Position numbers and translations under genes: made by a program | NCBI GenBank assembly: GCA_964413025.1 | Contig: CAYPRG010000002.1 | Location: forward strand, 107-64,106 | Reading direction: 5' to 3' | DNA from: an uncultured Planctomycetales bacterium | GTDB lineage: Bacteria > Omnitrophota > Gorgyraeia > Gygaellales > Profunditerraquicolaceae | DNA: 64,000 bases | Notes under the pieces: model-generated | What the model was told of the DNA's origin: nothing | The model's database searches: none | What the model saw: the letters and a program-made list of their open reading frames with translations, nothing else | In this document: positions 1-64,000 of the stretch, in pieces | Position numbering within the stretch: position 1 is the stretch's first letter | Layout of the letters: each line of letters opens with the position of its first letter

Positions 1-1
1 G

Positions 2-1048
2 GGCTATAAGCTTGTTGATGACCCCGAGAAAGCCGACATAATTATTTTTAACACCTGCTCTGTGCGCCAGCACGCCGAAGATAAGGTCTGGAGCGAAATA
101 GGCAGGTACAAAACCGCGCAAAAAAAACTTATTGGACTCGTGGGTTGCATGGCCCAGAATTATAAAGAGTTTATCTTTGAGCGCGCCCCCAATGTTAATT
201 TTGTGGCCGGGCCTTCGGATATCCAGAAAATTCCCGGAATAATAAACAGTTTATCGGGAAAAGAACACTCGTTATTTGAAAGAAAAATCTGGGAGACCGA
301 TGGGGATATCCGGCCGGAAGAGATTTACCACACCGGTTTCTATGAGGATAAGGATCATGCCTTTGTAGTTATTTCTGAGGGCTGCTCTAATTTTTGTACT
401 TATTGCGTGGTGCCTTATGTGCGCGGTAATTTAAGGAACCGCGGTCATAAAAATATCCTAAAAGAGATAGAGGAAGCAGTAGGAAAAGGAATAACCTCGA
501 TAACACTTTTAGGTCAGAATGTAAATGCCTACCGCGAGGATAATGATATTACATTCGCGAAGTTATTGGTTATGGTTAATGGCATAAAAAGGCTTAAGGA
601 ATTCAGTTTCGTGACTTCTCATCCCAAAGATACCTCGCTTGAGTTGTTCAAGACAATGCAAGATTTAGATAAACTAAAAAAATCTCTTCATCTTCCGGTG
701 CAGTCGGGCTCTGATAGGATTCTTAATCTGATGAATAGAGGCTACAACAGAAAATTCTATTTGGATTTAGCAGCTACTTATCGTAAGATTGTAAGTAACT
801 CGGCTTTAACTACCGATATAATAGTCGGGTTTCCGACAGAAAAAGAAGAGGACTTTCAGGATACTTATAATTTAGTGAAGGAAGTTGAGTTTGACTCCGC
901 CTACATCTTTAAATATTCTCCTCGCTTGAATACCGAAGCGGCAAAAATGTTTGATGATGTGGAAAAAAAAGAGAAGCAAGAGAGGCATAAATTTACCCTC
1001 GATTTGCAGAAAGATATTTCAAAAAGGAAAAAATGTTTACAAAAATAA
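2..1048 (+). CDS. miaB: tRNA (i6A37) methylthiotransferase MiaB, 5' end cut by the window edge
   Basis: The frame is open from nt 2 (GYKLVDDPEKADIIIFNTCSVRQHAEDKV), so the GTG at 62 is internal. It has the radical SAM triad CSNFCTYC, a conserved QSGSDRIL motif and a TRAM-like C-terminus. Confidence 0.9.
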   Translation, partial: GYKLVDDPEKADIIIFNTCSVRQHAEDKVWSEIGRYKTAQKKLIGLVGCMAQNYKEFIFERAPNVNFVAGPSDIQKIPGIINSLSGKEHSLFERKIWETDGDIRPEEIYHTGFYEDKDHAFVVISEGCSNFCTYCVVPYVRGNLRNRGHKNILKEIEEAVGKGITSITLLGQNVNAYREDNDITFAKLLVMVNGIKRLKEFSFVTSHPKDTSLELFKTMQDLDKLKKSLHLPVQSGSDRILNLMNRGYNRKFYLDLAATYRKIVSNSALTTDIIVGFPTEKEEDFQDTYNLVKEVEFDSAYIFKYSPRLNTEAAKMFDDVEKKEKQERHKFTLDLQKDISKRKKCLQK

Positions 1049-1785
1049 TACTGATAGTACTGGCGGCTTGTTTTATTATATCGGTTGGGACGGGATATTG
1101 CCTTGACCTGGATAAAATTAAATCCTGCTATTTAAGAGGTGATTATAAATCCGCTATAACTGAAGGCGAAAAAATGATGGCGAATACCCGGGTTTCTTCG
1201 CATTCAGATGAATTATATTATTTTTTAGGGTTAAGCTATTCCAGGGATGGCAACTATTTACGCGCCTCTGATATCTTTGAGATAATATTGAATGAATTTA
1301 AAGATAGTATCCTTAAAGATGACGCGGTGTTGGGACTGGGGGATACTTATTTTCTAAGGGGAGATTATAAAAAAGCAAAGCAATATTATTCCGGGCTTTT
1401 AGGCAATGCCAGGCTAAAACCTGCGGTTTATTACAGGTTGAGCCAGTGCGGGTTTAAAGAAGGATATGCCCGGGAAGGAAAAGATTACGCCGATAAATTA
1501 AAGAATGAATTTCCGCATAATCCTGAATCAAAATTCAATAAAGAACTTTATTCTGTTTCTGATTTTTACAGCGTGCAGGTGGGGTCTTTTTCCAGCCCGG
1601 CCAATGCCAATAATCTACGCGACAAATTAATCAGCAAAGGTTACGACGCGTATATCCAGGAATTAGAATCCGATGGGAAAAAGGCTTATCGGGTAAAGGC
1701 CGGAAAATTAAAATCACGCCCGGAGGCAGTTCAGTTAGAGGGCAAGATATCCTCCGAAGGTTATCCTACAAAAATTACTCCCTGA
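1033..1785 (+). CDS. Exported TPR-repeat protein with a C-terminal SPOR (peptidoglycan-binding) domain
   Basis: N-terminal hydrophobic signal-like segment, TPR-like repeats (GDYKSAI, GNYLRA, GDYKKAKQYY), and a C-terminal SVQVGSFSSPANANNLRDKL...YRVKAGKL pattern typical of SPOR domains. Confidence 0.6.
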   Translation: MFTKIILIVLAACFIISVGTGYCLDLDKIKSCYLRGDYKSAITEGEKMMANTRVSSHSDELYYFLGLSYSRDGNYLRASDIFEIILNEFKDSILKDDAVLGLGDTYFLRGDYKKAKQYYSGLLGNARLKPAVYYRLSQCGFKEGYAREGKDYADKLKNEFPHNPESKFNKELYSVSDFYSVQVGSFSSPANANNLRDKLISKGYDAYIQELESDGKKAYRVKAGKLKSRPEAVQLEGKISSEGYPTKITP

Positions 1786-1793
1786 AAAGCTTA

Positions 1794-3644
1794 ATGCCCA
1801 TATCTGATTATCAAATCAACAGAAAAGACATAATTTTCATATTTATTATCCTGGCCTTGGCAATGGCTTTCAGGGTACTCTATTTAATGGATTATTTGAA
1901 TAGCCGGATATATCCAGTGCTGCAATATTCCGACAGCTATTCATATTTTCTCTGGGCGAAGGATATCGCAGGGGGAGATTTCTGGGGTAGTAAGGTATTT
2001 ATGAAATGGCCGTTATATGCCTATTTTCTGGGCCTATTGCTTAAGCTGTTTAAGAATAATCTATTCTCGGTTTACTTATTCCAGTATTTATTGGGGGCGG
2101 CCAACTGCGTATTAGTATATTTTATTGCCAGAAGGATTTTCAATCAGAAAACAGGATTGATCGCCGGGTTGCTTTGCGCCTGCTGCGGCCTGTTTATCTT
2201 TTACGATAGCCTGCTCATCTATACCAACCTGTCTATATTCCTGAATTCTTTGTTGTTGCTGTTTATTCTAGGTATAAAAGATAAGCCAGGAAATAATAGA
2301 TTATTTTGGCTGGGGATTTTCTTAGGCATATGCGTAATTACCCAGGCGAGTATTGGCTTGTTTGGCATTTTAGCCATAATCTGGGTTTTAAAAAGGCAAA
2401 GAGCAGGCTGGACTGAACTATTTCGTAAATTTTTATTTTTTCTGCTTGGTTTAGGGATAATTATAGGCAGCGTGACCTTGAAGAATTTCCTGGCAGAGAA
2501 GGATTTTGTCCTGGTTGCAGGTAATGTCGGGTTTAATTTTTATTCGGGAAATAATCCTGAGGCAAACGGGACTTTTTACTGTCCGCCTAATATCGCTTTA
2601 AACCAGGAAGATATGTTTCGCGACTCAAGGATTATCGCCAGCGCCCAAACCGGCAGGGACTTGAAGACATCCGAGGTTTCAGCTTTCTGGTTTAATAAAT
2701 CACTTACCTTTATCCGTAATGAGCCGGTAAAGTGGCTGGGATTATTATCCAGGAAAATTAATTATGCCTTCGGCTCAAGAGAATTTATCCATGACCTGGA
2801 GTATAATTTTCTTTCAGATAAAATCAGAATTTTTAAAGCAGTGTTTATGGATTTAAGGTTTATCCTGCCGTTTTCATTGCTGGGGGCTTTTCTGGCTTTC
2901 AGGAAATTCCCGCAATCGGCGTTGCTGTATCTTGCTTTAATCAGCTCCGCGTTTAGTATAAGCCTTTTTTTTGTGACTGCCCGTTACCGTATGGTTATGC
3001 TGCCGTATCTATTAATTTTTGCCGCCTTCGGGCTCTTGGCTGTATGGAATAGCTTTAAAGACACCAGATATATCAGGTTTCTATCGCTGTGTTTGGTGCT
3101 TTTGCTGACCTTCATCCTGATAGATGCTAATAGATTGTTTATTGAGAAAGGCCTGAAGAATTATAAATTTTTCTCTCAATCATTTAATTATCATCTGGAT
3201 AAAGCTTTTGTTTACGAGAACAATAGCGATTACCAAAACGCCTTAAAAGAATTAGATCTAGCTCAAAGGCTGGAGGCGGATAACTACCGTGTGATTTTCC
3301 GCCAGGGTGTGGTATATTTCCGCCAGGATAATCTTAAGCCGGCGGAAGAAAAATTTAAGCATACCATTAAAATAAATCCTCTTTGCCAGGACGCTTATTA
3401 TAATCTGGGTTTGATTTATAACCGCCAGTCGCGCTTTACAGAGGCAGAAGGGGTATTAAAGAAAGCCGTATCCTTAGACCCGGAAAATATTGAATCTCAT
3501 TTTGAATTGGGCATGGCCTATAAAGCTAACGGCAGCCTTGCCGCGGCTAAACAGGAATTAAGCCTTGCCTTAAAAAAAATAAACCGTTGGCGAAGCGATG
3601 AACGCGCTATTATTGAAAAAGAATTAAAAACTCTGGAAAAATGA
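1794..3644 (+). CDS. Polytopic membrane glycosyltransferase-like protein (GT39/ArnT-PMT-like) with C-terminal TPR repeats
   Basis: About 450 aa of multiple hydrophobic helices, followed by TPR repeats (YQNALKELDLAQRLEADNY, AYYNLGLIYNRQSRFTEAEGVLKKAVSLDPEN). Confidence 0.55.
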   Translation: MPISDYQINRKDIIFIFIILALAMAFRVLYLMDYLNSRIYPVLQYSDSYSYFLWAKDIAGGDFWGSKVFMKWPLYAYFLGLLLKLFKNNLFSVYLFQYLLGAANCVLVYFIARRIFNQKTGLIAGLLCACCGLFIFYDSLLIYTNLSIFLNSLLLLFILGIKDKPGNNRLFWLGIFLGICVITQASIGLFGILAIIWVLKRQRAGWTELFRKFLFFLLGLGIIIGSVTLKNFLAEKDFVLVAGNVGFNFYSGNNPEANGTFYCPPNIALNQEDMFRDSRIIASAQTGRDLKTSEVSAFWFNKSLTFIRNEPVKWLGLLSRKINYAFGSREFIHDLEYNFLSDKIRIFKAVFMDLRFILPFSLLGAFLAFRKFPQSALLYLALISSAFSISLFFVTARYRMVMLPYLLIFAAFGLLAVWNSFKDTRYIRFLSLCLVLLLTFILIDANRLFIEKGLKNYKFFSQSFNYHLDKAFVYENNSDYQNALKELDLAQRLEADNYRVIFRQGVVYFRQDNLKPAEEKFKHTIKINPLCQDAYYNLGLIYNRQSRFTEAEGVLKKAVSLDPENIESHFELGMAYKANGSLAAAKQELSLALKKINRWRSDERAIIEKELKTLEK

Positions 3645-4573
3645 AAGACAGGATTATTTTTATAGTCGGGCCTACCGCGATAGGAAAGAGCGAAGTCTCC
3701 CTGCGCCTGGCGGGAAAGCTTAACGCCGAGATTGTCTCCTGCGATTCAATGCAGATTTACCGGGGAATGAATATTATTACTTCAAAACCCTCTCCGGCTA
3801 TGCGCAAAAAAATCAGGCACCATTTGGTTGATTTTATTTCGCCTGCAGCCGAGTACGATGTTACAACTTATCGCAGGCAAGCCTTAAAAAAAATTAAGGA
3901 GATCATAAAAAAAAAGAAAATTCCGCTTTTTGTCGGCGGCACCGGCCTTTATATGTCGATATTGATTGATGGGATATTCAAGGCTAAAGCTCAAAACAAA
4001 AAAATCCGCCAGCGGCTTTACGAGGAGCTTGAAGAGTTTGGCAGAGAGTACTTGTTTGATAAGCTAAAAAATGTAGACCCCGAAGCAGCCGCCAAAATTC
4101 ATCCAAATGATTCAAGGCGGATAATCCGGGCTTTAGAAGTTTTTGAAAGCACAGGCAAGACCATTTCCGACCTCAAGAAACAAAGAAAAGGGCTGGGGGA
4201 AAAATACGAAATCGCTATTTTTTGCCTTAACATGGACCGCCAGGAATTACGCGACAGGATAAAAAGACGGGTAGATAAAATGTTTTCGCGGGGCTTAGCT
4301 GCTGAAGTGAAAAAACTGCTAAAGCAAAAATTAAGCAAGACCGCGTCACAGGCAATAGGGATAAAAGAATTAAGGGGCTACTTTGACGGACTATACGATT
4401 TAGAAAAAACCAGGGAGATAATCACTCAAAGCACTTGCCAATACGCCAAGCGCCAGCTTACCTGGTTCAGGAAGGACAAAAGGATTCAGTGGATTGAGAT
4501 AGGCTGTAAGGAAACTCCTCAATCTATAGCCAAAAGAATTTATAAAAAGATTATTTATGGTATAGTAAAGTAA
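3641..4573 (+). CDS. miaA: tRNA dimethylallyltransferase MiaA
   Basis: P-loop GPTAIGKS, CDSMQIYRGMNIITSKP, GGTGLY and RQLTWFR motifs. A 4-nt overlap couples it to the upstream gene. Confidence 0.92.
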   Translation: MKDRIIFIVGPTAIGKSEVSLRLAGKLNAEIVSCDSMQIYRGMNIITSKPSPAMRKKIRHHLVDFISPAAEYDVTTYRRQALKKIKEIIKKKKIPLFVGGTGLYMSILIDGIFKAKAQNKKIRQRLYEELEEFGREYLFDKLKNVDPEAAAKIHPNDSRRIIRALEVFESTGKTISDLKKQRKGLGEKYEIAIFCLNMDRQELRDRIKRRVDKMFSRGLAAEVKKLLKQKLSKTASQAIGIKELRGYFDGLYDLEKTREIITQSTCQYAKRQLTWFRKDKRIQWIEIGCKETPQSIAKRIYKKIIYGIVK

Positions 4574-4631
4574 AAGTCACTTTCCTATACCACTGCGAAA
4601 ATCGCTAAGGTTATCGACAAAGGAGATTTTC

Positions 4632-5894
4632 TTGATGGAAAAGGTACTGTTAGTCACAGTTGATTTGGAATCAGAGCAGAAACGCTGGCCGGTGGAAGAT
4701 GTTGCCTTAGAATTAGAGGAGTTGGTTCTTGCTTGCGGAGCAGAGATAGTGGATAATCTTATTTCTCTTCGTGAAACAGTTACGCCAAATCTCTTTATCG
4801 GCAAAGGGAAAGCCGAAGAAATAGCTGTCTTTGCCCAGGAGCAGGAAGTGGATACGGTGATTTTTAGTCAGGATTTGTCCGGTACTCAGCAGAGAAACCT
4901 GGAAGATATAATCGGCAAAAAAACCATTGACCGCACCCAGTTAATTCTGGATATTTTTTCCCGTCACGCCAAAAGCCCCGAAGGGAAGATGCAGGTAGAG
5001 CTTGCCCAGCTTCAGTATCTTATGCCGAGGCTCATCGGTAAAGGGATCATTCTTTCGAGGTTAGGAGGCGGTATCGGGACAAGCGGGCCGGGTGAACAAA
5101 AATTAGAGGTTGACCGCCGCAGAATTAGAAAAAAAATAGACAAACTAAAGGGAGATTTAAAACATTTTTCCCTGCATAGGCTGACTGTAAAGAAGAAGCG
5201 GAAAGAGCGTTCTATTCCCAGCGTGGCTTTGGTGGGGTATACAAATGCCGGGAAATCCACCTTGATAAATGCCCTGGCGAATACAGAGCAGGTTACCTCT
5301 GATGGGCTTTTTACTACGCTGGACCCTTTATGCAAAGGCCTGCAGTTACCTAATGGAGAAAATATAGTTATCTCCGATACCGTAGGATTTTTGCATAAAC
5401 TTCCGCATCACCTTATTGAGGCATTTAAGGCAACCCTGGAGGAGGTAGTTGAGGCGGATCTATTAATCCATGTTTTAGATGTGAGCCATCCGCGCTTGCA
5501 AGAACACAACAAGGCGGTCTTCGAGGTTTTGCAGCAATTAGGCGCTGATAAAAAACCATTGATCACGGCATTAAATAAGATTGACCAAGTGGAAGACTTG
5601 ACGTGGTTGAATAAATTAAAGGATGATTTTGCCAACCCCATAGAGATATCAGCCAAGTTAAATAAAAATCTGGATTTATTAATAAAAGAAATCCAAGCGA
5701 ATTTTTCTTCCAGAATGATAGAGCTTGAAATTTTGATTCCTCATTCCCGGATGGATTTAGTAGATTTATTCCATAGGGAGGGGCAAGTCAAGGAGATTAA
5801 TTACCTGCAAAAAGGGATAAAAATCAAACTAACACTGCCAAAATTGCTTTACCATAAGTTATTGCACAATAAAGAGATAGACGTTAGCAATTAG
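4632..5894 (+). CDS. hflX: GTPase HflX
   Basis: HflX N-domain (LAQLQYLMPRL, GPGEQKLEVDRR), G1 GYTNAGKST, DTVGF and NKID motifs. AAAGGAG RBS upstream; start is TTG 4632 or ATG 4635. Confidence 0.92.
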   Translation: MMEKVLLVTVDLESEQKRWPVEDVALELEELVLACGAEIVDNLISLRETVTPNLFIGKGKAEEIAVFAQEQEVDTVIFSQDLSGTQQRNLEDIIGKKTIDRTQLILDIFSRHAKSPEGKMQVELAQLQYLMPRLIGKGIILSRLGGGIGTSGPGEQKLEVDRRRIRKKIDKLKGDLKHFSLHRLTVKKKRKERSIPSVALVGYTNAGKSTLINALANTEQVTSDGLFTTLDPLCKGLQLPNGENIVISDTVGFLHKLPHHLIEAFKATLEEVVEADLLIHVLDVSHPRLQEHNKAVFEVLQQLGADKKPLITALNKIDQVEDLTWLNKLKDDFANPIEISAKLNKNLDLLIKEIQANFSSRMIELEILIPHSRMDLVDLFHREGQVKEINYLQKGIKIKLTLPKLLYHKLLHNKEIDVSN

Positions 5895-5922
5895 AATAAC
5901 TAACAAATTTAATTATATTACC

Positions 5923-5951
5923 TTGACAAATTAATTATGTTATGTTAGACT
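5923..5951 (+). promoter_or_regulatory. Putative sigma70 promoter (TTGACA-N17-TAGACT, with TG one nt upstream of the -10)
   Basis: TTGACA at 5923-5928 and TGTTAGACT ending at 5951, about 30 nt upstream of the 5982 start. Shares the string TTATGTTAGACT with the promoter at 6305. Confidence 0.4.
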
Positions 5952-5981
5952 TACTGCTAGGATAAATACCAAGGGGGTAGG

Positions 5982-6245
5982 ATGCCTATATTTGATATTC
6001 ATATAAGCCCGGATGAACCGGTTTATGTGATTAGTGTTGCCAGTAAGCTGGTAGATTTACCTTTATGGACTCTGCGCCAACTGGATAAGGCAGGAGTAGT
6101 TTGTCCTAAAAGAGTTGGTAAGAAAAGCAGGCTGTATTCTTTAAAAGATATTAAGAGGCTGGAGTATGTACATTATCTAATGGAAGAAAAACGTGTCAAT
6201 GTCAGCGGGATAAGGATAATTTTGGAAATGGGAAAAGAAGATTAA
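5982..6245 (+). CDS. Small MerR-family HTH regulator, HspR-like
   Basis: MerR-type HTH pattern (YVISVASKLVDLPLWTLRQLDKAGVVCPKR...RLYSLKDIKRLEYVHYLMEEKRVNVSGIRIILEM). Sits directly upstream of hrcA-grpE-dnaK-dnaJ. Confidence 0.6.
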   Translation: MPIFDIHISPDEPVYVISVASKLVDLPLWTLRQLDKAGVVCPKRVGKKSRLYSLKDIKRLEYVHYLMEEKRVNVSGIRIILEMGKED

Positions 6246-6262
6246 ATTTTTTTAGATTATTG

Positions 6263-6289
6263 TTAGCACTCATTATCGCAGAGTGCCAG
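6263..6289. promoter_or_regulatory. CIRCE-like inverted repeat 1 (TTAGCACTC-N9-GAGTGCCAG)
   Basis: The left arm matches the CIRCE consensus TTAGCACTC-N9-GAGTGCTAA perfectly and the right arm matches 7/9. Lies just upstream of the -35 of the hrcA promoter. Confidence 0.6.
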
Positions 6290-6304
6290 CAGATTATTTC
6301 TAGA

Positions 6305-6332
6305 TTGACAAAGCGATGAATTATGTTAGACT
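6305..6332 (+). promoter_or_regulatory. Putative sigma70 promoter of the hrcA operon (TTGACA-N16-TAGACT)
   Basis: TTGACA at 6305-6310 and TGTTAGACT ending at 6332, flanked by the two CIRCE-like repeats. Confidence 0.45.
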
Positions 6333-6338
6333 ATTTCT

Positions 6339-6365
6339 TTAGCATTTTAAAGATAAGAGTGCTAA
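6339..6365. promoter_or_regulatory. CIRCE-like inverted repeat 2 (TTAGCATTT-N9-GAGTGCTAA)
   Basis: The right arm matches the CIRCE consensus perfectly and the left arm matches 7/9. Lies between the -10 and the hrcA RBS. Confidence 0.7.
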
Positions 6366-6377
6366 GGATGGGGGTTT

Positions 6378-7115
6378 ATGGTAAAGAACGTGGATTATGA
6401 GAATAGAAGGAAGGCGGTTTTAACCGCGGCAATAAATAGATATATCGGGGCAGCCATGCCAGTGGCATCCGAAGATATTGCCGGAGATTTTGATTTGAGC
6501 TCGGCTACAATAAGGAATATCTTTGCCGAGCTTGAAGAGGGCGGATATCTTATGCATCCTTATACCTCCGGGGGGAGGATTCCCACTAATAAAGGTTACC
6601 GTTATTATGTGGATTTTCTTACTTCGCAGATGGCCATATTGGATGAGGAGAAAGAGCGCATCGTAAAGGAGTACAAAAGGGAGATCCGCCGGCTTGAGGA
6701 TGCTTTGGAGGAGACCTCGGAAGTCATCTCCACGATTACTCATTATACAGGCATAGTCTCTTTTCTAGAATGGCAGGATAAATTTCTTTTTACAGGTATT
6801 GGTTGTTTCCTGGAGCAGCCGGAATTCAAGGATTTTCAGAAGATACGCGTGTTGATCAAGGTCATAGAGGATAAAGAGCGCCTGTTAGATATCATAAACC
6901 GCGATTTCAGCGAGAAAGTAAAAGTATATATCGGCAGTGAACTATGCTGCCCGGAAATGGAGAATTGTTCTCTGGTGGTTTCAAGTTATCGGGTCAAGAA
7001 CAGGCTGTCAGGCAGGCTGGCGGTATTAGGCCCGATGCGTATGGAATACAAACAGATTATTCCTGCCCTGGGGTATATCTCTGAGGTATTATCCGGGGTG
7101 TTAGATAATATTTAG
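6378..7115 (+). CDS. hrcA: Heat-inducible transcription repressor HrcA (compact, 245 aa)
   Basis: N-terminal wHTH (PVASEDIAGDFDLSSATIRNIFAELEEGGYLMHPYTSGGRIPTNKGYRYYVD) and a conserved C-terminus (LAVLGPMRMEYKQIIPALGYISEVLS). Sits upstream of grpE-dnaK-dnaJ next to CIRCE sites. Confidence 0.8.
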   Translation: MVKNVDYENRRKAVLTAAINRYIGAAMPVASEDIAGDFDLSSATIRNIFAELEEGGYLMHPYTSGGRIPTNKGYRYYVDFLTSQMAILDEEKERIVKEYKREIRRLEDALEETSEVISTITHYTGIVSFLEWQDKFLFTGIGCFLEQPEFKDFQKIRVLIKVIEDKERLLDIINRDFSEKVKVYIGSELCCPEMENCSLVVSSYRVKNRLSGRLAVLGPMRMEYKQIIPALGYISEVLSGVLDNI

Positions 7116-7124
7116 GGGCTAAAT

Positions 7125-7637
7125 ATGGAAGAACATAAAGAAGAAAAAATTGTCAGTCTAAAAGAAGTCGAGTATCTGAAGTTAAAAGAAGAAGCGGATA
7201 AGGCCAAAGAGTACTTGGATAAGATGGCCAGGCTGCAGGCGGATTTTGAAAACACCCGAAAGCGGCTGGAGCGGGAAAAACAGGATTTCATCAAGTTTGC
7301 TAACGAAGGTATTGTCATCGAATTATTGAACGTGTTGGATGACCTGGAGCGAACGGTTGAACTATCGGAGTCTAAACATCAGGATTTACCCGCTTTTTTA
7401 AAGGGAGTGGAGATGATCCTGGCGCACCTGTATGAAATGTTGAAAGAGTATGGGGTTAAACCCATTGAGGCAAAAGGAAAATTATTTGACCCGAATTACC
7501 ACGAGGCATTAACGCAGGCAGAGAATAAAGAACTGCCGGAACACACGGTGATGGAGGAGTTGCAAAAGGGTTATCTAATGAACGACCGGGTAATCCGGAC
7601 CGCTAAGGTCAAGGTTTCCCAGAAAACACCTGTTTAA
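7125..7637 (+). CDS. grpE: Nucleotide exchange factor GrpE
   Basis: [17 protein letters not shown] coiled-coil signature, FDPNYHEA motif and a RVIRTAKV C-terminus. Confidence 0.92.
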
Positions 7638-7660
7638 CCAAATTATATGGAGGTGGAGAT

Positions 7661-9571
7661 ATGGCAAAAGTAATCGGTATTGATTTAGGGACATCAAATT
7701 CCGCGGCAGCGGTAATGGAAGGCGGCAGGCCGGTAATCATACCTTCTGCTGAAGGCGCCGGCGTTGCTTCAGGCAAGGCGTTTCCTTCTTACGTTGCTTT
7801 TACTAAAGACGGGCAAAAATTGGTCGGCGAGCCGGCAAGGCGCCAGGCAGCGATAAATGCCGAGGGCACAGTCCAGGCGGCTAAGCGTAAGATGGGGTCT
7901 GATTTTAAATTTAAGATTTTTGGCAAGGAGTATACTCCCCAGCAAATCTCGGCTTTTATCCTGCAAAAAATCAAACAGGATGCAGAAGCTTATTTGGGGG
8001 ATAAGGTGGAAGAGGTGGTCATTACCTGTCCTGCTTATTTTGACGATAACCAGAGGACGGCTACCAAGGATGCCGGGGAGATCGCCGGATTGAAGGTGTT
8101 GCGAATTATCAATGAGCCGACTGCCGCATGCCTTGCTTATGGTTTAGAGAAGGCCCAGAAAGAGCAGAAGATTATGGTTTTTGATTTAGGCGGCGGCACC
8201 CTGGATGTAACCATTATGGAAATGGACCAGGGGGTATTCCATGTGCAATCAACATCCGGAGATACGCAATTAGGCGGTACGGATATGGATAAGGTTTTGC
8301 TTGAATATATCGCCGGGCAATTTAAGCGTGAAACCGGTATTGACATTATGAACGATAAGATGGCAGTGCAGAGATTGCGTGAGGCAGCAGAGAAGGCGAA
8401 GATAGAGTTGTCTTCCACAGTCAGCACAGATATAAATTTGCCTTTTATTACTGCTGATGCCACCGGGCCTAAACATTTGACTATGACAATTACTCGCGCG
8501 AAATTAGAGGATTTAATTTCACCTATAATTGAGAGGTGTCGTCATCCTATGGAGCAGGCATTAGGCGATGCAAAATTAACTGCTAAAGAGGTTGACCGCA
8601 TTATCATGGTCGGCGGGCCTACGCGTATGCCTATTGTGCAGAAATTCGTAGAGGACTATGTCGGCAAGAAAATCGAGCGCGGAGTTGACCCCATGGAGTG
8701 CGTAGCCTTAGGCGCGGCAATCCAGGCAGCCATTATTACCGGAGAAGTTAAAGATGTGCTTCTTCTGGATGTTACCCCGCTTTCTTTAGGCATTGAGACC
8801 TTAGGCGGAATAAATACAAAGCTGATAGAGAGAAACGCTTCTATCCCGACTCAAAAAAGCCAGATTTTTTCAACTGCTGCGGATAATCAGACTGCGGTTA
8901 CGATTCGTGTCCTGCAGGGAGAGCGCCAGATGGCCGATGACAATGTGGAGCTGGGGAGGTTTGATTTAGTGGGGATACCGCCTGCTCCCAGAGGAGTCCC
9001 GCAAGTCGAAGTAAAATTTGATATTGACCGGGATGGTATCGTGCATGTTTCAGCCAAAGATTTAGGCACGGGTAAAGAGCAGTCTATCCGTATTACCGCT
9101 CCAAAAAAACTTTCAAAAGAAGAAATCGAAAAGATGGTTAAGGACGCGGAAAAATTTGCCGCCGATGATGCCAAGAAAAAAGATGAAATAGAAGTAATTA
9201 ATCAGGCTGATACCTTGATTTATGCCACCGAAAAATCCCTTAAGGATTTCGGGGATAAAGTAAATCAGACTGAGAGGGCTGACATTGAGGCTAGGCTTAA
9301 CGATCTAAAGACGGCAATGAAGGACAAGAACGTGGATAGGATCAAGAAGTCAATGGATGAGTTGACCAAGGCTTCGCATAAACTGGCAGAAGAGATTTAC
9401 AAGCAGGCCGCGGCAAAACAGCAGCAACAACAGGGGCAGCAGCCAGGAGCCGGCCAGCAGGCAGGGGAAGGCCAGGGGAATGAAGAACCTCCTAAAGGCG
9501 GCCCAGCCTCAGGCGAAAAAGCCGAGGATATTATTGACGCGGAATACAAAGAAGAAGACGATAAGAAATAA
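7661..9571 (+). CDS. dnaK: Chaperone DnaK (Hsp70)
   Basis: [18 protein letters not shown] and VGGPTRMP motifs with full-length Hsp70 architecture. Gln/Gly-rich acidic tail. Confidence 0.97.
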
Positions 9572-9574
9572 AAT

Positions 9575-10735
9575 ATGATGTCGACAAAGAAAGATTATTA
9601 TGAAATTTTAGGCGTGGCCAAGAGCGCTTCCCTGGATGAGGTAAAAAAAGCTTACCGGGAATTAGCGCTCAGGTTTCATCCGGACAGGGTGCCGCACGAG
9701 CAGAAAAAAGAGGCGGAAGATAAATTTAAGGAGATCTCTGAGGCTTATGCGGTGCTTTCTGATTCCCAAAAGCGCGCTCTTTATGACCAGTACGGCCATT
9801 CAGGCATAGACCAGAAATACGCTTACGAAGATATTTTTAAAGGAGCGGATTTTGGCAGCGTATTTGAGGGCATGGGTGATTTTGGTTTAGGCGGAGGCCT
9901 TTTTGAACAGATATTCGGCGATTTAGGTTATGATATCGGAGGAGGCAGGTCGAAGAGAGGGGCTCGCGGCCGCCGGGGCCGTGATTTAGAGGTAGCAGAG
10001 GATATTACCCTGGAAGAAGCGGCATCCGGAATAGAGAAGACGATTACAATTCCCCGTTATGAGACCTGCGCGATTTGTTCCGGCAGCGGGGCAAAACCGG
10101 GGACCAAGAAAATAACTTGCCCTCAATGTAAAGGTTCCGGTCGCACAGTAGTTTCCAGCGGTTTTTTTCAATTAGCCCAGACTTGTTCCAGGTGCGGCGG
10201 AGAAGGTTCAACGATCCAGGCACCATGCCCTGCCTGTAATGGGGAAGGAAGGAGCAGGGTAACCCGCAAACTCAAGATAAAGATTCCGGCAGGCGTAGAT
10301 ACCGGTTCTCATTTGAGGATTCGGGGAGAGGGAGAGTCAGGCGCGGCCGGCAACGGAGATTTGTATGTTATCATAGAGGTGAAACCTCATCCTGTTTTTG
10401 AGAGGCATAGCAATGATATATTGACCCATATAAATATCAGCTTAAGTAAGGCAATATTGGGCGCAGAGGTAGAAGTTCCTACCCTAAGCCATAGAATCAG
10501 TATGAAAATACCTGCCGGTACGCAAAGCGGCAAGATTTTTCGTTTGAAAGAAAAAGGTATCCCTGATCTGCATGGCAGGGCCGCGGGAGATGAGTTAGTC
10601 AGGGTCAATGTGGAGATTCCTGAGAGGCTTACTTCGCAACAGCGCCAGCTTATCGAAGAATTTGCCCGTCTTTCAGGTGAAGATTTAGACGCTAAACAAG
10701 GATTTTCTGATAAAGTAAAAAAAGCTTTTAGATAA
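9575..10735 (+). CDS. dnaJ: Co-chaperone DnaJ
   Basis: J domain with HPD (RFHPDRV), a G/F-rich region, and four CxxCxGxG zinc-finger repeats ([32 protein letters not shown]). Confidence 0.95.
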
Positions 10736-10745
10736 GGAAAAATAA

Positions 10746-10991
10746 ATGCCGACCTATGAATACGAATGCAGCAGTTGCGGCCATAAATTTGAAGCATCCC
10801 AGAGTATTACGGCCCAGCCTTTGAAAACCTGCCCAAAATGTAATAAAAAGGTAAAGCGCCTGATAAGCAGCGGCGTGGGGATAATTTTTAAAGGTTCAGG
10901 TTTCTACGCCACTGATTACCGGAAAAAAAGTAAAAGCGAAAATACCTGCCCCAAGGCCAAGGAAGGCTGTGATGGTTGTAAAAAAGATTAG
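10746..10991 (+). CDS. FmdB-family zinc-ribbon protein
   Basis: MPTYEYECSSCGHKFE...CPKC signature of the FmdB/CxxC_CxxC_SSSS family. Confidence 0.7.
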   Translation: MPTYEYECSSCGHKFEASQSITAQPLKTCPKCNKKVKRLISSGVGIIFKGSGFYATDYRKKSKSENTCPKAKEGCDGCKKD

Positions 10992-11337
10992 CCTGGAGTC
11001 GCTTGGGCTCTGGCTGCCGGTTTTTTTATTCTTGGGTATTATATTTTACGCTTCTACTATTCCCGGAAAGGATATTTCGCATTTTTTTTCATTACAGGCC
11101 GCAGCGTATCATCTGTTTGTATATCTGTTTTTGGCCTTTTTTCTAGTAAGGGCATTACGAAGGACATACCCGGATAGGCCAGGGATAAAGATAGTTTTTT
11201 TCGTGATTATTTTCGGTATTATTTATGGTATTATGGATGAGTTTCACCAGGTGTTTACGCCAGGAAGGTCTGTTTCAGGTTTCGATGTTTTTATTGACAG
11301 CCTGGGTACTATTATAGGGAGTATAATTTACAGGTGA
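10969..11337 (+). CDS. VanZ-like small membrane protein
   Basis: Four hydrophobic helices, a DEFHQ.F.PGR motif and a DV.ID..G motif typical of VanZ-like proteins. Confidence 0.55.
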   Translation: MMVVKKISLESLGLWLPVFLFLGIIFYASTIPGKDISHFFSLQAAAYHLFVYLFLAFFLVRALRRTYPDRPGIKIVFFVIIFGIIYGIMDEFHQVFTPGRSVSGFDVFIDSLGTIIGSIIYR

Positions 11338-12617
11338 GCCAGATAAAACCTTTTAAGGGAATAATTTATAATCAAAACAAAATTAAAGACCTGTCTCTTG
11401 TCGTCTGTCCGCCTTACGACGTCATATCTCCTGCCCGTCAGCAGCATTACCATGATATCGACCCCCATAACCTTATTTATATTTTATTGGGAAAAGATAT
11501 AGCCGGAGAAAATAAATACCGCAGGGCAGCGGCTTATTTTAAAGAATGGCTTAAGCAGGAAATACTTGTCCGTGACCAGAGCCCGGCGATATATTTCTAC
11601 AGCCAGCAATACAAGATCAGGGGAGAACAGAGGACCCGCCTGGGTTTTATTTCTCTTCTGCAATTAAAAAGCAAGAATTCAGGCGTGTTTGTCCATGAGC
11701 ATACCCGCCGCGCCCCCAAAGAAGACAGGTTTAAGCTGATGAAGCAGGTCAAGGCAAATTTAAGCCCTATCTTTGTTGTCTTCCTGGATAAAAAACGCAT
11801 TATCCAGCGCACCTACGAACAATATATCCAGGGCAGGCCTCCTTTTGTCGAGATAACCGATGACGAAAAAACCGTGCATAAATTATGGAGGTTGGATTCC
11901 CCGGACATATTAAAGAATATAGAAAGCAGCATGTCCGGGGAGAACATATTTATTGCCGACGGACACCACCGTTATGAGGTAGCCGGGATGTACAGGGATT
12001 TGATGGCCGAAAAATTAGGAGAAAGCGCGGTCACCGGAGAGGAAAGCTTCAATTATGTCTTATCTTATTTTACAAATACCGATCCCAGGGGGCTTTTGAT
12101 TTTACCTATCCATCGCTTGCTTAAGCTGGAAGAGAAGCTGGATTTTGATGCCTTTATACTTAAACTTAAGGTTCATTTTGATGTTGAGGAAGTTAAAGAT
12201 AAGACACGCTTTTTCTTTTTAATGGAAAAAGGCGGCCGCACTGAGCATGTTTTGGGCATGTATAAGAATAAGAAATACTGGCTGTTGCGCCTGAAGAATG
12301 TCAGAATTCTGGATAAGATGATCAGCGATAAGCCTAAGGAATACCGTTCTCTGGATGTCTCTATCCTGAACCATATAATTTTAAAAGAGACTCTGGGTTA
12401 TGACCCGGGGGATAAGGAGAGCCTGGAGTTTAATCCTCACGCCGAAGAACTTATTGAAGCGGTGGATAGTAATCCTGGCTATATCGCGTTCTTCTTGAAT
12501 CCGGTAAAGATTGAGCAGATAATCTCGGTGGCTTTAAACGGCGAGCGCATGCCTCCAAAATCCACTTATTTTTATCCCAAAGTCCTTTCGGGGCTGGCGA
12601 TAAATAAACTTGATTAA
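11334..12617 (+). CDS. DUF1015-family protein
   Basis: IKPFKGIIYN N-terminus, CPPYDVIS, ADGHHRYE and PPKSTYFYPK motifs, which I recognise as the DUF1015 family. Confidence 0.7.
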   Translation: MSQIKPFKGIIYNQNKIKDLSLVVCPPYDVISPARQQHYHDIDPHNLIYILLGKDIAGENKYRRAAAYFKEWLKQEILVRDQSPAIYFYSQQYKIRGEQRTRLGFISLLQLKSKNSGVFVHEHTRRAPKEDRFKLMKQVKANLSPIFVVFLDKKRIIQRTYEQYIQGRPPFVEITDDEKTVHKLWRLDSPDILKNIESSMSGENIFIADGHHRYEVAGMYRDLMAEKLGESAVTGEESFNYVLSYFTNTDPRGLLILPIHRLLKLEEKLDFDAFILKLKVHFDVEEVKDKTRFFFLMEKGGRTEHVLGMYKNKKYWLLRLKNVRILDKMISDKPKEYRSLDVSILNHIILKETLGYDPGDKESLEFNPHAEELIEAVDSNPGYIAFFLNPVKIEQIISVALNGERMPPKSTYFYPKVLSGLAINKLD

Positions 12618-12626
12618 GAGGAAGTT

Positions 12627-13472
12627 ATGGTGTTATTCGGCAAACCTAAATATACGATTGTAAGGTTAAAGAAAAGAGAGATGCCCGAGGGGCTTTGGAC
12701 AAAATGCGGGGGATGTTCCGAGGCGCTTTACAATAAGACACTCGAGGAAAACCTTAAGGTATGCCCGAAATGCAATTACCATTTTATATTAGGGGCTTAC
12801 GAGAGAATCAATATCACCATCGACAAGGATACATTCGAGGAATTCGATAAAGATATGGAGTCGGTTGACCCTCTGGAATTTAAGGGGCCAAAGACCTACG
12901 CCGAAAAATTATCCCAGGACCAGGCAGCCACAGGCCTTAAGGACGCGGTAATAACCGGCAAAGGCGACTTGGACAATAAAGATGTGGTGATAGCGGTTAC
13001 CGATTCGCGTTTTATTATGGGCTCGATGGGTTCGGTGGTCGGGGAAAAAATCACCCGGGCTATTGAATATGCCACCAAAAACAAGCTTCCGATGATAATT
13101 ATTTCGGGTTCCGGCGGAGGGGCCAGGATGTACGAAGGCATGTACAGCCTGATGCAGATGTCAAAGACATGCGCCGCGCTTTCCTACCACCATAAAGCGA
13201 AACTTCCCTATATTTCAGTGCTTACTAATCCTACTATGGCAGGTGTCATGGCGTCATTTGCCGGAATCGGGGATGTGATTATCGCGGAGCCAAAAGCCTT
13301 GATCGGCTTTACCGGCCCGCGGGTAATAGAACAGACTATAAGGCAAAAATTACCTCCGGGGTTTCAACGTTCGGAATTTCTTCTGGAGCACGGGCTTATT
13401 GATATGATTGCGCATCGCAAGAATTTGAAATCAACATTAAGCCAATTACTTGACTATTTAAGCGGAATTTAA
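12627..13472 (+). CDS. accD: Acetyl-CoA carboxylase carboxyltransferase beta subunit AccD
   Basis: N-terminal zinc ribbon (CGGC...CPKCNYHF) and a carboxyltransferase core (GSMGSVVGEK, SGGARMYEG). Confidence 0.9.
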   Translation: MVLFGKPKYTIVRLKKREMPEGLWTKCGGCSEALYNKTLEENLKVCPKCNYHFILGAYERINITIDKDTFEEFDKDMESVDPLEFKGPKTYAEKLSQDQAATGLKDAVITGKGDLDNKDVVIAVTDSRFIMGSMGSVVGEKITRAIEYATKNKLPMIIISGSGGGARMYEGMYSLMQMSKTCAALSYHHKAKLPYISVLTNPTMAGVMASFAGIGDVIIAEPKALIGFTGPRVIEQTIRQKLPPGFQRSEFLLEHGLIDMIAHRKNLKSTLSQLLDYLSGI

Positions 13473-13509
13473 TATAATATTAATCTCAATAACCTAAAAA
13501 GGAAAAAAA

Positions 13510-14613
13510 ATGGCTCAAGTAAGTCTTAAGGATGTTTCAAAGTTTTTTGCGAATAATGTCAAAGTAGTTGATAATATTTCTATAGGGGTAGAGAATAAGG
13601 AGTTTATGGTTTTAGTCGGGCCCTCGGGATGCGGGAAATCCACTACCCTAAGGATGATTGCTGGCCTTGAAGAGATAACCCATGGCCAGATATATATCGG
13701 AGATAAATTAGTCAATGATGTGCCGGCAAAGGACCGCGATATAGCCATGGTATTTCAGAACTACGCTTTGTATCCCCATATGACCGTCTTTGAGAATATG
13801 GCGTTTGGCTTAAAACTAAGGCATATCCCCAAGGCTGAGATTGTCCAGCGGGTCAATGAGGCCGCGGATATACTCGGCATTAAACGCCTTTTGCACCGAA
13901 AACCGCGCGAGCTTTCCGGCGGGGAGAGGCAGAGGGTTGCCGTGGGCAGGGCAATCGTGAGAAAGCCCCTGGTGTTTTTGTTTGATGAGCCTTTAAGTAA
14001 CCTTGATGCCAAGATGAGGGTGCAGATGCGCACCGAAATTCATAAGCTGCATATAAGGCTTCAGACTACTATAATATATGTTACCCATGACCAGGTCGAG
14101 GCTATGACTATGGGGGACAGGATCGCGGTAATGAAAGACGGGATTCTGCAGCAGGTTGCTGACCCCATAACCGTTTACGACCATCCTAAAAATAAATTTG
14201 TCGCAGGTTTTATCGGTTCACCGCCTATGAATTTCATGCAGGGGGAGATTACCAAGAAAGACGGCAGGTTGTATTTTAACGAAGGCAAGGTGTTGGTGAA
14301 GCTTGTTGAAGACATGCATAAAGAGATGACGCCCTATGTCGGAAAACAGGTGACATTGGGTATTCGTTCCGAAGATATTTACGATAAGTTATTCGTTTCA
14401 GAGGCTCCTCCGGAAAATATCGTAAGAGTAAACTGTGAAGTATACGAGCCTATGGGCTCGGAGGTCTACCTTTACCTTAACACAGGAAAACATACGTTCA
14501 TCGCGCGCGTAGGGGCGCATGATAAGCCCAAAGTCAATCAAGATATGGATCTGGTTTTTGACATGAGCAAGGTACATTTTTTTGACTTAGACACCGAGAA
14601 AACAATCGTATAA
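13510..14613 (+). CDS. ABC transporter ATP-binding protein, MalK/UgpC/MsmX-type
   Basis: Walker A GPSGCGKST, signature LSGGERQRV, Walker B FLFDEPLSNLD, and a C-terminal MalK-type regulatory/TOBE-like domain. No permease or binding protein is adjacent. Confidence 0.85.
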   Translation: MAQVSLKDVSKFFANNVKVVDNISIGVENKEFMVLVGPSGCGKSTTLRMIAGLEEITHGQIYIGDKLVNDVPAKDRDIAMVFQNYALYPHMTVFENMAFGLKLRHIPKAEIVQRVNEAADILGIKRLLHRKPRELSGGERQRVAVGRAIVRKPLVFLFDEPLSNLDAKMRVQMRTEIHKLHIRLQTTIIYVTHDQVEAMTMGDRIAVMKDGILQQVADPITVYDHPKNKFVAGFIGSPPMNFMQGEITKKDGRLYFNEGKVLVKLVEDMHKEMTPYVGKQVTLGIRSEDIYDKLFVSEAPPENIVRVNCEVYEPMGSEVYLYLNTGKHTFIARVGAHDKPKVNQDMDLVFDMSKVHFFDLDTEKTIV

Positions 14614-14651
14614 ATCCTCGCCTTAAGCAAACCATATCAAAAGAGATTTTT

Positions 14652-16010
14652 ATGCTATATCCCGCAATATTCGAAAAATGGGATAGACAGCTGCGGATAA
14701 ATTCCAGAAAACTCCTCGATTCTTCAAAGGGCATCCTTCCTCTAACCTTAATCACCTATATTGTTTGTTTTATATTCTTGTATATATTCAGCCCGGTTTA
14801 TTTATTCGGACAGGTTAAACACGCCGCATTAAAGCTGGTTTTATTTTATCTGGCCAACAGTTTTATCATCTTTTATCTTCTCAAGAAGAATTCCAATAGA
14901 AAATATCTGCTTGAATACCAGCTCCAGGAGTTAGAGGAGAAGATAAACGTCTCCAGCGATGAAAATTCGCAAGGCGAAAGGAATAAATTTTCCCTGCAGG
15001 AAAAAATAAACCGCTATAACAGCCTCAAGGAAATCATCGAGGAGATAAATAAGAATTTAGAGCTTGAATATGTCGCCGACAAACTTGTTTCGATTGCCTT
15101 TTCCCTGATTGCTAATAATAAGGGCGTATGCATCATGTATCTTTTGGACAGCCAGGAGCAGAAACTTAGTATTTACAAGACAAAAAAAGAAGATAAGAAG
15201 CTGATCATTAAGGCGAAAGAAGGCAATATATTTGATTTCTGGGTATTGCAGCACACCAGCCCCTTATTAATTGAGGATATCAAAAAGGACTTCCGTTTTG
15301 ATTTGGAGAAATTAAAATCCCAGGATGTAAGGAAGGTTTCATCTTTGATCAGCGTGCCCCTGGTAATCGAACGCAGGTTCCTGGGTATATTACGCCTGGA
15401 TCATCCTGACCCTTATTTTTTCTCACAGGATGACTTAAGGTTTTTGATGACGGTCTGCGATTTGGGGGCGGTAGCTTTGGAAAACAGCGAACTTTACAAA
15501 AAAACTCAAGACCTGGCTATACATGACGAGTTGACCGCGGTTTATACCAAGGGTTATTTTCTGGAGCGCCTCAAAGAGGAGTATAAGAGGAGCGTGCGCC
15601 GCGGCAGAAGCATCTCGCTTTTTATGTTAGATATAGACCATTTTAAGGATTATAACGATAAATTCGGGCATACCGCCGGAGATATCGTATTGAAAATATT
15701 ATGCCAGAACTTAGCGGAAGGTTTGAAAGATTTAAGCCCGATAATCAGCCGTTTCGGCGGAGAAGAATTTTGCGTAGTTATCCATGGCTTGGAGAAAGAG
15801 AAGATCCGCGAAGTTGCCGAGAACTTGCGGAAAAGAGTTGAGGGCACGAAGATAGTCTTACGCAGGCAGGAGACTAATGTCACTATTTCTATCGGTGTGG
15901 CTTATTCTTCTGGTGAGGATACCAGCGGCGAGGACGAGTTGATCCTGGCGGCGGATAAGGCAATGTATGAAGCAAAGCAAAAAGGAAGAAACCGGATATG
16001 TGGGATATAG
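14652..16010 (+). CDS. Membrane-anchored GAF-like/GGDEF diguanylate cyclase
   Basis: N-terminal TM helices, a coiled-coil segment, a GAF-like region, and a GGDEF domain with an intact GGEEF (SRFGGEEF). I see no RxxD I-site 5 residues upstream. Confidence 0.8.
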   Translation: MLYPAIFEKWDRQLRINSRKLLDSSKGILPLTLITYIVCFIFLYIFSPVYLFGQVKHAALKLVLFYLANSFIIFYLLKKNSNRKYLLEYQLQELEEKINVSSDENSQGERNKFSLQEKINRYNSLKEIIEEINKNLELEYVADKLVSIAFSLIANNKGVCIMYLLDSQEQKLSIYKTKKEDKKLIIKAKEGNIFDFWVLQHTSPLLIEDIKKDFRFDLEKLKSQDVRKVSSLISVPLVIERRFLGILRLDHPDPYFFSQDDLRFLMTVCDLGAVALENSELYKKTQDLAIHDELTAVYTKGYFLERLKEEYKRSVRRGRSISLFMLDIDHFKDYNDKFGHTAGDIVLKILCQNLAEGLKDLSPIISRFGGEEFCVVIHGLEKEKIREVAENLRKRVEGTKIVLRRQETNVTISIGVAYSSGEDTSGEDELILAADKAMYEAKQKGRNRICGI

Positions 16011-16996
16011 CGTTATTAGTTTTACTGTCTTTATTTTTGTTTTTGCGGCTGCGCAGGATTTTACCCAGGACTTTTACTAAGATAAAAGATGATTACCGGC
16101 AGGTTCAGCGCAGGTATAATACCCTGCTTTCTGAAGGCGCCAAACTAAAAGAGAACAATGTAATTTTAGAAAAGAAAGCCGAAGAGATAGTTACCATTTA
16201 TAATATAACCAAAGAGATATGCCAGTCCCTGGATGAAAATAAGGTATTTGAATATTTCCGCGAAGAAATAAACAGGCATCTTTCGGTAAGCGAGTGCAAA
16301 TTCTTAAAACATGATGCCGACCTGGCCCAGTATAAAGACCATTCAATCCTCCCGTTATATATAAATAAAACTCCCATTGGTTACCTGGTCACCAGCCAGA
16401 TTAGAGGGGATGAGAAGGATAAATTTCATATTCTTTCTCAGCAGTTCCTATTGGGGATTAAACGCGCCCTTTTATACCAGAAAATCCAGGAGCTGGCTAT
16501 CAGGGATAGCCTGACCCAGGTGTTTAGCCGGAGATACCTGCTTGAAAGGTTAGGCGAAGAATTGGAGCGTTCGAAAAAATTTAAATATAATTTTTCATTT
16601 TTGATGGTAGACGTAGATTATTTTAAAGAATTCAACGACCGTTATGGCCACTTGGTTGGAGATGCCATACTCAGGGAAGTGACTAACGTGATCAAGGAAA
16701 ACATAAGGCAGATTGACCTGGTAGGCAGGTATGGCGGCGAAGAGTTTTCGGTTATCCTGACTGAGACCGGCGAGGAGCAGGCGCGTTACGCCGCGGAACG
16801 TATCAGGGAGGCCATAGCGGAAAAAATTGTCAGGATCTATGACGAGCAGTTAAAAGTCACTATAAGCATCGGAATATCCATATTTCCCGATAACGGAGAT
16901 ACTGTTTTATCGCTGATTGACTCGGCGGATAAAGCCTTGTACCGTTCAAAGGAGGCCGGTAGGAATAAAGTGACTTTGGCCCAGGGCAAGAAATAA
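15998..16996 (+). CDS. Membrane-anchored GGDEF diguanylate cyclase (paralog of the upstream gene)
   Basis: One N-terminal TM helix, a coiled coil, and a GGDEF domain with RQIDLVGRYGGEEF (RxxD I-site plus GGEEF). Overlaps the upstream gene by 13 nt. Confidence 0.8.
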   Translation: MWDIALLVLLSLFLFLRLRRILPRTFTKIKDDYRQVQRRYNTLLSEGAKLKENNVILEKKAEEIVTIYNITKEICQSLDENKVFEYFREEINRHLSVSECKFLKHDADLAQYKDHSILPLYINKTPIGYLVTSQIRGDEKDKFHILSQQFLLGIKRALLYQKIQELAIRDSLTQVFSRRYLLERLGEELERSKKFKYNFSFLMVDVDYFKEFNDRYGHLVGDAILREVTNVIKENIRQIDLVGRYGGEEFSVILTETGEEQARYAAERIREAIAEKIVRIYDEQLKVTISIGISIFPDNGDTVLSLIDSADKALYRSKEAGRNKVTLAQGKK

Positions 16997-17003
16997 GATT
17001 ATT

Positions 17004-17059
17004 CCTTGCCCCGTTACTAATCTTGTGTTAATATAATTAAATTAATTTAACGGGGCAGG
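17004..17059 (+). other. Hairpin with a 10-bp GC-rich stem and a 31-nt AT-rich loop downstream of the GGDEF pair
   Basis: TGCCCCGTTA (17007-17016) pairs with TAACGGGGCA (17048-17057). The loop contains TATAAT (17032-17037). No U-tract follows, so terminator function is doubtful. Confidence 0.3.
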
Positions 17060-17091
17060 CAATTAGGTGAATCTTAATATAAAATATTGAA

Positions 17092-17736
17092 ATGAAAATA
17101 TTTATTGATACCGCGAATACTAAAGAGATAAAAGAAGCAGCCGGCCTGGGGTTAATAGACGGAGTAACTACTAATCCTTCCTTGATTTCCAGGGAAAACC
17201 GCTCGGCACCGGATTTATTGAAAGAGATTTGTTCCCTGGTAACCGGCCCGGTGAGCGCTGAGGTTATAAGCCTCGATACCGAAGGTATGCTTAGCGAGGC
17301 CCGCCAGCTTTCCAAAATAGCCGGCAACATTGTAGTTAAGATTCCTCTGGTTAAAGAAGGGCTGAAGGCGGTAAAAATCCTTTCCCAGGAAAATATAAAG
17401 ACAAATGTAACTCTTTGTTTTTCTTCTACCCAGGCCCTGTTAGCTGCTAAAGCAGGCGCGGACTACATATCGCCTTTTGTGGGCAGGCTGGATGATATAA
17501 GCCAGAGGGGCATGGATTTGGTGAAAGAGATTAAGGCCATTTATACTAATTACGGGTTTAAAACTAAGATCATTGTTGCTTCAGTTAGAAATCCTCTGCA
17601 TGTCGTAGAAGCTGCTATTTTAGGGGCGGATATAGCGACCATTCCTTTCGCGGTAATAGAACAGCTTATAAGGCATCCGCTTACTGACTTAGGCATCCAA
17701 AAATTCCTTGAGGACTACAAAAAAATTCCAAAATAA
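17092..17736 (+). CDS. tal: Short-type transaldolase / fructose-6-phosphate aldolase
   Basis: [16 protein letters not shown]...[13 protein letters not shown] and SPFVGRLDD motifs of the 215-aa Tal/FSA family. Confidence 0.85.
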
Positions 17737-17741
17737 TCTAA

Positions 17742-20153
17742 ATGCGAAAGTTACGGCTTAAGGTTTACGGCTTACGGCTTGAAGATAAAACAAGGACAGT
17801 TCTTTTGTCGCTTGTTTTTTGTTTTAGTTTCGTTACCTTACCGGCTTATGCCCAGGAAGCCGGTAAAGAATCGGACCCTGCTAATCAGGAGGCTGTTGTT
17901 AAGGCGGATGAGCCCGTTGCCAAGGAAGATACTAATGTTCCTACTGTTAGCGACGTTAAGCTCTCTACGGTAAGCGACAATAAAGATGCCCCTGCCGGCG
18001 CGGGTATGCCTGTTGAAGGCATCATAGTCAACGGAGACAGGGTTGAGTTTTCTACCGAAGAGAAAGAGATAACCGCTACCGGCAATGTTTCGGTAATTTA
18101 TAAGGGGGCAAAATTAACCTGCGATAAATTAGTTGTTAATAGCCAGACTAAGGTTGGAGAGGCCATAGGAAACGCCAGGCTGGAGGATCCTAAAGGTATT
18201 ATAGAAGGCACAAAGATTATATATGATTTCGGGGCTAAAACCGGGACTATTATTGATACCCAGTTCAGGGCAAACCCTTATTTTGGCACAGGTGAAACAA
18301 CCGAGAAAGTTAGCGACGCGGAATTTGTTGTGCGCAGGGGGATTTTAACCACCTGTAATTTTGACCATCCGCATTGGCGCATAAAATCAAAAAAGATTGA
18401 TATGTTTCCGGGTGATAAAGTGCAGACCAGGGATAATGTGTTTTTTATAGGGCCTTTTCCCGCGCTTTATATGCCTCAACTAAGCCGCAGCCTGAAAGAC
18501 CCTCTTATGCAGGTTCAGCTTATGCCCGGGACAAGCAAAGAATGGGGTACTTACATGCTCACTGCCTGGAGGTATAATCTTACCGAAGATGTTGCCGGAA
18601 GGATTTATGCTGACTACAGGTCGAGCTTAGGGGTTGCCGAAGGTTTTGGGGTAAATTATAATACGCAGCAATTCGGCAAAGGCGATTTTAAGTATTACTA
18701 TACTCAGGAGAGAAATAAAACCAAGCAATTTGAGGCGCTCCCCAAAGATGCCGCCAGAGTATTCCAGAGGTATTTAATCCGTTTACGCCATAAGTGGGTT
18801 ATTGACACCCAGACAAACCTGACCGCTGAATATTGGAAGATTACTGATTCCAAAAGGTCGCTTTACGGACCCACTTATAATTTTATAAAAGATTATTGGT
18901 ACCGCGAATATGAAACTGATACCCAGCCTTTATCTTACGTCTCGGCTCATCGCTCCTTTACTTACGGGAGTGTAGATTTTTTAATGCAGCCGCGGGTTAA
19001 TAGCTGGTACAATGCCGGTTTTGTGGAGAAGCTTCCGGAAATACAATATACCCTACCGAGTTTTCATATCGGAGAAACGCCTTTTTATTTTGACCAGTCT
19101 AGTTTAGCAGGAAATTATAATATGAAAAATACAAATACAGACATACGCGATAGCGGTACTCCGGATAGGCATATGAACAGGCTTAATACGAATAATAAAC
19201 TTTCCATGCCTGTTAAGGTGGCTTTTATCAAGCTTACTCCTTTTGTGAATCACCAAGGCACCTATTATCAAGAGGGCGACCCTAGTGCTGGTGCAAAAAA
19301 TTTATTCCGCACTATTTTTTCAAGCGGCGCTGAGGCCAGCACGAAATTTTTCCGTATTTTTAAAATTAAGTCAAATTTTTTGGGTTTGGATATAAATGAT
19401 GTCAGGCATATTATTACCCCTACAATCAACTATACTTATCAACATACGCCGACAATCCGCGCATCAAAATTGACTCAAATAGACGGTGTAGATTCTATTA
19501 CTAACCCAAGCAACAGTTCTACCTTGCAGTTATCCAATATCCTGCAAACAAAACGGAATGACGTAACTGTTGATTTCTTTGATTTTCTAATTTCCGCTCC
19601 CTACAGTTTTAAGTCCGGGGGAGGGTCAGGGGTTAAAAGTTCGAAGCTCGGAGACATCACCTTAAAGCTGAAGTTTTTGCCTTGGTCTAATGTAGCATTG
19701 TATTCAGATTCTACTTTTTCCCGGGCGCACGATGAAACTTATAATAAGTTTGTTAACGTAAACTATGAATTATCGTACGATATGGGCAATGAGCGTTCGG
19801 TCGGATTCGGCCAGCGTTACCAGAGGAAGGGCAGCAATGAATTTACTCTTAATTTTAATTGGCGGATAAATCCAAAATGGAAGTTTACGGTTTATGAGAG
19901 ATACGCGGCCGGCTCTTGCAACCCGGCTCTTCTTCTGGGTAGAGGATTAAGAGAGCAGGAATATGTCCTTTCCAGAGATATGCACTGCTGGACCATGGAA
20001 GCTACGTATAATGTAACCAGAGATAAAGGAGAGAGTATCTTTATTGCCTTTAAGCTAAAAGCATTTCCTGAGTTGGGCTTTAACTTTAATCAGGCTTATC
20101 ATCAGCCTAGAGCTGGTGGTGGTAATGAGGAAGCACTCGCCCGTAGAAATTAA
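17742..20153 (+). CDS. lptD: LPS-assembly outer-membrane protein LptD (OstA family)
   Basis: Signal peptide ending AYAQEA, an OstA-like N-domain (GNVSVIYKGAKLTCDKLVVN), and a large Tyr/aromatic-rich beta-barrel region. Confidence 0.75.
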   Translation: MRKLRLKVYGLRLEDKTRTVLLSLVFCFSFVTLPAYAQEAGKESDPANQEAVVKADEPVAKEDTNVPTVSDVKLSTVSDNKDAPAGAGMPVEGIIVNGDRVEFSTEEKEITATGNVSVIYKGAKLTCDKLVVNSQTKVGEAIGNARLEDPKGIIEGTKIIYDFGAKTGTIIDTQFRANPYFGTGETTEKVSDAEFVVRRGILTTCNFDHPHWRIKSKKIDMFPGDKVQTRDNVFFIGPFPALYMPQLSRSLKDPLMQVQLMPGTSKEWGTYMLTAWRYNLTEDVAGRIYADYRSSLGVAEGFGVNYNTQQFGKGDFKYYYTQERNKTKQFEALPKDAARVFQRYLIRLRHKWVIDTQTNLTAEYWKITDSKRSLYGPTYNFIKDYWYREYETDTQPLSYVSAHRSFTYGSVDFLMQPRVNSWYNAGFVEKLPEIQYTLPSFHIGETPFYFDQSSLAGNYNMKNTNTDIRDSGTPDRHMNRLNTNNKLSMPVKVAFIKLTPFVNHQGTYYQEGDPSAGAKNLFRTIFSSGAEASTKFFRIFKIKSNFLGLDINDVRHIITPTINYTYQHTPTIRASKLTQIDGVDSITNPSNSSTLQLSNILQTKRNDVTVDFFDFLISAPYSFKSGGGSGVKSSKLGDITLKLKFLPWSNVALYSDSTFSRAHDETYNKFVNVNYELSYDMGNERSVGFGQRYQRKGSNEFTLNFNWRINPKWKFTVYERYAAGSCNPALLLGRGLREQEYVLSRDMHCWTMEATYNVTRDKGESIFIAFKLKAFPELGFNFNQAYHQPRAGGGNEEALARRN

Positions 20154-20190
20154 GGATTTTTTTAAACGGCCAAAAGGAGGCTAAGTAACG

Positions 20191-21501
20191 GTGAATATTT
20201 CTATTATAGGTTCTGGGTATGTGGGGCTGGTTACCGGCGCTTGCTTCGCGGAATTAGGGAATAAAGTTGTTTGCGCTGATAACGACAGCAAAAAAATCGC
20301 CGCGCTTAAAAAAGGGATCATGCCTATTTATGAGCCGGGGCTTGAAGAATTAGTGATAAATAACCTGAAAAAGAAAAGGCTGGAATTTACTTCCAGTATA
20401 AAAGATGCGGTAAAGTCTTCGGAAGTTATATTTATTGCCGTGGGTACTCCTTCCCTGGAAAACGGGGAGGCGGATTTGACCGGCATAGAAAATGTCGCCC
20501 ATAATATCGCCAAAAATATGGCCGGTTACCGTTTGATCGTCGAGAAATCTACTGTTCCGGTAGAGACCGGTAAGTGGGTCAAGCAGACCATATCGAGCTT
20601 TGTAAGGCGAGGGGTTAAGTTTGATGTTGCTTCTAATCCTGAGTTTCTCAGGGAAGGTTCGGCTATAAGCGATTTTATGCATCCGGACAGGATAGTTATC
20701 GGGGTGGAATCAAAGGCGGCAAGGGATATCCTGGTTAACCTGTATCAGCCATTAAAAGCGCCCATAGTTATTACTAACATAAAGAGCGCGGAATTGATTA
20801 AGCATGCCTCTAATGCCTTTTTGGCCTCAAAAATTTCTTTTATTAACGCCGTTTCGCGTATTTGCGAGAAAGTAGGCGCTGATATTATGGAGGTAGCCGA
20901 GGGGATGGGCTTGGACAAAAGGATCGGCAGGTCATTTTTAAATCCGGGGATTGGTTATGGGGGCTCTTGTTTTCCTAAAGACCTGGACGCCTTTGTGGAT
21001 ATTTCCGGCAAACTGGGTTATGACTTTGAACTGCTTAAAGCGGTAAGGAATATAAATAAAGAGCAGAAAGAGTTTCTGCTTAAAAAAATAAGAGATATCC
21101 TCTGGATCATTAAAAACAAAACAATAGGCATCCTTGGCTTGTCGTTTAAGCCCAATACTGATGATATACGCAATGCCCCTGCCCTGGATATAATCAAGGC
21201 ATTGCAGATGGAGGGGGCTAACATAAAAGTTTATGATCCTTCATCTATGGAAAAGGCAAAAGGATTGTTGGGCAAAGCCAAGTTTTGTAAAGACCCTTAT
21301 GATGTCTGCCGGGGAAGCGATTGCCTGTTAATTATTACCGAGTGGGACGAATTTAAAGAGTTAGATTTTTCCAGGATTAAGAAATTGCTAAAAAGGCCGT
21401 TGATTGTTGATGGCCGCAATATATACGAGCCGGAAAAAATGGAGAAACTTGGTTTTACCTATGTTTCTATCGGAAGGCCGAATTCCAGAAAGAATACCTG
21501 A
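20191..21501 (+). CDS. ugd: UDP-glucose 6-dehydrogenase
   Basis: GTG start with AAGGAGG RBS. Motifs IIGSGYVGLVTGACFA, GGSCFPKD and LGLSFKPNTDD. Confidence 0.9.
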   Translation: MNISIIGSGYVGLVTGACFAELGNKVVCADNDSKKIAALKKGIMPIYEPGLEELVINNLKKKRLEFTSSIKDAVKSSEVIFIAVGTPSLENGEADLTGIENVAHNIAKNMAGYRLIVEKSTVPVETGKWVKQTISSFVRRGVKFDVASNPEFLREGSAISDFMHPDRIVIGVESKAARDILVNLYQPLKAPIVITNIKSAELIKHASNAFLASKISFINAVSRICEKVGADIMEVAEGMGLDKRIGRSFLNPGIGYGGSCFPKDLDAFVDISGKLGYDFELLKAVRNINKEQKEFLLKKIRDILWIIKNKTIGILGLSFKPNTDDIRNAPALDIIKALQMEGANIKVYDPSSMEKAKGLLGKAKFCKDPYDVCRGSDCLLIITEWDEFKELDFSRIKKLLKRPLIVDGRNIYEPEKMEKLGFTYVSIGRPNSRKNT

Positions 21502-21505
21502 AGAA

Positions 21506-22813
21506 ATGAATTCTATCAAGGTATTTCAGAAGAGGATTGCTAAGAAAGAGGTTAAGATCGCAGTGGTGGGCCTGGGGTATGTGGGTTTGCCGTTGGCAAT
21601 TGAATTCGCGAAAAAAGGTTTTTCTGTCTTAGGGATAGATGTAGATAAGGACAGGATAAGCCATATACAAAAGAAGGAATCGTATATAACCGATGTATCT
21701 GACAAAGAACTAAAGCAAGTCTTAAAGTCGGGAAAATTTTGTGCTGTAAGCGATTTTTGCGCCTTAAGAGAAACCGAAGTTATTATTATCTGCGTTCCTA
21801 CCCCCTTAAAAAGAAAATACCAACCTAATATTTCCTATATTAAACAGGCGGTAGAGTCTATCTCAAAACATATCAGCAAGGGGAGTTTGGTTATTCTGGA
21901 AAGTACTACTTATCCCGGTACGACGGAAGAGGTGATCCTGCCTATTTTTGAGCGGTGTAATTTGAGTCATAATAGCGATTTTTTTCTTTGTTTCTCGCCT
22001 GAAAGGATTGACCCGGGCAATAAACAATACCCCATTAACAGGATTCCTAAAGTGGTGGGCGGAATTACTAAGGAGGCTACATCTTTAGCGGTGTCAGTCT
22101 ATAAAAACATAATTGACAAGGTTGTCCCGGTTTCTTCGGCAAGAGTAGCGGAAGTGGTTAAGTTGCTGGAAAACACCTTTCGCCTGATTAATATCGGATT
22201 AATAGATGAATTGGCGATGATGGCGCACCGTATGAACATTGACATTTGGGAGGTTGTTGATGCAGCCAGCACTAAGCCATTTGGTTTTATGCCTTTTTAT
22301 CCCGGGCCGGGAGTGGGAGGACATTGTATTCCTAAAGATCCTTTGTATCTGTATTGGAAAGCAAGGCGATATGGTTTTGACTCACGCTTCATAAAGCTTG
22401 CCTCGGATGTCATTTCGCGTATGCCGGAATATGTGGCAGACAGAGTTATCAGCCTGACTAAGAAAAAAGGTGCTGGTTTAAATAAAATAAAGATTCTGGT
22501 TGTGGGAGTAACCTACAAGAAAGATATCAAGGATTTAAGGCAATCCCCATCTTTGGATATAATCGATGTCTTTAAAAAGAGGGGAGTTATGGTTTCCTAC
22601 CATGATCCTCTGATCCCCTATCTTAAGCTGAACCATTTTAATCTTACCTCTGTCAATTTGAGGAAAGAAAAATTAGATAAGTTTGATTGCGTGATAATCG
22701 CTACTGACCACTCGACGGTGGATTATGATTTTATTTTGGATAAGGCAAAGCTGATTTTCGATACGCGTAATGTTTACAACGGGGTGAATGCAAGAAAGGT
22801 TATTAAGCTGTGA
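21506..22813 (+). CDS. Nucleotide-sugar 6-dehydrogenase, TviB/WbpO/WecC-like (UDP-N-acetylhexosamine dehydrogenase)
   Basis: VVGLGYVGLPLA, GVGGHCIPKDP and GVTYKKDIKDLRQSP motifs. ATG 21506 is chosen because the longer ORF from 21404 overlaps ugd. Confidence 0.8.
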   Translation: MNSIKVFQKRIAKKEVKIAVVGLGYVGLPLAIEFAKKGFSVLGIDVDKDRISHIQKKESYITDVSDKELKQVLKSGKFCAVSDFCALRETEVIIICVPTPLKRKYQPNISYIKQAVESISKHISKGSLVILESTTYPGTTEEVILPIFERCNLSHNSDFFLCFSPERIDPGNKQYPINRIPKVVGGITKEATSLAVSVYKNIIDKVVPVSSARVAEVVKLLENTFRLINIGLIDELAMMAHRMNIDIWEVVDAASTKPFGFMPFYPGPGVGGHCIPKDPLYLYWKARRYGFDSRFIKLASDVISRMPEYVADRVISLTKKKGAGLNKIKILVVGVTYKKDIKDLRQSPSLDIIDVFKKRGVMVSYHDPLIPYLKLNHFNLTSVNLRKEKLDKFDCVIIATDHSTVDYDFILDKAKLIFDTRNVYNGVNARKVIKL

Positions 22814-23754
22814 GTAAATTTTTAGTTACCGGCGGCGCGGGTTTTATCGGTTCCCATATTGTCAGAGCCTTGCTTGATAAAAAGCACTCTGTCAGGGTGT
22901 TGGATAATTTTTCCAGCGGCAAGATTGGGAATTTAAAAAGCGTAATAAAAGAGATAGAGTTAGTCAGTGGTGATATCCGGTCGCAAAATACCTGTTCCAA
23001 GGCAGCTAAAGGGATTGATTTCGTTTTGCATCAGGCGGCATTAAGGAGCGTGCCCAAGTCGTTAAAGACGCCGGGGGAATATAATGAGGTCAATATCTGG
23101 GGAACTTTGAATATGCTGGAGGCATCTTTAAAAAATAAGGTTAAGCGGTTTGTCTTAGCATCCTCTAGTTCAATTTACGGCGATGTAGATAAGTTTCCTG
23201 AGCGCGAAGATTTTCTACCGCAGCTTATTTCCCCTTACGCTCTTTCTAAATTGGCCGGAGAATATTACTGTAAAATATTCAGTTATCATTATGGCCTGTC
23301 TACTGCTTGCCTGCGCTATTTTAACGTTTTCGGGCCGCGGCAATCCCTGGATGACGAATACGCTGTGGTTATACCGAAATTTATAACTTGCCTCTTAAAA
23401 AACCAGCAGCCGCCCATATATGGGAGCGGTAAACAATCGCGGGATTTTACTTACGTGGCTAATGTGGTTGAGGCGAATATCCTGGCTACCCGGAAAAATA
23501 ATCTTAAAGGCGAGGTATTTAATATCGCGGGAGGCAAAGATTACAGCATCCTGGAATTAGTCAAAATTTTAAATAAAATATTGGGTAAAAATATAAAACC
23601 TGCTTTTTTGGCCTTGCGCCCGGGTGATGTGTTCAAAACAAGGGCTGAGCTTTCCAATTCAAAAAAAATATTGGGTTTTGTACCGAGGGTAAATTTTGTC
23701 GATGGGTTAAAGTTGACAGTACGTTCATTCAAGGGAGAGGAGTCAAATGGGTAA
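22810..23754 (+). CDS. NAD-dependent nucleotide-sugar 4-epimerase, TviC/WbpP-like
   Basis: [29 protein letters not shown] (YxxxK) and [11 protein letters not shown] motifs. Paired with a TviB-like dehydrogenase. Confidence 0.8.
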
Positions 23755-24691
23755 GAAAGTAGTGGTGGTAACCGGCGGCGCGGGTTTTATCGGTTCTTAT
23801 CTTTGTGATAGGCTAATTAATGAAAAATTTAAGGTTATCTGTTTAGATAATTTTATAACCGGAAGCCTTGATAACGTGAAACATCTATTTGGCAACGGAA
23901 GTTTCAGGTTTATAGAGCATAATGTGACAAAATATATCGATATCGGGGAAAATGTTGATTATGTTTTACATTTTGCTTCTCTTGCTTCTCCTGAAGATTA
24001 TCTGAAATTCCCTATCCAGACCTTAAAAGTGGGTTCCCTGGGGACACATAACGCTCTGGGCTTAGCCCTTAAGAAAAAGGCCAGGTTTATACTTGCCTCG
24101 ACATCTGAAGTCTATGGCGACCCCTTGTTGCATCCACAGTCTGAGGATTACTGGGGCAACGTTAACCCGGTGGGAGTAAGAGGGTGTTACGACGAGTCTA
24201 AGCGTTTCGCGGAAGCGCTTGCCATGGCCTATCATAGGGTGCATAAAGTCGATACGAAGATAATCCGGATTTTCAATACTTATGGCCCGCGGATGAGGAT
24301 GAAAGACGGCAGGGTAGTCCCGAATTTTATTTATCAGGCCTTGCATAATAAGCCTATGACCATATACGGCAAGGGGACTCAAACCAGAAGTTTTTGTTAT
24401 GTCGATGATTTAATATCTGGCATATTAAAGGTGATGTGTTCTAATATTAATGATCCCATAAATTTAGGTAATCCCCATGAATTTACCATTCTTCAGTTAG
24501 CCAGGTTGATTGTTAAATTAACAGGCACGAAGAGCAAAATTGTTTTTAAGCCTCTGCCTCAGGATGACCCCCGCCAGCGGCAACCTAATATCGCCAGGGC
24601 CAAGAAGATTTTAAAATGGGAGCCTAGGGTGGAATTAGAGGAAGGCCTTAAGAAAACCATAGAGTGGTTTGCTAGATTGAATTATTCCTAA
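23747..24691 (+). CDS. uxs: UDP-glucuronate decarboxylase (UDP-xylose synthase)
   Basis: [41 protein letters not shown] and [11 protein letters not shown] motifs. Confidence 0.85.
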
Positions 24692-24726
24692 TTCTATGGT
24701 ATACTTGCAATTAGAACAGGTTTTGC

Positions 24727-24755
24727 TTGACAAAGTTTAAAGGAAATGGTATAAA
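24727..24755 (+). promoter_or_regulatory. Putative extended -10 sigma70 promoter for the major pilin gene
   Basis: TTGACA (24727-24732), a 17-nt spacer ending in TGG, then TATAAA (24750-24755). It would give a 5' UTR of about 160 nt. Confidence 0.4.
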
Positions 24756-24917
24756 TAAAAAACAGTCCAAGGGGACATGCGTTTATAGGAAACCTCTTAT
24801 TGACAAGGAAAACAGCGACGATTAAAGAGTAGAAATTATAATTTATTAGCAGTGGATAAGAGGGATTTTAGAGAACGCGAACTGTCAATTATACCTTAGG
24901 AAGGAGGCTTATATAAT

Positions 24918-25370
24918 ATGAAGAAAAAAGGTTTTACATTGGTAGAAATCATGATCGTTGTTGCAATCATCGCGTTATTGGCTGCTATCGCCATACCTAA
25001 TTTACTCCGTGCGCGTATTTCCGCTCAGGAATCAGCTGCTGCTGCTGCGTTGCATACTGTTCTTACTGCTGAAGTACAGTTCCGCGCGAGTAATGCGACC
25101 TATGCTACTTTAGTTACTTTGGGAGCCGCAACCCCTCCATATATCGATGGAACTCTCGCTGCAGGGGTAAAACAAGGTTATAATTTTGTGGCTACTCCAA
25201 ACGCTGGTACTAACTTCATTGCTACTGCCGCACCCGTGACTTTAGCTCAGGCGCATACTTTCTATATTGACGAAGATGGCGTATTGTGCAGATCTGATGC
25301 TACAGGCACAGCTGCTCCAGGCGCTCATACAGACGCCGGCTGTCCTGCTGGTTTCACTGAAGTACAATAA
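24918..25370 (+). CDS. pilA: Type IV pilin (prepilin-type N-terminal cleavage/methylation domain), probable major pilin
   Basis: MKKKGFTLVEIMIVVAIIALLAAIAIPNL class III signal with G(-1), F1 and E5. C-terminal Cys pair (C...AGC). GGAGG RBS, own promoter and terminator. Confidence 0.85.
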   Translation: MKKKGFTLVEIMIVVAIIALLAAIAIPNLLRARISAQESAAAAALHTVLTAEVQFRASNATYATLVTLGAATPPYIDGTLAAGVKQGYNFVATPNAGTNFIATAAPVTLAQAHTFYIDEDGVLCRSDATGTAAPGAHTDAGCPAGFTEVQ

Positions 25371-25389
25371 GCACAGCTATTAACAACTA

Positions 25390-25430
25390 AAAAGACGGTG
25401 GAAATTTTTCACCGTCTTTTTTTGTTTTTT
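25390..25430 (+). terminator. Rho-independent terminator after the pilin gene
   Basis: AAAAGACGGTG / loop GAAATTTTT / CACCGTCTTTT stem, followed by a T-rich run (TTTTTTTGTTTTTT). Confidence 0.75.
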
Positions 25431-25552
25431 GTATAATTTATCTTGCCCGGTTATAAATTTTATGCTAATCTAATAGAGAATATTTTGCCAAGATTAGGAA
25501 AATACTTTCTAAGACAAAATTTATATATCGTGTTGGGGGGTTTAAATTTAGG

Positions 25553-25969
25553 ATGATGAACAAGTGTGCTAAAAGTTTTGTCACTATAATGATAGTTACC
25601 GCGATAACCGCTCTTGTTTTAAGGGTGGTCATCAAGCAGATAATTAAGGTCACTATAACTCAGTATGAATCAGATGCTTCGGCAACCATAAAGTTGATTT
25701 CTGCTTCCCTGGAGAATTACGCTAAAGACAACCTTGGGGTTTATCCTGCCAAGCTCTCGGTTTTAACAAAAAATAAACCTTCATACCTTGATAAAGATTA
25801 CACAGGGTTATCTCCCCTAAGAGGGTATAATTATGATTGCCCAAGGCTTGATTCATCTGGATACAGCTGTTCGGCTAGCCCGGTAAGCTGCGGATTAACC
25901 GGAAAAATGATCTATACGGTTATCACCGGCGGGTCTTTAATATCCGAAGAATGTTCTAAGAAAGAGTAG
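25553..25969 (+). CDS. Pilin-like protein with a degenerate class III signal (Ser at -1, Met at +5)
   Basis: N-terminus AKSFVTIMIVTAITALVL aligns to KRGFTLVEIMIAVAVL of the neighbouring pilins. The body shares their pattern (YPAKLSVL...PSYLD...GYNY). Four C-terminal Cys residues. Confidence 0.45.
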   Translation: MMNKCAKSFVTIMIVTAITALVLRVVIKQIIKVTITQYESDASATIKLISASLENYAKDNLGVYPAKLSVLTKNKPSYLDKDYTGLSPLRGYNYDCPRLDSSGYSCSASPVSCGLTGKMIYTVITGGSLISEECSKKE

Positions 25970-25970
25970 G

Positions 25971-26396
25971 ATGAAGCGAGGCTTTACATTAGTGGAAATT
26001 ATGATAGCGGTGGCTGTGTTGGTTGTTTTGCTCAGCCTGGCCCTGCCTAATCTTCTCCGTTCGCGCGTCACCGCCATGGAGGTGATTGCTTTGGCGAATA
26101 CTAAGACAATAGCTAATGCTTGCCAGTTTTATCGTGGAAACCAGGGGACTTATCCCGATGTTTTATCCGATTTAAGTGCCGGCAATGTGCCTTATATCGA
26201 TTCCCAACTGAGCAGCGGTAGCAAGCAAGGGTATGAGTTTATTTTTAACCGGACTAGCGTGAATAGTTTTACCCTTAATGCCAATCCTACTTCTGGTGAG
26301 TTGTTAGGTGGCAGGCATTTTTATGCCGACGAAAGCGGGGTCATCAGGGGAAGAGCAGACGGCCCCGCGGGCCCGGGAGACGAAATCATCCAATGA
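25971..26396 (+). CDS. Type IV pilin / minor pilin (prepilin-type N-terminal domain)
   Basis: MKRGFTLVEIMIAVAVLVVLLSLALPNL. Paralog of the 24918 pilin (VPYIDSQLSSGSKQGYEF, HFYADESGVI). Starts 1 nt after the upstream stop. Confidence 0.8.
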   Translation: MKRGFTLVEIMIAVAVLVVLLSLALPNLLRSRVTAMEVIALANTKTIANACQFYRGNQGTYPDVLSDLSAGNVPYIDSQLSSGSKQGYEFIFNRTSVNSFTLNANPTSGELLGGRHFYADESGVIRGRADGPAGPGDEIIQ

Positions 26397-27421
26397 TGAA
26401 TCTTATATTTAAAATAATCAAAGATAAATTTTCAAAAGAAACTTATTCTTTCGGTTTGGATATCGGTACCTCCGTAATAAAATTCGTTAAATTAAAGTTT
26501 TCTAAAGATACGATAGAGCTGTGCGATTTTGAATTAGCGCAGACAGATATTAATCTTGACCAGGCCATAAAAAAGATTGCCGAATCCAGGAACGCCTACA
26601 GGGTGAACATCTCTGTTTCAGGGCCATCGACTATTATCAGGTATATCAGTTTCCCCAAGATGAACAGCGATGAGCTCAAGAAGTCCCTGCGTTTCGAGGC
26701 TCAAAAATATATTCCTTTTCCTATCAATGAGTTGAACCTGGACAGCTATATATTAAAGGATAATCTGCCCGACAATAAAATGCTTTTATTGCTGGCTGCG
26801 GTCAAGACCGAATTGATGAACCAGCGTATAAGATTGATAGATAGCTGCGGGCTGAAGATTTATGTGCTTGATATTGATTCAGTGGCACTGGTGAATGCTT
26901 TTAATTTTAATTACCCCCAGGAAAACGTGGAAAAACGCAAGACCATAGCCCTTCTGAATATCGGGGCCTCATTAAGTAACTTAAATGTTTTGGAAGGCGA
27001 CATGCCCCGTTTAAGCAGGGATATACAGATTGCCGGGGTTAAGTTTACTCAAAAGCTGGTGGATGTGCTCGGCGTGGATTTTAAAGCGGCAGAGGATTTA
27101 AAGCTCAAGCCGGAAAGCGATAAAGCCGACAAAATAACAAAGGCTATCGAGTCGGTACTTACCGGCCTTGCCGCCGAGATAAGGACGTCGTTCGATTATT
27201 ATGAAAGCCAGAGTTCTTCAACGGTTGATAAGATCTTTTTAAGCGGAGGGGGAAGCTTTTTCCCCGGCTTAAAAGATATGCTGGCCGGCCTTCTTGGGAT
27301 AGAGGTGGAATATTGGGATCCTTTAAAAAAGATTATTATTCCTGAAAGCCTTGCTTCTGAGAAACTGAAAATTTTGGCTCCACAATTAACCGTGGCTGTA
27401 GGCTTAGCGTTGCGACAATAA
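26393..27421 (+). CDS. pilM: Type IV pilus assembly protein PilM (actin-like ATPase fold)
   Basis: FGLDIGTSVIKFVKL, an actin-like fold pattern, LSGGGS, and a position upstream of pilNOPQ. Confidence 0.85.
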   Translation: MMNLIFKIIKDKFSKETYSFGLDIGTSVIKFVKLKFSKDTIELCDFELAQTDINLDQAIKKIAESRNAYRVNISVSGPSTIIRYISFPKMNSDELKKSLRFEAQKYIPFPINELNLDSYILKDNLPDNKMLLLLAAVKTELMNQRIRLIDSCGLKIYVLDIDSVALVNAFNFNYPQENVEKRKTIALLNIGASLSNLNVLEGDMPRLSRDIQIAGVKFTQKLVDVLGVDFKAAEDLKLKPESDKADKITKAIESVLTGLAAEIRTSFDYYESQSSSTVDKIFLSGGGSFFPGLKDMLAGLLGIEVEYWDPLKKIIIPESLASEKLKILAPQLTVAVGLALRQ

Positions 27422-27422
27422 A

Positions 27423-28010
27423 ATGATAGAAATAAATCTACTTCCTCCGGAATTAAGAAGCAAGGCTAAAAGAGCCGAAACGGTAAAGCCCACCGGCAAA
27501 CAACCGGTATATTTGTTTTATATTATTCCGGCGCTCTTAGCGCTTTTGGTATGCGTGCATGTCTATGTTGCGGTAACCGATGCAGTCAAGGGCCGGCAGC
27601 TAGCCTCGCTTGATAATAAGTGGCGAAGCCTGGAGCAGCGCAGGAAAGAAGTAACGGAATTCAAAAAAGAATTTGACGCGGCGACAAACAACATAAACAC
27701 TATTCAGCAGTTAACCAGCCAGAGGATAAACTATGCCGAAAAATTGAATAAATTAAGCTTGTATTTACCGAAGGGGGTCTGGTTCGTGGATTTAGTGCTG
27801 GACCAGAAAAACATGGTTTTGAAAGGCTCTGTGGTATCCCTGCAAAAAGAAGAGTTTAATTTGATAAACGGATTTATAGATAGTTTAAAGAAAGACTATG
27901 GGTTTATTAAAGATTTTAATAGCCTGGAATTAAGCTCAATTCAGAGAAGGGTGATCGTGGCTTACGACATAGTAGATTTTATTTTAACCGGGACGCAGAA
28001 GGCAAAATGA
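27423..28010 (+). CDS. pilN: Type IV pilus assembly protein PilN
   Basis: MIEINLLPPELR N-terminus, a single TM helix and a coiled coil. Confidence 0.8.
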   Translation: MIEINLLPPELRSKAKRAETVKPTGKQPVYLFYIIPALLALLVCVHVYVAVTDAVKGRQLASLDNKWRSLEQRRKEVTEFKKEFDAATNNINTIQQLTSQRINYAEKLNKLSLYLPKGVWFVDLVLDQKNMVLKGSVVSLQKEEFNLINGFIDSLKKDYGFIKDFNSLELSSIQRRVIVAYDIVDFILTGTQKAK

Positions 28011-28579
28011 TAAATTTACAGGGCATTCAATTAGACAATAAAAAAATAATCCTGATAGTGCTGGCTTTCGCGGTCATTATCTACGTGGATTATTCTTATA
28101 TTTTAAAATCGCAGTTGAACGGTAAAAACAGCAAGTCGGTAAAAATAACTAAGCTGAAAAAAGACTTAGCCACTCTCGATAAGGATTTTATTTTGATGCA
28201 GCAGAACCGCGGCAAGCAAATTGAGCTGCCGGAGGTTAAAAAGCTTATTCTTGAAAGCGAGATTCCGGGGTTGTTAAAATATATTTCTGGTTTAGCTAAT
28301 AAGAACGGCATCAGGATCACGCAGATGTCCCCGTCTAAGGAATTAAAACCCAGTGATGCAAAGCCCTCTAAGAATGAAAAAGAACCGCAGGCACCAGCAT
28401 TTATTCCGGTAAAAATCACGCTGGATTTGACTTGCACCTATCATCGGCTGGGAGCGTTTATTAATGAGCTGGAGAATTCCAAGGATTTTATAGCCGTGGA
28501 AGAGGTAAGGATTATCTCTGACCCGGCAAATAATTACCAGGAGAAAGTAAACCTGGTTTTAAAAACTTATGCCAAATAA
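28007..28579 (+). CDS. pilO: Type IV pilus assembly protein PilO
   Basis: Single TM helix, a coiled coil, a ferredoxin-like C-terminus (YHRLGAFINELEN) and operon position. Confidence 0.7.
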   Translation: MINLQGIQLDNKKIILIVLAFAVIIYVDYSYILKSQLNGKNSKSVKITKLKKDLATLDKDFILMQQNRGKQIELPEVKKLILESEIPGLLKYISGLANKNGIRITQMSPSKELKPSDAKPSKNEKEPQAPAFIPVKITLDLTCTYHRLGAFINELENSKDFIAVEEVRIISDPANNYQEKVNLVLKTYAK

Positions 28580-28949
28580 TAAAAAACAGTGTTTGTTTAA
28601 GGCGGTAGCCAGTTGTGGTATGTTTCTTTTTATCTTTGCCGCCTTTTCCTTTGCCGAAGAGCAGTTTACTTATAATGCTAAAGGAAAACGCGATCCTTTT
28701 GTTTCTTTGGTCACTCCCGACGGAAGATTCTTGAATTTAGACAAGGAAGAAGATATTTCCAAGGGGTTATCATTAGAAGGTATTATGTATGATAAACACG
28801 GCGTGTCTTATGCCGTAGCTAACTCAAAAGTCGTAAAAGTCGGAGATGAAGTGTCCGGCTACCAGGTCCTGAGGATAGAAAAAGATAAAGTGGTATTCAT
28901 TAAGGATGGCCAGCCCACCGTAGTTGAATTAAAAAAGGAGGGATTTTGA
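28569..28949 (+). CDS. pilP: PilP-like pilus assembly lipoprotein/periplasmic protein
   Basis: Signal-like N-terminus, a KRDPF motif, a small beta-domain, and a position between pilO and pilQ. Confidence 0.6.
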   Translation: MPNNKKQCLFKAVASCGMFLFIFAAFSFAEEQFTYNAKGKRDPFVSLVTPDGRFLNLDKEEDISKGLSLEGIMYDKHGVSYAVANSKVVKVGDEVSGYQVLRIEKDKVVFIKDGQPTVVELKKEGF

Positions 28950-30715
28950 AAAAATTAAATTTTTCCATAAAATTATTAGTTTTGGCAGCAGCTTTTTTGT
29001 GTTCTTGCGTGGCCATGGCCGCTCAGGAAGAAGCTAAGCAGGAAGCCTCTGCGAATAGCCAGCCTATTGCGCCAAAGCCGGAAAACGCTGTGCAGGATAT
29101 CGAGCAGATACCTGACGTGCCGGAGAGCTTGAGCGTGTCTGAAAATGTTACCCTGGATTTTAAAGAGGCGGATATGCAGAATGTCCTGAAAATAATATCT
29201 TATAAATCCGGCGTGAATATTGTGACTACTCCGGATGTAATCGGGAATGTCACTATCAGGCTGGTAGATGTTCCGTGGGAAAGAGCATTAGATGTAGTGT
29301 TAAAAACATACGGTTTTGGCTACCAGAGGCAGGGTAATGTTATCCTGGTGACTAAATTAGATAACATGACCAAGATACAGGCGGAAGAGCCTTTGCAGAC
29401 GGAAGTTTTTACGCTTAAGTTCCTGGATGCCCAGGATGCCCAAAAGATCTTGATTCCACTGCTTAGCCAGCGAGGCAAGATTTCTATACTATATACCAGA
29501 GGCCAAAAGGGATGGCAGTTTGGGACCTTTAAGATCGGGAGAGACACTACGGCAAGCTCAGCATTAACAAGAGAACAGGCAGAGCCGCCAAGGGCTGAAA
29601 CAATTTCAATCGAAAAAACCGCTAGCGGAGATTTAGTTTCCCGGAAAGCGGAGTTTGAGTCTTCCATTAAATCTAAGATACTGGTAATAACCGATACGAT
29701 TACATCACTGGACAGGATTCGGAATAACATTATTCCCGCGATAGATAAAAAGCCGAAACAGGTGTTGATTGAAACCAGGCTTATGGAAGTAAATGAAAAC
29801 AAGCTTAGGGATATTGGCTTTGATTGGGGTTTAGGGACTATCGGCAACGCACAGACAAGTACAGTTACTACCGGCAGTATAGCCAAGGACGCGCTTGGTT
29901 TGAGTTCGGCAAAACTGGGCGCTCATTCATTAGGGTCTGAATTTAAGCCTTCTATTTTTTCAGCGCTTGAAGGCAGCACTGCTGTCCCCGGGGTAGAGCC
30001 GTACAATCTCGGAGCGGAAATCATATTCCAGAAAATAACCGGGACAAAGTTTGATCTTGTCATCCATGCCCTTGAAGAAGACGCCAATACCAACAACCTG
30101 TCATCGCCGAGGATATTGACTTTGGATAACCAGGAAGCTTCTATTCTGGTAGGTTATCATACGCCTATCCTTAGTTCCACTGTAACCGCAGGTACAGCTT
30201 CCACGGGGACAGGGGCAACCGTAACCCAGACCTTGGATTATTATCAGGAAATAGGTATCAGGCTTAATGTAGTTCCTCAGGTTAATGAAGAGGAGTATAT
30301 TAATATGATTATACATCCCAGCATTACTTCATCAACCAGCTCTGTTGATGCTACTTCTGTTGCCAGCGGTGTTACTACTACCACCAGTTATCCTATTATC
30401 AGCGTGAGGGAAACCCAGACCCAGGTTTTGATAAGAAATGGCGATACAATCGTTATTGGAGGTTTGTTAAAGGATTCCATTGGCAAGGAAACTATAGGGA
30501 TCCCGTTCTTAAGTAAGCTTCCAGGTCTGGGGGCATTATTCAGAAGAGATGTGTATGATACGGAAAAAGTAGACTTGCTTATTTTTATTACCGCCAGGAT
30601 TATCAAAGATGGTGAGCTTACCCCGGAAGAGATTGCCAGGCTGCAAAAAGGTATGAGTATTTATTCCGATAATACCACGCTCAAAGGGGCAAAGAATAAA
30701 ATGAAGAAGAGATAA
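28946..30715 (+). CDS. pilQ: Type IV pilus secretin PilQ
   Basis: Signal peptide, secretin N-domains (LDFKEADMQNVLKIISYKSGVNIV), and a secretin C-domain (NNLSSPRILTLDNQEA, GIPFLSKLPGLGALFR). Confidence 0.88.
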   Translation: MKKLNFSIKLLVLAAAFLCSCVAMAAQEEAKQEASANSQPIAPKPENAVQDIEQIPDVPESLSVSENVTLDFKEADMQNVLKIISYKSGVNIVTTPDVIGNVTIRLVDVPWERALDVVLKTYGFGYQRQGNVILVTKLDNMTKIQAEEPLQTEVFTLKFLDAQDAQKILIPLLSQRGKISILYTRGQKGWQFGTFKIGRDTTASSALTREQAEPPRAETISIEKTASGDLVSRKAEFESSIKSKILVITDTITSLDRIRNNIIPAIDKKPKQVLIETRLMEVNENKLRDIGFDWGLGTIGNAQTSTVTTGSIAKDALGLSSAKLGAHSLGSEFKPSIFSALEGSTAVPGVEPYNLGAEIIFQKITGTKFDLVIHALEEDANTNNLSSPRILTLDNQEASILVGYHTPILSSTVTAGTASTGTGATVTQTLDYYQEIGIRLNVVPQVNEEEYINMIIHPSITSSTSSVDATSVASGVTTTTSYPIISVRETQTQVLIRNGDTIVIGGLLKDSIGKETIGIPFLSKLPGLGALFRRDVYDTEKVDLLIFITARIIKDGELTPEEIARLQKGMSIYSDNTTLKGAKNKMKKR

Positions 30716-31048
30716 ATGAATTTTGAAAGAAATAGTTTTTTAACGTACAAGGTAAATTTCGTTTTTGCAAAAAAGGGCCAGATGAGGTATATATCGCATT
30801 TAGATTTAATGCGCTTATTTACCCGGGCATTCCGCAGGGCGGACTTGCCGATAAAAATGACCGAAGGCTTTAGCCCCCATCCTAAGCTAAGCATTAAAAG
30901 AGCTTTAAAATTAGGAGTGGAGAGCGAAAATGAAGAGGCCTCGATCGTCTTAAAAGAAGAGGTAGGCCCGGAAGATTTTAAAAACAGATTGCAGAAGCAA
31001 TTACCAGAAGGGATTGAGATAAAAAATGTCCAAAGAAATTTTAATTAA
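30716..31048 (+). CDS. DUF2344 (TIGR03936, radical SAM-linked) family protein, about half the usual length
   Basis: MRYISHLDLMRLFTRAFRRADLPIKMTEGFSPHPKLSI is the family signature. The ATG directly abuts the pilQ stop, and the gene overlaps the RNase gene by 23 nt. Confidence 0.6.
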   Translation: MNFERNSFLTYKVNFVFAKKGQMRYISHLDLMRLFTRAFRRADLPIKMTEGFSPHPKLSIKRALKLGVESENEEASIVLKEEVGPEDFKNRLQKQLPEGIEIKNVQRNFN

Positions 31049-32465
31049 TGTTGAATCAGCGGAGAAGCGCGTAGCTGTCGTGTCTGACGGGCAGTTGAAG
31101 GAATTTTACATCGAGCGTTCGCAGGATAAGACCATCGTCGGTAATATCTACAAAGGCAGGATTGAGGCGGTTTTACCGTCTATCGGCGCGGCATTCGTAG
31201 ATATCGGCCTGCCTAAGAAGGGTTTTCTTTATCTTTCAGAGATAGAATCGGTATTTGAGCCTTTAGAAAAAAAGGAAAGCCGGCCTAAAGAAGTTAAGAA
31301 GGGCCAGGAGGTTTTGGTCCAGGTGGTAAAAGAGTCTTTCGGCACAAAAGGCCCGCGTCTCTCCTGCGAGATAGGCATTGCCGGCAGGTATCTCGTACTT
31401 ATGCCTCAGGATGCCCAGATAGGTGTCTCAAGAAGGATAGAGGATGAAGGAGAAAGAAGGCGCCTTAAGTCAGTCCTTTTAGAGCTGGGATTGCCTAAGG
31501 ATGTTGGTTTTATCGTACGGACTGCTGCCGAGAGTAAAACAAAGCTTGAATTATCCAGGGACGCCAATTTTCTGCTTAAGCTCTGGAAAAGAATGGATAA
31601 GATAGTTGAAGCCAAAAAAGCGCCCAGCCTTATATATGAAGAATACGATTTGACATTAAGAGCAATACGCGATTCATTTACCGAAGACGTAACTAAACTA
31701 ATCGTAGATTCTAAACCCGAGTATTACCGGCTGCTGCGTTTTATGAGGACATTCTTGAGTTATTTGGCCCGTAAGGTAGAATTATACAACGGAGACGATT
31801 TGTTCGAAGAGAAAGATATCGAAAGGCAGATTCATAAGGTTTTTGAAACCAAGATTTATTTGAAATCAAAGGCGTATATTATAATTGAGCCTACAGAGGG
31901 GCTTGTGGTTATTGATGTAAACAGCGGCGGGTTCAAGAGAAGATTAAACCAGGAAGAAACCGCCTTTAAGGTCAACTGTGAAGCAGCGGCTGAGGCGGCA
32001 AACCAGTTGATTTTACGCGATTTAGGCGGCATAATCGTCATAGACTTCATTGATATGGAAAAAGAATCGCATCGTAGGGAGGTTTTAAATGTATTAAAGA
32101 AGTCATTAAGCAACGATAAGGCAAAATACGATATTTTAGGTATTTCTAAATTCGGGGTAGTAGAGATGACCAGGGAACGTGTCCACAACACTGTGCATAC
32201 GTTATCTTATCAGCCTTGTCCTTACTGCCAGGGCAAAGGGAAGGTGAGGTCGCCTATTACCATAGGAATTTTCGCGCTTAAAGAGTTAAGGAAATTCATA
32301 AAAGGGAAGTCGCTAAAACAGGTAAATCTCACCTTAAATCCGGCCGTAATTGATGAAATCTTGAAGGATAAGGGTAATTTGAGGTATCTTGAGGGAAAAT
32401 ACAAGACAAAGATTAATTTTATCTCTAATCCTGCCTTGCATATAGAGGACGTGCGAGTATCCTAA
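31026..32465 (+). CDS. rng: Ribonuclease G/E family endoribonuclease
   Basis: S1 domain (GNIYKGRIEAVLPSIGAAFVDIG), a catalytic core (VVIDVNSGG, GGIIVIDFIDM) and a CPYCQGKG zinc-link motif. Confidence 0.85.
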   Translation: MSKEILINVESAEKRVAVVSDGQLKEFYIERSQDKTIVGNIYKGRIEAVLPSIGAAFVDIGLPKKGFLYLSEIESVFEPLEKKESRPKEVKKGQEVLVQVVKESFGTKGPRLSCEIGIAGRYLVLMPQDAQIGVSRRIEDEGERRRLKSVLLELGLPKDVGFIVRTAAESKTKLELSRDANFLLKLWKRMDKIVEAKKAPSLIYEEYDLTLRAIRDSFTEDVTKLIVDSKPEYYRLLRFMRTFLSYLARKVELYNGDDLFEEKDIERQIHKVFETKIYLKSKAYIIIEPTEGLVVIDVNSGGFKRRLNQEETAFKVNCEAAAEAANQLILRDLGGIIVIDFIDMEKESHRREVLNVLKKSLSNDKAKYDILGISKFGVVEMTRERVHNTVHTLSYQPCPYCQGKGKVRSPITIGIFALKELRKFIKGKSLKQVNLTLNPAVIDEILKDKGNLRYLEGKYKTKINFISNPALHIEDVRVS

Positions 32466-32572
32466 TGCCTTTGCCAGCTTAGTTTCTCCCATACCACCCT
32501 GGCCTGCCAGAATACCAAGCCAGGGCAGGCTGCGAAAATCGCATAAAGTTACCACTAAAGTCGATTTTCTTG

Positions 32573-32601
32573 TTGACCCCGTACTTTTAGTGTTATATAA
32601 T
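32573..32601 (+). promoter_or_regulatory. Putative sigma70 promoter for rplU-obg (TTGACC-N17-TATAAT)
   Basis: TTGACC at 32573-32578 and TATAAT at 32596-32601, 46 nt upstream of the rplU ATG. AAAGGAG RBS. Confidence 0.55.
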
Positions 32602-32647
32602 TATTACTCTATAATCAGTTTGAAAATCTATAAAAGGAGCGATAAAA

Positions 32648-32962
32648 ATGTATGCAATAATTGAAGTTGGAGCAAAACAGTACAGTGTCAAAAAGGGTGA
32701 TATTATTGAAGTTGAGAAGCTGGAAATTGAAGATGGTAAGGATATTGTCTTGGATAAGGTATTGATGGTTTCTAAGGATAAGGATCTTGAGGTAGGGCAG
32801 CCTTATTTAAAGAAGGCTCGTGTGGAAGCAGCGGTATTAAAGCAGATAAAAAGCAAAAAGGCAGTATCTTTTAAGTACCGCAGGCGTAAGTCTTCGCATT
32901 GGACAAAAGGGCACCGCCAGCAGCTCACCAGGTTAAAAATAAAAGAGATCGTTCTGGCTTAA
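32648..32962 (+). CDS. rplU: 50S ribosomal protein L21
   Basis: MYAIIEVGAKQYSVKKGDII...KYRRRKSSHWTKGHRQ is the canonical L21 pattern. Confidence 0.95.
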   Translation: MYAIIEVGAKQYSVKKGDIIEVEKLEIEDGKDIVLDKVLMVSKDKDLEVGQPYLKKARVEAAVLKQIKSKKAVSFKYRRRKSSHWTKGHRQQLTRLKIKEIVLA

Positions 32963-33915
32963 TGTTCATTGACAGCGCAAAGATATACGTTAAAGGGGGA
33001 AATGGCGGAAAAGGATGCCAGAGTTTTTACCGTGATAAATACCAGCGTTTTGGTATTCCCGACGGAGGTGATGGGGGCCGGGGAGCCGATATCATTATCA
33101 GGGCGGATAGAAACCTGCATACTTTATTAGATTTCCAGTATAACCGGCATTTTTACGGCGCGCACGGAGGCCACGGCTCAGGAAATAGTAAAAAAGGCAA
33201 GGAGGCGCCTTTTATAGTTATCCGGGTTCCGATGGGGACTGTGGTAAAAGATATAAAAACAGATTGCCTTCTAAGAGATTTAGATAAAGACCAGGATGAA
33301 TTTATAGTAGCCCGGGGCGGAAAGGGTGGTTTAGGCAACCATTATCACAGGGAAGCTACTGTTGGCGATCCCGGAGAAGAAAAAGAGCTGCTTTTAGATT
33401 TAAAGCTTATCGCCGATGTCGGCATTATAGGGTTCCCTAATGCCGGAAAATCCACGCTCATCTCGAATATTTCAAACGCGCACCCAAAAGTCGCTGCTTA
33501 TCCATTTACTACTAAGTCTCCGGTCTTGGGTGTGATAAGATCTCCGGATAAAACTTTTGTTATGGCTGACATACCCGGTCTTATCGAGGGATCTTCCTTG
33601 GGGAAAGGGTTAGGGGATAGATTCTTAAGGCATGTTGAGCGCACAAAAATTTTAATTCACCTGATTGATATGGCGGGTTTCGAAGGAAGAAAGCCCCTGG
33701 AAGACTACGCGGCTATAAACGAAGAGTTAAAAAAATACAGCAAAGAGGTTTATAAAAAAACCCAGATTATCGTTGCCAATAAAATGGACCTGGATGGGGC
33801 GGATAAGAACCTGAAGAAATTTAAAGAGTCAGTAAAGAAAAAGGTTTATACGATTTCGGCTTTAAAAAGTGAAGGGCTGGAGGAATTAATTGAAACAATC
33901 GCAAAAAAATTATAA
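32962..33915 (+). CDS. obg: GTPase Obg/CgtA
   Basis: MFIDSAKIYVKGGNGGKGC Obg fold, G1 GFPNAGKST, and the DIPGLIEG and NKMD motifs. The ATG overlaps the rplU stop (TAATG), and the longer ORF from 32899 is rejected. Confidence 0.9.
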   Translation: MFIDSAKIYVKGGNGGKGCQSFYRDKYQRFGIPDGGDGGRGADIIIRADRNLHTLLDFQYNRHFYGAHGGHGSGNSKKGKEAPFIVIRVPMGTVVKDIKTDCLLRDLDKDQDEFIVARGGKGGLGNHYHREATVGDPGEEKELLLDLKLIADVGIIGFPNAGKSTLISNISNAHPKVAAYPFTTKSPVLGVIRSPDKTFVMADIPGLIEGSSLGKGLGDRFLRHVERTKILIHLIDMAGFEGRKPLEDYAAINEELKKYSKEVYKKTQIIVANKMDLDGADKNLKKFKESVKKKVYTISALKSEGLEELIETIAKKL

Positions 33916-34966
33916 AAGGATTGTAATAAAAATCGGCAGCAGTTTTCTCTGTTCCGATGGCGTGCACCCTGATTGCCTGGCTTTACGCGGGATTTCCGAG
34001 AAGATTGCTCAACTGGTCAAGGAGGGGATAGAAGTTGTAATAGTCTCTTCCGGAGCGATTGCCTTTGGGATGCATATTTTAGGCCTAAAAGAGCGTCCTA
34101 AAGAGTTGCACTATCTGCAGGCTTCTTCTGCCGTGGGCCAGAATGAATTAATGGATCATTACCGTAAATTATTCCGGGAAAAAAACATCATCAGTTCGCA
34201 AATCCTTTTGACCTGGGATGATTTTACCGATAAGAAACGTTACGTAAACACCAGGAATACCTTGCTTACTTTGTTAAGGTTAGGTTGTGTGCCTATTATC
34301 AATGAGAACGATACGGTCTCTACGGATGAGATTAAGTTCGGTGATAATGATCGCCTTTCGGCTTTGGTCGCCAGCCTGGTTTCTGCGGATTTGCTGATTA
34401 TTCTTTCGGATGTAGACGGATTATTGGATAGAGAAAAAAAGTTGGTCAGGTTGGTGCCTGAAATTACCAGTCAGATTAGGGAGTTGGCATGCCCAACTTC
34501 TAAAAAGACTTGTGTTGGCGGGATGATTACTAAGATTGAAGCAGCAAAGATAGCTGTGGATTCAGGGATTCCTTGCGTGATTGCAAGCGGGAGAAATCCC
34601 GACTTGATTTTCCGTATAGTTAATGAACCGGATCTAATCGGAAATTGGACTATATTTTTACCCAAAAAAGGGTACCTGGCGGCAAGCAAACGTTGGATTG
34701 CCTTTAGCGCAAAACCAAAAGGAAAGATTATCGTAGATGATGGAGCGAAGAAAGCCCTGATAAATAAGAAGAGCCTGCTTTCTGTGGGCGTAGTGGGTGT
34801 AGAGGGTAATTTTGATAGCCAGGATGTCGTGAGTATAGTTGACAAAAAAGGTGACGAATTCGCCAGGGGGAAGGCCTGCGTTGCCTCTGGCCAATTGGAT
34901 AAAATCAAAGGTATGCGTTTTGAAAAAGAAATAGTGCATTGCGATAACATAGTAGTTTATGTCTAA
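33890..34966 (+). CDS. proB: Glutamate 5-kinase ProB (with PUA domain)
   Basis: RIVIKIGSS, SSGAIAFG, NENDTVSTDEIKFGDND and GGMITKIEAAK motifs, plus a C-terminal PUA-like domain. TTG start is assumed. Confidence 0.9.
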   Translation: MKQSQKNYKRIVIKIGSSFLCSDGVHPDCLALRGISEKIAQLVKEGIEVVIVSSGAIAFGMHILGLKERPKELHYLQASSAVGQNELMDHYRKLFREKNIISSQILLTWDDFTDKKRYVNTRNTLLTLLRLGCVPIINENDTVSTDEIKFGDNDRLSALVASLVSADLLIILSDVDGLLDREKKLVRLVPEITSQIRELACPTSKKTCVGGMITKIEAAKIAVDSGIPCVIASGRNPDLIFRIVNEPDLIGNWTIFLPKKGYLAASKRWIAFSAKPKGKIIVDDGAKKALINKKSLLSVGVVGVEGNFDSQDVVSIVDKKGDEFARGKACVASGQLDKIKGMRFEKEIVHCDNIVVYV

Positions 34967-34981
34967 TAGAACGGGGCAGTA

Positions 34982-36238
34982 ATGGATCTCAAACAGCAAC
35001 TTACAAATATAGCCAGGGCAGCGCAAGAAGCATCCAGGATTCTCTCCTGCGTTTCCAACCAGAAAAAAAACCGGGCGATTGAAGGCATGGCCGGTGCTTT
35101 GTTAAGCAAAAAAGAGTTGATTCTGAAAGCGAACAAGAAGGATATCCGGAATGCGGTTAAGAAGCATTTGGCTAAACCCTTGGTTGATCGTCTGACCCTT
35201 AACGAAAAAAGAATCAAAGAGATGGCTGATTCTTTATCGGCGCTGGTCGGTTTAGCTGACCCGGTAGGCGAGGTTATCAGGGCCTGGGGAAGGCCAAACG
35301 GCCTTTGGATAAATAAAGTGCGCACTCCAATCGGTGTCATAGCGATTATATATGAATCGCGCCCCAATGTTACCTCTGATTGTATCGGCCTATGTTTTAA
35401 ATCCGGCAACAGTGTTATTTTACGGGGGGGCAGCGAAGCGTTTAATACTAACCTTGCCATATATCAAATACTAAGAGAAGTATTAAAAAAGTACTCTATG
35501 CCTGAGGCGGCAATAAATATGGTTACTACCACAGACCGGAAAGCGGTAGAGGCTTTGCTGAAGCTGAATGATTATATTGATTTGGTGATACCCAGGGGAG
35601 GAGAAGGTTTGATTAAAAAAGTTGTTTCTCTCTCCCGCATACCCGTGATTAAGCATTACAAAGGTATCTGTCACGTTTATATCGATAAATTAGCGGATTT
35701 GAAGATGGCAGGACAAGTATGCTTTAATGCCAAAGTCCAGCGCCCGGGAGTCTGTAACGCCATGGAGAGTATGCTGGTGCATGAAAGTATCGCCGCGAAA
35801 TTTCTTCCTTCGATAATAAATAAGTTTAAAGAGGCGGGAGTTGAAATACGCGGGTGCGCTTTGACCCGGCGCTATGCCAAAGATATCAAGAAAGCCAGCG
35901 AAAAAGATTATCGCACTGAGTACCTGGATCTGATTTTGTCAGTAAAGGTGGTAAAGGATTTAAACGCGGCAATCGGGCATATAAATAGTTACGGCTCGCG
36001 CCATTCCGACGCTATTGTCACGGAAAATTATGAAAATGCTTTGAAGTTCTTAAAAGAAGTAGATTCGGCCTGTGTTTATGTTAATGCCTCTACCCGTTTT
36101 ACCGACGGTTATCAGTTTGGCTTGGGTGCTGAAATAGGGATCTCTACAGATAAACTGCACGCCCGAGGGCCCATGGGGCTGGAAGAGTTGACTTCTTATA
36201 AATATATGGTTTTTGGAAACGGCCAGGTAAGAAAATGA
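34982..36238 (+). CDS. proA: Gamma-glutamyl phosphate reductase ProA
   Basis: PIGVIAIIYESRPNVT, ILRGGSEA, CNAMESMLVH and NASTRFTDG motifs. Confidence 0.92.
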   Translation: MDLKQQLTNIARAAQEASRILSCVSNQKKNRAIEGMAGALLSKKELILKANKKDIRNAVKKHLAKPLVDRLTLNEKRIKEMADSLSALVGLADPVGEVIRAWGRPNGLWINKVRTPIGVIAIIYESRPNVTSDCIGLCFKSGNSVILRGGSEAFNTNLAIYQILREVLKKYSMPEAAINMVTTTDRKAVEALLKLNDYIDLVIPRGGEGLIKKVVSLSRIPVIKHYKGICHVYIDKLADLKMAGQVCFNAKVQRPGVCNAMESMLVHESIAAKFLPSIINKFKEAGVEIRGCALTRRYAKDIKKASEKDYRTEYLDLILSVKVVKDLNAAIGHINSYGSRHSDAIVTENYENALKFLKEVDSACVYVNASTRFTDGYQFGLGAEIGISTDKLHARGPMGLEELTSYKYMVFGNGQVRK

Positions 36239-36801
36239 AAATTGGTATTCTTGGGGGCACTTTTAATCCTATACACATCGGGCATCTTATTTTAGCTGAA
36301 GAAGCCCGTGAAAAGTTAGGGTTTGACAAGATTGTCTTTGTGCCTACCAATATTGCTCCGCATAAAGATAGCCTTGAGATAGTTTCTGCTGGGGACAGGT
36401 ATAAGATGGTTAAGCTGGCTATTGAATCCAATAAGTATTTTTCCGTATCAGACACAGAGATTAAGAGGCAAGGGCGCTCTTATACGATTGATACCCTGAA
36501 AGAACTAAAGAGGGCTTATCTTCAGGATGAGCTTTATTTTATTATCGGTTCAGATCTGCTTAAATACCTTGATGACTGGAAGGATTTAAAAGAGATCATT
36601 AAAATGGTCAGTTTTATCGCGGCTACCCGTCCGGGGTATCCCTTGGAAGAAATACCTTCATATATTTCGACCGTGCCGATCAGGGCGGTAGATATTTCGG
36701 GTTTTGAAATACGCAAAGCTATAAAAGAAAATAAATCTTTCCGTTACCTGGTTCCGGAAGCAGTTTTTGATTATATTAACGAAAAGAGGCTTTATAAATG
36801 A
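36235..36801 (+). CDS. nadD: Nicotinate-nucleotide adenylyltransferase NadD
   Basis: GILGGTFNPIHIGH (HxGH motif) and an ISGFEIRK-type ISSTxxR region. 4-nt overlap with proA. Confidence 0.9.
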   Translation: MKIGILGGTFNPIHIGHLILAEEAREKLGFDKIVFVPTNIAPHKDSLEIVSAGDRYKMVKLAIESNKYFSVSDTEIKRQGRSYTIDTLKELKRAYLQDELYFIIGSDLLKYLDDWKDLKEIIKMVSFIAATRPGYPLEEIPSYISTVPIRAVDISGFEIRKAIKENKSFRYLVPEAVFDYINEKRLYK

Positions 36802-37442
36802 GAGTAAAAATCGCGCCTTCAATATTATCAGCGGATTTCAGCTGCCTGGACAGGGAAATAAAAAAAGTGGAATTAGCCGGAGCGGATATGCTTCATATTG
36901 ATGTTATGGATGGGCATTTCGTGCCTAATATAACCATTGGCCCGCCGGTAGTAAAGCATATTCGTAAAGTTTCCCGGATACCGCTGGATGTGCATTTGAT
37001 GATAGAGAACCCCCAGGATTTTATTAAGGATTTTATTGCCGCGGGAAGCGATATGATTACTATGCACATTGAAACAATCAGCGTCCCGGCGTTTAAGCTG
37101 CAGGCCAGGCGGTTAAAAAAGGAAAAAGTAAAAGTGGGAGTGTCTTTAAATCCGGCTACTCCTTTATCCAGGATTAAAGGAGTCTTAAGCGTCGTGGACT
37201 TAGTTCTAGTTATGTCGGTTAATCCGGGGTTCAGCGGCCAGGAATTTATCCCGGCAGTGCTTCCTAAGATTAAAAAATTACGATCGATATTTGACGGAGA
37301 TATCTCGGTGGATGGCGGGGTGAGCGATAAAGTCGCGGCTAAATTAATTAATTCAGGGGCGAATATCTTAGCCTCAGGTTCATATATTTTCGGCGCCAAA
37401 AATACGAAACAGGCAATAGAAAGGATAAGGAATGCACGCTAA
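36798..37442 (+). CDS. rpe: Ribulose-phosphate 3-epimerase
   Basis: IAPSILSADF, HIDVMDGHFVPN, DVHLM, MSVNPGFSGQ and VDGG motifs. Confidence 0.92.
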   Translation: MRVKIAPSILSADFSCLDREIKKVELAGADMLHIDVMDGHFVPNITIGPPVVKHIRKVSRIPLDVHLMIENPQDFIKDFIAAGSDMITMHIETISVPAFKLQARRLKKEKVKVGVSLNPATPLSRIKGVLSVVDLVLVMSVNPGFSGQEFIPAVLPKIKKLRSIFDGDISVDGGVSDKVAAKLINSGANILASGSYIFGAKNTKQAIERIRNAR

Positions 37443-38820
37443 AGATGAGATTAAATTCGGCACTGACGGGTGGAGGGGTATCATAGCGGATAACTACACT
37501 TTTAAGAATTTAAAGATTCTTTCGCAGGCAGTAGCGGATTATTTAGGCAGCGGCAAGAAGGTCGCCGTGGGTTATGACACCCGGTTCATGTCGGGTATTT
37601 TTGCCGGGATTACAGCTTCGGTATTAAATAATAACGGTATTGAGGTGGTATTATCAGACCAGCCTATTCCTACTCCAGCTTTAAGCTTTGCCGTAAAATC
37701 AAGAGGGCTTGACCTGGGGATTATGATCACCGCATCGCACAATCCGGCCGAATACAATGGTTTTAAAATCAAGATGCCTTCTGGCGGCGCTGCCGGCCCT
37801 GAAGTGACTAAGAAGGTGGAGGATTATTTAGAAAAGAATCCTGTAAAAGAAGACGGCGGAATGCCGGAGAAGATTAAGAAAGAGGATTTGACCCTGGATT
37901 ATGTAAAATTCATCCGTTCATACATCGACTTTAAGAAGATAAAAGGGAAAAAGTTTAAAGTCCTTGTCGATTCCATGTATGGTTCGGGAGATAGTTTCTT
38001 TGCCCGCATACTTAAAGGCAGTCAAATAAAGTTGGAGTTTATGCGTAACACTATAAATCCTTCTTTTGACGGCGGAAGACCGGAGCCGGTAGAGGATAAC
38101 CTGGAGGAATTAAAGGCCAGGGTCAAGAAAGAAAAGTTTGATTTGGGAATAGCCCTTGATGGAGACGCGGACAGGATCGCCGCGGTTGCTCCGGGCGGTG
38201 TATTTATTCATCCGCAAAAAATATTAGGGCTCCTGGCTTTGCATCTGAACCAGGACAGGCATTGGTCGGGAGGCATCGTAAAAACTATTTGCGGCACAAC
38301 CATGATTGATAACATCGCTGAGTATCTGGGGGTGAAGCTTTATGAGACGCCTGTGGGTTTTAAATATATTTCCAACCTTATGGAAACCGAAGATGTGGTA
38401 GCCGGAGGAGAAGAGGCAGGAGGAATGGGAGTTAAGAAATATATCCCTGAACGCGACGGCACAGTAGCCGGGTTGTTGCTTTTGGAGATGATGGTCTACC
38501 GTAATAAGAATATTCTAAAGATCCTAAACGAAACCGAGAAGCAGTTTGGAAAATATTATTATGTCCGTAAAGACCTGCATCTTAGCAGGCGCATAGAGCC
38601 TAAGAAGGAAGATTTGCCCCGGGAATTATTGGGCAAAAAGGTGGTCCAGGTAAAAGATTATGATGGGGTAAAACTTATCTGCGAGGATCAGAGCTGGCTT
38701 ATGTTTAGGGGCTCCGGGACTGAGCCGATTATGAGATTATACGCCGAGGCAAAGTCTTTGGCTCAAGCCAAAAAATTACTTGCTTTGGGAGAAAGCTTAA
38801 TCAATAAAGATGGCCTATAG
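37432..38820 (+). CDS. Phosphoglucomutase/phosphomannomutase family protein
   Basis: FGTDGWRG, the active-site loop TASHNPAEYNGFK, a metal site LDGDADR, and GGEEAGG. Confidence 0.85.
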   Translation: MHAKDEIKFGTDGWRGIIADNYTFKNLKILSQAVADYLGSGKKVAVGYDTRFMSGIFAGITASVLNNNGIEVVLSDQPIPTPALSFAVKSRGLDLGIMITASHNPAEYNGFKIKMPSGGAAGPEVTKKVEDYLEKNPVKEDGGMPEKIKKEDLTLDYVKFIRSYIDFKKIKGKKFKVLVDSMYGSGDSFFARILKGSQIKLEFMRNTINPSFDGGRPEPVEDNLEELKARVKKEKFDLGIALDGDADRIAAVAPGGVFIHPQKILGLLALHLNQDRHWSGGIVKTICGTTMIDNIAEYLGVKLYETPVGFKYISNLMETEDVVAGGEEAGGMGVKKYIPERDGTVAGLLLLEMMVYRNKNILKILNETEKQFGKYYYVRKDLHLSRRIEPKKEDLPRELLGKKVVQVKDYDGVKLICEDQSWLMFRGSGTEPIMRLYAEAKSLAQAKKLLALGESLINKDGL

Positions 38821-39158
38821 AATTTCTAGTAAGATGCATATCTATTTTGGCAAGGAAATCAACATAGAAAGGGGGATGCCTTATCAAGACATTGCTCAAA
38901 TGATAATGGCTAATATCAGACAGTTTTCATGTTAAATCCTGGTTTAGTAGAAAATCCTTACCTTGCCGAACGAGCCTATCTTTCTTTTCTGCGCAGATAC
39001 TTTAATATCACTCGAAGACAATTTATATATACTATTAGTTGTTGCAAGTTTTTAAGAATATCGCCAAAAATTATTTTGTAAAGGGGGTGTTTGTTTTTTA
39101 GTTTAACTCTATTAAAACTTTAACAAATTAATTAAAAAATCATAAGGAGGAAGTTCAG

Positions 39159-40700
39159 ATGTCAGAAGAAAATTTTGATTTGAAAGAGTTGTACAACCAA
39201 AGCATAAAAATAGTCCGTGAAGGCGAGGTAATTAAGGGAAAAATAGTTTCTATGACCCAAAAGGATGTGTTGGTCGACGTGGGGTTTAAGTCCGAGGGGA
39301 TAGTAGCTATTGCGGAATTCAGCCGTCCTGACTTAGAGGTAGGCAAAGAATTGGATTTTTTTGTTGAGTCGGTAGAGGACGATAAGGGGATGATTATTCT
39401 TTCGCGAGATAAAGTAGTCCGCATAAAAGGCTGGGATACTATCGTGCGCAACTCCAAAGAAGGAGACCTTACCGAAGGCAGAATAACCAAGAAGGTAAAG
39501 GGAGGTTTTCTTGTTGATGTAATGGGGATTGAAGGATTCTTGCCTGCTTCTCTTTCAATGTTTAAGGGAGTCCCGGATAAGGATATTATGATGAAGCCTT
39601 TCAAGTTCAAAATACTAAAGATAAATAATTTAAGGCGCAGCATCATATTATCCCGCAGGGAAGCCATACAAAAAGAAAAAGAAGAAACTAAGGGAAAGAT
39701 CCTGCAGGAGCTTAAACCAGGAGGGATTTACCCGGGCACGGTCAAGGCTATCACTGATTTCGGCGCGTTCGTGGATTTAGGCGGCATAGACGGTTTGTTG
39801 CATATTACCGATATGTCCTGGTCGAAAATCAGCCATCCTTCGGAAATAGTGGCATTGGGTGATAAGATTGAAGTGATAGTTCTGAATCTTGATAAGGAAG
39901 CGCGCAAGGTATCTCTGGGGTTAAAGCAAAGGTTGCCTGATCCCTGGCAGGATATTGATACAAAGTACAGCGCGGGTTTAAAGGTAAAAGGAAAAATAGT
40001 GAATATTCTTCCTTACGGGGTGTTCGTGGAGCTGGAGAAAGGCATTGAAGGCCTGATCCATGTTTCCGAGGTATCCTGGACAAAAAGAATCAGTAATCTA
40101 AAAGAGATGTTCGCGATAGGGGATATGGTGGAGACTCAGGTGTTAAATGTGGATAAAGAGTCCCGCAGAATATCTTTAAGTTTAAAACAATTGGAACAAA
40201 ATCCCTGGTTAGATGCCGAAGCTAAGTATCCGGTGGGCGCTAAGATTTCCGGGAAGGTCAGGGGTTTTACTGAATACGGTGCGTTTGTAGAACTTGATAG
40301 CAGCCTGGAGGGGATGATTCACGTTTCGGATATGTCTTGGACAAAGAGGATAGCTCATCCACAGGATGTTTTGAAAAAAGGGCAGAAAGTAGACGTGGTA
40401 GTGCTTTCCATGGATAGCCAGAACCGCAGGATTGCCTTAGGTTTGAAACAGTTATTGGCTAATCCCTGGCAGGATATCGCGGTTAAATACCCCCTGGATA
40501 CTGTTTTGGAATCAGAAGTGGTCAGCTTGACTGATTTCGGGGTATTTGTAAAGATCGACGAAGAATTAGAGGGTTTGGTTTACGCCAGCGAGATAGACAA
40601 AGAGACGGTTTCGAAATTAAACCCGGGAGATAAAATACAGGTTAAAGTCATCAAGGTGGACGTGGAACAGGCTAAGATCGGCCTGACCTCAAAAATCTGA
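39159..40700 (+). CDS. rpsA: 30S ribosomal protein S1
   Basis: Six tandem S1 motifs (for example GTVKAITDFGAFVDLGGIDGLLHITDMSW, GKVRGFTEYGAFVELDSSLEGMIHVSDMSW). Strong AAGGAGG RBS. Confidence 0.9.
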   Translation: MSEENFDLKELYNQSIKIVREGEVIKGKIVSMTQKDVLVDVGFKSEGIVAIAEFSRPDLEVGKELDFFVESVEDDKGMIILSRDKVVRIKGWDTIVRNSKEGDLTEGRITKKVKGGFLVDVMGIEGFLPASLSMFKGVPDKDIMMKPFKFKILKINNLRRSIILSRREAIQKEKEETKGKILQELKPGGIYPGTVKAITDFGAFVDLGGIDGLLHITDMSWSKISHPSEIVALGDKIEVIVLNLDKEARKVSLGLKQRLPDPWQDIDTKYSAGLKVKGKIVNILPYGVFVELEKGIEGLIHVSEVSWTKRISNLKEMFAIGDMVETQVLNVDKESRRISLSLKQLEQNPWLDAEAKYPVGAKISGKVRGFTEYGAFVELDSSLEGMIHVSDMSWTKRIAHPQDVLKKGQKVDVVVLSMDSQNRRIALGLKQLLANPWQDIAVKYPLDTVLESEVVSLTDFGVFVKIDEELEGLVYASEIDKETVSKLNPGDKIQVKVIKVDVEQAKIGLTSKI

Positions 40701-40708
40701 GGTGCAAT

Positions 40709-41884
40709 ATGCAAAAAGCTGATATTGATAAGCAGTTGCAGGTTATCAAGCGCGGCGTAGTTGAAATAATCTCAGAAGGCGAATTGAAGGCAAAGTTGGA
40801 GAAAAGCATCAAGGACAAAAAGCCGCTGGTCATAAAGGCGGGTTTTGATCCTACTGCGCCGGATATACATCTTGGGCATACCGTACTTTTGCGAAAATTA
40901 CGCCAATTCCAGGAATTGGGGCATAAAGTTGTATTTTTAATAGGGGATTTTACAGCCCGTATCGGTGACCCTAGCGGCAAATCGGAATTAAGAAAGCAGC
41001 TCTCAAGAGAAGAAGTGCTAGAAAACGCCGCCACCTATAAGAAACAGATTTCCAAGGTTCTGGATGTGGATAAGATCAATGTGGTTTTTAATAGCGAATG
41101 GTTTGAGAAGATGTCGGTCCTTGAGATGCTGAAATTGACTACCCATGCTACGGTGTCTCAAATGTTAGCCCGGGCAGATTTTAAAAAAAGATTATCCAGG
41201 AATGAGGATATTTCTCTTTTAGAATTTATGTATCCGCTTTTACAGGGGTATGATTCTGTGGTATTGGAAGCAGATATTGAGATGGGCGGGACAGACCAGA
41301 TTTTTAATCTTTTGGTAGGTAGGGATATACAGCAGGATTTTGCCCAGCCACAACAGGTGGTAATTACTATGCCTCTTTTAGAAGGGACTGACGGGGTGCA
41401 AAAAATGAGCAAATCTCTGGGTAATTACATCGGCATTGATGAGGCGCCGGATGAGATGTTCGGCAAGATCATGTCGATATCTGATGAGCTTATGCTTAAA
41501 TACTGCGAATTATTGACTGACCTTGACCTTTCGGCTCTAAAAAGCATGCATCCCAAGGAAGCGAAGATGATGCTGGCCGGGGAAATTATAAGCCAGTATC
41601 ATTCCAGGGCTGCCGCGGAGAAGGCCCGTTTAGAATTTGAACGTGTGTTTGCTAATAAAGAAATACCCCAGGATATCACAGAGTATAAGTTGTCCCCGGG
41701 GGTTAACATTATTGATATTATTTTAAAAAGCGGTCTAGCTTCCAGCAGGAACGAGGCGCGGCGCCTTATTCAGCAGGGGGCAGTTACGCTCGATAACCTG
41801 AAAATTGATAAAGAAGATACGGTCATAACCGGTGAAGGCATATTAAAAGTTGGCAAGAGGCGTTTCTTAAAGCTAATGAAATAA
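40709..41884 (+). CDS. tyrS: Tyrosine--tRNA ligase
   Basis: HIGH-type DIHLGH, KMSKS, and a C-terminal S4-like domain (SRNEARRLIQQGAV). Confidence 0.92.
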   Translation: MQKADIDKQLQVIKRGVVEIISEGELKAKLEKSIKDKKPLVIKAGFDPTAPDIHLGHTVLLRKLRQFQELGHKVVFLIGDFTARIGDPSGKSELRKQLSREEVLENAATYKKQISKVLDVDKINVVFNSEWFEKMSVLEMLKLTTHATVSQMLARADFKKRLSRNEDISLLEFMYPLLQGYDSVVLEADIEMGGTDQIFNLLVGRDIQQDFAQPQQVVITMPLLEGTDGVQKMSKSLGNYIGIDEAPDEMFGKIMSISDELMLKYCELLTDLDLSALKSMHPKEAKMMLAGEIISQYHSRAAAEKARLEFERVFANKEIPQDITEYKLSPGVNIIDIILKSGLASSRNEARRLIQQGAVTLDNLKIDKEDTVITGEGILKVGKRRFLKLMK

Positions 41885-41906
41885 GCCGAGGAAGACGAGC
41901 TATCTG

Positions 41907-43130
41907 ATGAATATTGATGCCTTTAGCAGGAATATTATCCTGGTTTTTTTTGGTTCAGCCACTGTAAGTTTTTTTAATCTTCTCTATCAGCTTTTAATCG
42001 CCCACCGCTTAAGCCCGGCTGATTTCGCCGGTTTTAATTCCCTGATTTTTTTATTGACCCTGCTTGCTACCCCATTGGCGACTTTCCAGACTGTAGTCGC
42101 CAAATACGTAGCGGAATTTAAATCCCGTGAAGAGAAACAAAAGGTTAATTTTTTATTTGCCAGCCTGTTGAAGAAAAACTTTTTATTTGCCGTACTTACC
42201 TTCATAATTTTCTATTCCACTTCTTTTTTGATTATTGACAGGCTTAAAATCCCTTCGTTTTCTTCCGGATATATCCTGGCAATCCTGCTTGCCCTTGCCT
42301 GGATAATCCCTGTCTGCGTGGGCGTATTGCAGGGCCTGGAGTTATTTAAATGGTTTAATTTTGTTTCGGTAACTACCGGAGGGTTGAAATTAATATTTGC
42401 CTTTATATTCATATGGCTTGGATTCGGGATCTCCGGCGCTTTAGGAGCTTTATTACTGGCTAATGTATTTTGCTTAGCGGTCTGTGGGTTTATCCTAAAG
42501 GACCTTATAGTTTTGAGGACTGAGCCGCAAGCGATAAATTTTAAGGAATTCTATTGTTATGCTTTTCCGGTAGCCTTAAGTACATTTTGCTATATGCTTT
42601 TGGTTGGTTATGACTTATACCAGGTAAGGATTTCTTTTTCTCCTGAGCAGTCGGGCATCTATTCGCTGGCTCAGATGGTGGGCAAAATCTTACTATTTTT
42701 GCCCGTGGCGATAAGCGTGGTTATACTTCCAAAAACCAGCGGCCTGAACGCGCAGAACCAGGATACCAGGAGTACATTAAAAAGAGGGCTTTGGTATGCG
42801 GCGGGTTTGTGTATCGCGGGAATTATTACCTATAATATTTTTCCGGAATTTATTCTAAAGGTACTTACCGGAAAGACATTTCACGGCTCGGTGCTCTTAG
42901 GGCGTTACTTTAGCGTATCTATGACTTTTTTCGCCCTCTTGTTAATACTTATCACGTATTTTATTTCAATAAAAGATTTGCGTTTTATTAAATACCTGGT
43001 TATTTTTACACTGCTTCAGGTGCTGGCAATTATTTTCTTCCATAATACTTTAATACAAATACAGTTGATTATGTGCGTTAACGCGCTGGTTCTTTTCCTG
43101 ATTTTTTTGGCGCAGGCCCTGAAAAAATGA
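41907..43130 (+). CDS. Oligo/polysaccharide flippase (Wzx-like, MOP superfamily)
   Basis: About 12 predicted TM helices. N-terminal pattern LLIAHRLSPADFAGFNS is typical of polysaccharide biosynthesis (Wzx) proteins. First gene of the glycan locus. Confidence 0.6.
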   Translation: MNIDAFSRNIILVFFGSATVSFFNLLYQLLIAHRLSPADFAGFNSLIFLLTLLATPLATFQTVVAKYVAEFKSREEKQKVNFLFASLLKKNFLFAVLTFIIFYSTSFLIIDRLKIPSFSSGYILAILLALAWIIPVCVGVLQGLELFKWFNFVSVTTGGLKLIFAFIFIWLGFGISGALGALLLANVFCLAVCGFILKDLIVLRTEPQAINFKEFYCYAFPVALSTFCYMLLVGYDLYQVRISFSPEQSGIYSLAQMVGKILLFLPVAISVVILPKTSGLNAQNQDTRSTLKRGLWYAAGLCIAGIITYNIFPEFILKVLTGKTFHGSVLLGRYFSVSMTFFALLLILITYFISIKDLRFIKYLVIFTLLQVLAIIFFHNTLIQIQLIMCVNALVLFLIFLAQALKK

Positions 43131-43921
43131 AGAATATTAAAGAGAAAGTTTCAATAATCATGCCGGCATATAATGAGGCCGGGCACATCGAGGCCGGAAT
43201 AGAAGAGACCGCTAAGACATTTAATGAATTCGGCTGCCCCTGGGAATTAATAGTTATAGATGACGGCTCAACCGATAGTACATTTGAAATAATGACCAGG
43301 CTTTCCCATAAATACCCTCAGCAGCTTATCGTTAAAAAGAACCCCTTTAATCTTGGAAAGGGCAGGGCAATCAAGAAAGCGGTGCATTATATTAGCGGCG
43401 ATTATGTGGTATTTATTGACGCGGATATGGAACTTCATCCTTTTCAGGTGCAGACCTTATTTGATATCATGCGCCTGGATAACGCCGATATTGTAATCGG
43501 CTCAAAACTTCATCCTAATTCCGTAGTTGAATACCCTCTGCATCGCAGGATTATTAGTTATATTTATTATTTAATAGTGAATATGCTGTTCGGCCTTCCC
43601 TGCCACGATACCCAGACCGGGATTAAATTATTCAAGAGCGATGTGGCGCGTAAAGTTTACCACAGGATTTTAGTTAAGAAATTCGCTTTTGACCTGGAAG
43701 TCCTGGTCAATGCCCATCATCTGGGTTATAAGATTATGGAGGCGCCGGTAGTCTTGCATTCACAAAGGCGTTTTGGCCGTATTGGTTTTAAAGTAATGTT
43801 TACTACTTTTTGGGATACCCTGGCTATATTTTACCGGATGAGGATATTAAAATACTATGACAATATCGATTATCATCGCCGCAAAAACATGGCAAAAGAA
43901 TTTAGAAGAATGCGTCAATAA
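43127..43921 (+). CDS. GT2 glycosyltransferase, polyprenyl-phosphate sugar synthase-like (DPM1/GtrB/ArnC-like)
   Basis: VSIIMPAYNEAGHI, VIDDGSTDST, FIDADME (DxD) and TQTGIKLF motifs. Confidence 0.78.
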   Translation: MKNIKEKVSIIMPAYNEAGHIEAGIEETAKTFNEFGCPWELIVIDDGSTDSTFEIMTRLSHKYPQQLIVKKNPFNLGKGRAIKKAVHYISGDYVVFIDADMELHPFQVQTLFDIMRLDNADIVIGSKLHPNSVVEYPLHRRIISYIYYLIVNMLFGLPCHDTQTGIKLFKSDVARKVYHRILVKKFAFDLEVLVNAHHLGYKIMEAPVVLHSQRRFGRIGFKVMFTTFWDTLAIFYRMRILKYYDNIDYHRRKNMAKEFRRMRQ

Positions 43922-44834
43922 GTGCTGCGGGCTTGATTACCCGGATTTTGAAATTATCATTTTGCCGGATAGCGTTATAAAGCAGGACCTATTACCATCG
44001 GTTTGCAAGAGCGGTGAAAAAGTAAGAATAATTCCTACTGGAGTAGTGGGGCCTTCCCAGAAGAGAGATATAGCTATGCAGCATGCAAACGGAGAAATAC
44101 TTGCTTTTATTGATGACGATGCCTATCCGGCGGAAAATTGGCTGAAAAATGCCGCGGTATATTTTAACGATAAAAATGTTGCTGCGGTAGGTGGCCCAGC
44201 GGTTACCCCTTCCGGAGATAATTTGTGGCAAGAGGCAAGCGGCCTGGTCTATTCATCAGTTTTAGTCAGCGCTAAATTCTGCTATCGTTATCTTCCTAAA
44301 ACAAAAATAGAGGTGGAAGATTATCCTACCTGTAATCTCCTGGTGCGAAAATCCGTGATGCAGCAGCTGGGGGGTTTTAATACATCTTTTTGGCCGGGGG
44401 AAGATACTAAGCTATGTTTAGATATAACTAAAAAACTGGGGAAAAAGATAATTTACGCCCCGGATGTTTTGGCTTATCATCACCGCAGGCCGTTATTCAT
44501 TCCGCATCTTAAGCAGATTGCCAGTTACGCCCTTCATAGGGGTTATTTCGTTAAACGTTACCCTGAGACTTCTCTTAAGCCGGCATATTTTATACCCAGT
44601 GTCTTTTTATTGGGCATTATCGCAGGGGCTGTTCTTGCCGGGATTTTTGAGCCCTTTAGGCAAATTTATGCTTTGGGTTTAGTTTTATATTTATTGATTA
44701 CGGCTATTTTTAGTTTTAACCGTAAGATTGCATTATCCGCCTTGATATTCCCCGGGATAATATTGACGCACCTTACTTACGGTTTATTCTTCATAAAAGG
44801 CCTGCTATCAACTAAGCTTAAGGAAGAGAAATGA
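43857..44834 (+). CDS. GT2 glycosyltransferase with C-terminal TM helices
   Basis: ISIIIAAKT, DYPDFEIIILPD and FIDDDAYP (DxD) motifs, with about three C-terminal hydrophobic helices. Overlaps the upstream GT2 by 65 nt. Confidence 0.7.
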   Translation: MTISIIIAAKTWQKNLEECVNKCCGLDYPDFEIIILPDSVIKQDLLPSVCKSGEKVRIIPTGVVGPSQKRDIAMQHANGEILAFIDDDAYPAENWLKNAAVYFNDKNVAAVGGPAVTPSGDNLWQEASGLVYSSVLVSAKFCYRYLPKTKIEVEDYPTCNLLVRKSVMQQLGGFNTSFWPGEDTKLCLDITKKLGKKIIYAPDVLAYHHRRPLFIPHLKQIASYALHRGYFVKRYPETSLKPAYFIPSVFLLGIIAGAVLAGIFEPFRQIYALGLVLYLLITAIFSFNRKIALSALIFPGIILTHLTYGLFFIKGLLSTKLKEEK

Positions 44835-46282
44835 AGATAATAATTTCTTATCCGCCCCTAAACAGCGAAAAAGGATTTCCCACTTTAGGGCAGAACCGCC
44901 AATTTCAATTTTTTAAGACCCCTACCTATATTTATCCTGTGGTTCCGGCAACTTTGGCGACCTTGCTTAAACAGGCCGGCCATGAGGTGATCTGGCTTGA
45001 TTGTATTGCTAATAATATTAATCTCAATGATTTTTTAAAAACTATCGCAAAGGAAAATCCCGATATAATCGCCTTTGAGACCAAAACCCCGGTAATTAAG
45101 GCCCACTGGAAAGTTATCGACCGGATTAAGCAAGAGTTGCCCGAAACTGCCTGTGTTTTATTCGGGGACCATGTTACCGCGCTGCCGGAGGAATCATTCC
45201 AAAATTCAAAGGTTGATTTCGTGGTTACCGGAGGCGACTACGATTTTTTACTGCTGAACTTATGCAATTATCTGACTAAGAAAGATATTATCGAGCCGGG
45301 CATCTATTATCGCGAAAGCGGGCAGATTAAGAATACCGGGTTATTCAGGCTTGAGCATGATTTGAACTCTCTGCCTTTCATAGACCGCGAGCTTACCGGT
45401 TGGAAGCTTTATGCCTATGAAAACGGCAACTACAAACGTACTCCCGGGACTTATATTATGTCCGGCAGGGACTGTTGGTGGGGTAAGTGTAGTTTTTGTT
45501 CCTGGCCGACATTGTATCCAAAATTCAGAGTAAGGAAGGTTGAGAATGTTTTGGATGAAATTGGCATGCTGATTGAAAGATTCCAAATCCGGGAAATAAT
45601 GGATGATACGGGAAGTTTTCCTACCGGAGAATGGTTAACGGATTTCTGCCATGGGATGGTTAAGAGGGGGTACCATAAAAAAATATACCTGGATTGCAAT
45701 ATGCGTTTTGGGGCATTGTCTAAAGAAGACCTAATGGCTATGAAAAAAGCGAATTTCCGGCTTTTGCTTTTTGGCTTGGAATCCGCTAATCAGAATACTT
45801 TAGACAGGATAAAAAAGAACATGAAAATTGAAGCAGTCATCCAAGGCTGTAAGTCAGCGACAAAAGCGGGATTATTTCCCCATATCACAATCATGTTTGG
45901 TTATCCATGGGAAACTTACAAGGATGCCCTTAATACCTTAAAGCTGGGTAGATGGCTTTTGAATAAGGGATATGCCTATACCATGCAGGCGACAATGGTG
46001 GTGCCTTATCCGGGTACTCCTTTATTCGCGGAATGCAAAGAAAAGGGTTGGCTTAAGACGCTTGACTGGAATGATTATGATATGAAGAAGCCGGTAATGG
46101 ATAGTCCTATTCCGGATGACAGGATTATGAAATTAGTGCGGGGGATGTATAAGGTTTCTTTTAACCCGGAATTTATCTTTAGGAAGATTTTGTCCCTGAA
46201 GGATATGGATGATTTCAGGTATGCATTGCGGGCAATTAGAAAAGTAACCGGGCATCTTTTTGACTTCGGTAAGTTTAAATAA
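44831..46282 (+). CDS. B12-binding-domain radical SAM protein (variant CX4CX2C motif)
   Basis: N-terminal Rossmann-like B12-type domain (DIIAFETKTP...LFGDHVTALPEE) and a Cys triad CWWGKCSFC. Same overall layout as the four downstream paralogs. Confidence 0.78.
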   Translation: MKIIISYPPLNSEKGFPTLGQNRQFQFFKTPTYIYPVVPATLATLLKQAGHEVIWLDCIANNINLNDFLKTIAKENPDIIAFETKTPVIKAHWKVIDRIKQELPETACVLFGDHVTALPEESFQNSKVDFVVTGGDYDFLLLNLCNYLTKKDIIEPGIYYRESGQIKNTGLFRLEHDLNSLPFIDRELTGWKLYAYENGNYKRTPGTYIMSGRDCWWGKCSFCSWPTLYPKFRVRKVENVLDEIGMLIERFQIREIMDDTGSFPTGEWLTDFCHGMVKRGYHKKIYLDCNMRFGALSKEDLMAMKKANFRLLLFGLESANQNTLDRIKKNMKIEAVIQGCKSATKAGLFPHITIMFGYPWETYKDALNTLKLGRWLLNKGYAYTMQATMVVPYPGTPLFAECKEKGWLKTLDWNDYDMKKPVMDSPIPDDRIMKLVRGMYKVSFNPEFIFRKILSLKDMDDFRYALRAIRKVTGHLFDFGKFK

Positions 46283-46286
46283 AGAA

Positions 46287-47015
46287 ATGCATAAAAAAAC
46301 ACTTTGTTTTGTCTGCCTGCATAACGAAGAGCATGTTATACGCAAGACTCTGAGTAAATTTACTCCTGAGCTGTTCGGCAAGTGGATTGATGAGTTAATT
46401 GTAATAGACGATTGTTCAAGCGATAACTCGGGCAGTATCGTGAAAGAGTTTCCCTGCCGGGTTATCCGTCATCCGGAAAACCGGGGAGTGGGGGCGGCTT
46501 TTAAAACCGCCGTAGAGTATGCCCGTAAGAACGGTTATGAAGTAATTATTTCGGTAGCCGGCAACAATAAAATGGAGCCGTCGGAAATACCGGCTCTTTT
46601 AAGGCCTATTTTTGATGAAGGTTACCACTTTGTACAAGGCTCGCGTTACCTGAAAAACGGGCACCGGGATAATATCCCTTATCAGCGTTATATCATTCAA
46701 AGAGTAGGTTCCGGCCTGATAAGGCTAATCTTCGGCTGGCCGGGGAATGACGTAAGCTGCGGTTTCAGGGCAGTGAGTATGGAGGTATTTAACCATCCTC
46801 AAGTGAATATTTTTCAGGACTGGCTTGAGAGGTATGGCCTGGAATCTTACATACAATTTAAGGCCATTCAATATGGATTCAGGATTAAACAGGTTCCGGC
46901 TTCAATGATTTATCCGTCTGACAAAAAGATCAAGTATACAAAGATTCCCAGTTTAAGGGGCTGGTGGGATATGGCATATCCCTGGATAGCCTTGAGCATA
47001 GGAATAAAAAAATAA
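46287..47015 (+). CDS. GT2 glycosyltransferase, DPM1-like
   Basis: VIDDCSSDNS, RHPENRGVGAAFKTA and GFRAVSMEVF motifs. ATG 46287 is chosen because the TTG at 46260 overlaps the upstream gene. Confidence 0.7.
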   Translation: MHKKTLCFVCLHNEEHVIRKTLSKFTPELFGKWIDELIVIDDCSSDNSGSIVKEFPCRVIRHPENRGVGAAFKTAVEYARKNGYEVIISVAGNNKMEPSEIPALLRPIFDEGYHFVQGSRYLKNGHRDNIPYQRYIIQRVGSGLIRLIFGWPGNDVSCGFRAVSMEVFNHPQVNIFQDWLERYGLESYIQFKAIQYGFRIKQVPASMIYPSDKKIKYTKIPSLRGWWDMAYPWIALSIGIKK

Positions 47016-47026
47016 CGGGGGAGCAT

Positions 47027-47896
47027 ATGAAAGGTATAATTTTAGCAGGAGGTAAAGCCACCAGGCTTTATCCTATTACAAAGGTCACCTGTAAACAGCT
47101 GCTTCCTGTTTATGACAAGCCGATGATATATTATCCCTTATCGGTGTTGATGCTGGCGGGGATACGAGAGATATTGATTATTTCTACTCCAGAGGCGCTG
47201 CCTAAATTCAAGAGCCTGTTAGGAAACGGTTTCGGCCTGGGGATTAATATCACATATCTTGAGCAAGCAGAACCAAAAGGTATCGCTGAGTCGTTTATTG
47301 TTGGAGAGAAATTTATCGGCAAAGATAACGTTTGTTTGATATTAGGGGATAATATTTTTTATGGCGATGGTTTATCAGGCCTGTTAAAGGAAGTGGTAGA
47401 GCTGGATGAAGGAGGGGTAATCTTCGGTTATTATGTAAGAGATCCTCAGCGATACGGGGTCATTGAATTTGATAAAAATTCCCGGGTAACTTCGATTAAA
47501 GAGAAGCCCAAAAAAACAACATCAAATTACGCGGTTACCGGGCTATATTTTTACGATAATAATGTTGTTAAAATCGCTAAATCTTTAAAACCTTCCTTAA
47601 GGGGAGAGTTGGAAGTTACCGATATAAATAACGAATACTTAAAACAAGGCAAGCTTGTTGTAAAACTACTGGGCAGAGGATATGCCTGGCTGGATACGGG
47701 GACATACGATTCTTTAGTCGATGCTTCGATATTTATCAAGACTATCGAAGAAAGGCAGGGGTTAAAGATAGGCTGTATCGAGGAAATAGCTTATAAGAAG
47801 GGTTATATCACCAGCAGGCAATTGGAAAAACTGGCAAAAGAGATAAATACCAGTTACGGCGAATATTTGCATAAAATTCTAAAAAATGAAAGATAA
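47027..47896 (+). CDS. rfbA: Glucose-1-phosphate thymidylyltransferase
   Basis: MKGIILAGGKATRLYPIT, KQLLPVYDKPMIYYPLS, LGDNIFYG, RYGVIEFD and AWLDTGT motifs. ATG 47027 is chosen with a GGGGGAG RBS. Confidence 0.92.
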   Translation: MKGIILAGGKATRLYPITKVTCKQLLPVYDKPMIYYPLSVLMLAGIREILIISTPEALPKFKSLLGNGFGLGINITYLEQAEPKGIAESFIVGEKFIGKDNVCLILGDNIFYGDGLSGLLKEVVELDEGGVIFGYYVRDPQRYGVIEFDKNSRVTSIKEKPKKTTSNYAVTGLYFYDNNVVKIAKSLKPSLRGELEVTDINNEYLKQGKLVVKLLGRGYAWLDTGTYDSLVDASIFIKTIEERQGLKIGCIEEIAYKKGYITSRQLEKLAKEINTSYGEYLHKILKNER

Positions 47897-48704
47897 AATC
47901 CTTATTTTTGGCGAAGGTTTTATAGGCAGCAGGCTGCAGGAGGAATTCGGATGCAGGCTTTCAGAAAGAAAGATATATTCTTTTAAGGATGCTGAAGAAG
48001 AAATCAATAAATTTTCACCAGAAATCATTATTAACTCTGCCGGGTATATAGGAAGAAACGTAGACGACTGCGAATTGGATAAAGATAAGACGCTCATGTC
48101 TAATACCTTTGTCCCGATAATTCTAAGCGAAGTGGCATTGCGGAAAAACATCAGGTTGGTTCATATAAGCTCCGGCTGCATATATCATTTTGATTATTCA
48201 AAAGATAAGCCTATCACAGAGGATAAAGCTCCGGATTTCTTCGAGCTTTTCTATAGCCGTTCAAAGATATATTCCGAGCAGGCATTAAATTTATTATCGG
48301 AAAAATACCCAATTTTGATAATAAGGATTCGTGTTCCTTTAGACAACCGGCCGCATCCCAGGAATATTCTTACTAAACTCGTTGGATACAAAAAGGTTAT
48401 TGATATCCCCAACTCGGTGACCTATATTCCTGAATTTGTTGCAGCCTTGCGTCACCTGATTGAGATTAAGGCAAAGGGGATCTTTAATATCGTAAATAAA
48501 GGGGCTTTAAGGTATTCTGAGCTGATGGATGTTTACAAAAAATACGCCCCTGGTTTTGAATATCAAACTATAGACAGTAAAACATTGGGCCTGGTAAGGA
48601 CAAACCTGATTCTATCGGTAGATAAGTTAGGGCGGTCAGGATTTAAGATGAGAAGTATAAACGAGGTGCTGGAAGAATGCGTAAAAAATTATCTAAAATC
48701 CTAG
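47886..48704 (+). CDS. Short SDR-type nucleotide-sugar reductase, RfbD-like (dTDP-4-keto-6-deoxyhexose reductase candidate)
   Basis: ILIFGEGFIGSRL Rossmann motif and YSRSKIYSE (YxxxK). About 270 aa, placed between rfbA and rfbB. Confidence 0.55.
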   Translation: MKDKILIFGEGFIGSRLQEEFGCRLSERKIYSFKDAEEEINKFSPEIIINSAGYIGRNVDDCELDKDKTLMSNTFVPIILSEVALRKNIRLVHISSGCIYHFDYSKDKPITEDKAPDFFELFYSRSKIYSEQALNLLSEKYPILIIRIRVPLDNRPHPRNILTKLVGYKKVIDIPNSVTYIPEFVAALRHLIEIKAKGIFNIVNKGALRYSELMDVYKKYAPGFEYQTIDSKTLGLVRTNLILSVDKLGRSGFKMRSINEVLEECVKNYLKS

Positions 48705-49699
48705 TAACCGGCGGCGCGGGTTTTATCGGCAGTGAGTTTGTAAGGCAGCTAGCAAACAGGGACTGTCCCCGAAGGGGGCTCCGAAGGGGACTGTCCCTGC
48801 CATATGAAGTTATAGTCCTGGATAAGCTTACCTATGCCGGAGACCTGAGCAGGCTTGAGGCTGTAAAAGGAAAATTCAGGTTTTATAAAGCAGATATCTG
48901 CAATAAAAGGCAACTCGATGAGATTTTTGAGAGAGAGAAGCCGAAGGTCATTGTCAATTTTGCCGCTGAAACTCATGTAGACAGGAGCATTAAAGACTCC
49001 GGCGTATTTTTGGAAACTAATATAAAGGGGGTCCAGGTATTGTTGGAGATTTGCAGAAAGAACAAGATTGATAAATTTATCCATATCTCGACAGATGAGG
49101 TTTACGGGGAGATAAGAAAAGGAAAGTTTACCGAAAACTCTAATCTTCAGCCGAATAGTCCCTATGCCGCATCTAAGGCAGCAGGGGATTTGCTCATTAA
49201 AGCATACATCAGGACTTATGGCTTTCCGGCAATTATAATAAGGCCGTCTAATAACTACGGCCCTTGGCAATATCCGGAGAAATTGATACCTTTGTCTATA
49301 ATTAAATTAATGCATAACAAAAGGACTCCGGTTTATGGAAAAGGCCAAAACATCAGAGAATGGCTGCATGTTTCAGATTGCGCGCGGGCGATACTTTTGG
49401 TAATGGAGAAAGGCTCACTCGGTGAAACCTACAATATCGGCAGCAGCGAAGAAAAAAGAAACATAGAGGTGGTAAAGCGGATTATTAAAAATTTGGGGAA
49501 ATCTGAAAAATTAATTGAATATGTAAATGATAGGCCAGGGCATGATTGGAGATATTCATTAGAGGTCAAAAAAATAAAAACCGAACTGGGCTGGCGGCCA
49601 AAGATAAATTTCCGGGAAGGATTAATCGATACCGTTAAGTGGTATATGGATAACAGCGATTGGCTAAACAAGTTTTTCCCAAAAATTATGCCGAGGTAA
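48677..49699 (+). CDS. rfbB: dTDP-glucose 4,6-dehydratase
   Basis: [39 protein letters not shown] and RPSNNYGPWQYPEKLIP motifs. Carries an extra segment of about 13 codons after the first helix. Confidence 0.9.
   Translation: MRKKLSKILVTGGAGFIGSEFVRQLANRDCPRRGLRRGLSLPYEVIVLDKLTYAGDLSRLEAVKGKFRFYKADICNKRQLDEIFEREKPKVIVNFAAETHVDRSIKDSGVFLETNIKGVQVLLEICRKNKIDKFIHISTDEVYGEIRKGKFTENSNLQPNSPYAASKAAGDLLIKAYIRTYGFPAIIIRPSNNYGPWQYPEKLIPLSIIKLMHNKRTPVYGKGQNIREWLHVSDCARAILLVMEKGSLGETYNIGSSEEKRNIEVVKRIIKNLGKSEKLIEYVNDRPGHDWRYSLEVKKIKTELGWRPKINFREGLIDTVKWYMDNSDWLNKFFPKIMPR
48759..48797. repeat. 39-nt GC-rich imperfect palindrome embedded in frame in rfbB
   Basis: The sequence is GGGACTGTCCCC-GAAGGGGGCTCCGAA-GGGGACTGTCCC. 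The arms pair at 11 of 12 positions with one T:T mismatch. GGGACTGTCCC and CCGAAGGGG each occur twice. About 72% G+C by my count, in an AT-rich gene. Confidence 0.6.
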
Positions 49700-49703
49700 A
49701 GAA

Positions 49704-50732
49704 ATGACAAAAAAAATTAATATCGGGATTATAGGTTGTGGTTATTGGGGCCCTAACTTTGTGCGGAATTTTAACCGGATAAAGGGAGTTTCCGTCAAGT
49801 ACGTATGCGATTTAAGCCCTGAAAGATTATCCCATATAAAGAAACTCTATCCTGATATCATCGCTACAAAAGATTATTTAAGCGTGTTGAAGGATAAAGA
49901 TATAACTGGTGTTATTGTTGCTACGCCTGCAAGCAGGCATTACAAGATAGCCAGGGAAGCATTGCTATGCGGGAAAAACATACTGGTTGAGAAACCCATT
50001 GCCATGGACTTAAATGAGGCCCGTAAGTTGATTGAACTGGCTGCCGATAAAAAAAGAATCCTTATGGTGGGGCATACTTTTAAATTTAATCCCTCGGTTA
50101 TAAAACTAAGGGGATTGATAAATAGTGGTTCACTGGGGCAGGTTTATTATATTTATTCCCGTCGGACAAACCTGGGGCCTTTAAGAAAGGACGCTAACGC
50201 AATATGGGATCTGGCTCCGCACGATATATCTATTATGAACTTTATTCTTGGTAAGGATCCGTTATCTGTAAGCGCCCAAGGGGCAAAGTATTTGCCTCAT
50301 GACCTGGAAGATGTCGCTTTTATTTCTCTTAATTATCCAAACCGGATACTCGTGCATATACATGTCAGCTGGCTTGACCCTAAAAAAACCAGGGAGATTG
50401 TAGTGGTGGGGAGCAAGAAGATGGCGGTATTTGATGATTTGAATGCGGAAACGCCGATTAGCGTTTATGATAAAAGCGTGATGAAAAAGAGATTCAAGCA
50501 GGATTATGATTCTTTTGAAGAATTTCAGATGATTATTAAAAATGGCAATGTCCAAACTCCTCAAGTTAAAAAGCAAGAGCCTTTAGGCGCCGAATGCAGC
50601 CATTTTATAGAGTGTATTAGAAAGAATAAGGCGCCTTTGACAGACGGCAAGGATGGGCTGGAAGTTTTAAAAGTATTAGTAGGTATCCATCGCTCTCTGG
50701 CTAATAATGGGAAAAATTGTTTTTTAGTATAA
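49704..50732 (+). CDS. Gfo/Idh/MocA-family oxidoreductase (nucleotide-sugar 3-dehydrogenase-like, WbpB-type candidate)
   Basis: INIGIIGCGYWGPN Rossmann motif, VEKPIA (EKP motif), and a C-terminal alpha/beta oligomerisation domain. Confidence 0.78.
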   Translation: MTKKINIGIIGCGYWGPNFVRNFNRIKGVSVKYVCDLSPERLSHIKKLYPDIIATKDYLSVLKDKDITGVIVATPASRHYKIAREALLCGKNILVEKPIAMDLNEARKLIELAADKKRILMVGHTFKFNPSVIKLRGLINSGSLGQVYYIYSRRTNLGPLRKDANAIWDLAPHDISIMNFILGKDPLSVSAQGAKYLPHDLEDVAFISLNYPNRILVHIHVSWLDPKKTREIVVVGSKKMAVFDDLNAETPISVYDKSVMKKRFKQDYDSFEEFQMIIKNGNVQTPQVKKQEPLGAECSHFIECIRKNKAPLTDGKDGLEVLKVLVGIHRSLANNGKNCFLV

Positions 50733-50747
50733 AACCAAGGAGTTAAT

Positions 50748-51203
50748 ATGATTCGTAATTGTAAAATCGGCAAAAACGTAAAGATCCCTTTTCCTGATTT
50801 GGTCAATCTTTATGAGTGCAAGATAGGAGATGGTTCATTTGTCGGCCCTTTTGTGGAAATACAAAAAGGCGTAGTTATCGGAAAAGGCTGCAGGATTCAG
50901 TCTCACGCATTTATCTGCGAAGGAGTGGGCATCGCCGACGATTGTTTCATAGGTCACGGAGTTATGTTTGTGAACGATCTTTATCCTATTTCTAATGACC
51001 CTGGCTGGAAACTAAAGAAAACTAAGATCGAGAAGGGGGTTTCAATAGGCAATAACGCTACTATCTTGCCGGTAGTGATTAAAAAGGGAAGCCTGATTGG
51101 TTCCGGCTCGGTGGTTACTAAGGATGTCTTGGCTGGAAGTATAATGGCGGGCAATCCTGCCAAGGTCATACGAAAATATAATGAACGAAGAAGAAAAGCT
51201 TAA
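50748..51203 (+). CDS. Left-handed beta-helix (hexapeptide repeat) sugar acetyltransferase
   Basis: Repeated [LIV]-G-x4 hexads (IGDGSFVGPFVEIQKGVVIGKGCRIQSHAFICEGVGIADDCFIGHGV) and a C-terminal AGNPAKVIR. Confidence 0.75.
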   Translation: MIRNCKIGKNVKIPFPDLVNLYECKIGDGSFVGPFVEIQKGVVIGKGCRIQSHAFICEGVGIADDCFIGHGVMFVNDLYPISNDPGWKLKKTKIEKGVSIGNNATILPVVIKKGSLIGSGSVVTKDVLAGSIMAGNPAKVIRKYNERRRKA

Positions 51204-52179
51204 AAAATTCAGTTTTGTTATTCCGGTTTACAACGCGGGCGAACATTTAGCCTGCTGCCTTAGGAGTATCAGGTATCAGGATTACCAGCAGGGGGAAGTA
51301 GAGATCATAGTGATTGATGGAGGCTCTTCCGATGATACCCTGGGCATTTCCAGGAGTTTCGCCTGTAAAATTCTGGATAATCCAAGGAAACTCGCGGAAT
51401 ATGGAGTTCAGGTTGGCGTTAAAGAAGCTCATGGCGAATTCCTGGTAATCTTTGCCGCTGACAATGAGCTGTTCGGTAAAGACTGGCTGAAAAAAGTAGC
51501 GGATATATTTAAGTCTGAACCCGGAGTATCTGCTGTTTGGGGAAGATTGGCTTCCGGCGAAAAGGATTCGTCTCTGAATAAGTATTTTGAATTAATACAA
51601 AGTGACCCTTTAAACTGGTTTTTAAATAAGAACCTTAATGTATATAGAAAAGAAGTTAAATCATGCGAAAAGGATTATTCTGTTTTCACTGTCAATCCGG
51701 ATAAGCCTTTAGTCTGGGGGGCAAACGGTCTTGTTTACAGGGCTGAAAAGATTAAAGAAATTTGGAGTCAGAAAGGGTACCTGGGAGATAATGACGCTTT
51801 TCAGTTTATGATTGAAAAAGGGGGAAATAAAGTAGCATATTTTGATTCTGCTTTTGTATACCATCATCATGTGGCCAGGCTAGAGGATTGGATAAAGAAA
51901 TGGAGAAGAAACCTTAATCAGCACTTGATAGATAAGCAAGAAACCCGGAACATGAATTGGGTATTCACCGGTAATTTCAATAGAAAATTATTTTTTTGGT
52001 CGATATACAGCGCGGTTCCGATACCGGCTTTAATCCATAGTTTGTATCTTTGCCTGAAAAGTAAGAACTTATACTGGCTTTATCACTCAGTGGCCAGTTG
52101 CGCGCAGTTTTGGACTTACGCCGGCTTGGTAATAACCACCAGTAAGGGCCGCAATTTCATAAGCAAATTGTTTCGATAA
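51181..52179 (+). CDS. GT2 glycosyltransferase
   Basis: FSFVIPVYNAGEHL and VIDGGSSDDT motifs and a FAADNE acidic motif. Confidence 0.7.
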   Translation: MNEEEKLKKFSFVIPVYNAGEHLACCLRSIRYQDYQQGEVEIIVIDGGSSDDTLGISRSFACKILDNPRKLAEYGVQVGVKEAHGEFLVIFAADNELFGKDWLKKVADIFKSEPGVSAVWGRLASGEKDSSLNKYFELIQSDPLNWFLNKNLNVYRKEVKSCEKDYSVFTVNPDKPLVWGANGLVYRAEKIKEIWSQKGYLGDNDAFQFMIEKGGNKVAYFDSAFVYHHHVARLEDWIKKWRRNLNQHLIDKQETRNMNWVFTGNFNRKLFFWSIYSAVPIPALIHSLYLCLKSKNLYWLYHSVASCAQFWTYAGLVITTSKGRNFISKLFR

Positions 52180-52194
52180 AAGAGGAAACCATAT

Positions 52195-53358
52195 TTGAAG
52201 ATAGGCATCCTGATTGATGAGCTTGCGCCGGGCAGCGCTCCTAAGGTCGTAGGCCAAACATATAAAGGCCTGGAGAAATTGGGCCACCGGTGCGAAGCCT
52301 TGGTTTTGATTGACGCTAAGAAGGGAAATGAGGTTTCCAGCGTTTACAGCTTTCATCTTTCAGGTGTAAAAATAAAATATATTTTTGGCAGGAGGCCGGT
52401 ATGGGATTTTAAACTGCCGGGGTTTTCTTTTTTCTCCCTGCACCATTTTTTAAGTTTTTTTGCCGCGCCGTTTGCGGTTAAACCTAAAGAATACGATTGT
52501 ATCATTGCTAACGGCCAATTTGCCGCCTTCGCAGCCTGGGGGCTTAAGTTATTCAGGGGGATACCGTACATTTTCTATGTGCATTGCGACCCCTGCACTT
52601 ATACCTTACGAAAGACTTATTCAAGGACCTGGTTGAGGTTTTTATACCCTGTCATATATGTATTCGCCTGGCTCTTAGATGCCTCAGCTTGTCTGGGAGC
52701 GAAGGCTTTGATAACCAGTGGTAAATTACACAAGGAGAGGTTCTGCCGTTTATCAAAGAACCCCTGTGAAAATCTTGTCCTGGGGTGTTTTAGCAGTGAA
52801 GTATTTACGCCTTATAATCAGCGGGAAAAAGCAATTTTAACCTATGACCGCTGGGATATAGGGAATAAACCGGATATTTTCCTTGATTTACTAGAGCATA
52901 CCGATGCGAGTGTTAAATTGAAAATAGGAGGTTTTTGGTATTTGGAATCAATAAAGGAAAACTTCCTTAAAGAAATAAAGAAGAAAGGGTTAGAGGGCCG
53001 GGTAGAGCTTCTTGGGGCTTTAGATGAAAAAATGATTTTGGATTTGTGCTCTAAGGTCATGCTGCACGTCCATCCTAATCAGGAAGCATTCGGCATGCAG
53101 ACTTTGGAAGCGGCAGCATGCGGGGCGTGCATAATAGTTCCTGCCGGTTCCGGGGTGGCGGATTTATTTGAGCATGGCGTGCATGGATATTTTCCGAAGG
53201 AGAAAGACCTTGCGGAATTAGCCCGCTGCGCGAACCTTGTTTTTTCCGACTTAAATAAGGCGGAGATAATGGGAAGACGGGCCTGGGAAAGGGCTAAAGA
53301 ATATAATTGGCCTAATTATTCACAACATTTAGAAGCGATTTTAAAAAAATATATCTAA
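52195..53358 (+). CDS. GT4 (group 1) glycosyltransferase
   Basis: GT-B layout with a C-terminal EAFGMQTLEAAACGACIIVP (EX7E-type motif). TTG start. Confidence 0.7.
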   Translation: MKIGILIDELAPGSAPKVVGQTYKGLEKLGHRCEALVLIDAKKGNEVSSVYSFHLSGVKIKYIFGRRPVWDFKLPGFSFFSLHHFLSFFAAPFAVKPKEYDCIIANGQFAAFAAWGLKLFRGIPYIFYVHCDPCTYTLRKTYSRTWLRFLYPVIYVFAWLLDASACLGAKALITSGKLHKERFCRLSKNPCENLVLGCFSSEVFTPYNQREKAILTYDRWDIGNKPDIFLDLLEHTDASVKLKIGGFWYLESIKENFLKEIKKKGLEGRVELLGALDEKMILDLCSKVMLHVHPNQEAFGMQTLEAAACGACIIVPAGSGVADLFEHGVHGYFPKEKDLAELARCANLVFSDLNKAEIMGRRAWERAKEYNWPNYSQHLEAILKKYI

Positions 53359-53362
53359 AGCC

Positions 53363-54043
53363 ATGAAAAAGATTAATTTGGGTTGCGGCCCTGTGGGAAA
53401 AGATGATTGGATAAATATTGATTGGGGTATTCTTGCTTTTTTACATGCCAGCCCATTATTTTTAAGGCTTTTGATGGCGCTTAGGCTATTGCCTTCTGAA
53501 TATAGCGTCAGGTGGCCTGGTAATTTAATGTTGCGTGACTGCCGGAGGAAGCTGCCCTTTAAAGATTCTTCGGTGGATTACATTTATACTTCTCATTTTT
53601 TGGAGCATCTAAAAAGATTTGAGGCAGAGAAAGTGCTAAGGGAGTGCCGCAGGGTGTTAAAAAATGAGGGCACATTGAGGATTATTGTTCCCGATTTAGA
53701 GTTAATCCTGAAAAAGTTTAGCGAAAGAGACAGGAAGTTTTTTATTGATTCGTTTCATCGTGATGATAAGAAGGCGGTTGAGAGCCTTGCTTTAGGAGAT
53801 TTGTTATCGGGAGTATTTTATCCTGAAGCGAATAAGCTTCAGCAAACCCGGTTAAAAAAAATAGCCTCTTTTTTTATCAGGCCTCATTTATGGATGTACG
53901 ATAATGATTCTTTAGCTCAATTATTAAAGAAAAGCGGGTTCAAGTCTATTGAAAAAAAGAAATTCCGCGAAGGCAGCGTTCCTGATCTTGAGACTCTGGA
54001 CGTATTTCCTGAGATTAGTATTTATCTAGAGGCAAAAAAATAA
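53363..54043 (+). CDS. Class I SAM-dependent methyltransferase
   Basis: INLGCG motif I, YTSHFLEHL, and LKNEGTLRIIVPD, matching the Methyltransf_11-like pattern. Confidence 0.7.
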   Translation: MKKINLGCGPVGKDDWINIDWGILAFLHASPLFLRLLMALRLLPSEYSVRWPGNLMLRDCRRKLPFKDSSVDYIYTSHFLEHLKRFEAEKVLRECRRVLKNEGTLRIIVPDLELILKKFSERDRKFFIDSFHRDDKKAVESLALGDLLSGVFYPEANKLQQTRLKKIASFFIRPHLWMYDNDSLAQLLKKSGFKSIEKKKFREGSVPDLETLDVFPEISIYLEAKK

Positions 54044-54046
54044 AAT

Positions 54047-55588
54047 ATGAAGAATAAAGTTGTTTTATTCCAGGGTACAGCCAGTTCTTTTGAAAGGGTT
54101 GTCCCTATAGCTCCTTTACCGTTATTGCATATCTCATCGTTTTTGGTTAAGGATGGGTTTGAGGTTAAGGTAATTTCAGACGCCTTATACCAGGATTATA
54201 TGCAGGAGGCTATCCGGGAGTGCAAGGATAGCATTTGTTTAGGGATAACTGCTTTAACCGGAAGCCAGATTTCCAATGGTTTAAAATTAGCCAGCCAAGT
54301 ACGTAAGCTTTATCCGGGCTTGCCGATAATCTGGGGAGGGTGGCATCCTTCAATAATGCCTGAATCAACATTGGAAGATCCCAATGTTGATATGGTTGTT
54401 GTCGGCCAGGGTGAAAGGAAGTTCTATGATTTAGTTAAATGCCTGCAGGAAGGTAATTTTAATAAGATTAATTCTATTCCGGGCGTATTGTACAAAAAGG
54501 ATGGAAAGCCGGTTATTAAAGAAATACCTCCCGTAGAGGATATGAATAATTTTCCGCGGGTTCCTTATGAAATCATAGATGTTAAAAAATGTATCAGTAA
54601 AACTGAATACGGCAACAGGACATTACAGTTTATCTCTAGTTATGGATGTCCTTATAGATGTTCGTTTTGCATAGAGCCCATAGTCAGCAAACGTAAATGG
54701 GTGGGCTTAAGCGCCCAGCGCCTGCTTGATGAGTGGGCTTATCTATACAAAAAATATAGTATTGATTCCCTTGCAATATACGATAGCAATTTTTTTGTGG
54801 ATAAGAAAAGGGTAATAGACATATGCGAAGGTTTGATAAAAAACAATTTAAAAATTAAACTGGGAAATTTAAACGGAAGGATTCCCCAGTTAGTCAAATA
54901 CGAGAAAGAAATTTGGCAGTTAATGGAGCAGGCGGGGGTTTCAATGATTCTTACCGGTTCTGAATCCGGCGAGCAGGAAGTGCTGGATTTAATAAAGAAA
55001 GATGCCGCGGTAGAAGATATATATAAATTTACTCAACTTTGCCACGAACATAAGATCAAAGTGCTTTTTTCCTACATGTCAGGAATCCCCTGGTCAAGCG
55101 ATACTAGTTATAACGAAAAAATGGTAGATAAAGAAATTTCTTCAATCTTGACCCAGATTGATAAGTTACTCAAGATTTCCATTAAAAACAGGTTCATGAT
55201 TTATGCTTATACGCCGCTCCCCGGGAGTGAATTGTATTATCAGGCAGTCAAATACGGTTTTAAAGAGCCGAAAACATTGCAGGACTGGAGCGGGTTATTA
55301 AACACGCCGGATGATATCTTCGAGAGCAAGGGTTTTGAAAAGCAATGGATAACCAGGAAGCAATTGTTTTTAATTACTATGTTAGAGCAGTATATTTTGG
55401 GGATGATGGATTTGGATGCCAAAGAGTGGATCGCGGTAAAAATAGGCAATAAATTTTTACGGGTAATTTTTAAATTTGCGTTTAGGATGGGTTATCAGGT
55501 TGCCCGGTTCAGGTTAAAACATAAAATATTCATATTTCCGGTTGATTTCTGGTTGTTCATTAGGGTAAAGAAATTGTTGGAAGTCTAA
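54047..55588 (+). CDS. B12-binding-domain radical SAM protein
   Basis: N-terminal Rossmann-like domain with IWGGWHPSIMPESTL and the CX3CX2C motif GCPYRCSFC. Confidence 0.8.
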   Translation: MKNKVVLFQGTASSFERVVPIAPLPLLHISSFLVKDGFEVKVISDALYQDYMQEAIRECKDSICLGITALTGSQISNGLKLASQVRKLYPGLPIIWGGWHPSIMPESTLEDPNVDMVVVGQGERKFYDLVKCLQEGNFNKINSIPGVLYKKDGKPVIKEIPPVEDMNNFPRVPYEIIDVKKCISKTEYGNRTLQFISSYGCPYRCSFCIEPIVSKRKWVGLSAQRLLDEWAYLYKKYSIDSLAIYDSNFFVDKKRVIDICEGLIKNNLKIKLGNLNGRIPQLVKYEKEIWQLMEQAGVSMILTGSESGEQEVLDLIKKDAAVEDIYKFTQLCHEHKIKVLFSYMSGIPWSSDTSYNEKMVDKEISSILTQIDKLLKISIKNRFMIYAYTPLPGSELYYQAVKYGFKEPKTLQDWSGLLNTPDDIFESKGFEKQWITRKQLFLITMLEQYILGMMDLDAKEWIAVKIGNKFLRVIFKFAFRMGYQVARFRLKHKIFIFPVDFWLFIRVKKLLEV

Positions 55589-55603
55589 CTAATGGAGGAA
55601 TAA

Positions 55604-56335
55604 ATGGCAGGTTTTAAGGATAGATTTTATTCTATGCAGGATCCGGAGCTGGGATTAGGTAACCTTGACGCCAGGCATGAAACATTACTTTCCACTCTAA
55701 ACGGGGTAATCGGGAAAGATGTCCTTGAAATAGCCTGTGGCAGCGGTGATTTTGCAAAAAAAGTCATTGACCGGTTCAAGCTCGGCAAAATTTACGGAGC
55801 AGATATCTCTGAACAGGCGATCAAGTTAGCCGCAGATAAAGGCGTAGAGGGGGCGTGCCTGAATCTGGACAAAGATAACCTGCCTTACCAGGATGGTTTT
55901 TTTGATACGGTAATCTGCGGAGAAGTGATAGAGCACCTTGTTGACCCTGACCACCTGTTGGAGGAAATTTACCGGGTGTTGAAGGCAGATGGGCATCTTC
56001 TTATTACAACGCCAAACCTTGCTTCCTGGTATAACAGGTTGCTATTATTATTTGGTTATCAGCCTTTTTTCACAAGTATCAGCATCCGTCATACTTACCC
56101 CAAGCCGGTGCCTATTCACTCCTGCGGGCATTTGTGCTCTTTTACGCTCGGGGCTTTAAAATTTTTATTGGAGAAGTACCATTTTAAGGCCTTAAAGTGT
56201 ATTGGGTTGAATATCAATGAATCGGTGGGTTACGGGGGAAAGTTTCGATGGCTGGCTAAATTGGCAAACTTTGTTTTTCGTTCGCCTTCACTTAACTCAG
56301 GAATTTGTATTTTAGCAAAAAAGGTAAACTCCTAA
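55604..56335 (+). CDS. Class I SAM-dependent methyltransferase (MetW-like pattern)
   Basis: VLEIACGSGDF motif I, VICGEVIEHLVDP, and LITTPNLASWYNRLLLLFGYQP, which resembles the MetW-like subfamily. Confidence 0.78.
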   Translation: MAGFKDRFYSMQDPELGLGNLDARHETLLSTLNGVIGKDVLEIACGSGDFAKKVIDRFKLGKIYGADISEQAIKLAADKGVEGACLNLDKDNLPYQDGFFDTVICGEVIEHLVDPDHLLEEIYRVLKADGHLLITTPNLASWYNRLLLLFGYQPFFTSISIRHTYPKPVPIHSCGHLCSFTLGALKFLLEKYHFKALKCIGLNINESVGYGGKFRWLAKLANFVFRSPSLNSGICILAKKVNS

Positions 56336-56336
56336 G

Positions 56337-57707
56337 ATGAAAGTACTATTAGTGATGCCTTTAGCTTTGCCGGCTTATCTGTTTCAGCTGGCGGCGATTT
56401 CGGCATTTCTTAAATCAAAAGGCCACTCGGTGAGGTATGAAGAGCTGGTTATCAGCAATGATTTTTCTGAAGAGCATCGAGACCAGCTAGACAGGGCAAT
56501 CAAGGAATTTAAGCCCGATATCATCGGGTTTAGTTCTTATGAGATGAGCTTTGAGTGGATCAAGTCGACCTCAGACTACTTGAAGAAAAATAATCCAAGC
56601 GTCCCCATAATTGTTGGCGGGTACCACGCCACTTTATCGCCCGAAGAAGTATTGGCGCATCATTCCATTGATATGGTTTGTATCGGGGAAGGGGAGTATC
56701 CGTTGCATGAGCTTTTAGAATCTCTTAAAAAAGGCGAAGTTGATAAAAGTATCTTTAATTTGTGGTTTAAGGACAGCGGTAAAATAATCAGGAATCCTTT
56801 GCGGCCTTTAATGGCGAACCTGGATGATTTGCCGTTTGTAGACCGGGAACTATTTACCTCAGATAACCGAAAGAACGGGTTTTTGGAAATTATGGCCAGC
56901 CGGGGCTGTCCTTTTGATTGCACTAATTGCGCAAACCACGCCCTTAAAAAAATATATGGCGGCAAGGGCGTTTATCTAAGATATCGTTCTCCGGATAATG
57001 TTATAAAAGAAATAGAGTATTGCCTGGGCAGGGAAAAATTTAAAGTTATCCAATTCGACGATGATATGTTTACGGCGAATCAGAACTGGCTTAGGGATTT
57101 CTGCGCTAAGTATAAAACCAGGATAAATCTGCCTTTTACCTGCAATATCCGCCCTGAGGCTGGGGTGACTGAGACTTTGCGTATATTAAAAGAGGCGGGA
57201 TGCATCCAGGTTTCTATCGGGGTAGAGGCAGGCGACGAGAAAATCCGCAGTAATGTGCTGCATAGAAATATGCCTGATAAGATGATTATTCAGGCTTTTA
57301 GAAATGCCAGGAAGGCGGGTATAAAAACCAAGTCTTTTAATATGGTAGGCCTGCCTCATGAAAGCCCGCTTACTTTATGGAAAACTATCCGGTTAAATCT
57401 CAGGCTTACTCCGGATAGCGTCCAGACCTCTGTCTATTATCCTTTTAAGGGCACTGTATTGGGCGATGAATGTTATAAAAATGGTTGGGTGGATCAGGCG
57501 CGTAAAAAAAGATTAAGGCTTTATGCCAATGACTCCATACTTAATCTTCCTACAGTTTCACGTTCGCTGATCAGGATCGCCAAATGGCTTAATTCCGCCA
57601 CGGTTTTAAGAAGTGGTAATTTTTCAATTATCAAAATAGGGTTTCTAATGATAATAAGGCGGTTTTTACCGAAGAAAAAACAATCTCTGCCAGCATGCCA
57701 GATATAA
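56337..57707 (+). CDS. B12-binding-domain radical SAM protein
   Basis: N-terminal domain with DIIGFSSYE...VGGYHATLSPEEVL and the CX3CX2C motif GCPFDCTNC. Confidence 0.8.
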   Translation: MKVLLVMPLALPAYLFQLAAISAFLKSKGHSVRYEELVISNDFSEEHRDQLDRAIKEFKPDIIGFSSYEMSFEWIKSTSDYLKKNNPSVPIIVGGYHATLSPEEVLAHHSIDMVCIGEGEYPLHELLESLKKGEVDKSIFNLWFKDSGKIIRNPLRPLMANLDDLPFVDRELFTSDNRKNGFLEIMASRGCPFDCTNCANHALKKIYGGKGVYLRYRSPDNVIKEIEYCLGREKFKVIQFDDDMFTANQNWLRDFCAKYKTRINLPFTCNIRPEAGVTETLRILKEAGCIQVSIGVEAGDEKIRSNVLHRNMPDKMIIQAFRNARKAGIKTKSFNMVGLPHESPLTLWKTIRLNLRLTPDSVQTSVYYPFKGTVLGDECYKNGWVDQARKKRLRLYANDSILNLPTVSRSLIRIAKWLNSATVLRSGNFSIIKIGFLMIIRRFLPKKKQSLPACQI

Positions 57708-58630
57708 AACCTTTAGTTTCCGTAATTATAGTCACCTATAACCGCAAGGACGATACGGTTGAGTGTATCGATTCTGTTTTAAAATCAACTTATAAACCCA
57801 TAGAAATAATTGTGGTGGATAATGCTTCTTCAGATGGGACAACGGAAGAACTTGAGAGCCGGTACGGTAAGAAGATTAAGCTGATTAGAAGTTACAGGAA
57901 TCTTTATGCCGGAGGAGGAAGAAACTTCGGGGCAAGAAACGCCTCGGGTGAATATCTATTGTTTGTTGATAGCGATAACATTGTTGACAGGGATATGATA
58001 AAAAATATGATAGAAGTAGAGGTAAGAAACAGGTATCTGAATATCGGAATAAGCGGCCCGTTTACCTATTACAAATCCGACCCCAAGCGTTTATGCTGGA
58101 CAAACAACCGAATGAGCCTGTCAACAAGCATCACTTTATTCGAGGGAAGCGGAGAGATTGACCAGGGGCAATATGATAATTTTGAATTGATCAAAGTCCA
58201 CCATATTCCTAACGTGTTTATGGTCCCTAAAAAAATATTCAAAGAGGTTGGCGGCATAGATAAAGATTACGTTATGCATTACGAGGAATCGGATTTGGCT
58301 GAGAAAATAAAGAAAAGATGTTTTATTGTAGCTTTATTCCCCCAGGCGAAAGTATGGCACAATGTGCCGCTTGGCAGGCAAGAAGGGCATAAGTCTTTTA
58401 AAGGGGAAAACCCCAGCATGGTTTACTATGTGTCAAGAAATAGGATTGTTTTTATGCGGAAAAACTCCGGTGGGGTGCGTTTATTTGTATTTTTAGTATT
58501 ATTTAATAATATCTTTTTATTGTACAACCTGGGTATTTTATTGTTAAATGGAAAATTTTCTTTGATGGCGCTGGCTTTAAAAGGTTATTTTGACGGTCTC
58601 TTTATGTCTTTGGGAAAAGATAATCAGTAA
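57695..58630 (+). CDS. GT2 glycosyltransferase (rhamnosyltransferase-like pattern)
   Basis: VSVIIVTYNRKDDT, VVDNASSDGT and FVDSDN (DxD) motifs, plus a C-terminal hydrophobic segment. Confidence 0.78.
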   Translation: MPDIKPLVSVIIVTYNRKDDTVECIDSVLKSTYKPIEIIVVDNASSDGTTEELESRYGKKIKLIRSYRNLYAGGGRNFGARNASGEYLLFVDSDNIVDRDMIKNMIEVEVRNRYLNIGISGPFTYYKSDPKRLCWTNNRMSLSTSITLFEGSGEIDQGQYDNFELIKVHHIPNVFMVPKKIFKEVGGIDKDYVMHYEESDLAEKIKKRCFIVALFPQAKVWHNVPLGRQEGHKSFKGENPSMVYYVSRNRIVFMRKNSGGVRLFVFLVLFNNIFLLYNLGILLLNGKFSLMALALKGYFDGLFMSLGKDNQ

Positions 58631-60093
58631 TGAAAATATTATTCATTAACCCCTGGACTAAATCCTTGTTTGGAGATGAAAAACAAGTCAGCGGCCACCC
58701 GCATATCGGCCTGTCTTATCTTATTGCCGCGTGTAAAAAGGCGGGCTATAAGGATGTTAAGGTTTTTGACCAGGGGCTAGAAAAGGATGACAGCAAATTA
58801 TTTTCGCTTATTTCTTCATATAAGCCCGATTTAGTGGGAGTTACAACTTTTAGTTTTTGCTATAAATACGCCAAGGCGGTAATCGATGGAATTAAAGATA
58901 AATTTCCCGGCTTACTGTTAATTGCCGGAGGGCCGCATGTTTCCGCTACCAAGGCCCACATTCTAAAGAATACAAAAGCGGATTTCGCCATGAAAGGGGA
59001 ATCCGAGATTAGTTTTATTAAATTTTTAAAAGAATTAGAACAGCCAAAGCCTGATTTTAGCCGGGTGAATAATCTTATCTGGAGAGACGGCGATTCCTGC
59101 GTTGAGAATCAGGATGAAGGGTATATTAAGGACCTGGATAGCATATCATTCCCTGATTACGAAGCATTCGGCATAGAAAGGTATCCTGCATACGTCCAGC
59201 ATCTGATGCCTATAATTACCTCGAGAGGCTGCCCTTACGGCTGTAATTATTGCTGTATCAGGCTTACCATGGGCAGGAATTTCAGGGCCCGCAGCCCGGA
59301 AAACGTGGTAGCCGAGATGAAAGATTTAAAAGATAAATATAAAATAAATCATTTTGAAATTAACGACGATTGCTTCGCTTTTGATTCAAAAAGAGCGGAG
59401 AAGATTTGCGATTTGATTTCGGATAGCCGGCTGGATATCCGTTACGAGCTTTATAACGGCATCAGGGCTGATAATGTAAACGAGCAGCTTCTTAGAAAGA
59501 TGAAAGAGAGCGGTTGTATCTTTATCTCATATGGCTGCGAGTCGGGAAATCAGGAGATCGTCAATAAATATATCGGCAAGAACCTTGATTTAAAGAAAGT
59601 CATCCAGGCTGTTGATCTTACCAATAAAATCGGGATCAAGAATTCAGTTAATTTTATTATCGGCCATCCGGGCGAGACTTATAAGACGGCGATGGATACG
59701 CTCAGGTTTGCCGGTTCGCTAAAAACTAACTTCGTGAATATGTATAATCTGATCCCATATCCCGGGACTGAACTTTTTGACTGGATAACCAAGAATTCAA
59801 CTTATATGATGCCGGTAGAGGATTATCTGGAAACCGTCGGCAGCAGGGATTTTCCGCCTGTTTTTGAAACTAAAGAATTCACCAGAAAAGAGAGGACCCG
59901 GGTGCTTAAAAAAGGCTACGCCTTATACGAAAAAACACTATTGCAGTTTCGCCTGGGAAAACCGCTGGGCTTGATCGTTTATTATCTTTGCAGGAACAGG
60001 TTTATCTTTAAACTGGGCAGGAGTATGGTTTTCGATGGAAAAATCGGCTCGAAAATCTACAGATTATTGAGCAGAAAGTCTAAAGCAAATTAA
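58630..60093 (+). CDS. B12-binding-domain radical SAM protein
   Basis: MKILFINPW..., DLVGVTTFS, AGGPHVSATKAHIL, and the CX3CX2C motif GCPYGCNYC. Close paralog of the 61111 gene. Confidence 0.85.
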   Translation: MKILFINPWTKSLFGDEKQVSGHPHIGLSYLIAACKKAGYKDVKVFDQGLEKDDSKLFSLISSYKPDLVGVTTFSFCYKYAKAVIDGIKDKFPGLLLIAGGPHVSATKAHILKNTKADFAMKGESEISFIKFLKELEQPKPDFSRVNNLIWRDGDSCVENQDEGYIKDLDSISFPDYEAFGIERYPAYVQHLMPIITSRGCPYGCNYCCIRLTMGRNFRARSPENVVAEMKDLKDKYKINHFEINDDCFAFDSKRAEKICDLISDSRLDIRYELYNGIRADNVNEQLLRKMKESGCIFISYGCESGNQEIVNKYIGKNLDLKKVIQAVDLTNKIGIKNSVNFIIGHPGETYKTAMDTLRFAGSLKTNFVNMYNLIPYPGTELFDWITKNSTYMMPVEDYLETVGSRDFPPVFETKEFTRKERTRVLKKGYALYEKTLLQFRLGKPLGLIVYYLCRNRFIFKLGRSMVFDGKIGSKIYRLLSRKSKAN

Positions 60094-60094
60094 G

Positions 60095-61114
60095 ATGTCG
60101 GCAAACCTAGAGGCTTTTTATAAAGATTTCCAGGATTTCTATAAAACAGATAAATGCGTGGCTTGCGGTGAAAGCATAATCGATAATGGCCATTTCTTTT
60201 CCCGGGTTTATTCGGAAGATATGGGCAAAAAGAATAATGTTTATCTTTGCTTAAACTGCGGTTTGGCTTATGCCCATCCCTTCCTTGGTATTGAAGAAGA
60301 AAAAAGAATCTATGAAGATTATATTGCCCACCACTTTTCTGAGTATATGGCTAGTAACCAGGCTGATATTCAGTTTAAATTCCAGGATAAGCTTAATGAT
60401 CTATTTGGCGGCGTCTTATTTAAGAGCCGGAATGTCTGGTTAAAAAAAATTGTTTCTGGTTTTTTGCTGCAAAGAGCGCTGATTACTTATCCGATTTATT
60501 CGAATACCATACATGGGTCTTTAAAGGTGCTTGATATCGGCTGCGGCGACGGTTATTTTTTAAAAAAAGCAAAAGGGTTCGGGTGCCTATGTTATGGAAC
60601 AGAATACCATGACGCACTTATTAGCCGCCTGCGTGCCCAGGGGATAAAAGCAAACTTAAGGATGGAAGATTTTCAAAAAGATATAAAAAGCAACCAGGAT
60701 AAATTTGATGTTATCAGGATTAATTGGGTTTTGGAGCATGTTATCCGGCCGCAGGATATGCTTAAAGAGGCAAGGAATCTACTGAAGGATGATGGTGAGT
60801 TGATAATAGGTGTACCTAATTTCAATACGCCTTCCAGGGCGTTTAAAGAGCATTTCCAGATGCATATACCTCAGCACAGGCAGCTTTTTACTAAAAAGAG
60901 CTTAAGAAAAATGCTCGAAGCATGCGGCTTTAAGGCAGTGTATATAAGGACAAAATCAATAGGGATTTTGGGCCCTACCCTGGCAAGAAGATGTGGTTTT
61001 AAATCGGTAAATATTCCTTTCAGGCTGGCGGATATCTTTTGTTCGGTTGTTTTTGATTTATTTAATATCGGCGATTGCTTTGAGGTTTACGCAAAGAAAC
61101 GGGGTAATAAATGA
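60095..61114 (+). CDS. Class I SAM-dependent methyltransferase with an N-terminal zinc ribbon
   Basis: CVACG...CLNCG ribbon, with VLDIGCGDGYF, VLEHV and DDGELIIGVPN motifs. Confidence 0.75.
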   Translation: MSANLEAFYKDFQDFYKTDKCVACGESIIDNGHFFSRVYSEDMGKKNNVYLCLNCGLAYAHPFLGIEEEKRIYEDYIAHHFSEYMASNQADIQFKFQDKLNDLFGGVLFKSRNVWLKKIVSGFLLQRALITYPIYSNTIHGSLKVLDIGCGDGYFLKKAKGFGCLCYGTEYHDALISRLRAQGIKANLRMEDFQKDIKSNQDKFDVIRINWVLEHVIRPQDMLKEARNLLKDDGELIIGVPNFNTPSRAFKEHFQMHIPQHRQLFTKKSLRKMLEACGFKAVYIRTKSIGILGPTLARRCGFKSVNIPFRLADIFCSVVFDLFNIGDCFEVYAKKRGNK

Positions 61115-62652
61115 AGATTTGCCTGGTCAATCCGCCATTAGTGTTATCTTCGCAGCACGTAAACCGGCCAACACCGTTTTACCCTATGGGCCTGCTTTAT
61201 GTAGCGTCAGCGCTGGAAGCTAATCATCAAGTTTTAATAATCGACGCACTGGCGGAAGGCTGGAAGAATGTCCATAAAATTGAAGTAAACGGCGAAGATA
61301 AATGGTATGGGGGCCTGGAATTTGAGGAAATTGCGAAGAGTATAAAAGAAAATGGCGTTAAATTAGTGGGAATAACTTTGCCTTTTTCGATAAGCCATTG
61401 GAGTGCTCAAAGGGCCGCCTCTGTTATAAAAGCAGCCGATAAGAACATTATCACCGTGCTTGGCGGCCATCACGTTACGGTCAGGCCGCAGGAGGTTTTA
61501 TTAAATAAAGACGTTGATTATATTGTTGTTGGAGAAGGCGAATATACAATGCTTGAGCTGGCAGATGCGCTTGAGCAAGGTAATTTCGCGGCCCTGGAAA
61601 GAATCGAGGGTATCGGGTATAAAGTTGACGGCAAGCCGGTAATTAATCCTGTCCGAAAGCAGGCCCAGGATTTAGATAAGCTGGCTTTTCCAGCAAGGCA
61701 TCTGTTGAACCTGGAAAATTATTTCTCGGCGGTAGAAGCCGGGCAATCGCCCCGTGGCGATTATCTCCCGGCAGGAAAAAAATGGGCTACAGTGATAACC
61801 AGCCGCGGTTGCCCCTACGAATGCGTATTTTGCGCAATACACTTGACTATGGGCAGGAAGTGGAGGCCGCGCAGCGCGCAGAATGTGGTAAAAGAAATAG
61901 AAGAATTGGTTAATAAATACGGCATAAGGCATTTAACAATCGAAGATGATAATATGACCTTTGATACAGCCAGGGCCAAAGAGATATGTGATTTGATTAT
62001 TCAAAGAAATCTGGGTATTACCTGGTGCATGCCAAACGGAGTAAGGGCAGATGCCCTGGACGACGAATTAGTAAAGAAGATGAAGGCCTCAGGCTGTACC
62101 GAGGTATTTGTGGCTCCTGAATCCGGTGACCAGGATGTAGTGAATAGTATTATTAAAAAAAGGATAGATTTAAAAAAGATAGAAGAGGCTGTTAAACTTT
62201 TCAAAAAATACGGGATAAATGTTAATGCGGTTTTTGTGATTGGCTGTATCGGGGAAACTAAAGAGAATATCCGGCAAAGTATGCGTTTTGCCAGGAAGCT
62301 GATACAACTGGGCGCTAAAGGGGTGTGTGCGAATATTGCTACCCCATATTATGGCACAGAGCTATACCGGCAGGCAAAAGAAAAGGGGTATTTGCTGGAT
62401 ATACTTAATGACGAGCGTTTAAGTTCCGCGCAGCCTTTAATCTCAACGCCCGAGCTTACGCCTAAAGAGCTTCAGGAATTCAAGAATCAATTTTACATTA
62501 TTAACCCTGCGACAGGAATAATAAGAATTATATTGAGCATGGTTTTTTCTAATCCGAGATTATTAGTCGAAGCAATGTTCTCGTTAAGAACATGGAGTTT
62601 TTTTGCCAGTGAAATGAAAAGCCGGATTTTTTGTTTGAGAAGAGCGGCTTAG
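61111..62652 (+). CDS. B12-binding-domain radical SAM protein
   Basis: MKICLVNPP..., LVGITLPFS, LGGHHVTVRPQEVL, and the CX3CX2C motif GCPYECVFC. Confidence 0.85.
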   Translation: MKICLVNPPLVLSSQHVNRPTPFYPMGLLYVASALEANHQVLIIDALAEGWKNVHKIEVNGEDKWYGGLEFEEIAKSIKENGVKLVGITLPFSISHWSAQRAASVIKAADKNIITVLGGHHVTVRPQEVLLNKDVDYIVVGEGEYTMLELADALEQGNFAALERIEGIGYKVDGKPVINPVRKQAQDLDKLAFPARHLLNLENYFSAVEAGQSPRGDYLPAGKKWATVITSRGCPYECVFCAIHLTMGRKWRPRSAQNVVKEIEELVNKYGIRHLTIEDDNMTFDTARAKEICDLIIQRNLGITWCMPNGVRADALDDELVKKMKASGCTEVFVAPESGDQDVVNSIIKKRIDLKKIEEAVKLFKKYGINVNAVFVIGCIGETKENIRQSMRFARKLIQLGAKGVCANIATPYYGTELYRQAKEKGYLLDILNDERLSSAQPLISTPELTPKELQEFKNQFYIINPATGIIRIILSMVFSNPRLLVEAMFSLRTWSFFASEMKSRIFCLRRAA

Positions 62653-62666
62653 TCAAAGGAGTTAGT

Positions 62667-63593
62667 TTGCAGCCAGTCCTTGAGAATATAAATTGCCCGG
62701 TTTGCGGCAGCGCTGAGCATAAATTAGTTTTTAAAGCCAGGGATCTGCGCCTTAAGACCTGCGGGGAAGCATTCTGCGTGGTCGCTTGCGTTAATTGTGG
62801 TTTTCTTTTCCTGAATCCCAGGCCGGTAAAAGAAGATGCGATAAAATTCTATCCCGTGGATTTCAATATGGAGACCCCGACATTAATACATAGGCTGTTG
62901 AGCGTCAGTTTGTCCGCTATAAAAAATTCTATCGTATCAAAATTAAAAAAATACAAAAAGGAAGGCACGTTACTTGATATTGGTTGCGGCAGCGGAAGTT
63001 TTTTGTCGTTAATGCAGGAGCAGGGGTATGACGTTTTGGGGTGCGAGTTAAACCCTAATTCAAAAAAATTTGCACCGAAATCCCTTGATGGAAGGATTAT
63101 CTATAAAAAATTGCCGGAATGTAATTTTCTCGCGAAGTCTTTTGACATTGTCACCATGATCCAGTCATTGGAGCATGTGCATGAAGTGGACAGGCTTTTT
63201 CTGGAGATTAAAAGGATCATTAAAGATGACGGCATAATATATATTTATGTCCCGAATTCTGATTTCTTTGAATCCGCCTTTTTCGGCCCGTATTATTTTA
63301 ATCTGGAAGTACCCAGGCACCTTTATTATTTCACCCGTAAAAGCATGAAGGGGTTCTTGCAAAATCATGGTTTTAAAGTCGACCGTTTCTTCAAGAACCA
63401 TATCCTGGAAATTGCTTCGACTCCCAGTTCCCTGCATTATGGTTTATGGTCCTGGCTGGAAGATAAAAATATCTTTAAAAATAAGACGCTTAAGTATTTG
63501 ACATTCATTCCGCTTATTTTTTGTAGAATTTTACTGCGTTTTATTTTTATATTTAATGACCAGAATATAGAAGTGGTATGTTATAAGGAATAG
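62667..63593 (+). CDS. Class I SAM-dependent methyltransferase with an N-terminal zinc ribbon
   Basis: CPVCG...CVNCG ribbon, with LLDIGCGSGSF, SLEHV and DDGIIYIYVPN motifs. TTG 62667 is preferred (AAAGGAG RBS 5 nt upstream); the alternative start at 62631 would overlap the upstream gene. Confidence 0.75.
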   Translation: MQPVLENINCPVCGSAEHKLVFKARDLRLKTCGEAFCVVACVNCGFLFLNPRPVKEDAIKFYPVDFNMETPTLIHRLLSVSLSAIKNSIVSKLKKYKKEGTLLDIGCGSGSFLSLMQEQGYDVLGCELNPNSKKFAPKSLDGRIIYKKLPECNFLAKSFDIVTMIQSLEHVHEVDRLFLEIKRIIKDDGIIYIYVPNSDFFESAFFGPYYFNLEVPRHLYYFTRKSMKGFLQNHGFKVDRFFKNHILEIASTPSSLHYGLWSWLEDKNIFKNKTLKYLTFIPLIFCRILLRFIFIFNDQNIEVVCYKE

Positions 63594-63603
63594 AGGATTG
63601 TAG

Positions 63604-64000
63604 ATGAAAAAGAGAATTTTTATAATTTTTGGTTTTTACTTGTTTCTTACGGCTATTTTTACTTATCCGTTGATCTTTAAAATGAAAAGTTGCATCTTAG
63701 GTATTTATACCAGCGATGAGCCTTTTGCCTGGTTAGCCTATTTTTGGTGGCAGCAATTTTCCTTCAGTAAAAATTTAGTTGATACATTTATTTCTGTAAT
63801 CGCCGTTCCTTTTGGGTTGGATATAAGTAAAGCGATAGCCTATCCCTGTTGGAATATTTTTACTAGATGGCTTTCTGTTTTTTCCGGTCATATCGTGACT
63901 TACAATCTGCAGATTCTACTTAGTTTCATACTTTCCGGAGTAACCATGTTTTATCTGGCATTCGCGGTCACTAAACACAAATCTGCTTCTCTGCTCTCAG
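63604..64000 (+). CDS. Polytopic membrane protein, 3' end cut by the window edge (possible GT-C-type transferase)
   Basis: ATG at 63604 opens a frame that runs without a stop to the window end by my own translation (MKKRIFIIFGFYLFLTAIFTYPLIF...SDEPFAWLAYFWW...). It contains several hydrophobic helices and is not in the supplied ORF track because it lacks a stop. Confidence 0.5.
   Translation, partial: MKKRIFIIFGFYLFLTAIFTYPLIFKMKSCILGIYTSDEPFAWLAYFWWQQFSFSKNLVDTFISVIAVPFGLDISKAIAYPCWNIFTRWLSVFSGHIVTYNLQILLSFILSGVTMFYLAFAVTKHKSASLLS

Follow-up and report, generated by a model that had tools for sequence, protein, structure and literature searches.

Known Sugar-Modifying Radical SAM Enzymes and Comparable Loci

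Class B radical SAM enzymes that modify the sugars of glycoconjugates include GenK, GenD1, Fms7, MoeK5, and HpnJ; among the known outcomes of class B enzymes, C-methylation through methylcobalamin is the commonest. GenK, GenD1, Fms7, and MoeK5 place an N-terminal B12-type Rossmann domain before a radical SAM barrel, act on sugars, and are clustered with class I methyltransferases and glycosyltransferases, a pattern that the locus described here recalls down to the CX4CX2C cysteine spacing that GenD1 shares with rSAM1, one of its five enzymes (rSAM1 to rSAM5). By sequence, however, none of the five could be placed in these families, and whereas the known enzymes come from antibiotic clusters, here five such enzymes share one cell-surface glycan operon with a flippase and GT2 genes. 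In the HpnI/HpnJ system of the bacteriohopanepolyol head group, a GT2 likewise adjoins a radical SAM enzyme of the B12 type, which rearranges a sugar attached to a lipid. Of the NCBIfam models, HpnJ gives the best partial match to both rSAM1 (159 bits, nearly full-length) and rSAM3, but the scores lie far under the cut-off of 577.6, the locus holds no hopanoid genes, and its core adds a flippase and a second GT2.

Loci of the O-antigen/capsule type likewise combine RmlA and RmlB with numerous glycosyltransferases and a flippase-like membrane protein, and they have a conserved edge beside a variable, recombining center. They differ in that our window (the whole 64-kb stretch of DNA analyzed) contains, by Pfam, no initiating phosphoglycosyltransferase, Wzy, or chain-length regulator (Wzz), which leaves the assembly route incomplete as seen, and neither RmlC nor a bona fide RmlD. 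We know of no characterized O-antigen/capsule-type locus with class B radical SAM enzymes. Polysaccharide cassettes are reported to be hypervariable regions in Omnitrophota (preprint 10.64898/2026.06.07.730766).

A Packed Operon with a Conserved Core

The locus belongs to an uncultivated member of Candidatus Omnitrophota and runs on the + strand from 41907 to beyond 64000; we treat it as a single operon because its genes overlap or are separated by 22 nt or less. It encodes six glycosyltransferases (by Pfam, five of family GT2 and one of GT4), RmlA and RmlB, and with them five B12-type radical SAM enzymes and four class I methyltransferases, a combination that hints at unusual radical modifications of sugars. 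All nine radical SAM and methyltransferase ORFs proposed in the sequence-only reading are present where it had placed them, on the + strand, and its order from 53363 onward, MT-rSAM-MT-rSAM-GT2-rSAM-MT-rSAM-MT, is correct. Every gene tested is under purifying selection (dN/dS 0.03-0.17; 0.048 for rSAM2 against its L091 counterpart and 0.046-0.053 for rSAM4). The operon opens with four core genes:

41907..43130, + strand: multi-pass membrane protein (hydropathy: about 11 TM segments), probable MOP/Wzx-type flippase; first core gene
43127..43921, + strand: GT2a, soluble family 2 glycosyltransferase, conserved core (PF00535, 103.8 bits)
43857..44834, + strand: GT2b, family 2 glycosyltransferase, conserved core (PF00535 and PF13641)
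44831..46282, + strand: rSAM1, B12-domain radical SAM enzyme, 483 aa (PF02310, 48.8 bits; PF04055, 57.6 bits)

The order flippase, GT2, GT2, rSAM1 is kept in three distant Omnitrophota loci (L088, L089, and L090), in each of which the core sits among glycan genes; identities to the orthologs there are 69-71% for rSAM1, 62-70% for GT2a, 54-61% for GT2b, and 34-50% for the flippase. Downstream of the core, gene content differs among these loci and often includes other B12-type radical SAM enzymes and methyltransferases. More than 100 Omnitrophota proteins are about 70% identical to rSAM1, and its cysteines C215, C220, and C223, with their CX4CX2C spacing, are invariant in 24 orthologs. rSAM1 is a member of a core conserved across the phylum. 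The Wzx-like flippase of the earlier description draws no direct match in Pfam, NCBIfam, or PDB, but its three syntenic orthologs carry a precomputed PF01943 (Polysacc_synt) assignment, and the product is probably a MOP/Wzx-type flippase. The best partial NCBIfam matches of GT2a, all under cut-off, are PpgS, AglJ, and ArnC-like models; it resembles polyprenyl-phosphate-sugar synthases. GT2b has three C-terminal hydrophobic segments, with TM segments at 241-309.

Nucleotide-Sugar Genes and Other Glycosyltransferases

The remaining glycan genes are as follows:

46260..47015, + strand: GT2c glycosyltransferase (PF00535, 75.7 bits)
46964..47896, + strand: RmlA, glucose-1-phosphate thymidylyltransferase (TIGR01207, 451.8 bits; cut-off 360.65)
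47886..48704, + strand: SDR distantly like RmlD, candidate 4-ketoreductase (PF04321, 45.5 bits)
48677..49699, + strand: RmlB, dTDP-glucose 4,6-dehydratase (TIGR01181, 434.3 bits; cut-off 365.1)
49704..50732, + strand: GFO/IDH/MocA sugar oxidoreductase (PF01408 and PF22725)
50748..51203, + strand: hexapeptide-repeat acyltransferase (PF00132, 72.8 bits; partial NeuD/PglB/VioB match)
51181..52179, + strand: GT2d glycosyltransferase (PF00535, 59.4 bits)
52195..53358, + strand: GT4 glycosyltransferase (PF00534, 58.4 bits)
57695..58630, + strand: GT2e glycosyltransferase (PF00535, 105.4 bits)
63598..64000, + strand: N-terminal part of a multi-pass membrane protein whose gene continues past the window (from translation)

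The six glycosyltransferases, together with RmlA and RmlB, which pass NCBIfam equivalog cut-offs, bear out the glycan-assembly context and the dTDP-sugar genes that had been proposed. The oxidoreductase resembles UDP-GlcNAc 3-dehydrogenase (NF040723, 212 bits against a cut-off of 450), and the SDR was rejected as a bona fide RmlD because its TIGR01214 score of 55.6 bits lies under the cut-off of 224. The protein at 63598 is 55-60% identical to those encoded at 12127-13944 of L002 and 6745-8460 of L003, and since it is orthologous to DUF6311-like proteins of 571-605 aa it is possibly a GT-C-type transferase; the L003 ortholog has only a faint DUF6311 match on record, and a fresh Pfam scan returned none. 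Apart from glycosyltransferases and methyltransferases, the neighbors of the radical SAM genes in the operon code only for nucleotide-sugar enzymes and glycan-type membrane proteins.

Five Radical SAM Enzymes and Four Methyltransferases

Beyond rSAM1, the cassette contains the following enzymes:

53363..54043, + strand: MT226, class I methyltransferase (PF08241, 39.8 bits)
54047..55588, + strand: rSAM2, B12-domain radical SAM enzyme, CX3CX2C, 513 aa (PF02310, 53 bits; PF04055, 43.8 bits)
55604..56335, + strand: MT243, generic class I methyltransferase (PF08241, 73.8 bits; PDB matches generic)
56337..57707, + strand: rSAM3, B12-domain radical SAM enzyme, 456 aa (PF02310, 79.8 bits; PF04055, 71.7 bits)
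58630..60093, + strand: rSAM4, B12-domain radical SAM enzyme, 487 aa (PF04055, 81.4 bits; PF02310, 52.3 bits)
60095..61114, + strand: MT339, class I methyltransferase (PF13489, 81.7 bits)
61111..62652, + strand: rSAM5, B12-domain radical SAM enzyme, 513 aa (PF04055, 83.2 bits; PF02310, 67.4 bits)
62631..63593, + strand: MT320, class I methyltransferase with N-terminal CxxC...CxxC (PF13489, 87.3 bits; PDB matches generic)

All five radical SAM proteins exceed the Pfam gathering cut-offs for the B12-binding domain (48.8-79.8 bits against 32.1 for PF02310) and the Radical_SAM domain (43.8-83.2 bits against 29.5 for PF04055), so that HMMs support the anticipated two-domain class B layout in all five, and the modeled folds of rSAM1 and rSAM5 do so too. 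The GG.H motifs and cysteine triads reported earlier are present in the translations of all five, although in rSAM1 the triad (C-WWGK-C-SF-C) is spaced CX4CX2C and not as the canonical CX3CX2C; the longer spacing also occurs in OxsB and GenD1, cobalamin enzymes that act on sugars. Pairwise identity among the five is 25-35% (35% for rSAM4 and rSAM5). The AF2 model of rSAM1 (pLDDT 76.8) best matches AprD4, MgmA, OxsB, and TsrM in Foldseek, and that of rSAM5 (pLDDT 90.4) matches AprD4, MgmA, TsrM, CysS, TokK, and OxsB; by sequence, the closest solved structure is MgmA (9ccb) for rSAM1, and TokK and OxsB are the best PDB matches of rSAM2. Partial matches over the full length are to the HpnJ, BchE, and Sden_1168 models, and none of the five reaches a curated NCBIfam cut-off; no reaction can therefore be transferred by homology. 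The C-terminal helices of rSAM2 to rSAM5 are hydrophobic or basic, which would fit membrane-associated work.

The four class I methyltransferases are confirmed by Methyltransf_11/23/25 matches above the Pfam cut-off. MT226 carries motif I N-terminally and a hydrophobic insertion at 22-40; public gene calls start MT320 at 62667, and L001 has a 308-aa call. MT339 comes from a rare family, with about 22 full-length orthologs among 5.8 billion proteins, and its distant orthologs (L085, L086, and L087) all lie among glycan genes. Its best PDB matches are the nucleotide-sugar 3-C-methyltransferases TcaB9 and KijD1, to which it is also likened by a zinc-ribbon-like four-Cys segment (CxxC...CxxC in the translation) before the class I fold and by a locus predicted, from RmlA and RmlB, to produce dTDP-4-keto-6-deoxyglucose; the similarity is weak (E 4.9e-7 to TcaB9) and confined to the methyltransferase core, and Pfam matches no TcaB9-type zinc-binding or C-terminal domain in MT339.

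Although the five supposed paralogs all share their domains, they are unequal: rSAM1 stands in the core, whereas rSAM2 to rSAM5 and the methyltransferases lie in a variable cassette that is shuffled or depleted in close relatives. Its blocks are rearranged in L002, and the close relative L092 lacks rSAM2 with MT243 and also rSAM5, with no remnants left. An MT226-type gene adjoins rSAM2 orthologs in L002, L090, L091, L093, and L094, in inverted order in L090 and L094, and rSAM3 is paired with GT2e in L002, L091, and L092, always with rSAM3 first.

A Proposed Two-Layer Operon and Its Alternatives

We judge the locus, with the domains, folds, operon organization, pattern of conservation, and purifying selection just described, to be a genuine, uncharacterized variant of class B radical SAM sugar tailoring. 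On balance, and with moderate confidence, we posit a two-layer cell-envelope glycoconjugate operon composed of a conserved core and a variable tailoring cassette. The flippase, GT2a, GT2b, and rSAM1, with the same order and high identity across the phylum, would form the first layer, whose product would be a short glycan or a sugar unit linked to a lipid; rSAM1 may modify this product by radical chemistry before export. The second layer would comprise the dTDP-6-deoxyhexose genes, further glycosyltransferases, rSAM2 to rSAM5, and the four methyltransferases, and each cassette enzyme most likely serves a separate position of the glycan as it grows on its membrane anchor. For the radical SAM enzymes, the targets could be unactivated sugar carbons, leading to C-methylation via methylcobalamin or, alternatively, to ring contraction, dehydration, or epimerization; the class I enzymes may methylate hydroxyl or amino groups or keto-sugar nucleotides. 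The two kinds of gene could have become interleaved as small blocks (rSAM2 plus a methyltransferase, or rSAM3 plus GT2e) were inserted, lost, and shuffled, much as happens in other variable loci for surface polysaccharides, and we do not take the interleaving as a sign of an obligate complex.

The substrates and reaction types of the five enzymes we infer, as we do cobalamin use and methylation, because the nearest solved structure is that of AprD4, a cobalamin-independent sugar dehydratase. This radical SAM 1,2-diol dehydratase of apramycin biosynthesis, whose substrate is paromamine, leads the solved structures for four of the five by sequence or fold: AprD4 (6fd2) ranks first by sequence for rSAM3, rSAM4, and rSAM5 (E 1.7e-17 to 7.3e-26) and first in Foldseek for the models of rSAM1 and rSAM5 (TM 0.66-0.77). 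Some or all of the five could then be cobalamin-free, AprD4-like dehydratases, oxidases, or epimerases yielding deoxy or keto sugars, with every methyl group coming from the four class I enzymes. The reductase-like SDR and GFO oxidoreductase would suit such products, the window contains no cobalamin uptake or synthesis genes and no cobalamin riboswitch, and, according to the review PMC12931638, AprD4 and ArsL have Rossmann-like domains yet bind no cobalamin, and methylases and non-methylases are not separable by sequence. We nevertheless consider this unlikely: in sequence, only the radical SAM core, which starts at about residue 180, resembles AprD4; scores with the AprD4 model of NCBIfam are 34-115 bits where 500 is required; the N-terminal domains clear the Pfam B12-binding threshold and can be aligned with OxsB, TokK, CysS, and MgmA, all of them cobalamin-binding families; and CobD/CbiB account for 12 of 132 unlabeled neighbors of rSAM5-family genes in distant, often archaeal loci.

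A different account of the interleaving, in which each radical SAM enzyme and its adjoining methyltransferase form an obligate two-enzyme unit, such as a substrate- or methyl-passing complex, strikes us as improbable. Four of the five do adjoin a methyltransferase gene that overlaps or nearly abuts, and the module proposed in the sequence-only reading stands for rSAM2, which keeps its MT226-type neighbor in five loci even when inverted and is lost jointly with MT243. It fails for rSAM5, since MT339 and MT320 persist in L092 without it, and for rSAM1 and rSAM3, which have no fixed methyltransferase partner. The MT339 ortholog in L086 overlaps a B12-type radical SAM gene, but those in L085 and L087 adjoin none, and an rSAM5-methyltransferase fusion encoded on the single contig L002 stems from a T-run indel and may be an assembly error. 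Across a set of 80 distant loci, the share of methyltransferases is 8.3% among the neighbors of radical SAM genes and 3.7% among other genes (p = 0.005, Fisher), but this is only a 2.4-fold enrichment, with adjacency in only 19 of the 80. To our knowledge, characterized class B methylases require no helper methyltransferase. Least probable of all is that the enzymes act, not on the sugars, but on a membrane lipid or the lipid moiety of a glycolipid, by methylation, cyclization, or cross-linking as HpnP/HpnR, GrsA/B, and Hgm do. B12-type lipid modifiers of this kind are known, HpnR and a ladderane-lipid enzyme join HpnJ among the best partial NCBIfam matches, the hydrophobic C-terminal helices would agree, and membrane-spanning-lipid genes are reported in Omnitrophota (preprint 10.1101/2023.10.20.563219). 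The operon, however, contains no lipid-synthesis gene, every score is far under the lipid-family cut-offs, and the rSAM1 core and distant MT339 orthologs always keep glycan company.

Similar Arrays Elsewhere

The operon matches no characterized pathway that we could find with NCBIfam family models or in the literature, as had been supposed earlier; the density of class B enzymes, by contrast, is not the exception it was taken for, with up to eight such enzymes within 21 kb elsewhere. The rSAM5 family is very large (1837 homologs at E<=1e-20), and many of its members lie in loci without any glycosyltransferase, such as Bathyarchaeia arrays, so a glycan substrate cannot be read off from belonging to the family. 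Arrays of at least two such B12-type enzymes occur in 43 of the 80 distant loci, and similar arrays are widespread among uncultivated anaerobes. At least two of these enzymes are found together with a methyltransferase and a glycosyltransferase in 11 of the 80, in both bacteria and archaea.

Operon layout and gene content

The glycan operon starts at 41907 and continues past the end of the window; up to that end it comprises 22 consecutive ORFs that overlap or are separated by gaps of at most 22 nt. Every ORF of at least 120 aa in the window (G+C, 39-47%) lies on the + strand; genes are strictly co-directional over the 64 kb (1-64000), and GC skew is above zero in each 2-kb bin. The genes considered here are:

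41907, +, flippase-like protein
43127, +, glycosyltransferase GT2a
43857, +, glycosyltransferase GT2b
44831, +, rSAM1, B12-domain radical SAM protein
53363, +, MT226, class I methyltransferase
54047, +, rSAM2, B12-domain radical SAM protein
55604, +, MT243, class I methyltransferase
56337, +, rSAM3, B12-domain radical SAM protein
57695..58630, +, GT2e, GT2 glycosyltransferase by family match
58630, +, rSAM4, B12-domain radical SAM protein
60095, +, MT339, class I methyltransferase
61111, +, rSAM5, B12-domain radical SAM protein
62631, +, MT320, class I methyltransferase

The sequence-only reading had described five B12-type radical SAM proteins interleaved with four methyltransferases, and this composition holds: all five rSAMs exceed the Pfam gathering scores for both B12-binding and Radical_SAM, the four methyltransferases match class I families, and the motifs cited for the rSAMs are found in their translations. 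The rest of the locus encodes four further GT2 enzymes, one GT4, RmlA, RmlB, an RmlD-like reductase, a GFO/IDH/MocA oxidoreductase, and a hexapeptide acyltransferase. RmlA and RmlB score above their NCBIfam equivalog cut-offs; a bona fide RmlD is absent, the RmlD-like protein reaching 55.6 bits against an NCBIfam cut-off of 224, and RmlC was not found in the locus. The RmlABCD set for dTDP-L-rhamnose is thus incomplete, and the sugar made is likely a dTDP-6-deoxyhexose other than dTDP-L-rhamnose. An initiating phosphoglycosyltransferase, a Wzy polymerase, and a chain-length regulator are missing from the annotated ORFs between 41907 and 64000, and the operon extends beyond the window; in one related locus (L090), a Wzy_C gene sits upstream of the core. 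The protein at 41907 matched nothing by Pfam (E<=0.1), NCBIfam, or phmmer against the PDB (E<=10), but its orthologues, 34-50% identical, bear PF01943, and we assign it through them as a putative MOP/Wzx-type flippase.

A conserved core and a variable cassette

Homologues of rSAM1 number more than 100 (64-98% identity), and those with names are all from Omnitrophota. In an alignment of 24 orthologues, columns average 67% identity, and C215, C220, and C223 are invariant. The first four genes of the operon recur in the same order in three distant Omnitrophota contigs.

Table. Identity of core proteins in three distant Omnitrophota contigs to those of the window
Flippase (Polysacc_synt-type; 41907): 34-50%
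GT2a: 62-70%
GT2b: 54-61%
rSAM1: 69-71%

Downstream of this core the gene content differs in each genome, often comprising other B12-rSAMs and class I methyltransferases. A metagenome scan with MT226 recovered four loci, all fairly close relatives, which we used for gene order and not for statistics.

Table. Gene order in the variable cassette and its relatives
Window: MT226-rSAM2-MT243-rSAM3-GT2e-rSAM4-MT339-rSAM5-MT320-TM protein
L091: identical to the window
L002: rSAM3-GT2e-MT226-rSAM2-MT243-rSAM4-MT339-rSAM5 (fused to MT)
L092 (387-kb contig, which also encodes a 90% identical rSAM1): GT4-MT226-rSAM3-GT2e-rSAM4-MT339-MT320
L090, L094: rSAM2, then the MT226 orthologue

Small blocks are kept through these rearrangements, namely rSAM2 with MT226 or MT243 and rSAM3 with GT2e. 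In L092, rSAM2, MT243, and rSAM5 leave no trace. The suggestion that adjacent rSAM and methyltransferase genes form two-enzyme modules therefore survives in part: rSAM2 keeps MT226 or MT243 as a neighbor, but rSAM5 was lost in L092 while both of its flanking methyltransferases were retained. A 774-aa rSAM5-methyltransferase ORF (P0004, L002 9771-12095) was considered as Rosetta-stone evidence and set aside as weak, given an indel in a T run at the junction and a diverged methyltransferase part; the fusion may be genuine or an artifact of assembly.

dN/dS lies within 0.03-0.17 for all genes. Between the window and L091, neighboring genes differ widely in synonymous divergence (0.165 to 0.91), and this unevenness argues for recombination; such mosaic divergence is typical of recombining surface-glycan cassettes. 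Gene by gene across 53363-58630, it is 0.165 for MT243, 0.34 for rSAM2, 0.78 for rSAM3, and 0.91 for GT2e, a five-fold spread.

Relationships of the radical SAM proteins and methyltransferases

PF02310 is matched by all five rSAMs at 48.8-79.8 bits (cut-off, 32.1), rSAM1 scoring lowest and many of its orthologues having weak or missing precomputed PF02310 matches; PF04055 is matched at 43.8-83.2 bits. The Cys triads reported from sequence are present in all five, with CX3CX2C in rSAM2-5, but the spacing in rSAM1 is CX4CX2C, which is unchanged across the 24 orthologues and also occurs in OxsB and GenD1, cobalamin enzymes with sugar substrates. Pairwise identity is 25-35%, and the five are old, unequal paralogs. 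The closest pair is rSAM4/rSAM5 (35%); the closest methyltransferase pair, MT339/MT320 (30%), neighbors it.

None of the five reaches the curated NCBIfam cut-off for HpnJ, BchE, HpnR, PhpK, Sden_1168, ApyD, BzaD, MgmA, KedN5, or TsrM. The best partial matches are to HpnJ, BchE, ApyD, the Sden_1168 P-methyltransferase, and AprD4, with top subfamily scores of 225.2 bits for rSAM5 against Sden_1168 (cut-off, 575), 193.8 for rSAM4 against ApyD (750), and 159 for rSAM1 against HpnJ (577.6), others being lower. All five are remote from solved structures: rSAM1 is nearest to MgmA (9ccb), rSAM2 to TokK and OxsB, and the radical SAM core of rSAM3-5 to AprD4.

The likeness to AprD4 bears directly on cobalamin, as domains similar to the B12-binding ones occur in AprD4 and ArsL yet without cobalamin (PMC12931638). 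The AF2 models of rSAM5 (pLDDT 90.4) and rSAM1 (pLDDT 76.8) resemble AprD4, MgmA, TsrM, CysS, TokK, and OxsB; their TM scores against TokK, TsrM, OxsB, and MgmA are 0.59-0.70 (by query length), and AprD4 does equally well or better. AprD4-family membership failed, however, at 34-114.6 bits against an NCBIfam cut-off of 500, with the alignment limited to the radical SAM core, and the rSAM5 family profile aligns through its N-terminal domain with OxsB, TokK, CysS, and MgmA, while with AprD4 the alignment does not begin until about residue 180. Together, the profile alignment and the model matches support a class B architecture for rSAM5 and rSAM1. A 2026 review notes that no sequence feature tells methylases from other class B enzymes (PMC12931638), and no motif decides cobalamin binding by rSAM1-5, which we infer. 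Lower-axial and stacking cofactor residues were sought through a TokK profile alignment, which is gapped and unreliable around TokK W76 and sets W215 against a Val.

Housekeeping genes upstream of the locus (among them hrcA-grpE-dnaK-dnaJ, miaA, hflX, RNase G, L21, Obg, proB/proA, nadD, rpe, phosphoglucomutase, S1, and TyrRS) include none for cobalamin, and an Rfam scan of the whole window matched no family and hence no cobalamin riboswitch. Among these genes, a 110-aa ORF (30716-31048) that precedes and overlaps RNase G matches only the first 95 of the 176 positions of DUF2344. This family is typically paired with a TIGR03960-type B12-binding radical SAM protein; no gene of that type adjoins the ORF.

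MT243 and MT320 have only generic class I matches in the PDB. For MT339, which is rare, about 22 full-length orthologues were found, and the distant ones always lie among GT2, YfhO, and DUF6311 genes; a B12-rSAM gene adjoins the orthologue in L086, lies two genes off in L085, and is absent in L087. Its best match, TcaB9, is weak (E 4.9e-7) and confined to the methyltransferase core. Given this match, and with RmlA and RmlB encoded in the locus, MT339 could conceivably act as a class I enzyme that C-methylates a dTDP-4-keto sugar. It bears a four-Cys N-terminal pattern, but the test for a TcaB9/TylC3-type 3-C-methyltransferase failed, with no Pfam match for either the zinc-binding N-terminal domain or the C-terminal domain specific to that family.

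The rSAM5 family beyond Omnitrophota

Among the candidates scored, 1837 rSAM5 homologues were found at E<=1e-20, in Omnitrophota, Dehalococcoidia, Bathyarchaeia, and others. The close homologues of rSAM1 and rSAM5 that have names are all Omnitrophica or Omnitrophota, and a cluster member at least 90% identical to rSAM4 is annotated as Candidatus Omnitrophota. Neighborhoods were counted in 80 loci, one genome per species.

Table. Neighborhoods of rSAM5-family genes in 80 loci
At least two B12-rSAM genes: 43/80
At least three B12-rSAM genes: 24/80
Largest B12-rSAM array: 8 within 21 kb
At least one glycosyltransferase: 37/80
At least one class I methyltransferase: 33/80
rSAM directly adjoining a methyltransferase: 19/80
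At least two rSAMs with one methyltransferase and one glycosyltransferase: 11/80

Within these loci, 8.3% of the genes next to an rSAM are methyltransferases, compared with 3.7% of the remaining genes (p = 0.005), and the full triad occurs in Bathyarchaeota, Pacearchaeota, Woesearchaeota, Hecatella, Pirellulales, and others. Unlabelled neighbors in the scanned loci, many of them from Bathyarchaeia, include CobD/CbiB (12 of 132), tying the family to corrinoids, and large PQQ-like beta-propeller proteins (15 of 132); this neighbor content shows that the substrates of the family are not always glycans. The CobD/CbiB genes, which adjoin distant and often archaeal relatives, are the sole indirect support for cobalamin binding by the five window proteins. 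In L004-L021 and other loci, many from Bathyarchaeia, arrays of up to eight rSAM5 relatives are interleaved with CobD/CbiB and beta-propeller genes, most without a glycosyltransferase. Omnitrophica, Firestonebacteria, and Spirochaetota have proteins of about 860 aa (P0013, P0019, P0032, P0039, P0052, P0057, and P0067) in which an rSAM5-like B12-radical SAM unit is joined to another radical SAM domain that carries a SPASM domain.

Proposed function and implications

Our preferred reading is that the operon makes an envelope glycoconjugate, its conserved core being followed by a tailoring cassette that varies between genomes. We posit that the rSAMs would modify unactivated sugar positions on a membrane-anchored intermediate, with heteroatoms or keto-sugar nucleotides as the probable methylation targets of the class I enzymes; for both groups we infer substrate, cofactor, and reaction type. 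A RiPP or other peptide substrate was rejected: gaps of at most 22 nt are too short to hold a precursor gene, and the locus has neither a peptidase nor a transporter. The locus may also modify a glycoprotein. Class B enzymes already known to modify sugars or head groups are GenK, GenD1, Fms7, MoeK5, and HpnJ, and a hexose head group is likewise converted by Cds, a radical SAM calditol synthase. In the literature searched, we found no class B radical SAM enzyme described from a locus for cell-surface polysaccharides or from their assembly. Polysaccharide cassettes of Omnitrophota are hypervariable, as described in a preprint that does not mention these enzymes in that connection (10.64898/2026.06.07.730766), and class B radical SAM proteins number about 83,589 accessions, the function of the largest sequence groups being unknown (PMC12931638).

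More tentatively, and with the balance somewhat against it, class B rSAMs could be routine tailoring enzymes of lipid-linked surface glycans across anaerobic bacteria and archaea that have not been cultivated, yielding C-methylated or rearranged sugars new to envelope glycobiology; the phylum-wide flippase-GT2-GT2-rSAM1 module of Omnitrophota, whose CX4CX2C enzyme is ~70% identical throughout the phylum, would build a core envelope glycoconjugate that strain-variable rSAM/methyltransferase cassettes diversify. If such sugars do decorate envelope glycans, they would represent new chemistry for bacterial and archaeal surfaces, account for part of the large stock of unexplained radical SAM genes in Omnitrophota, Bathyarchaeia, and DPANN genomes, and make envelope synthesis in host-dependent nanobacteria dependent on corrinoid. 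The locus and its relatives provide a test system, with rSAM1 as the core enzyme and natural presence or absence of rSAM2 and rSAM5, variants that could tie each enzyme to a single sugar modification.

Other features of the window

Further envelope-related genes lie upstream. At 20191-24691, a tandem pair of UDP-glucose/GDP-mannose dehydrogenase paralogs followed by two NAD-dependent epimerases makes up another nucleotide-sugar block, which lies 17 kb ahead of the glycan operon. An 803-aa protein (17742-20153) whose sole Pfam match is a marginal LptD_N (E 5e-4) is flanked by a transaldolase-like gene and the two nucleotide-sugar dehydrogenases. A type IV pilus/type II secretion-like cluster (24918-30715) encodes PilM, PilO, a secretin, and two pilin-like proteins that bear N_methyl motifs. 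A 616-aa membrane protein of the PMT_2 family (GT-C type), with TPR repeats at its C terminus (1794-3644), lies far from the main locus and is possibly another user of polyprenyl-phosphate sugars.
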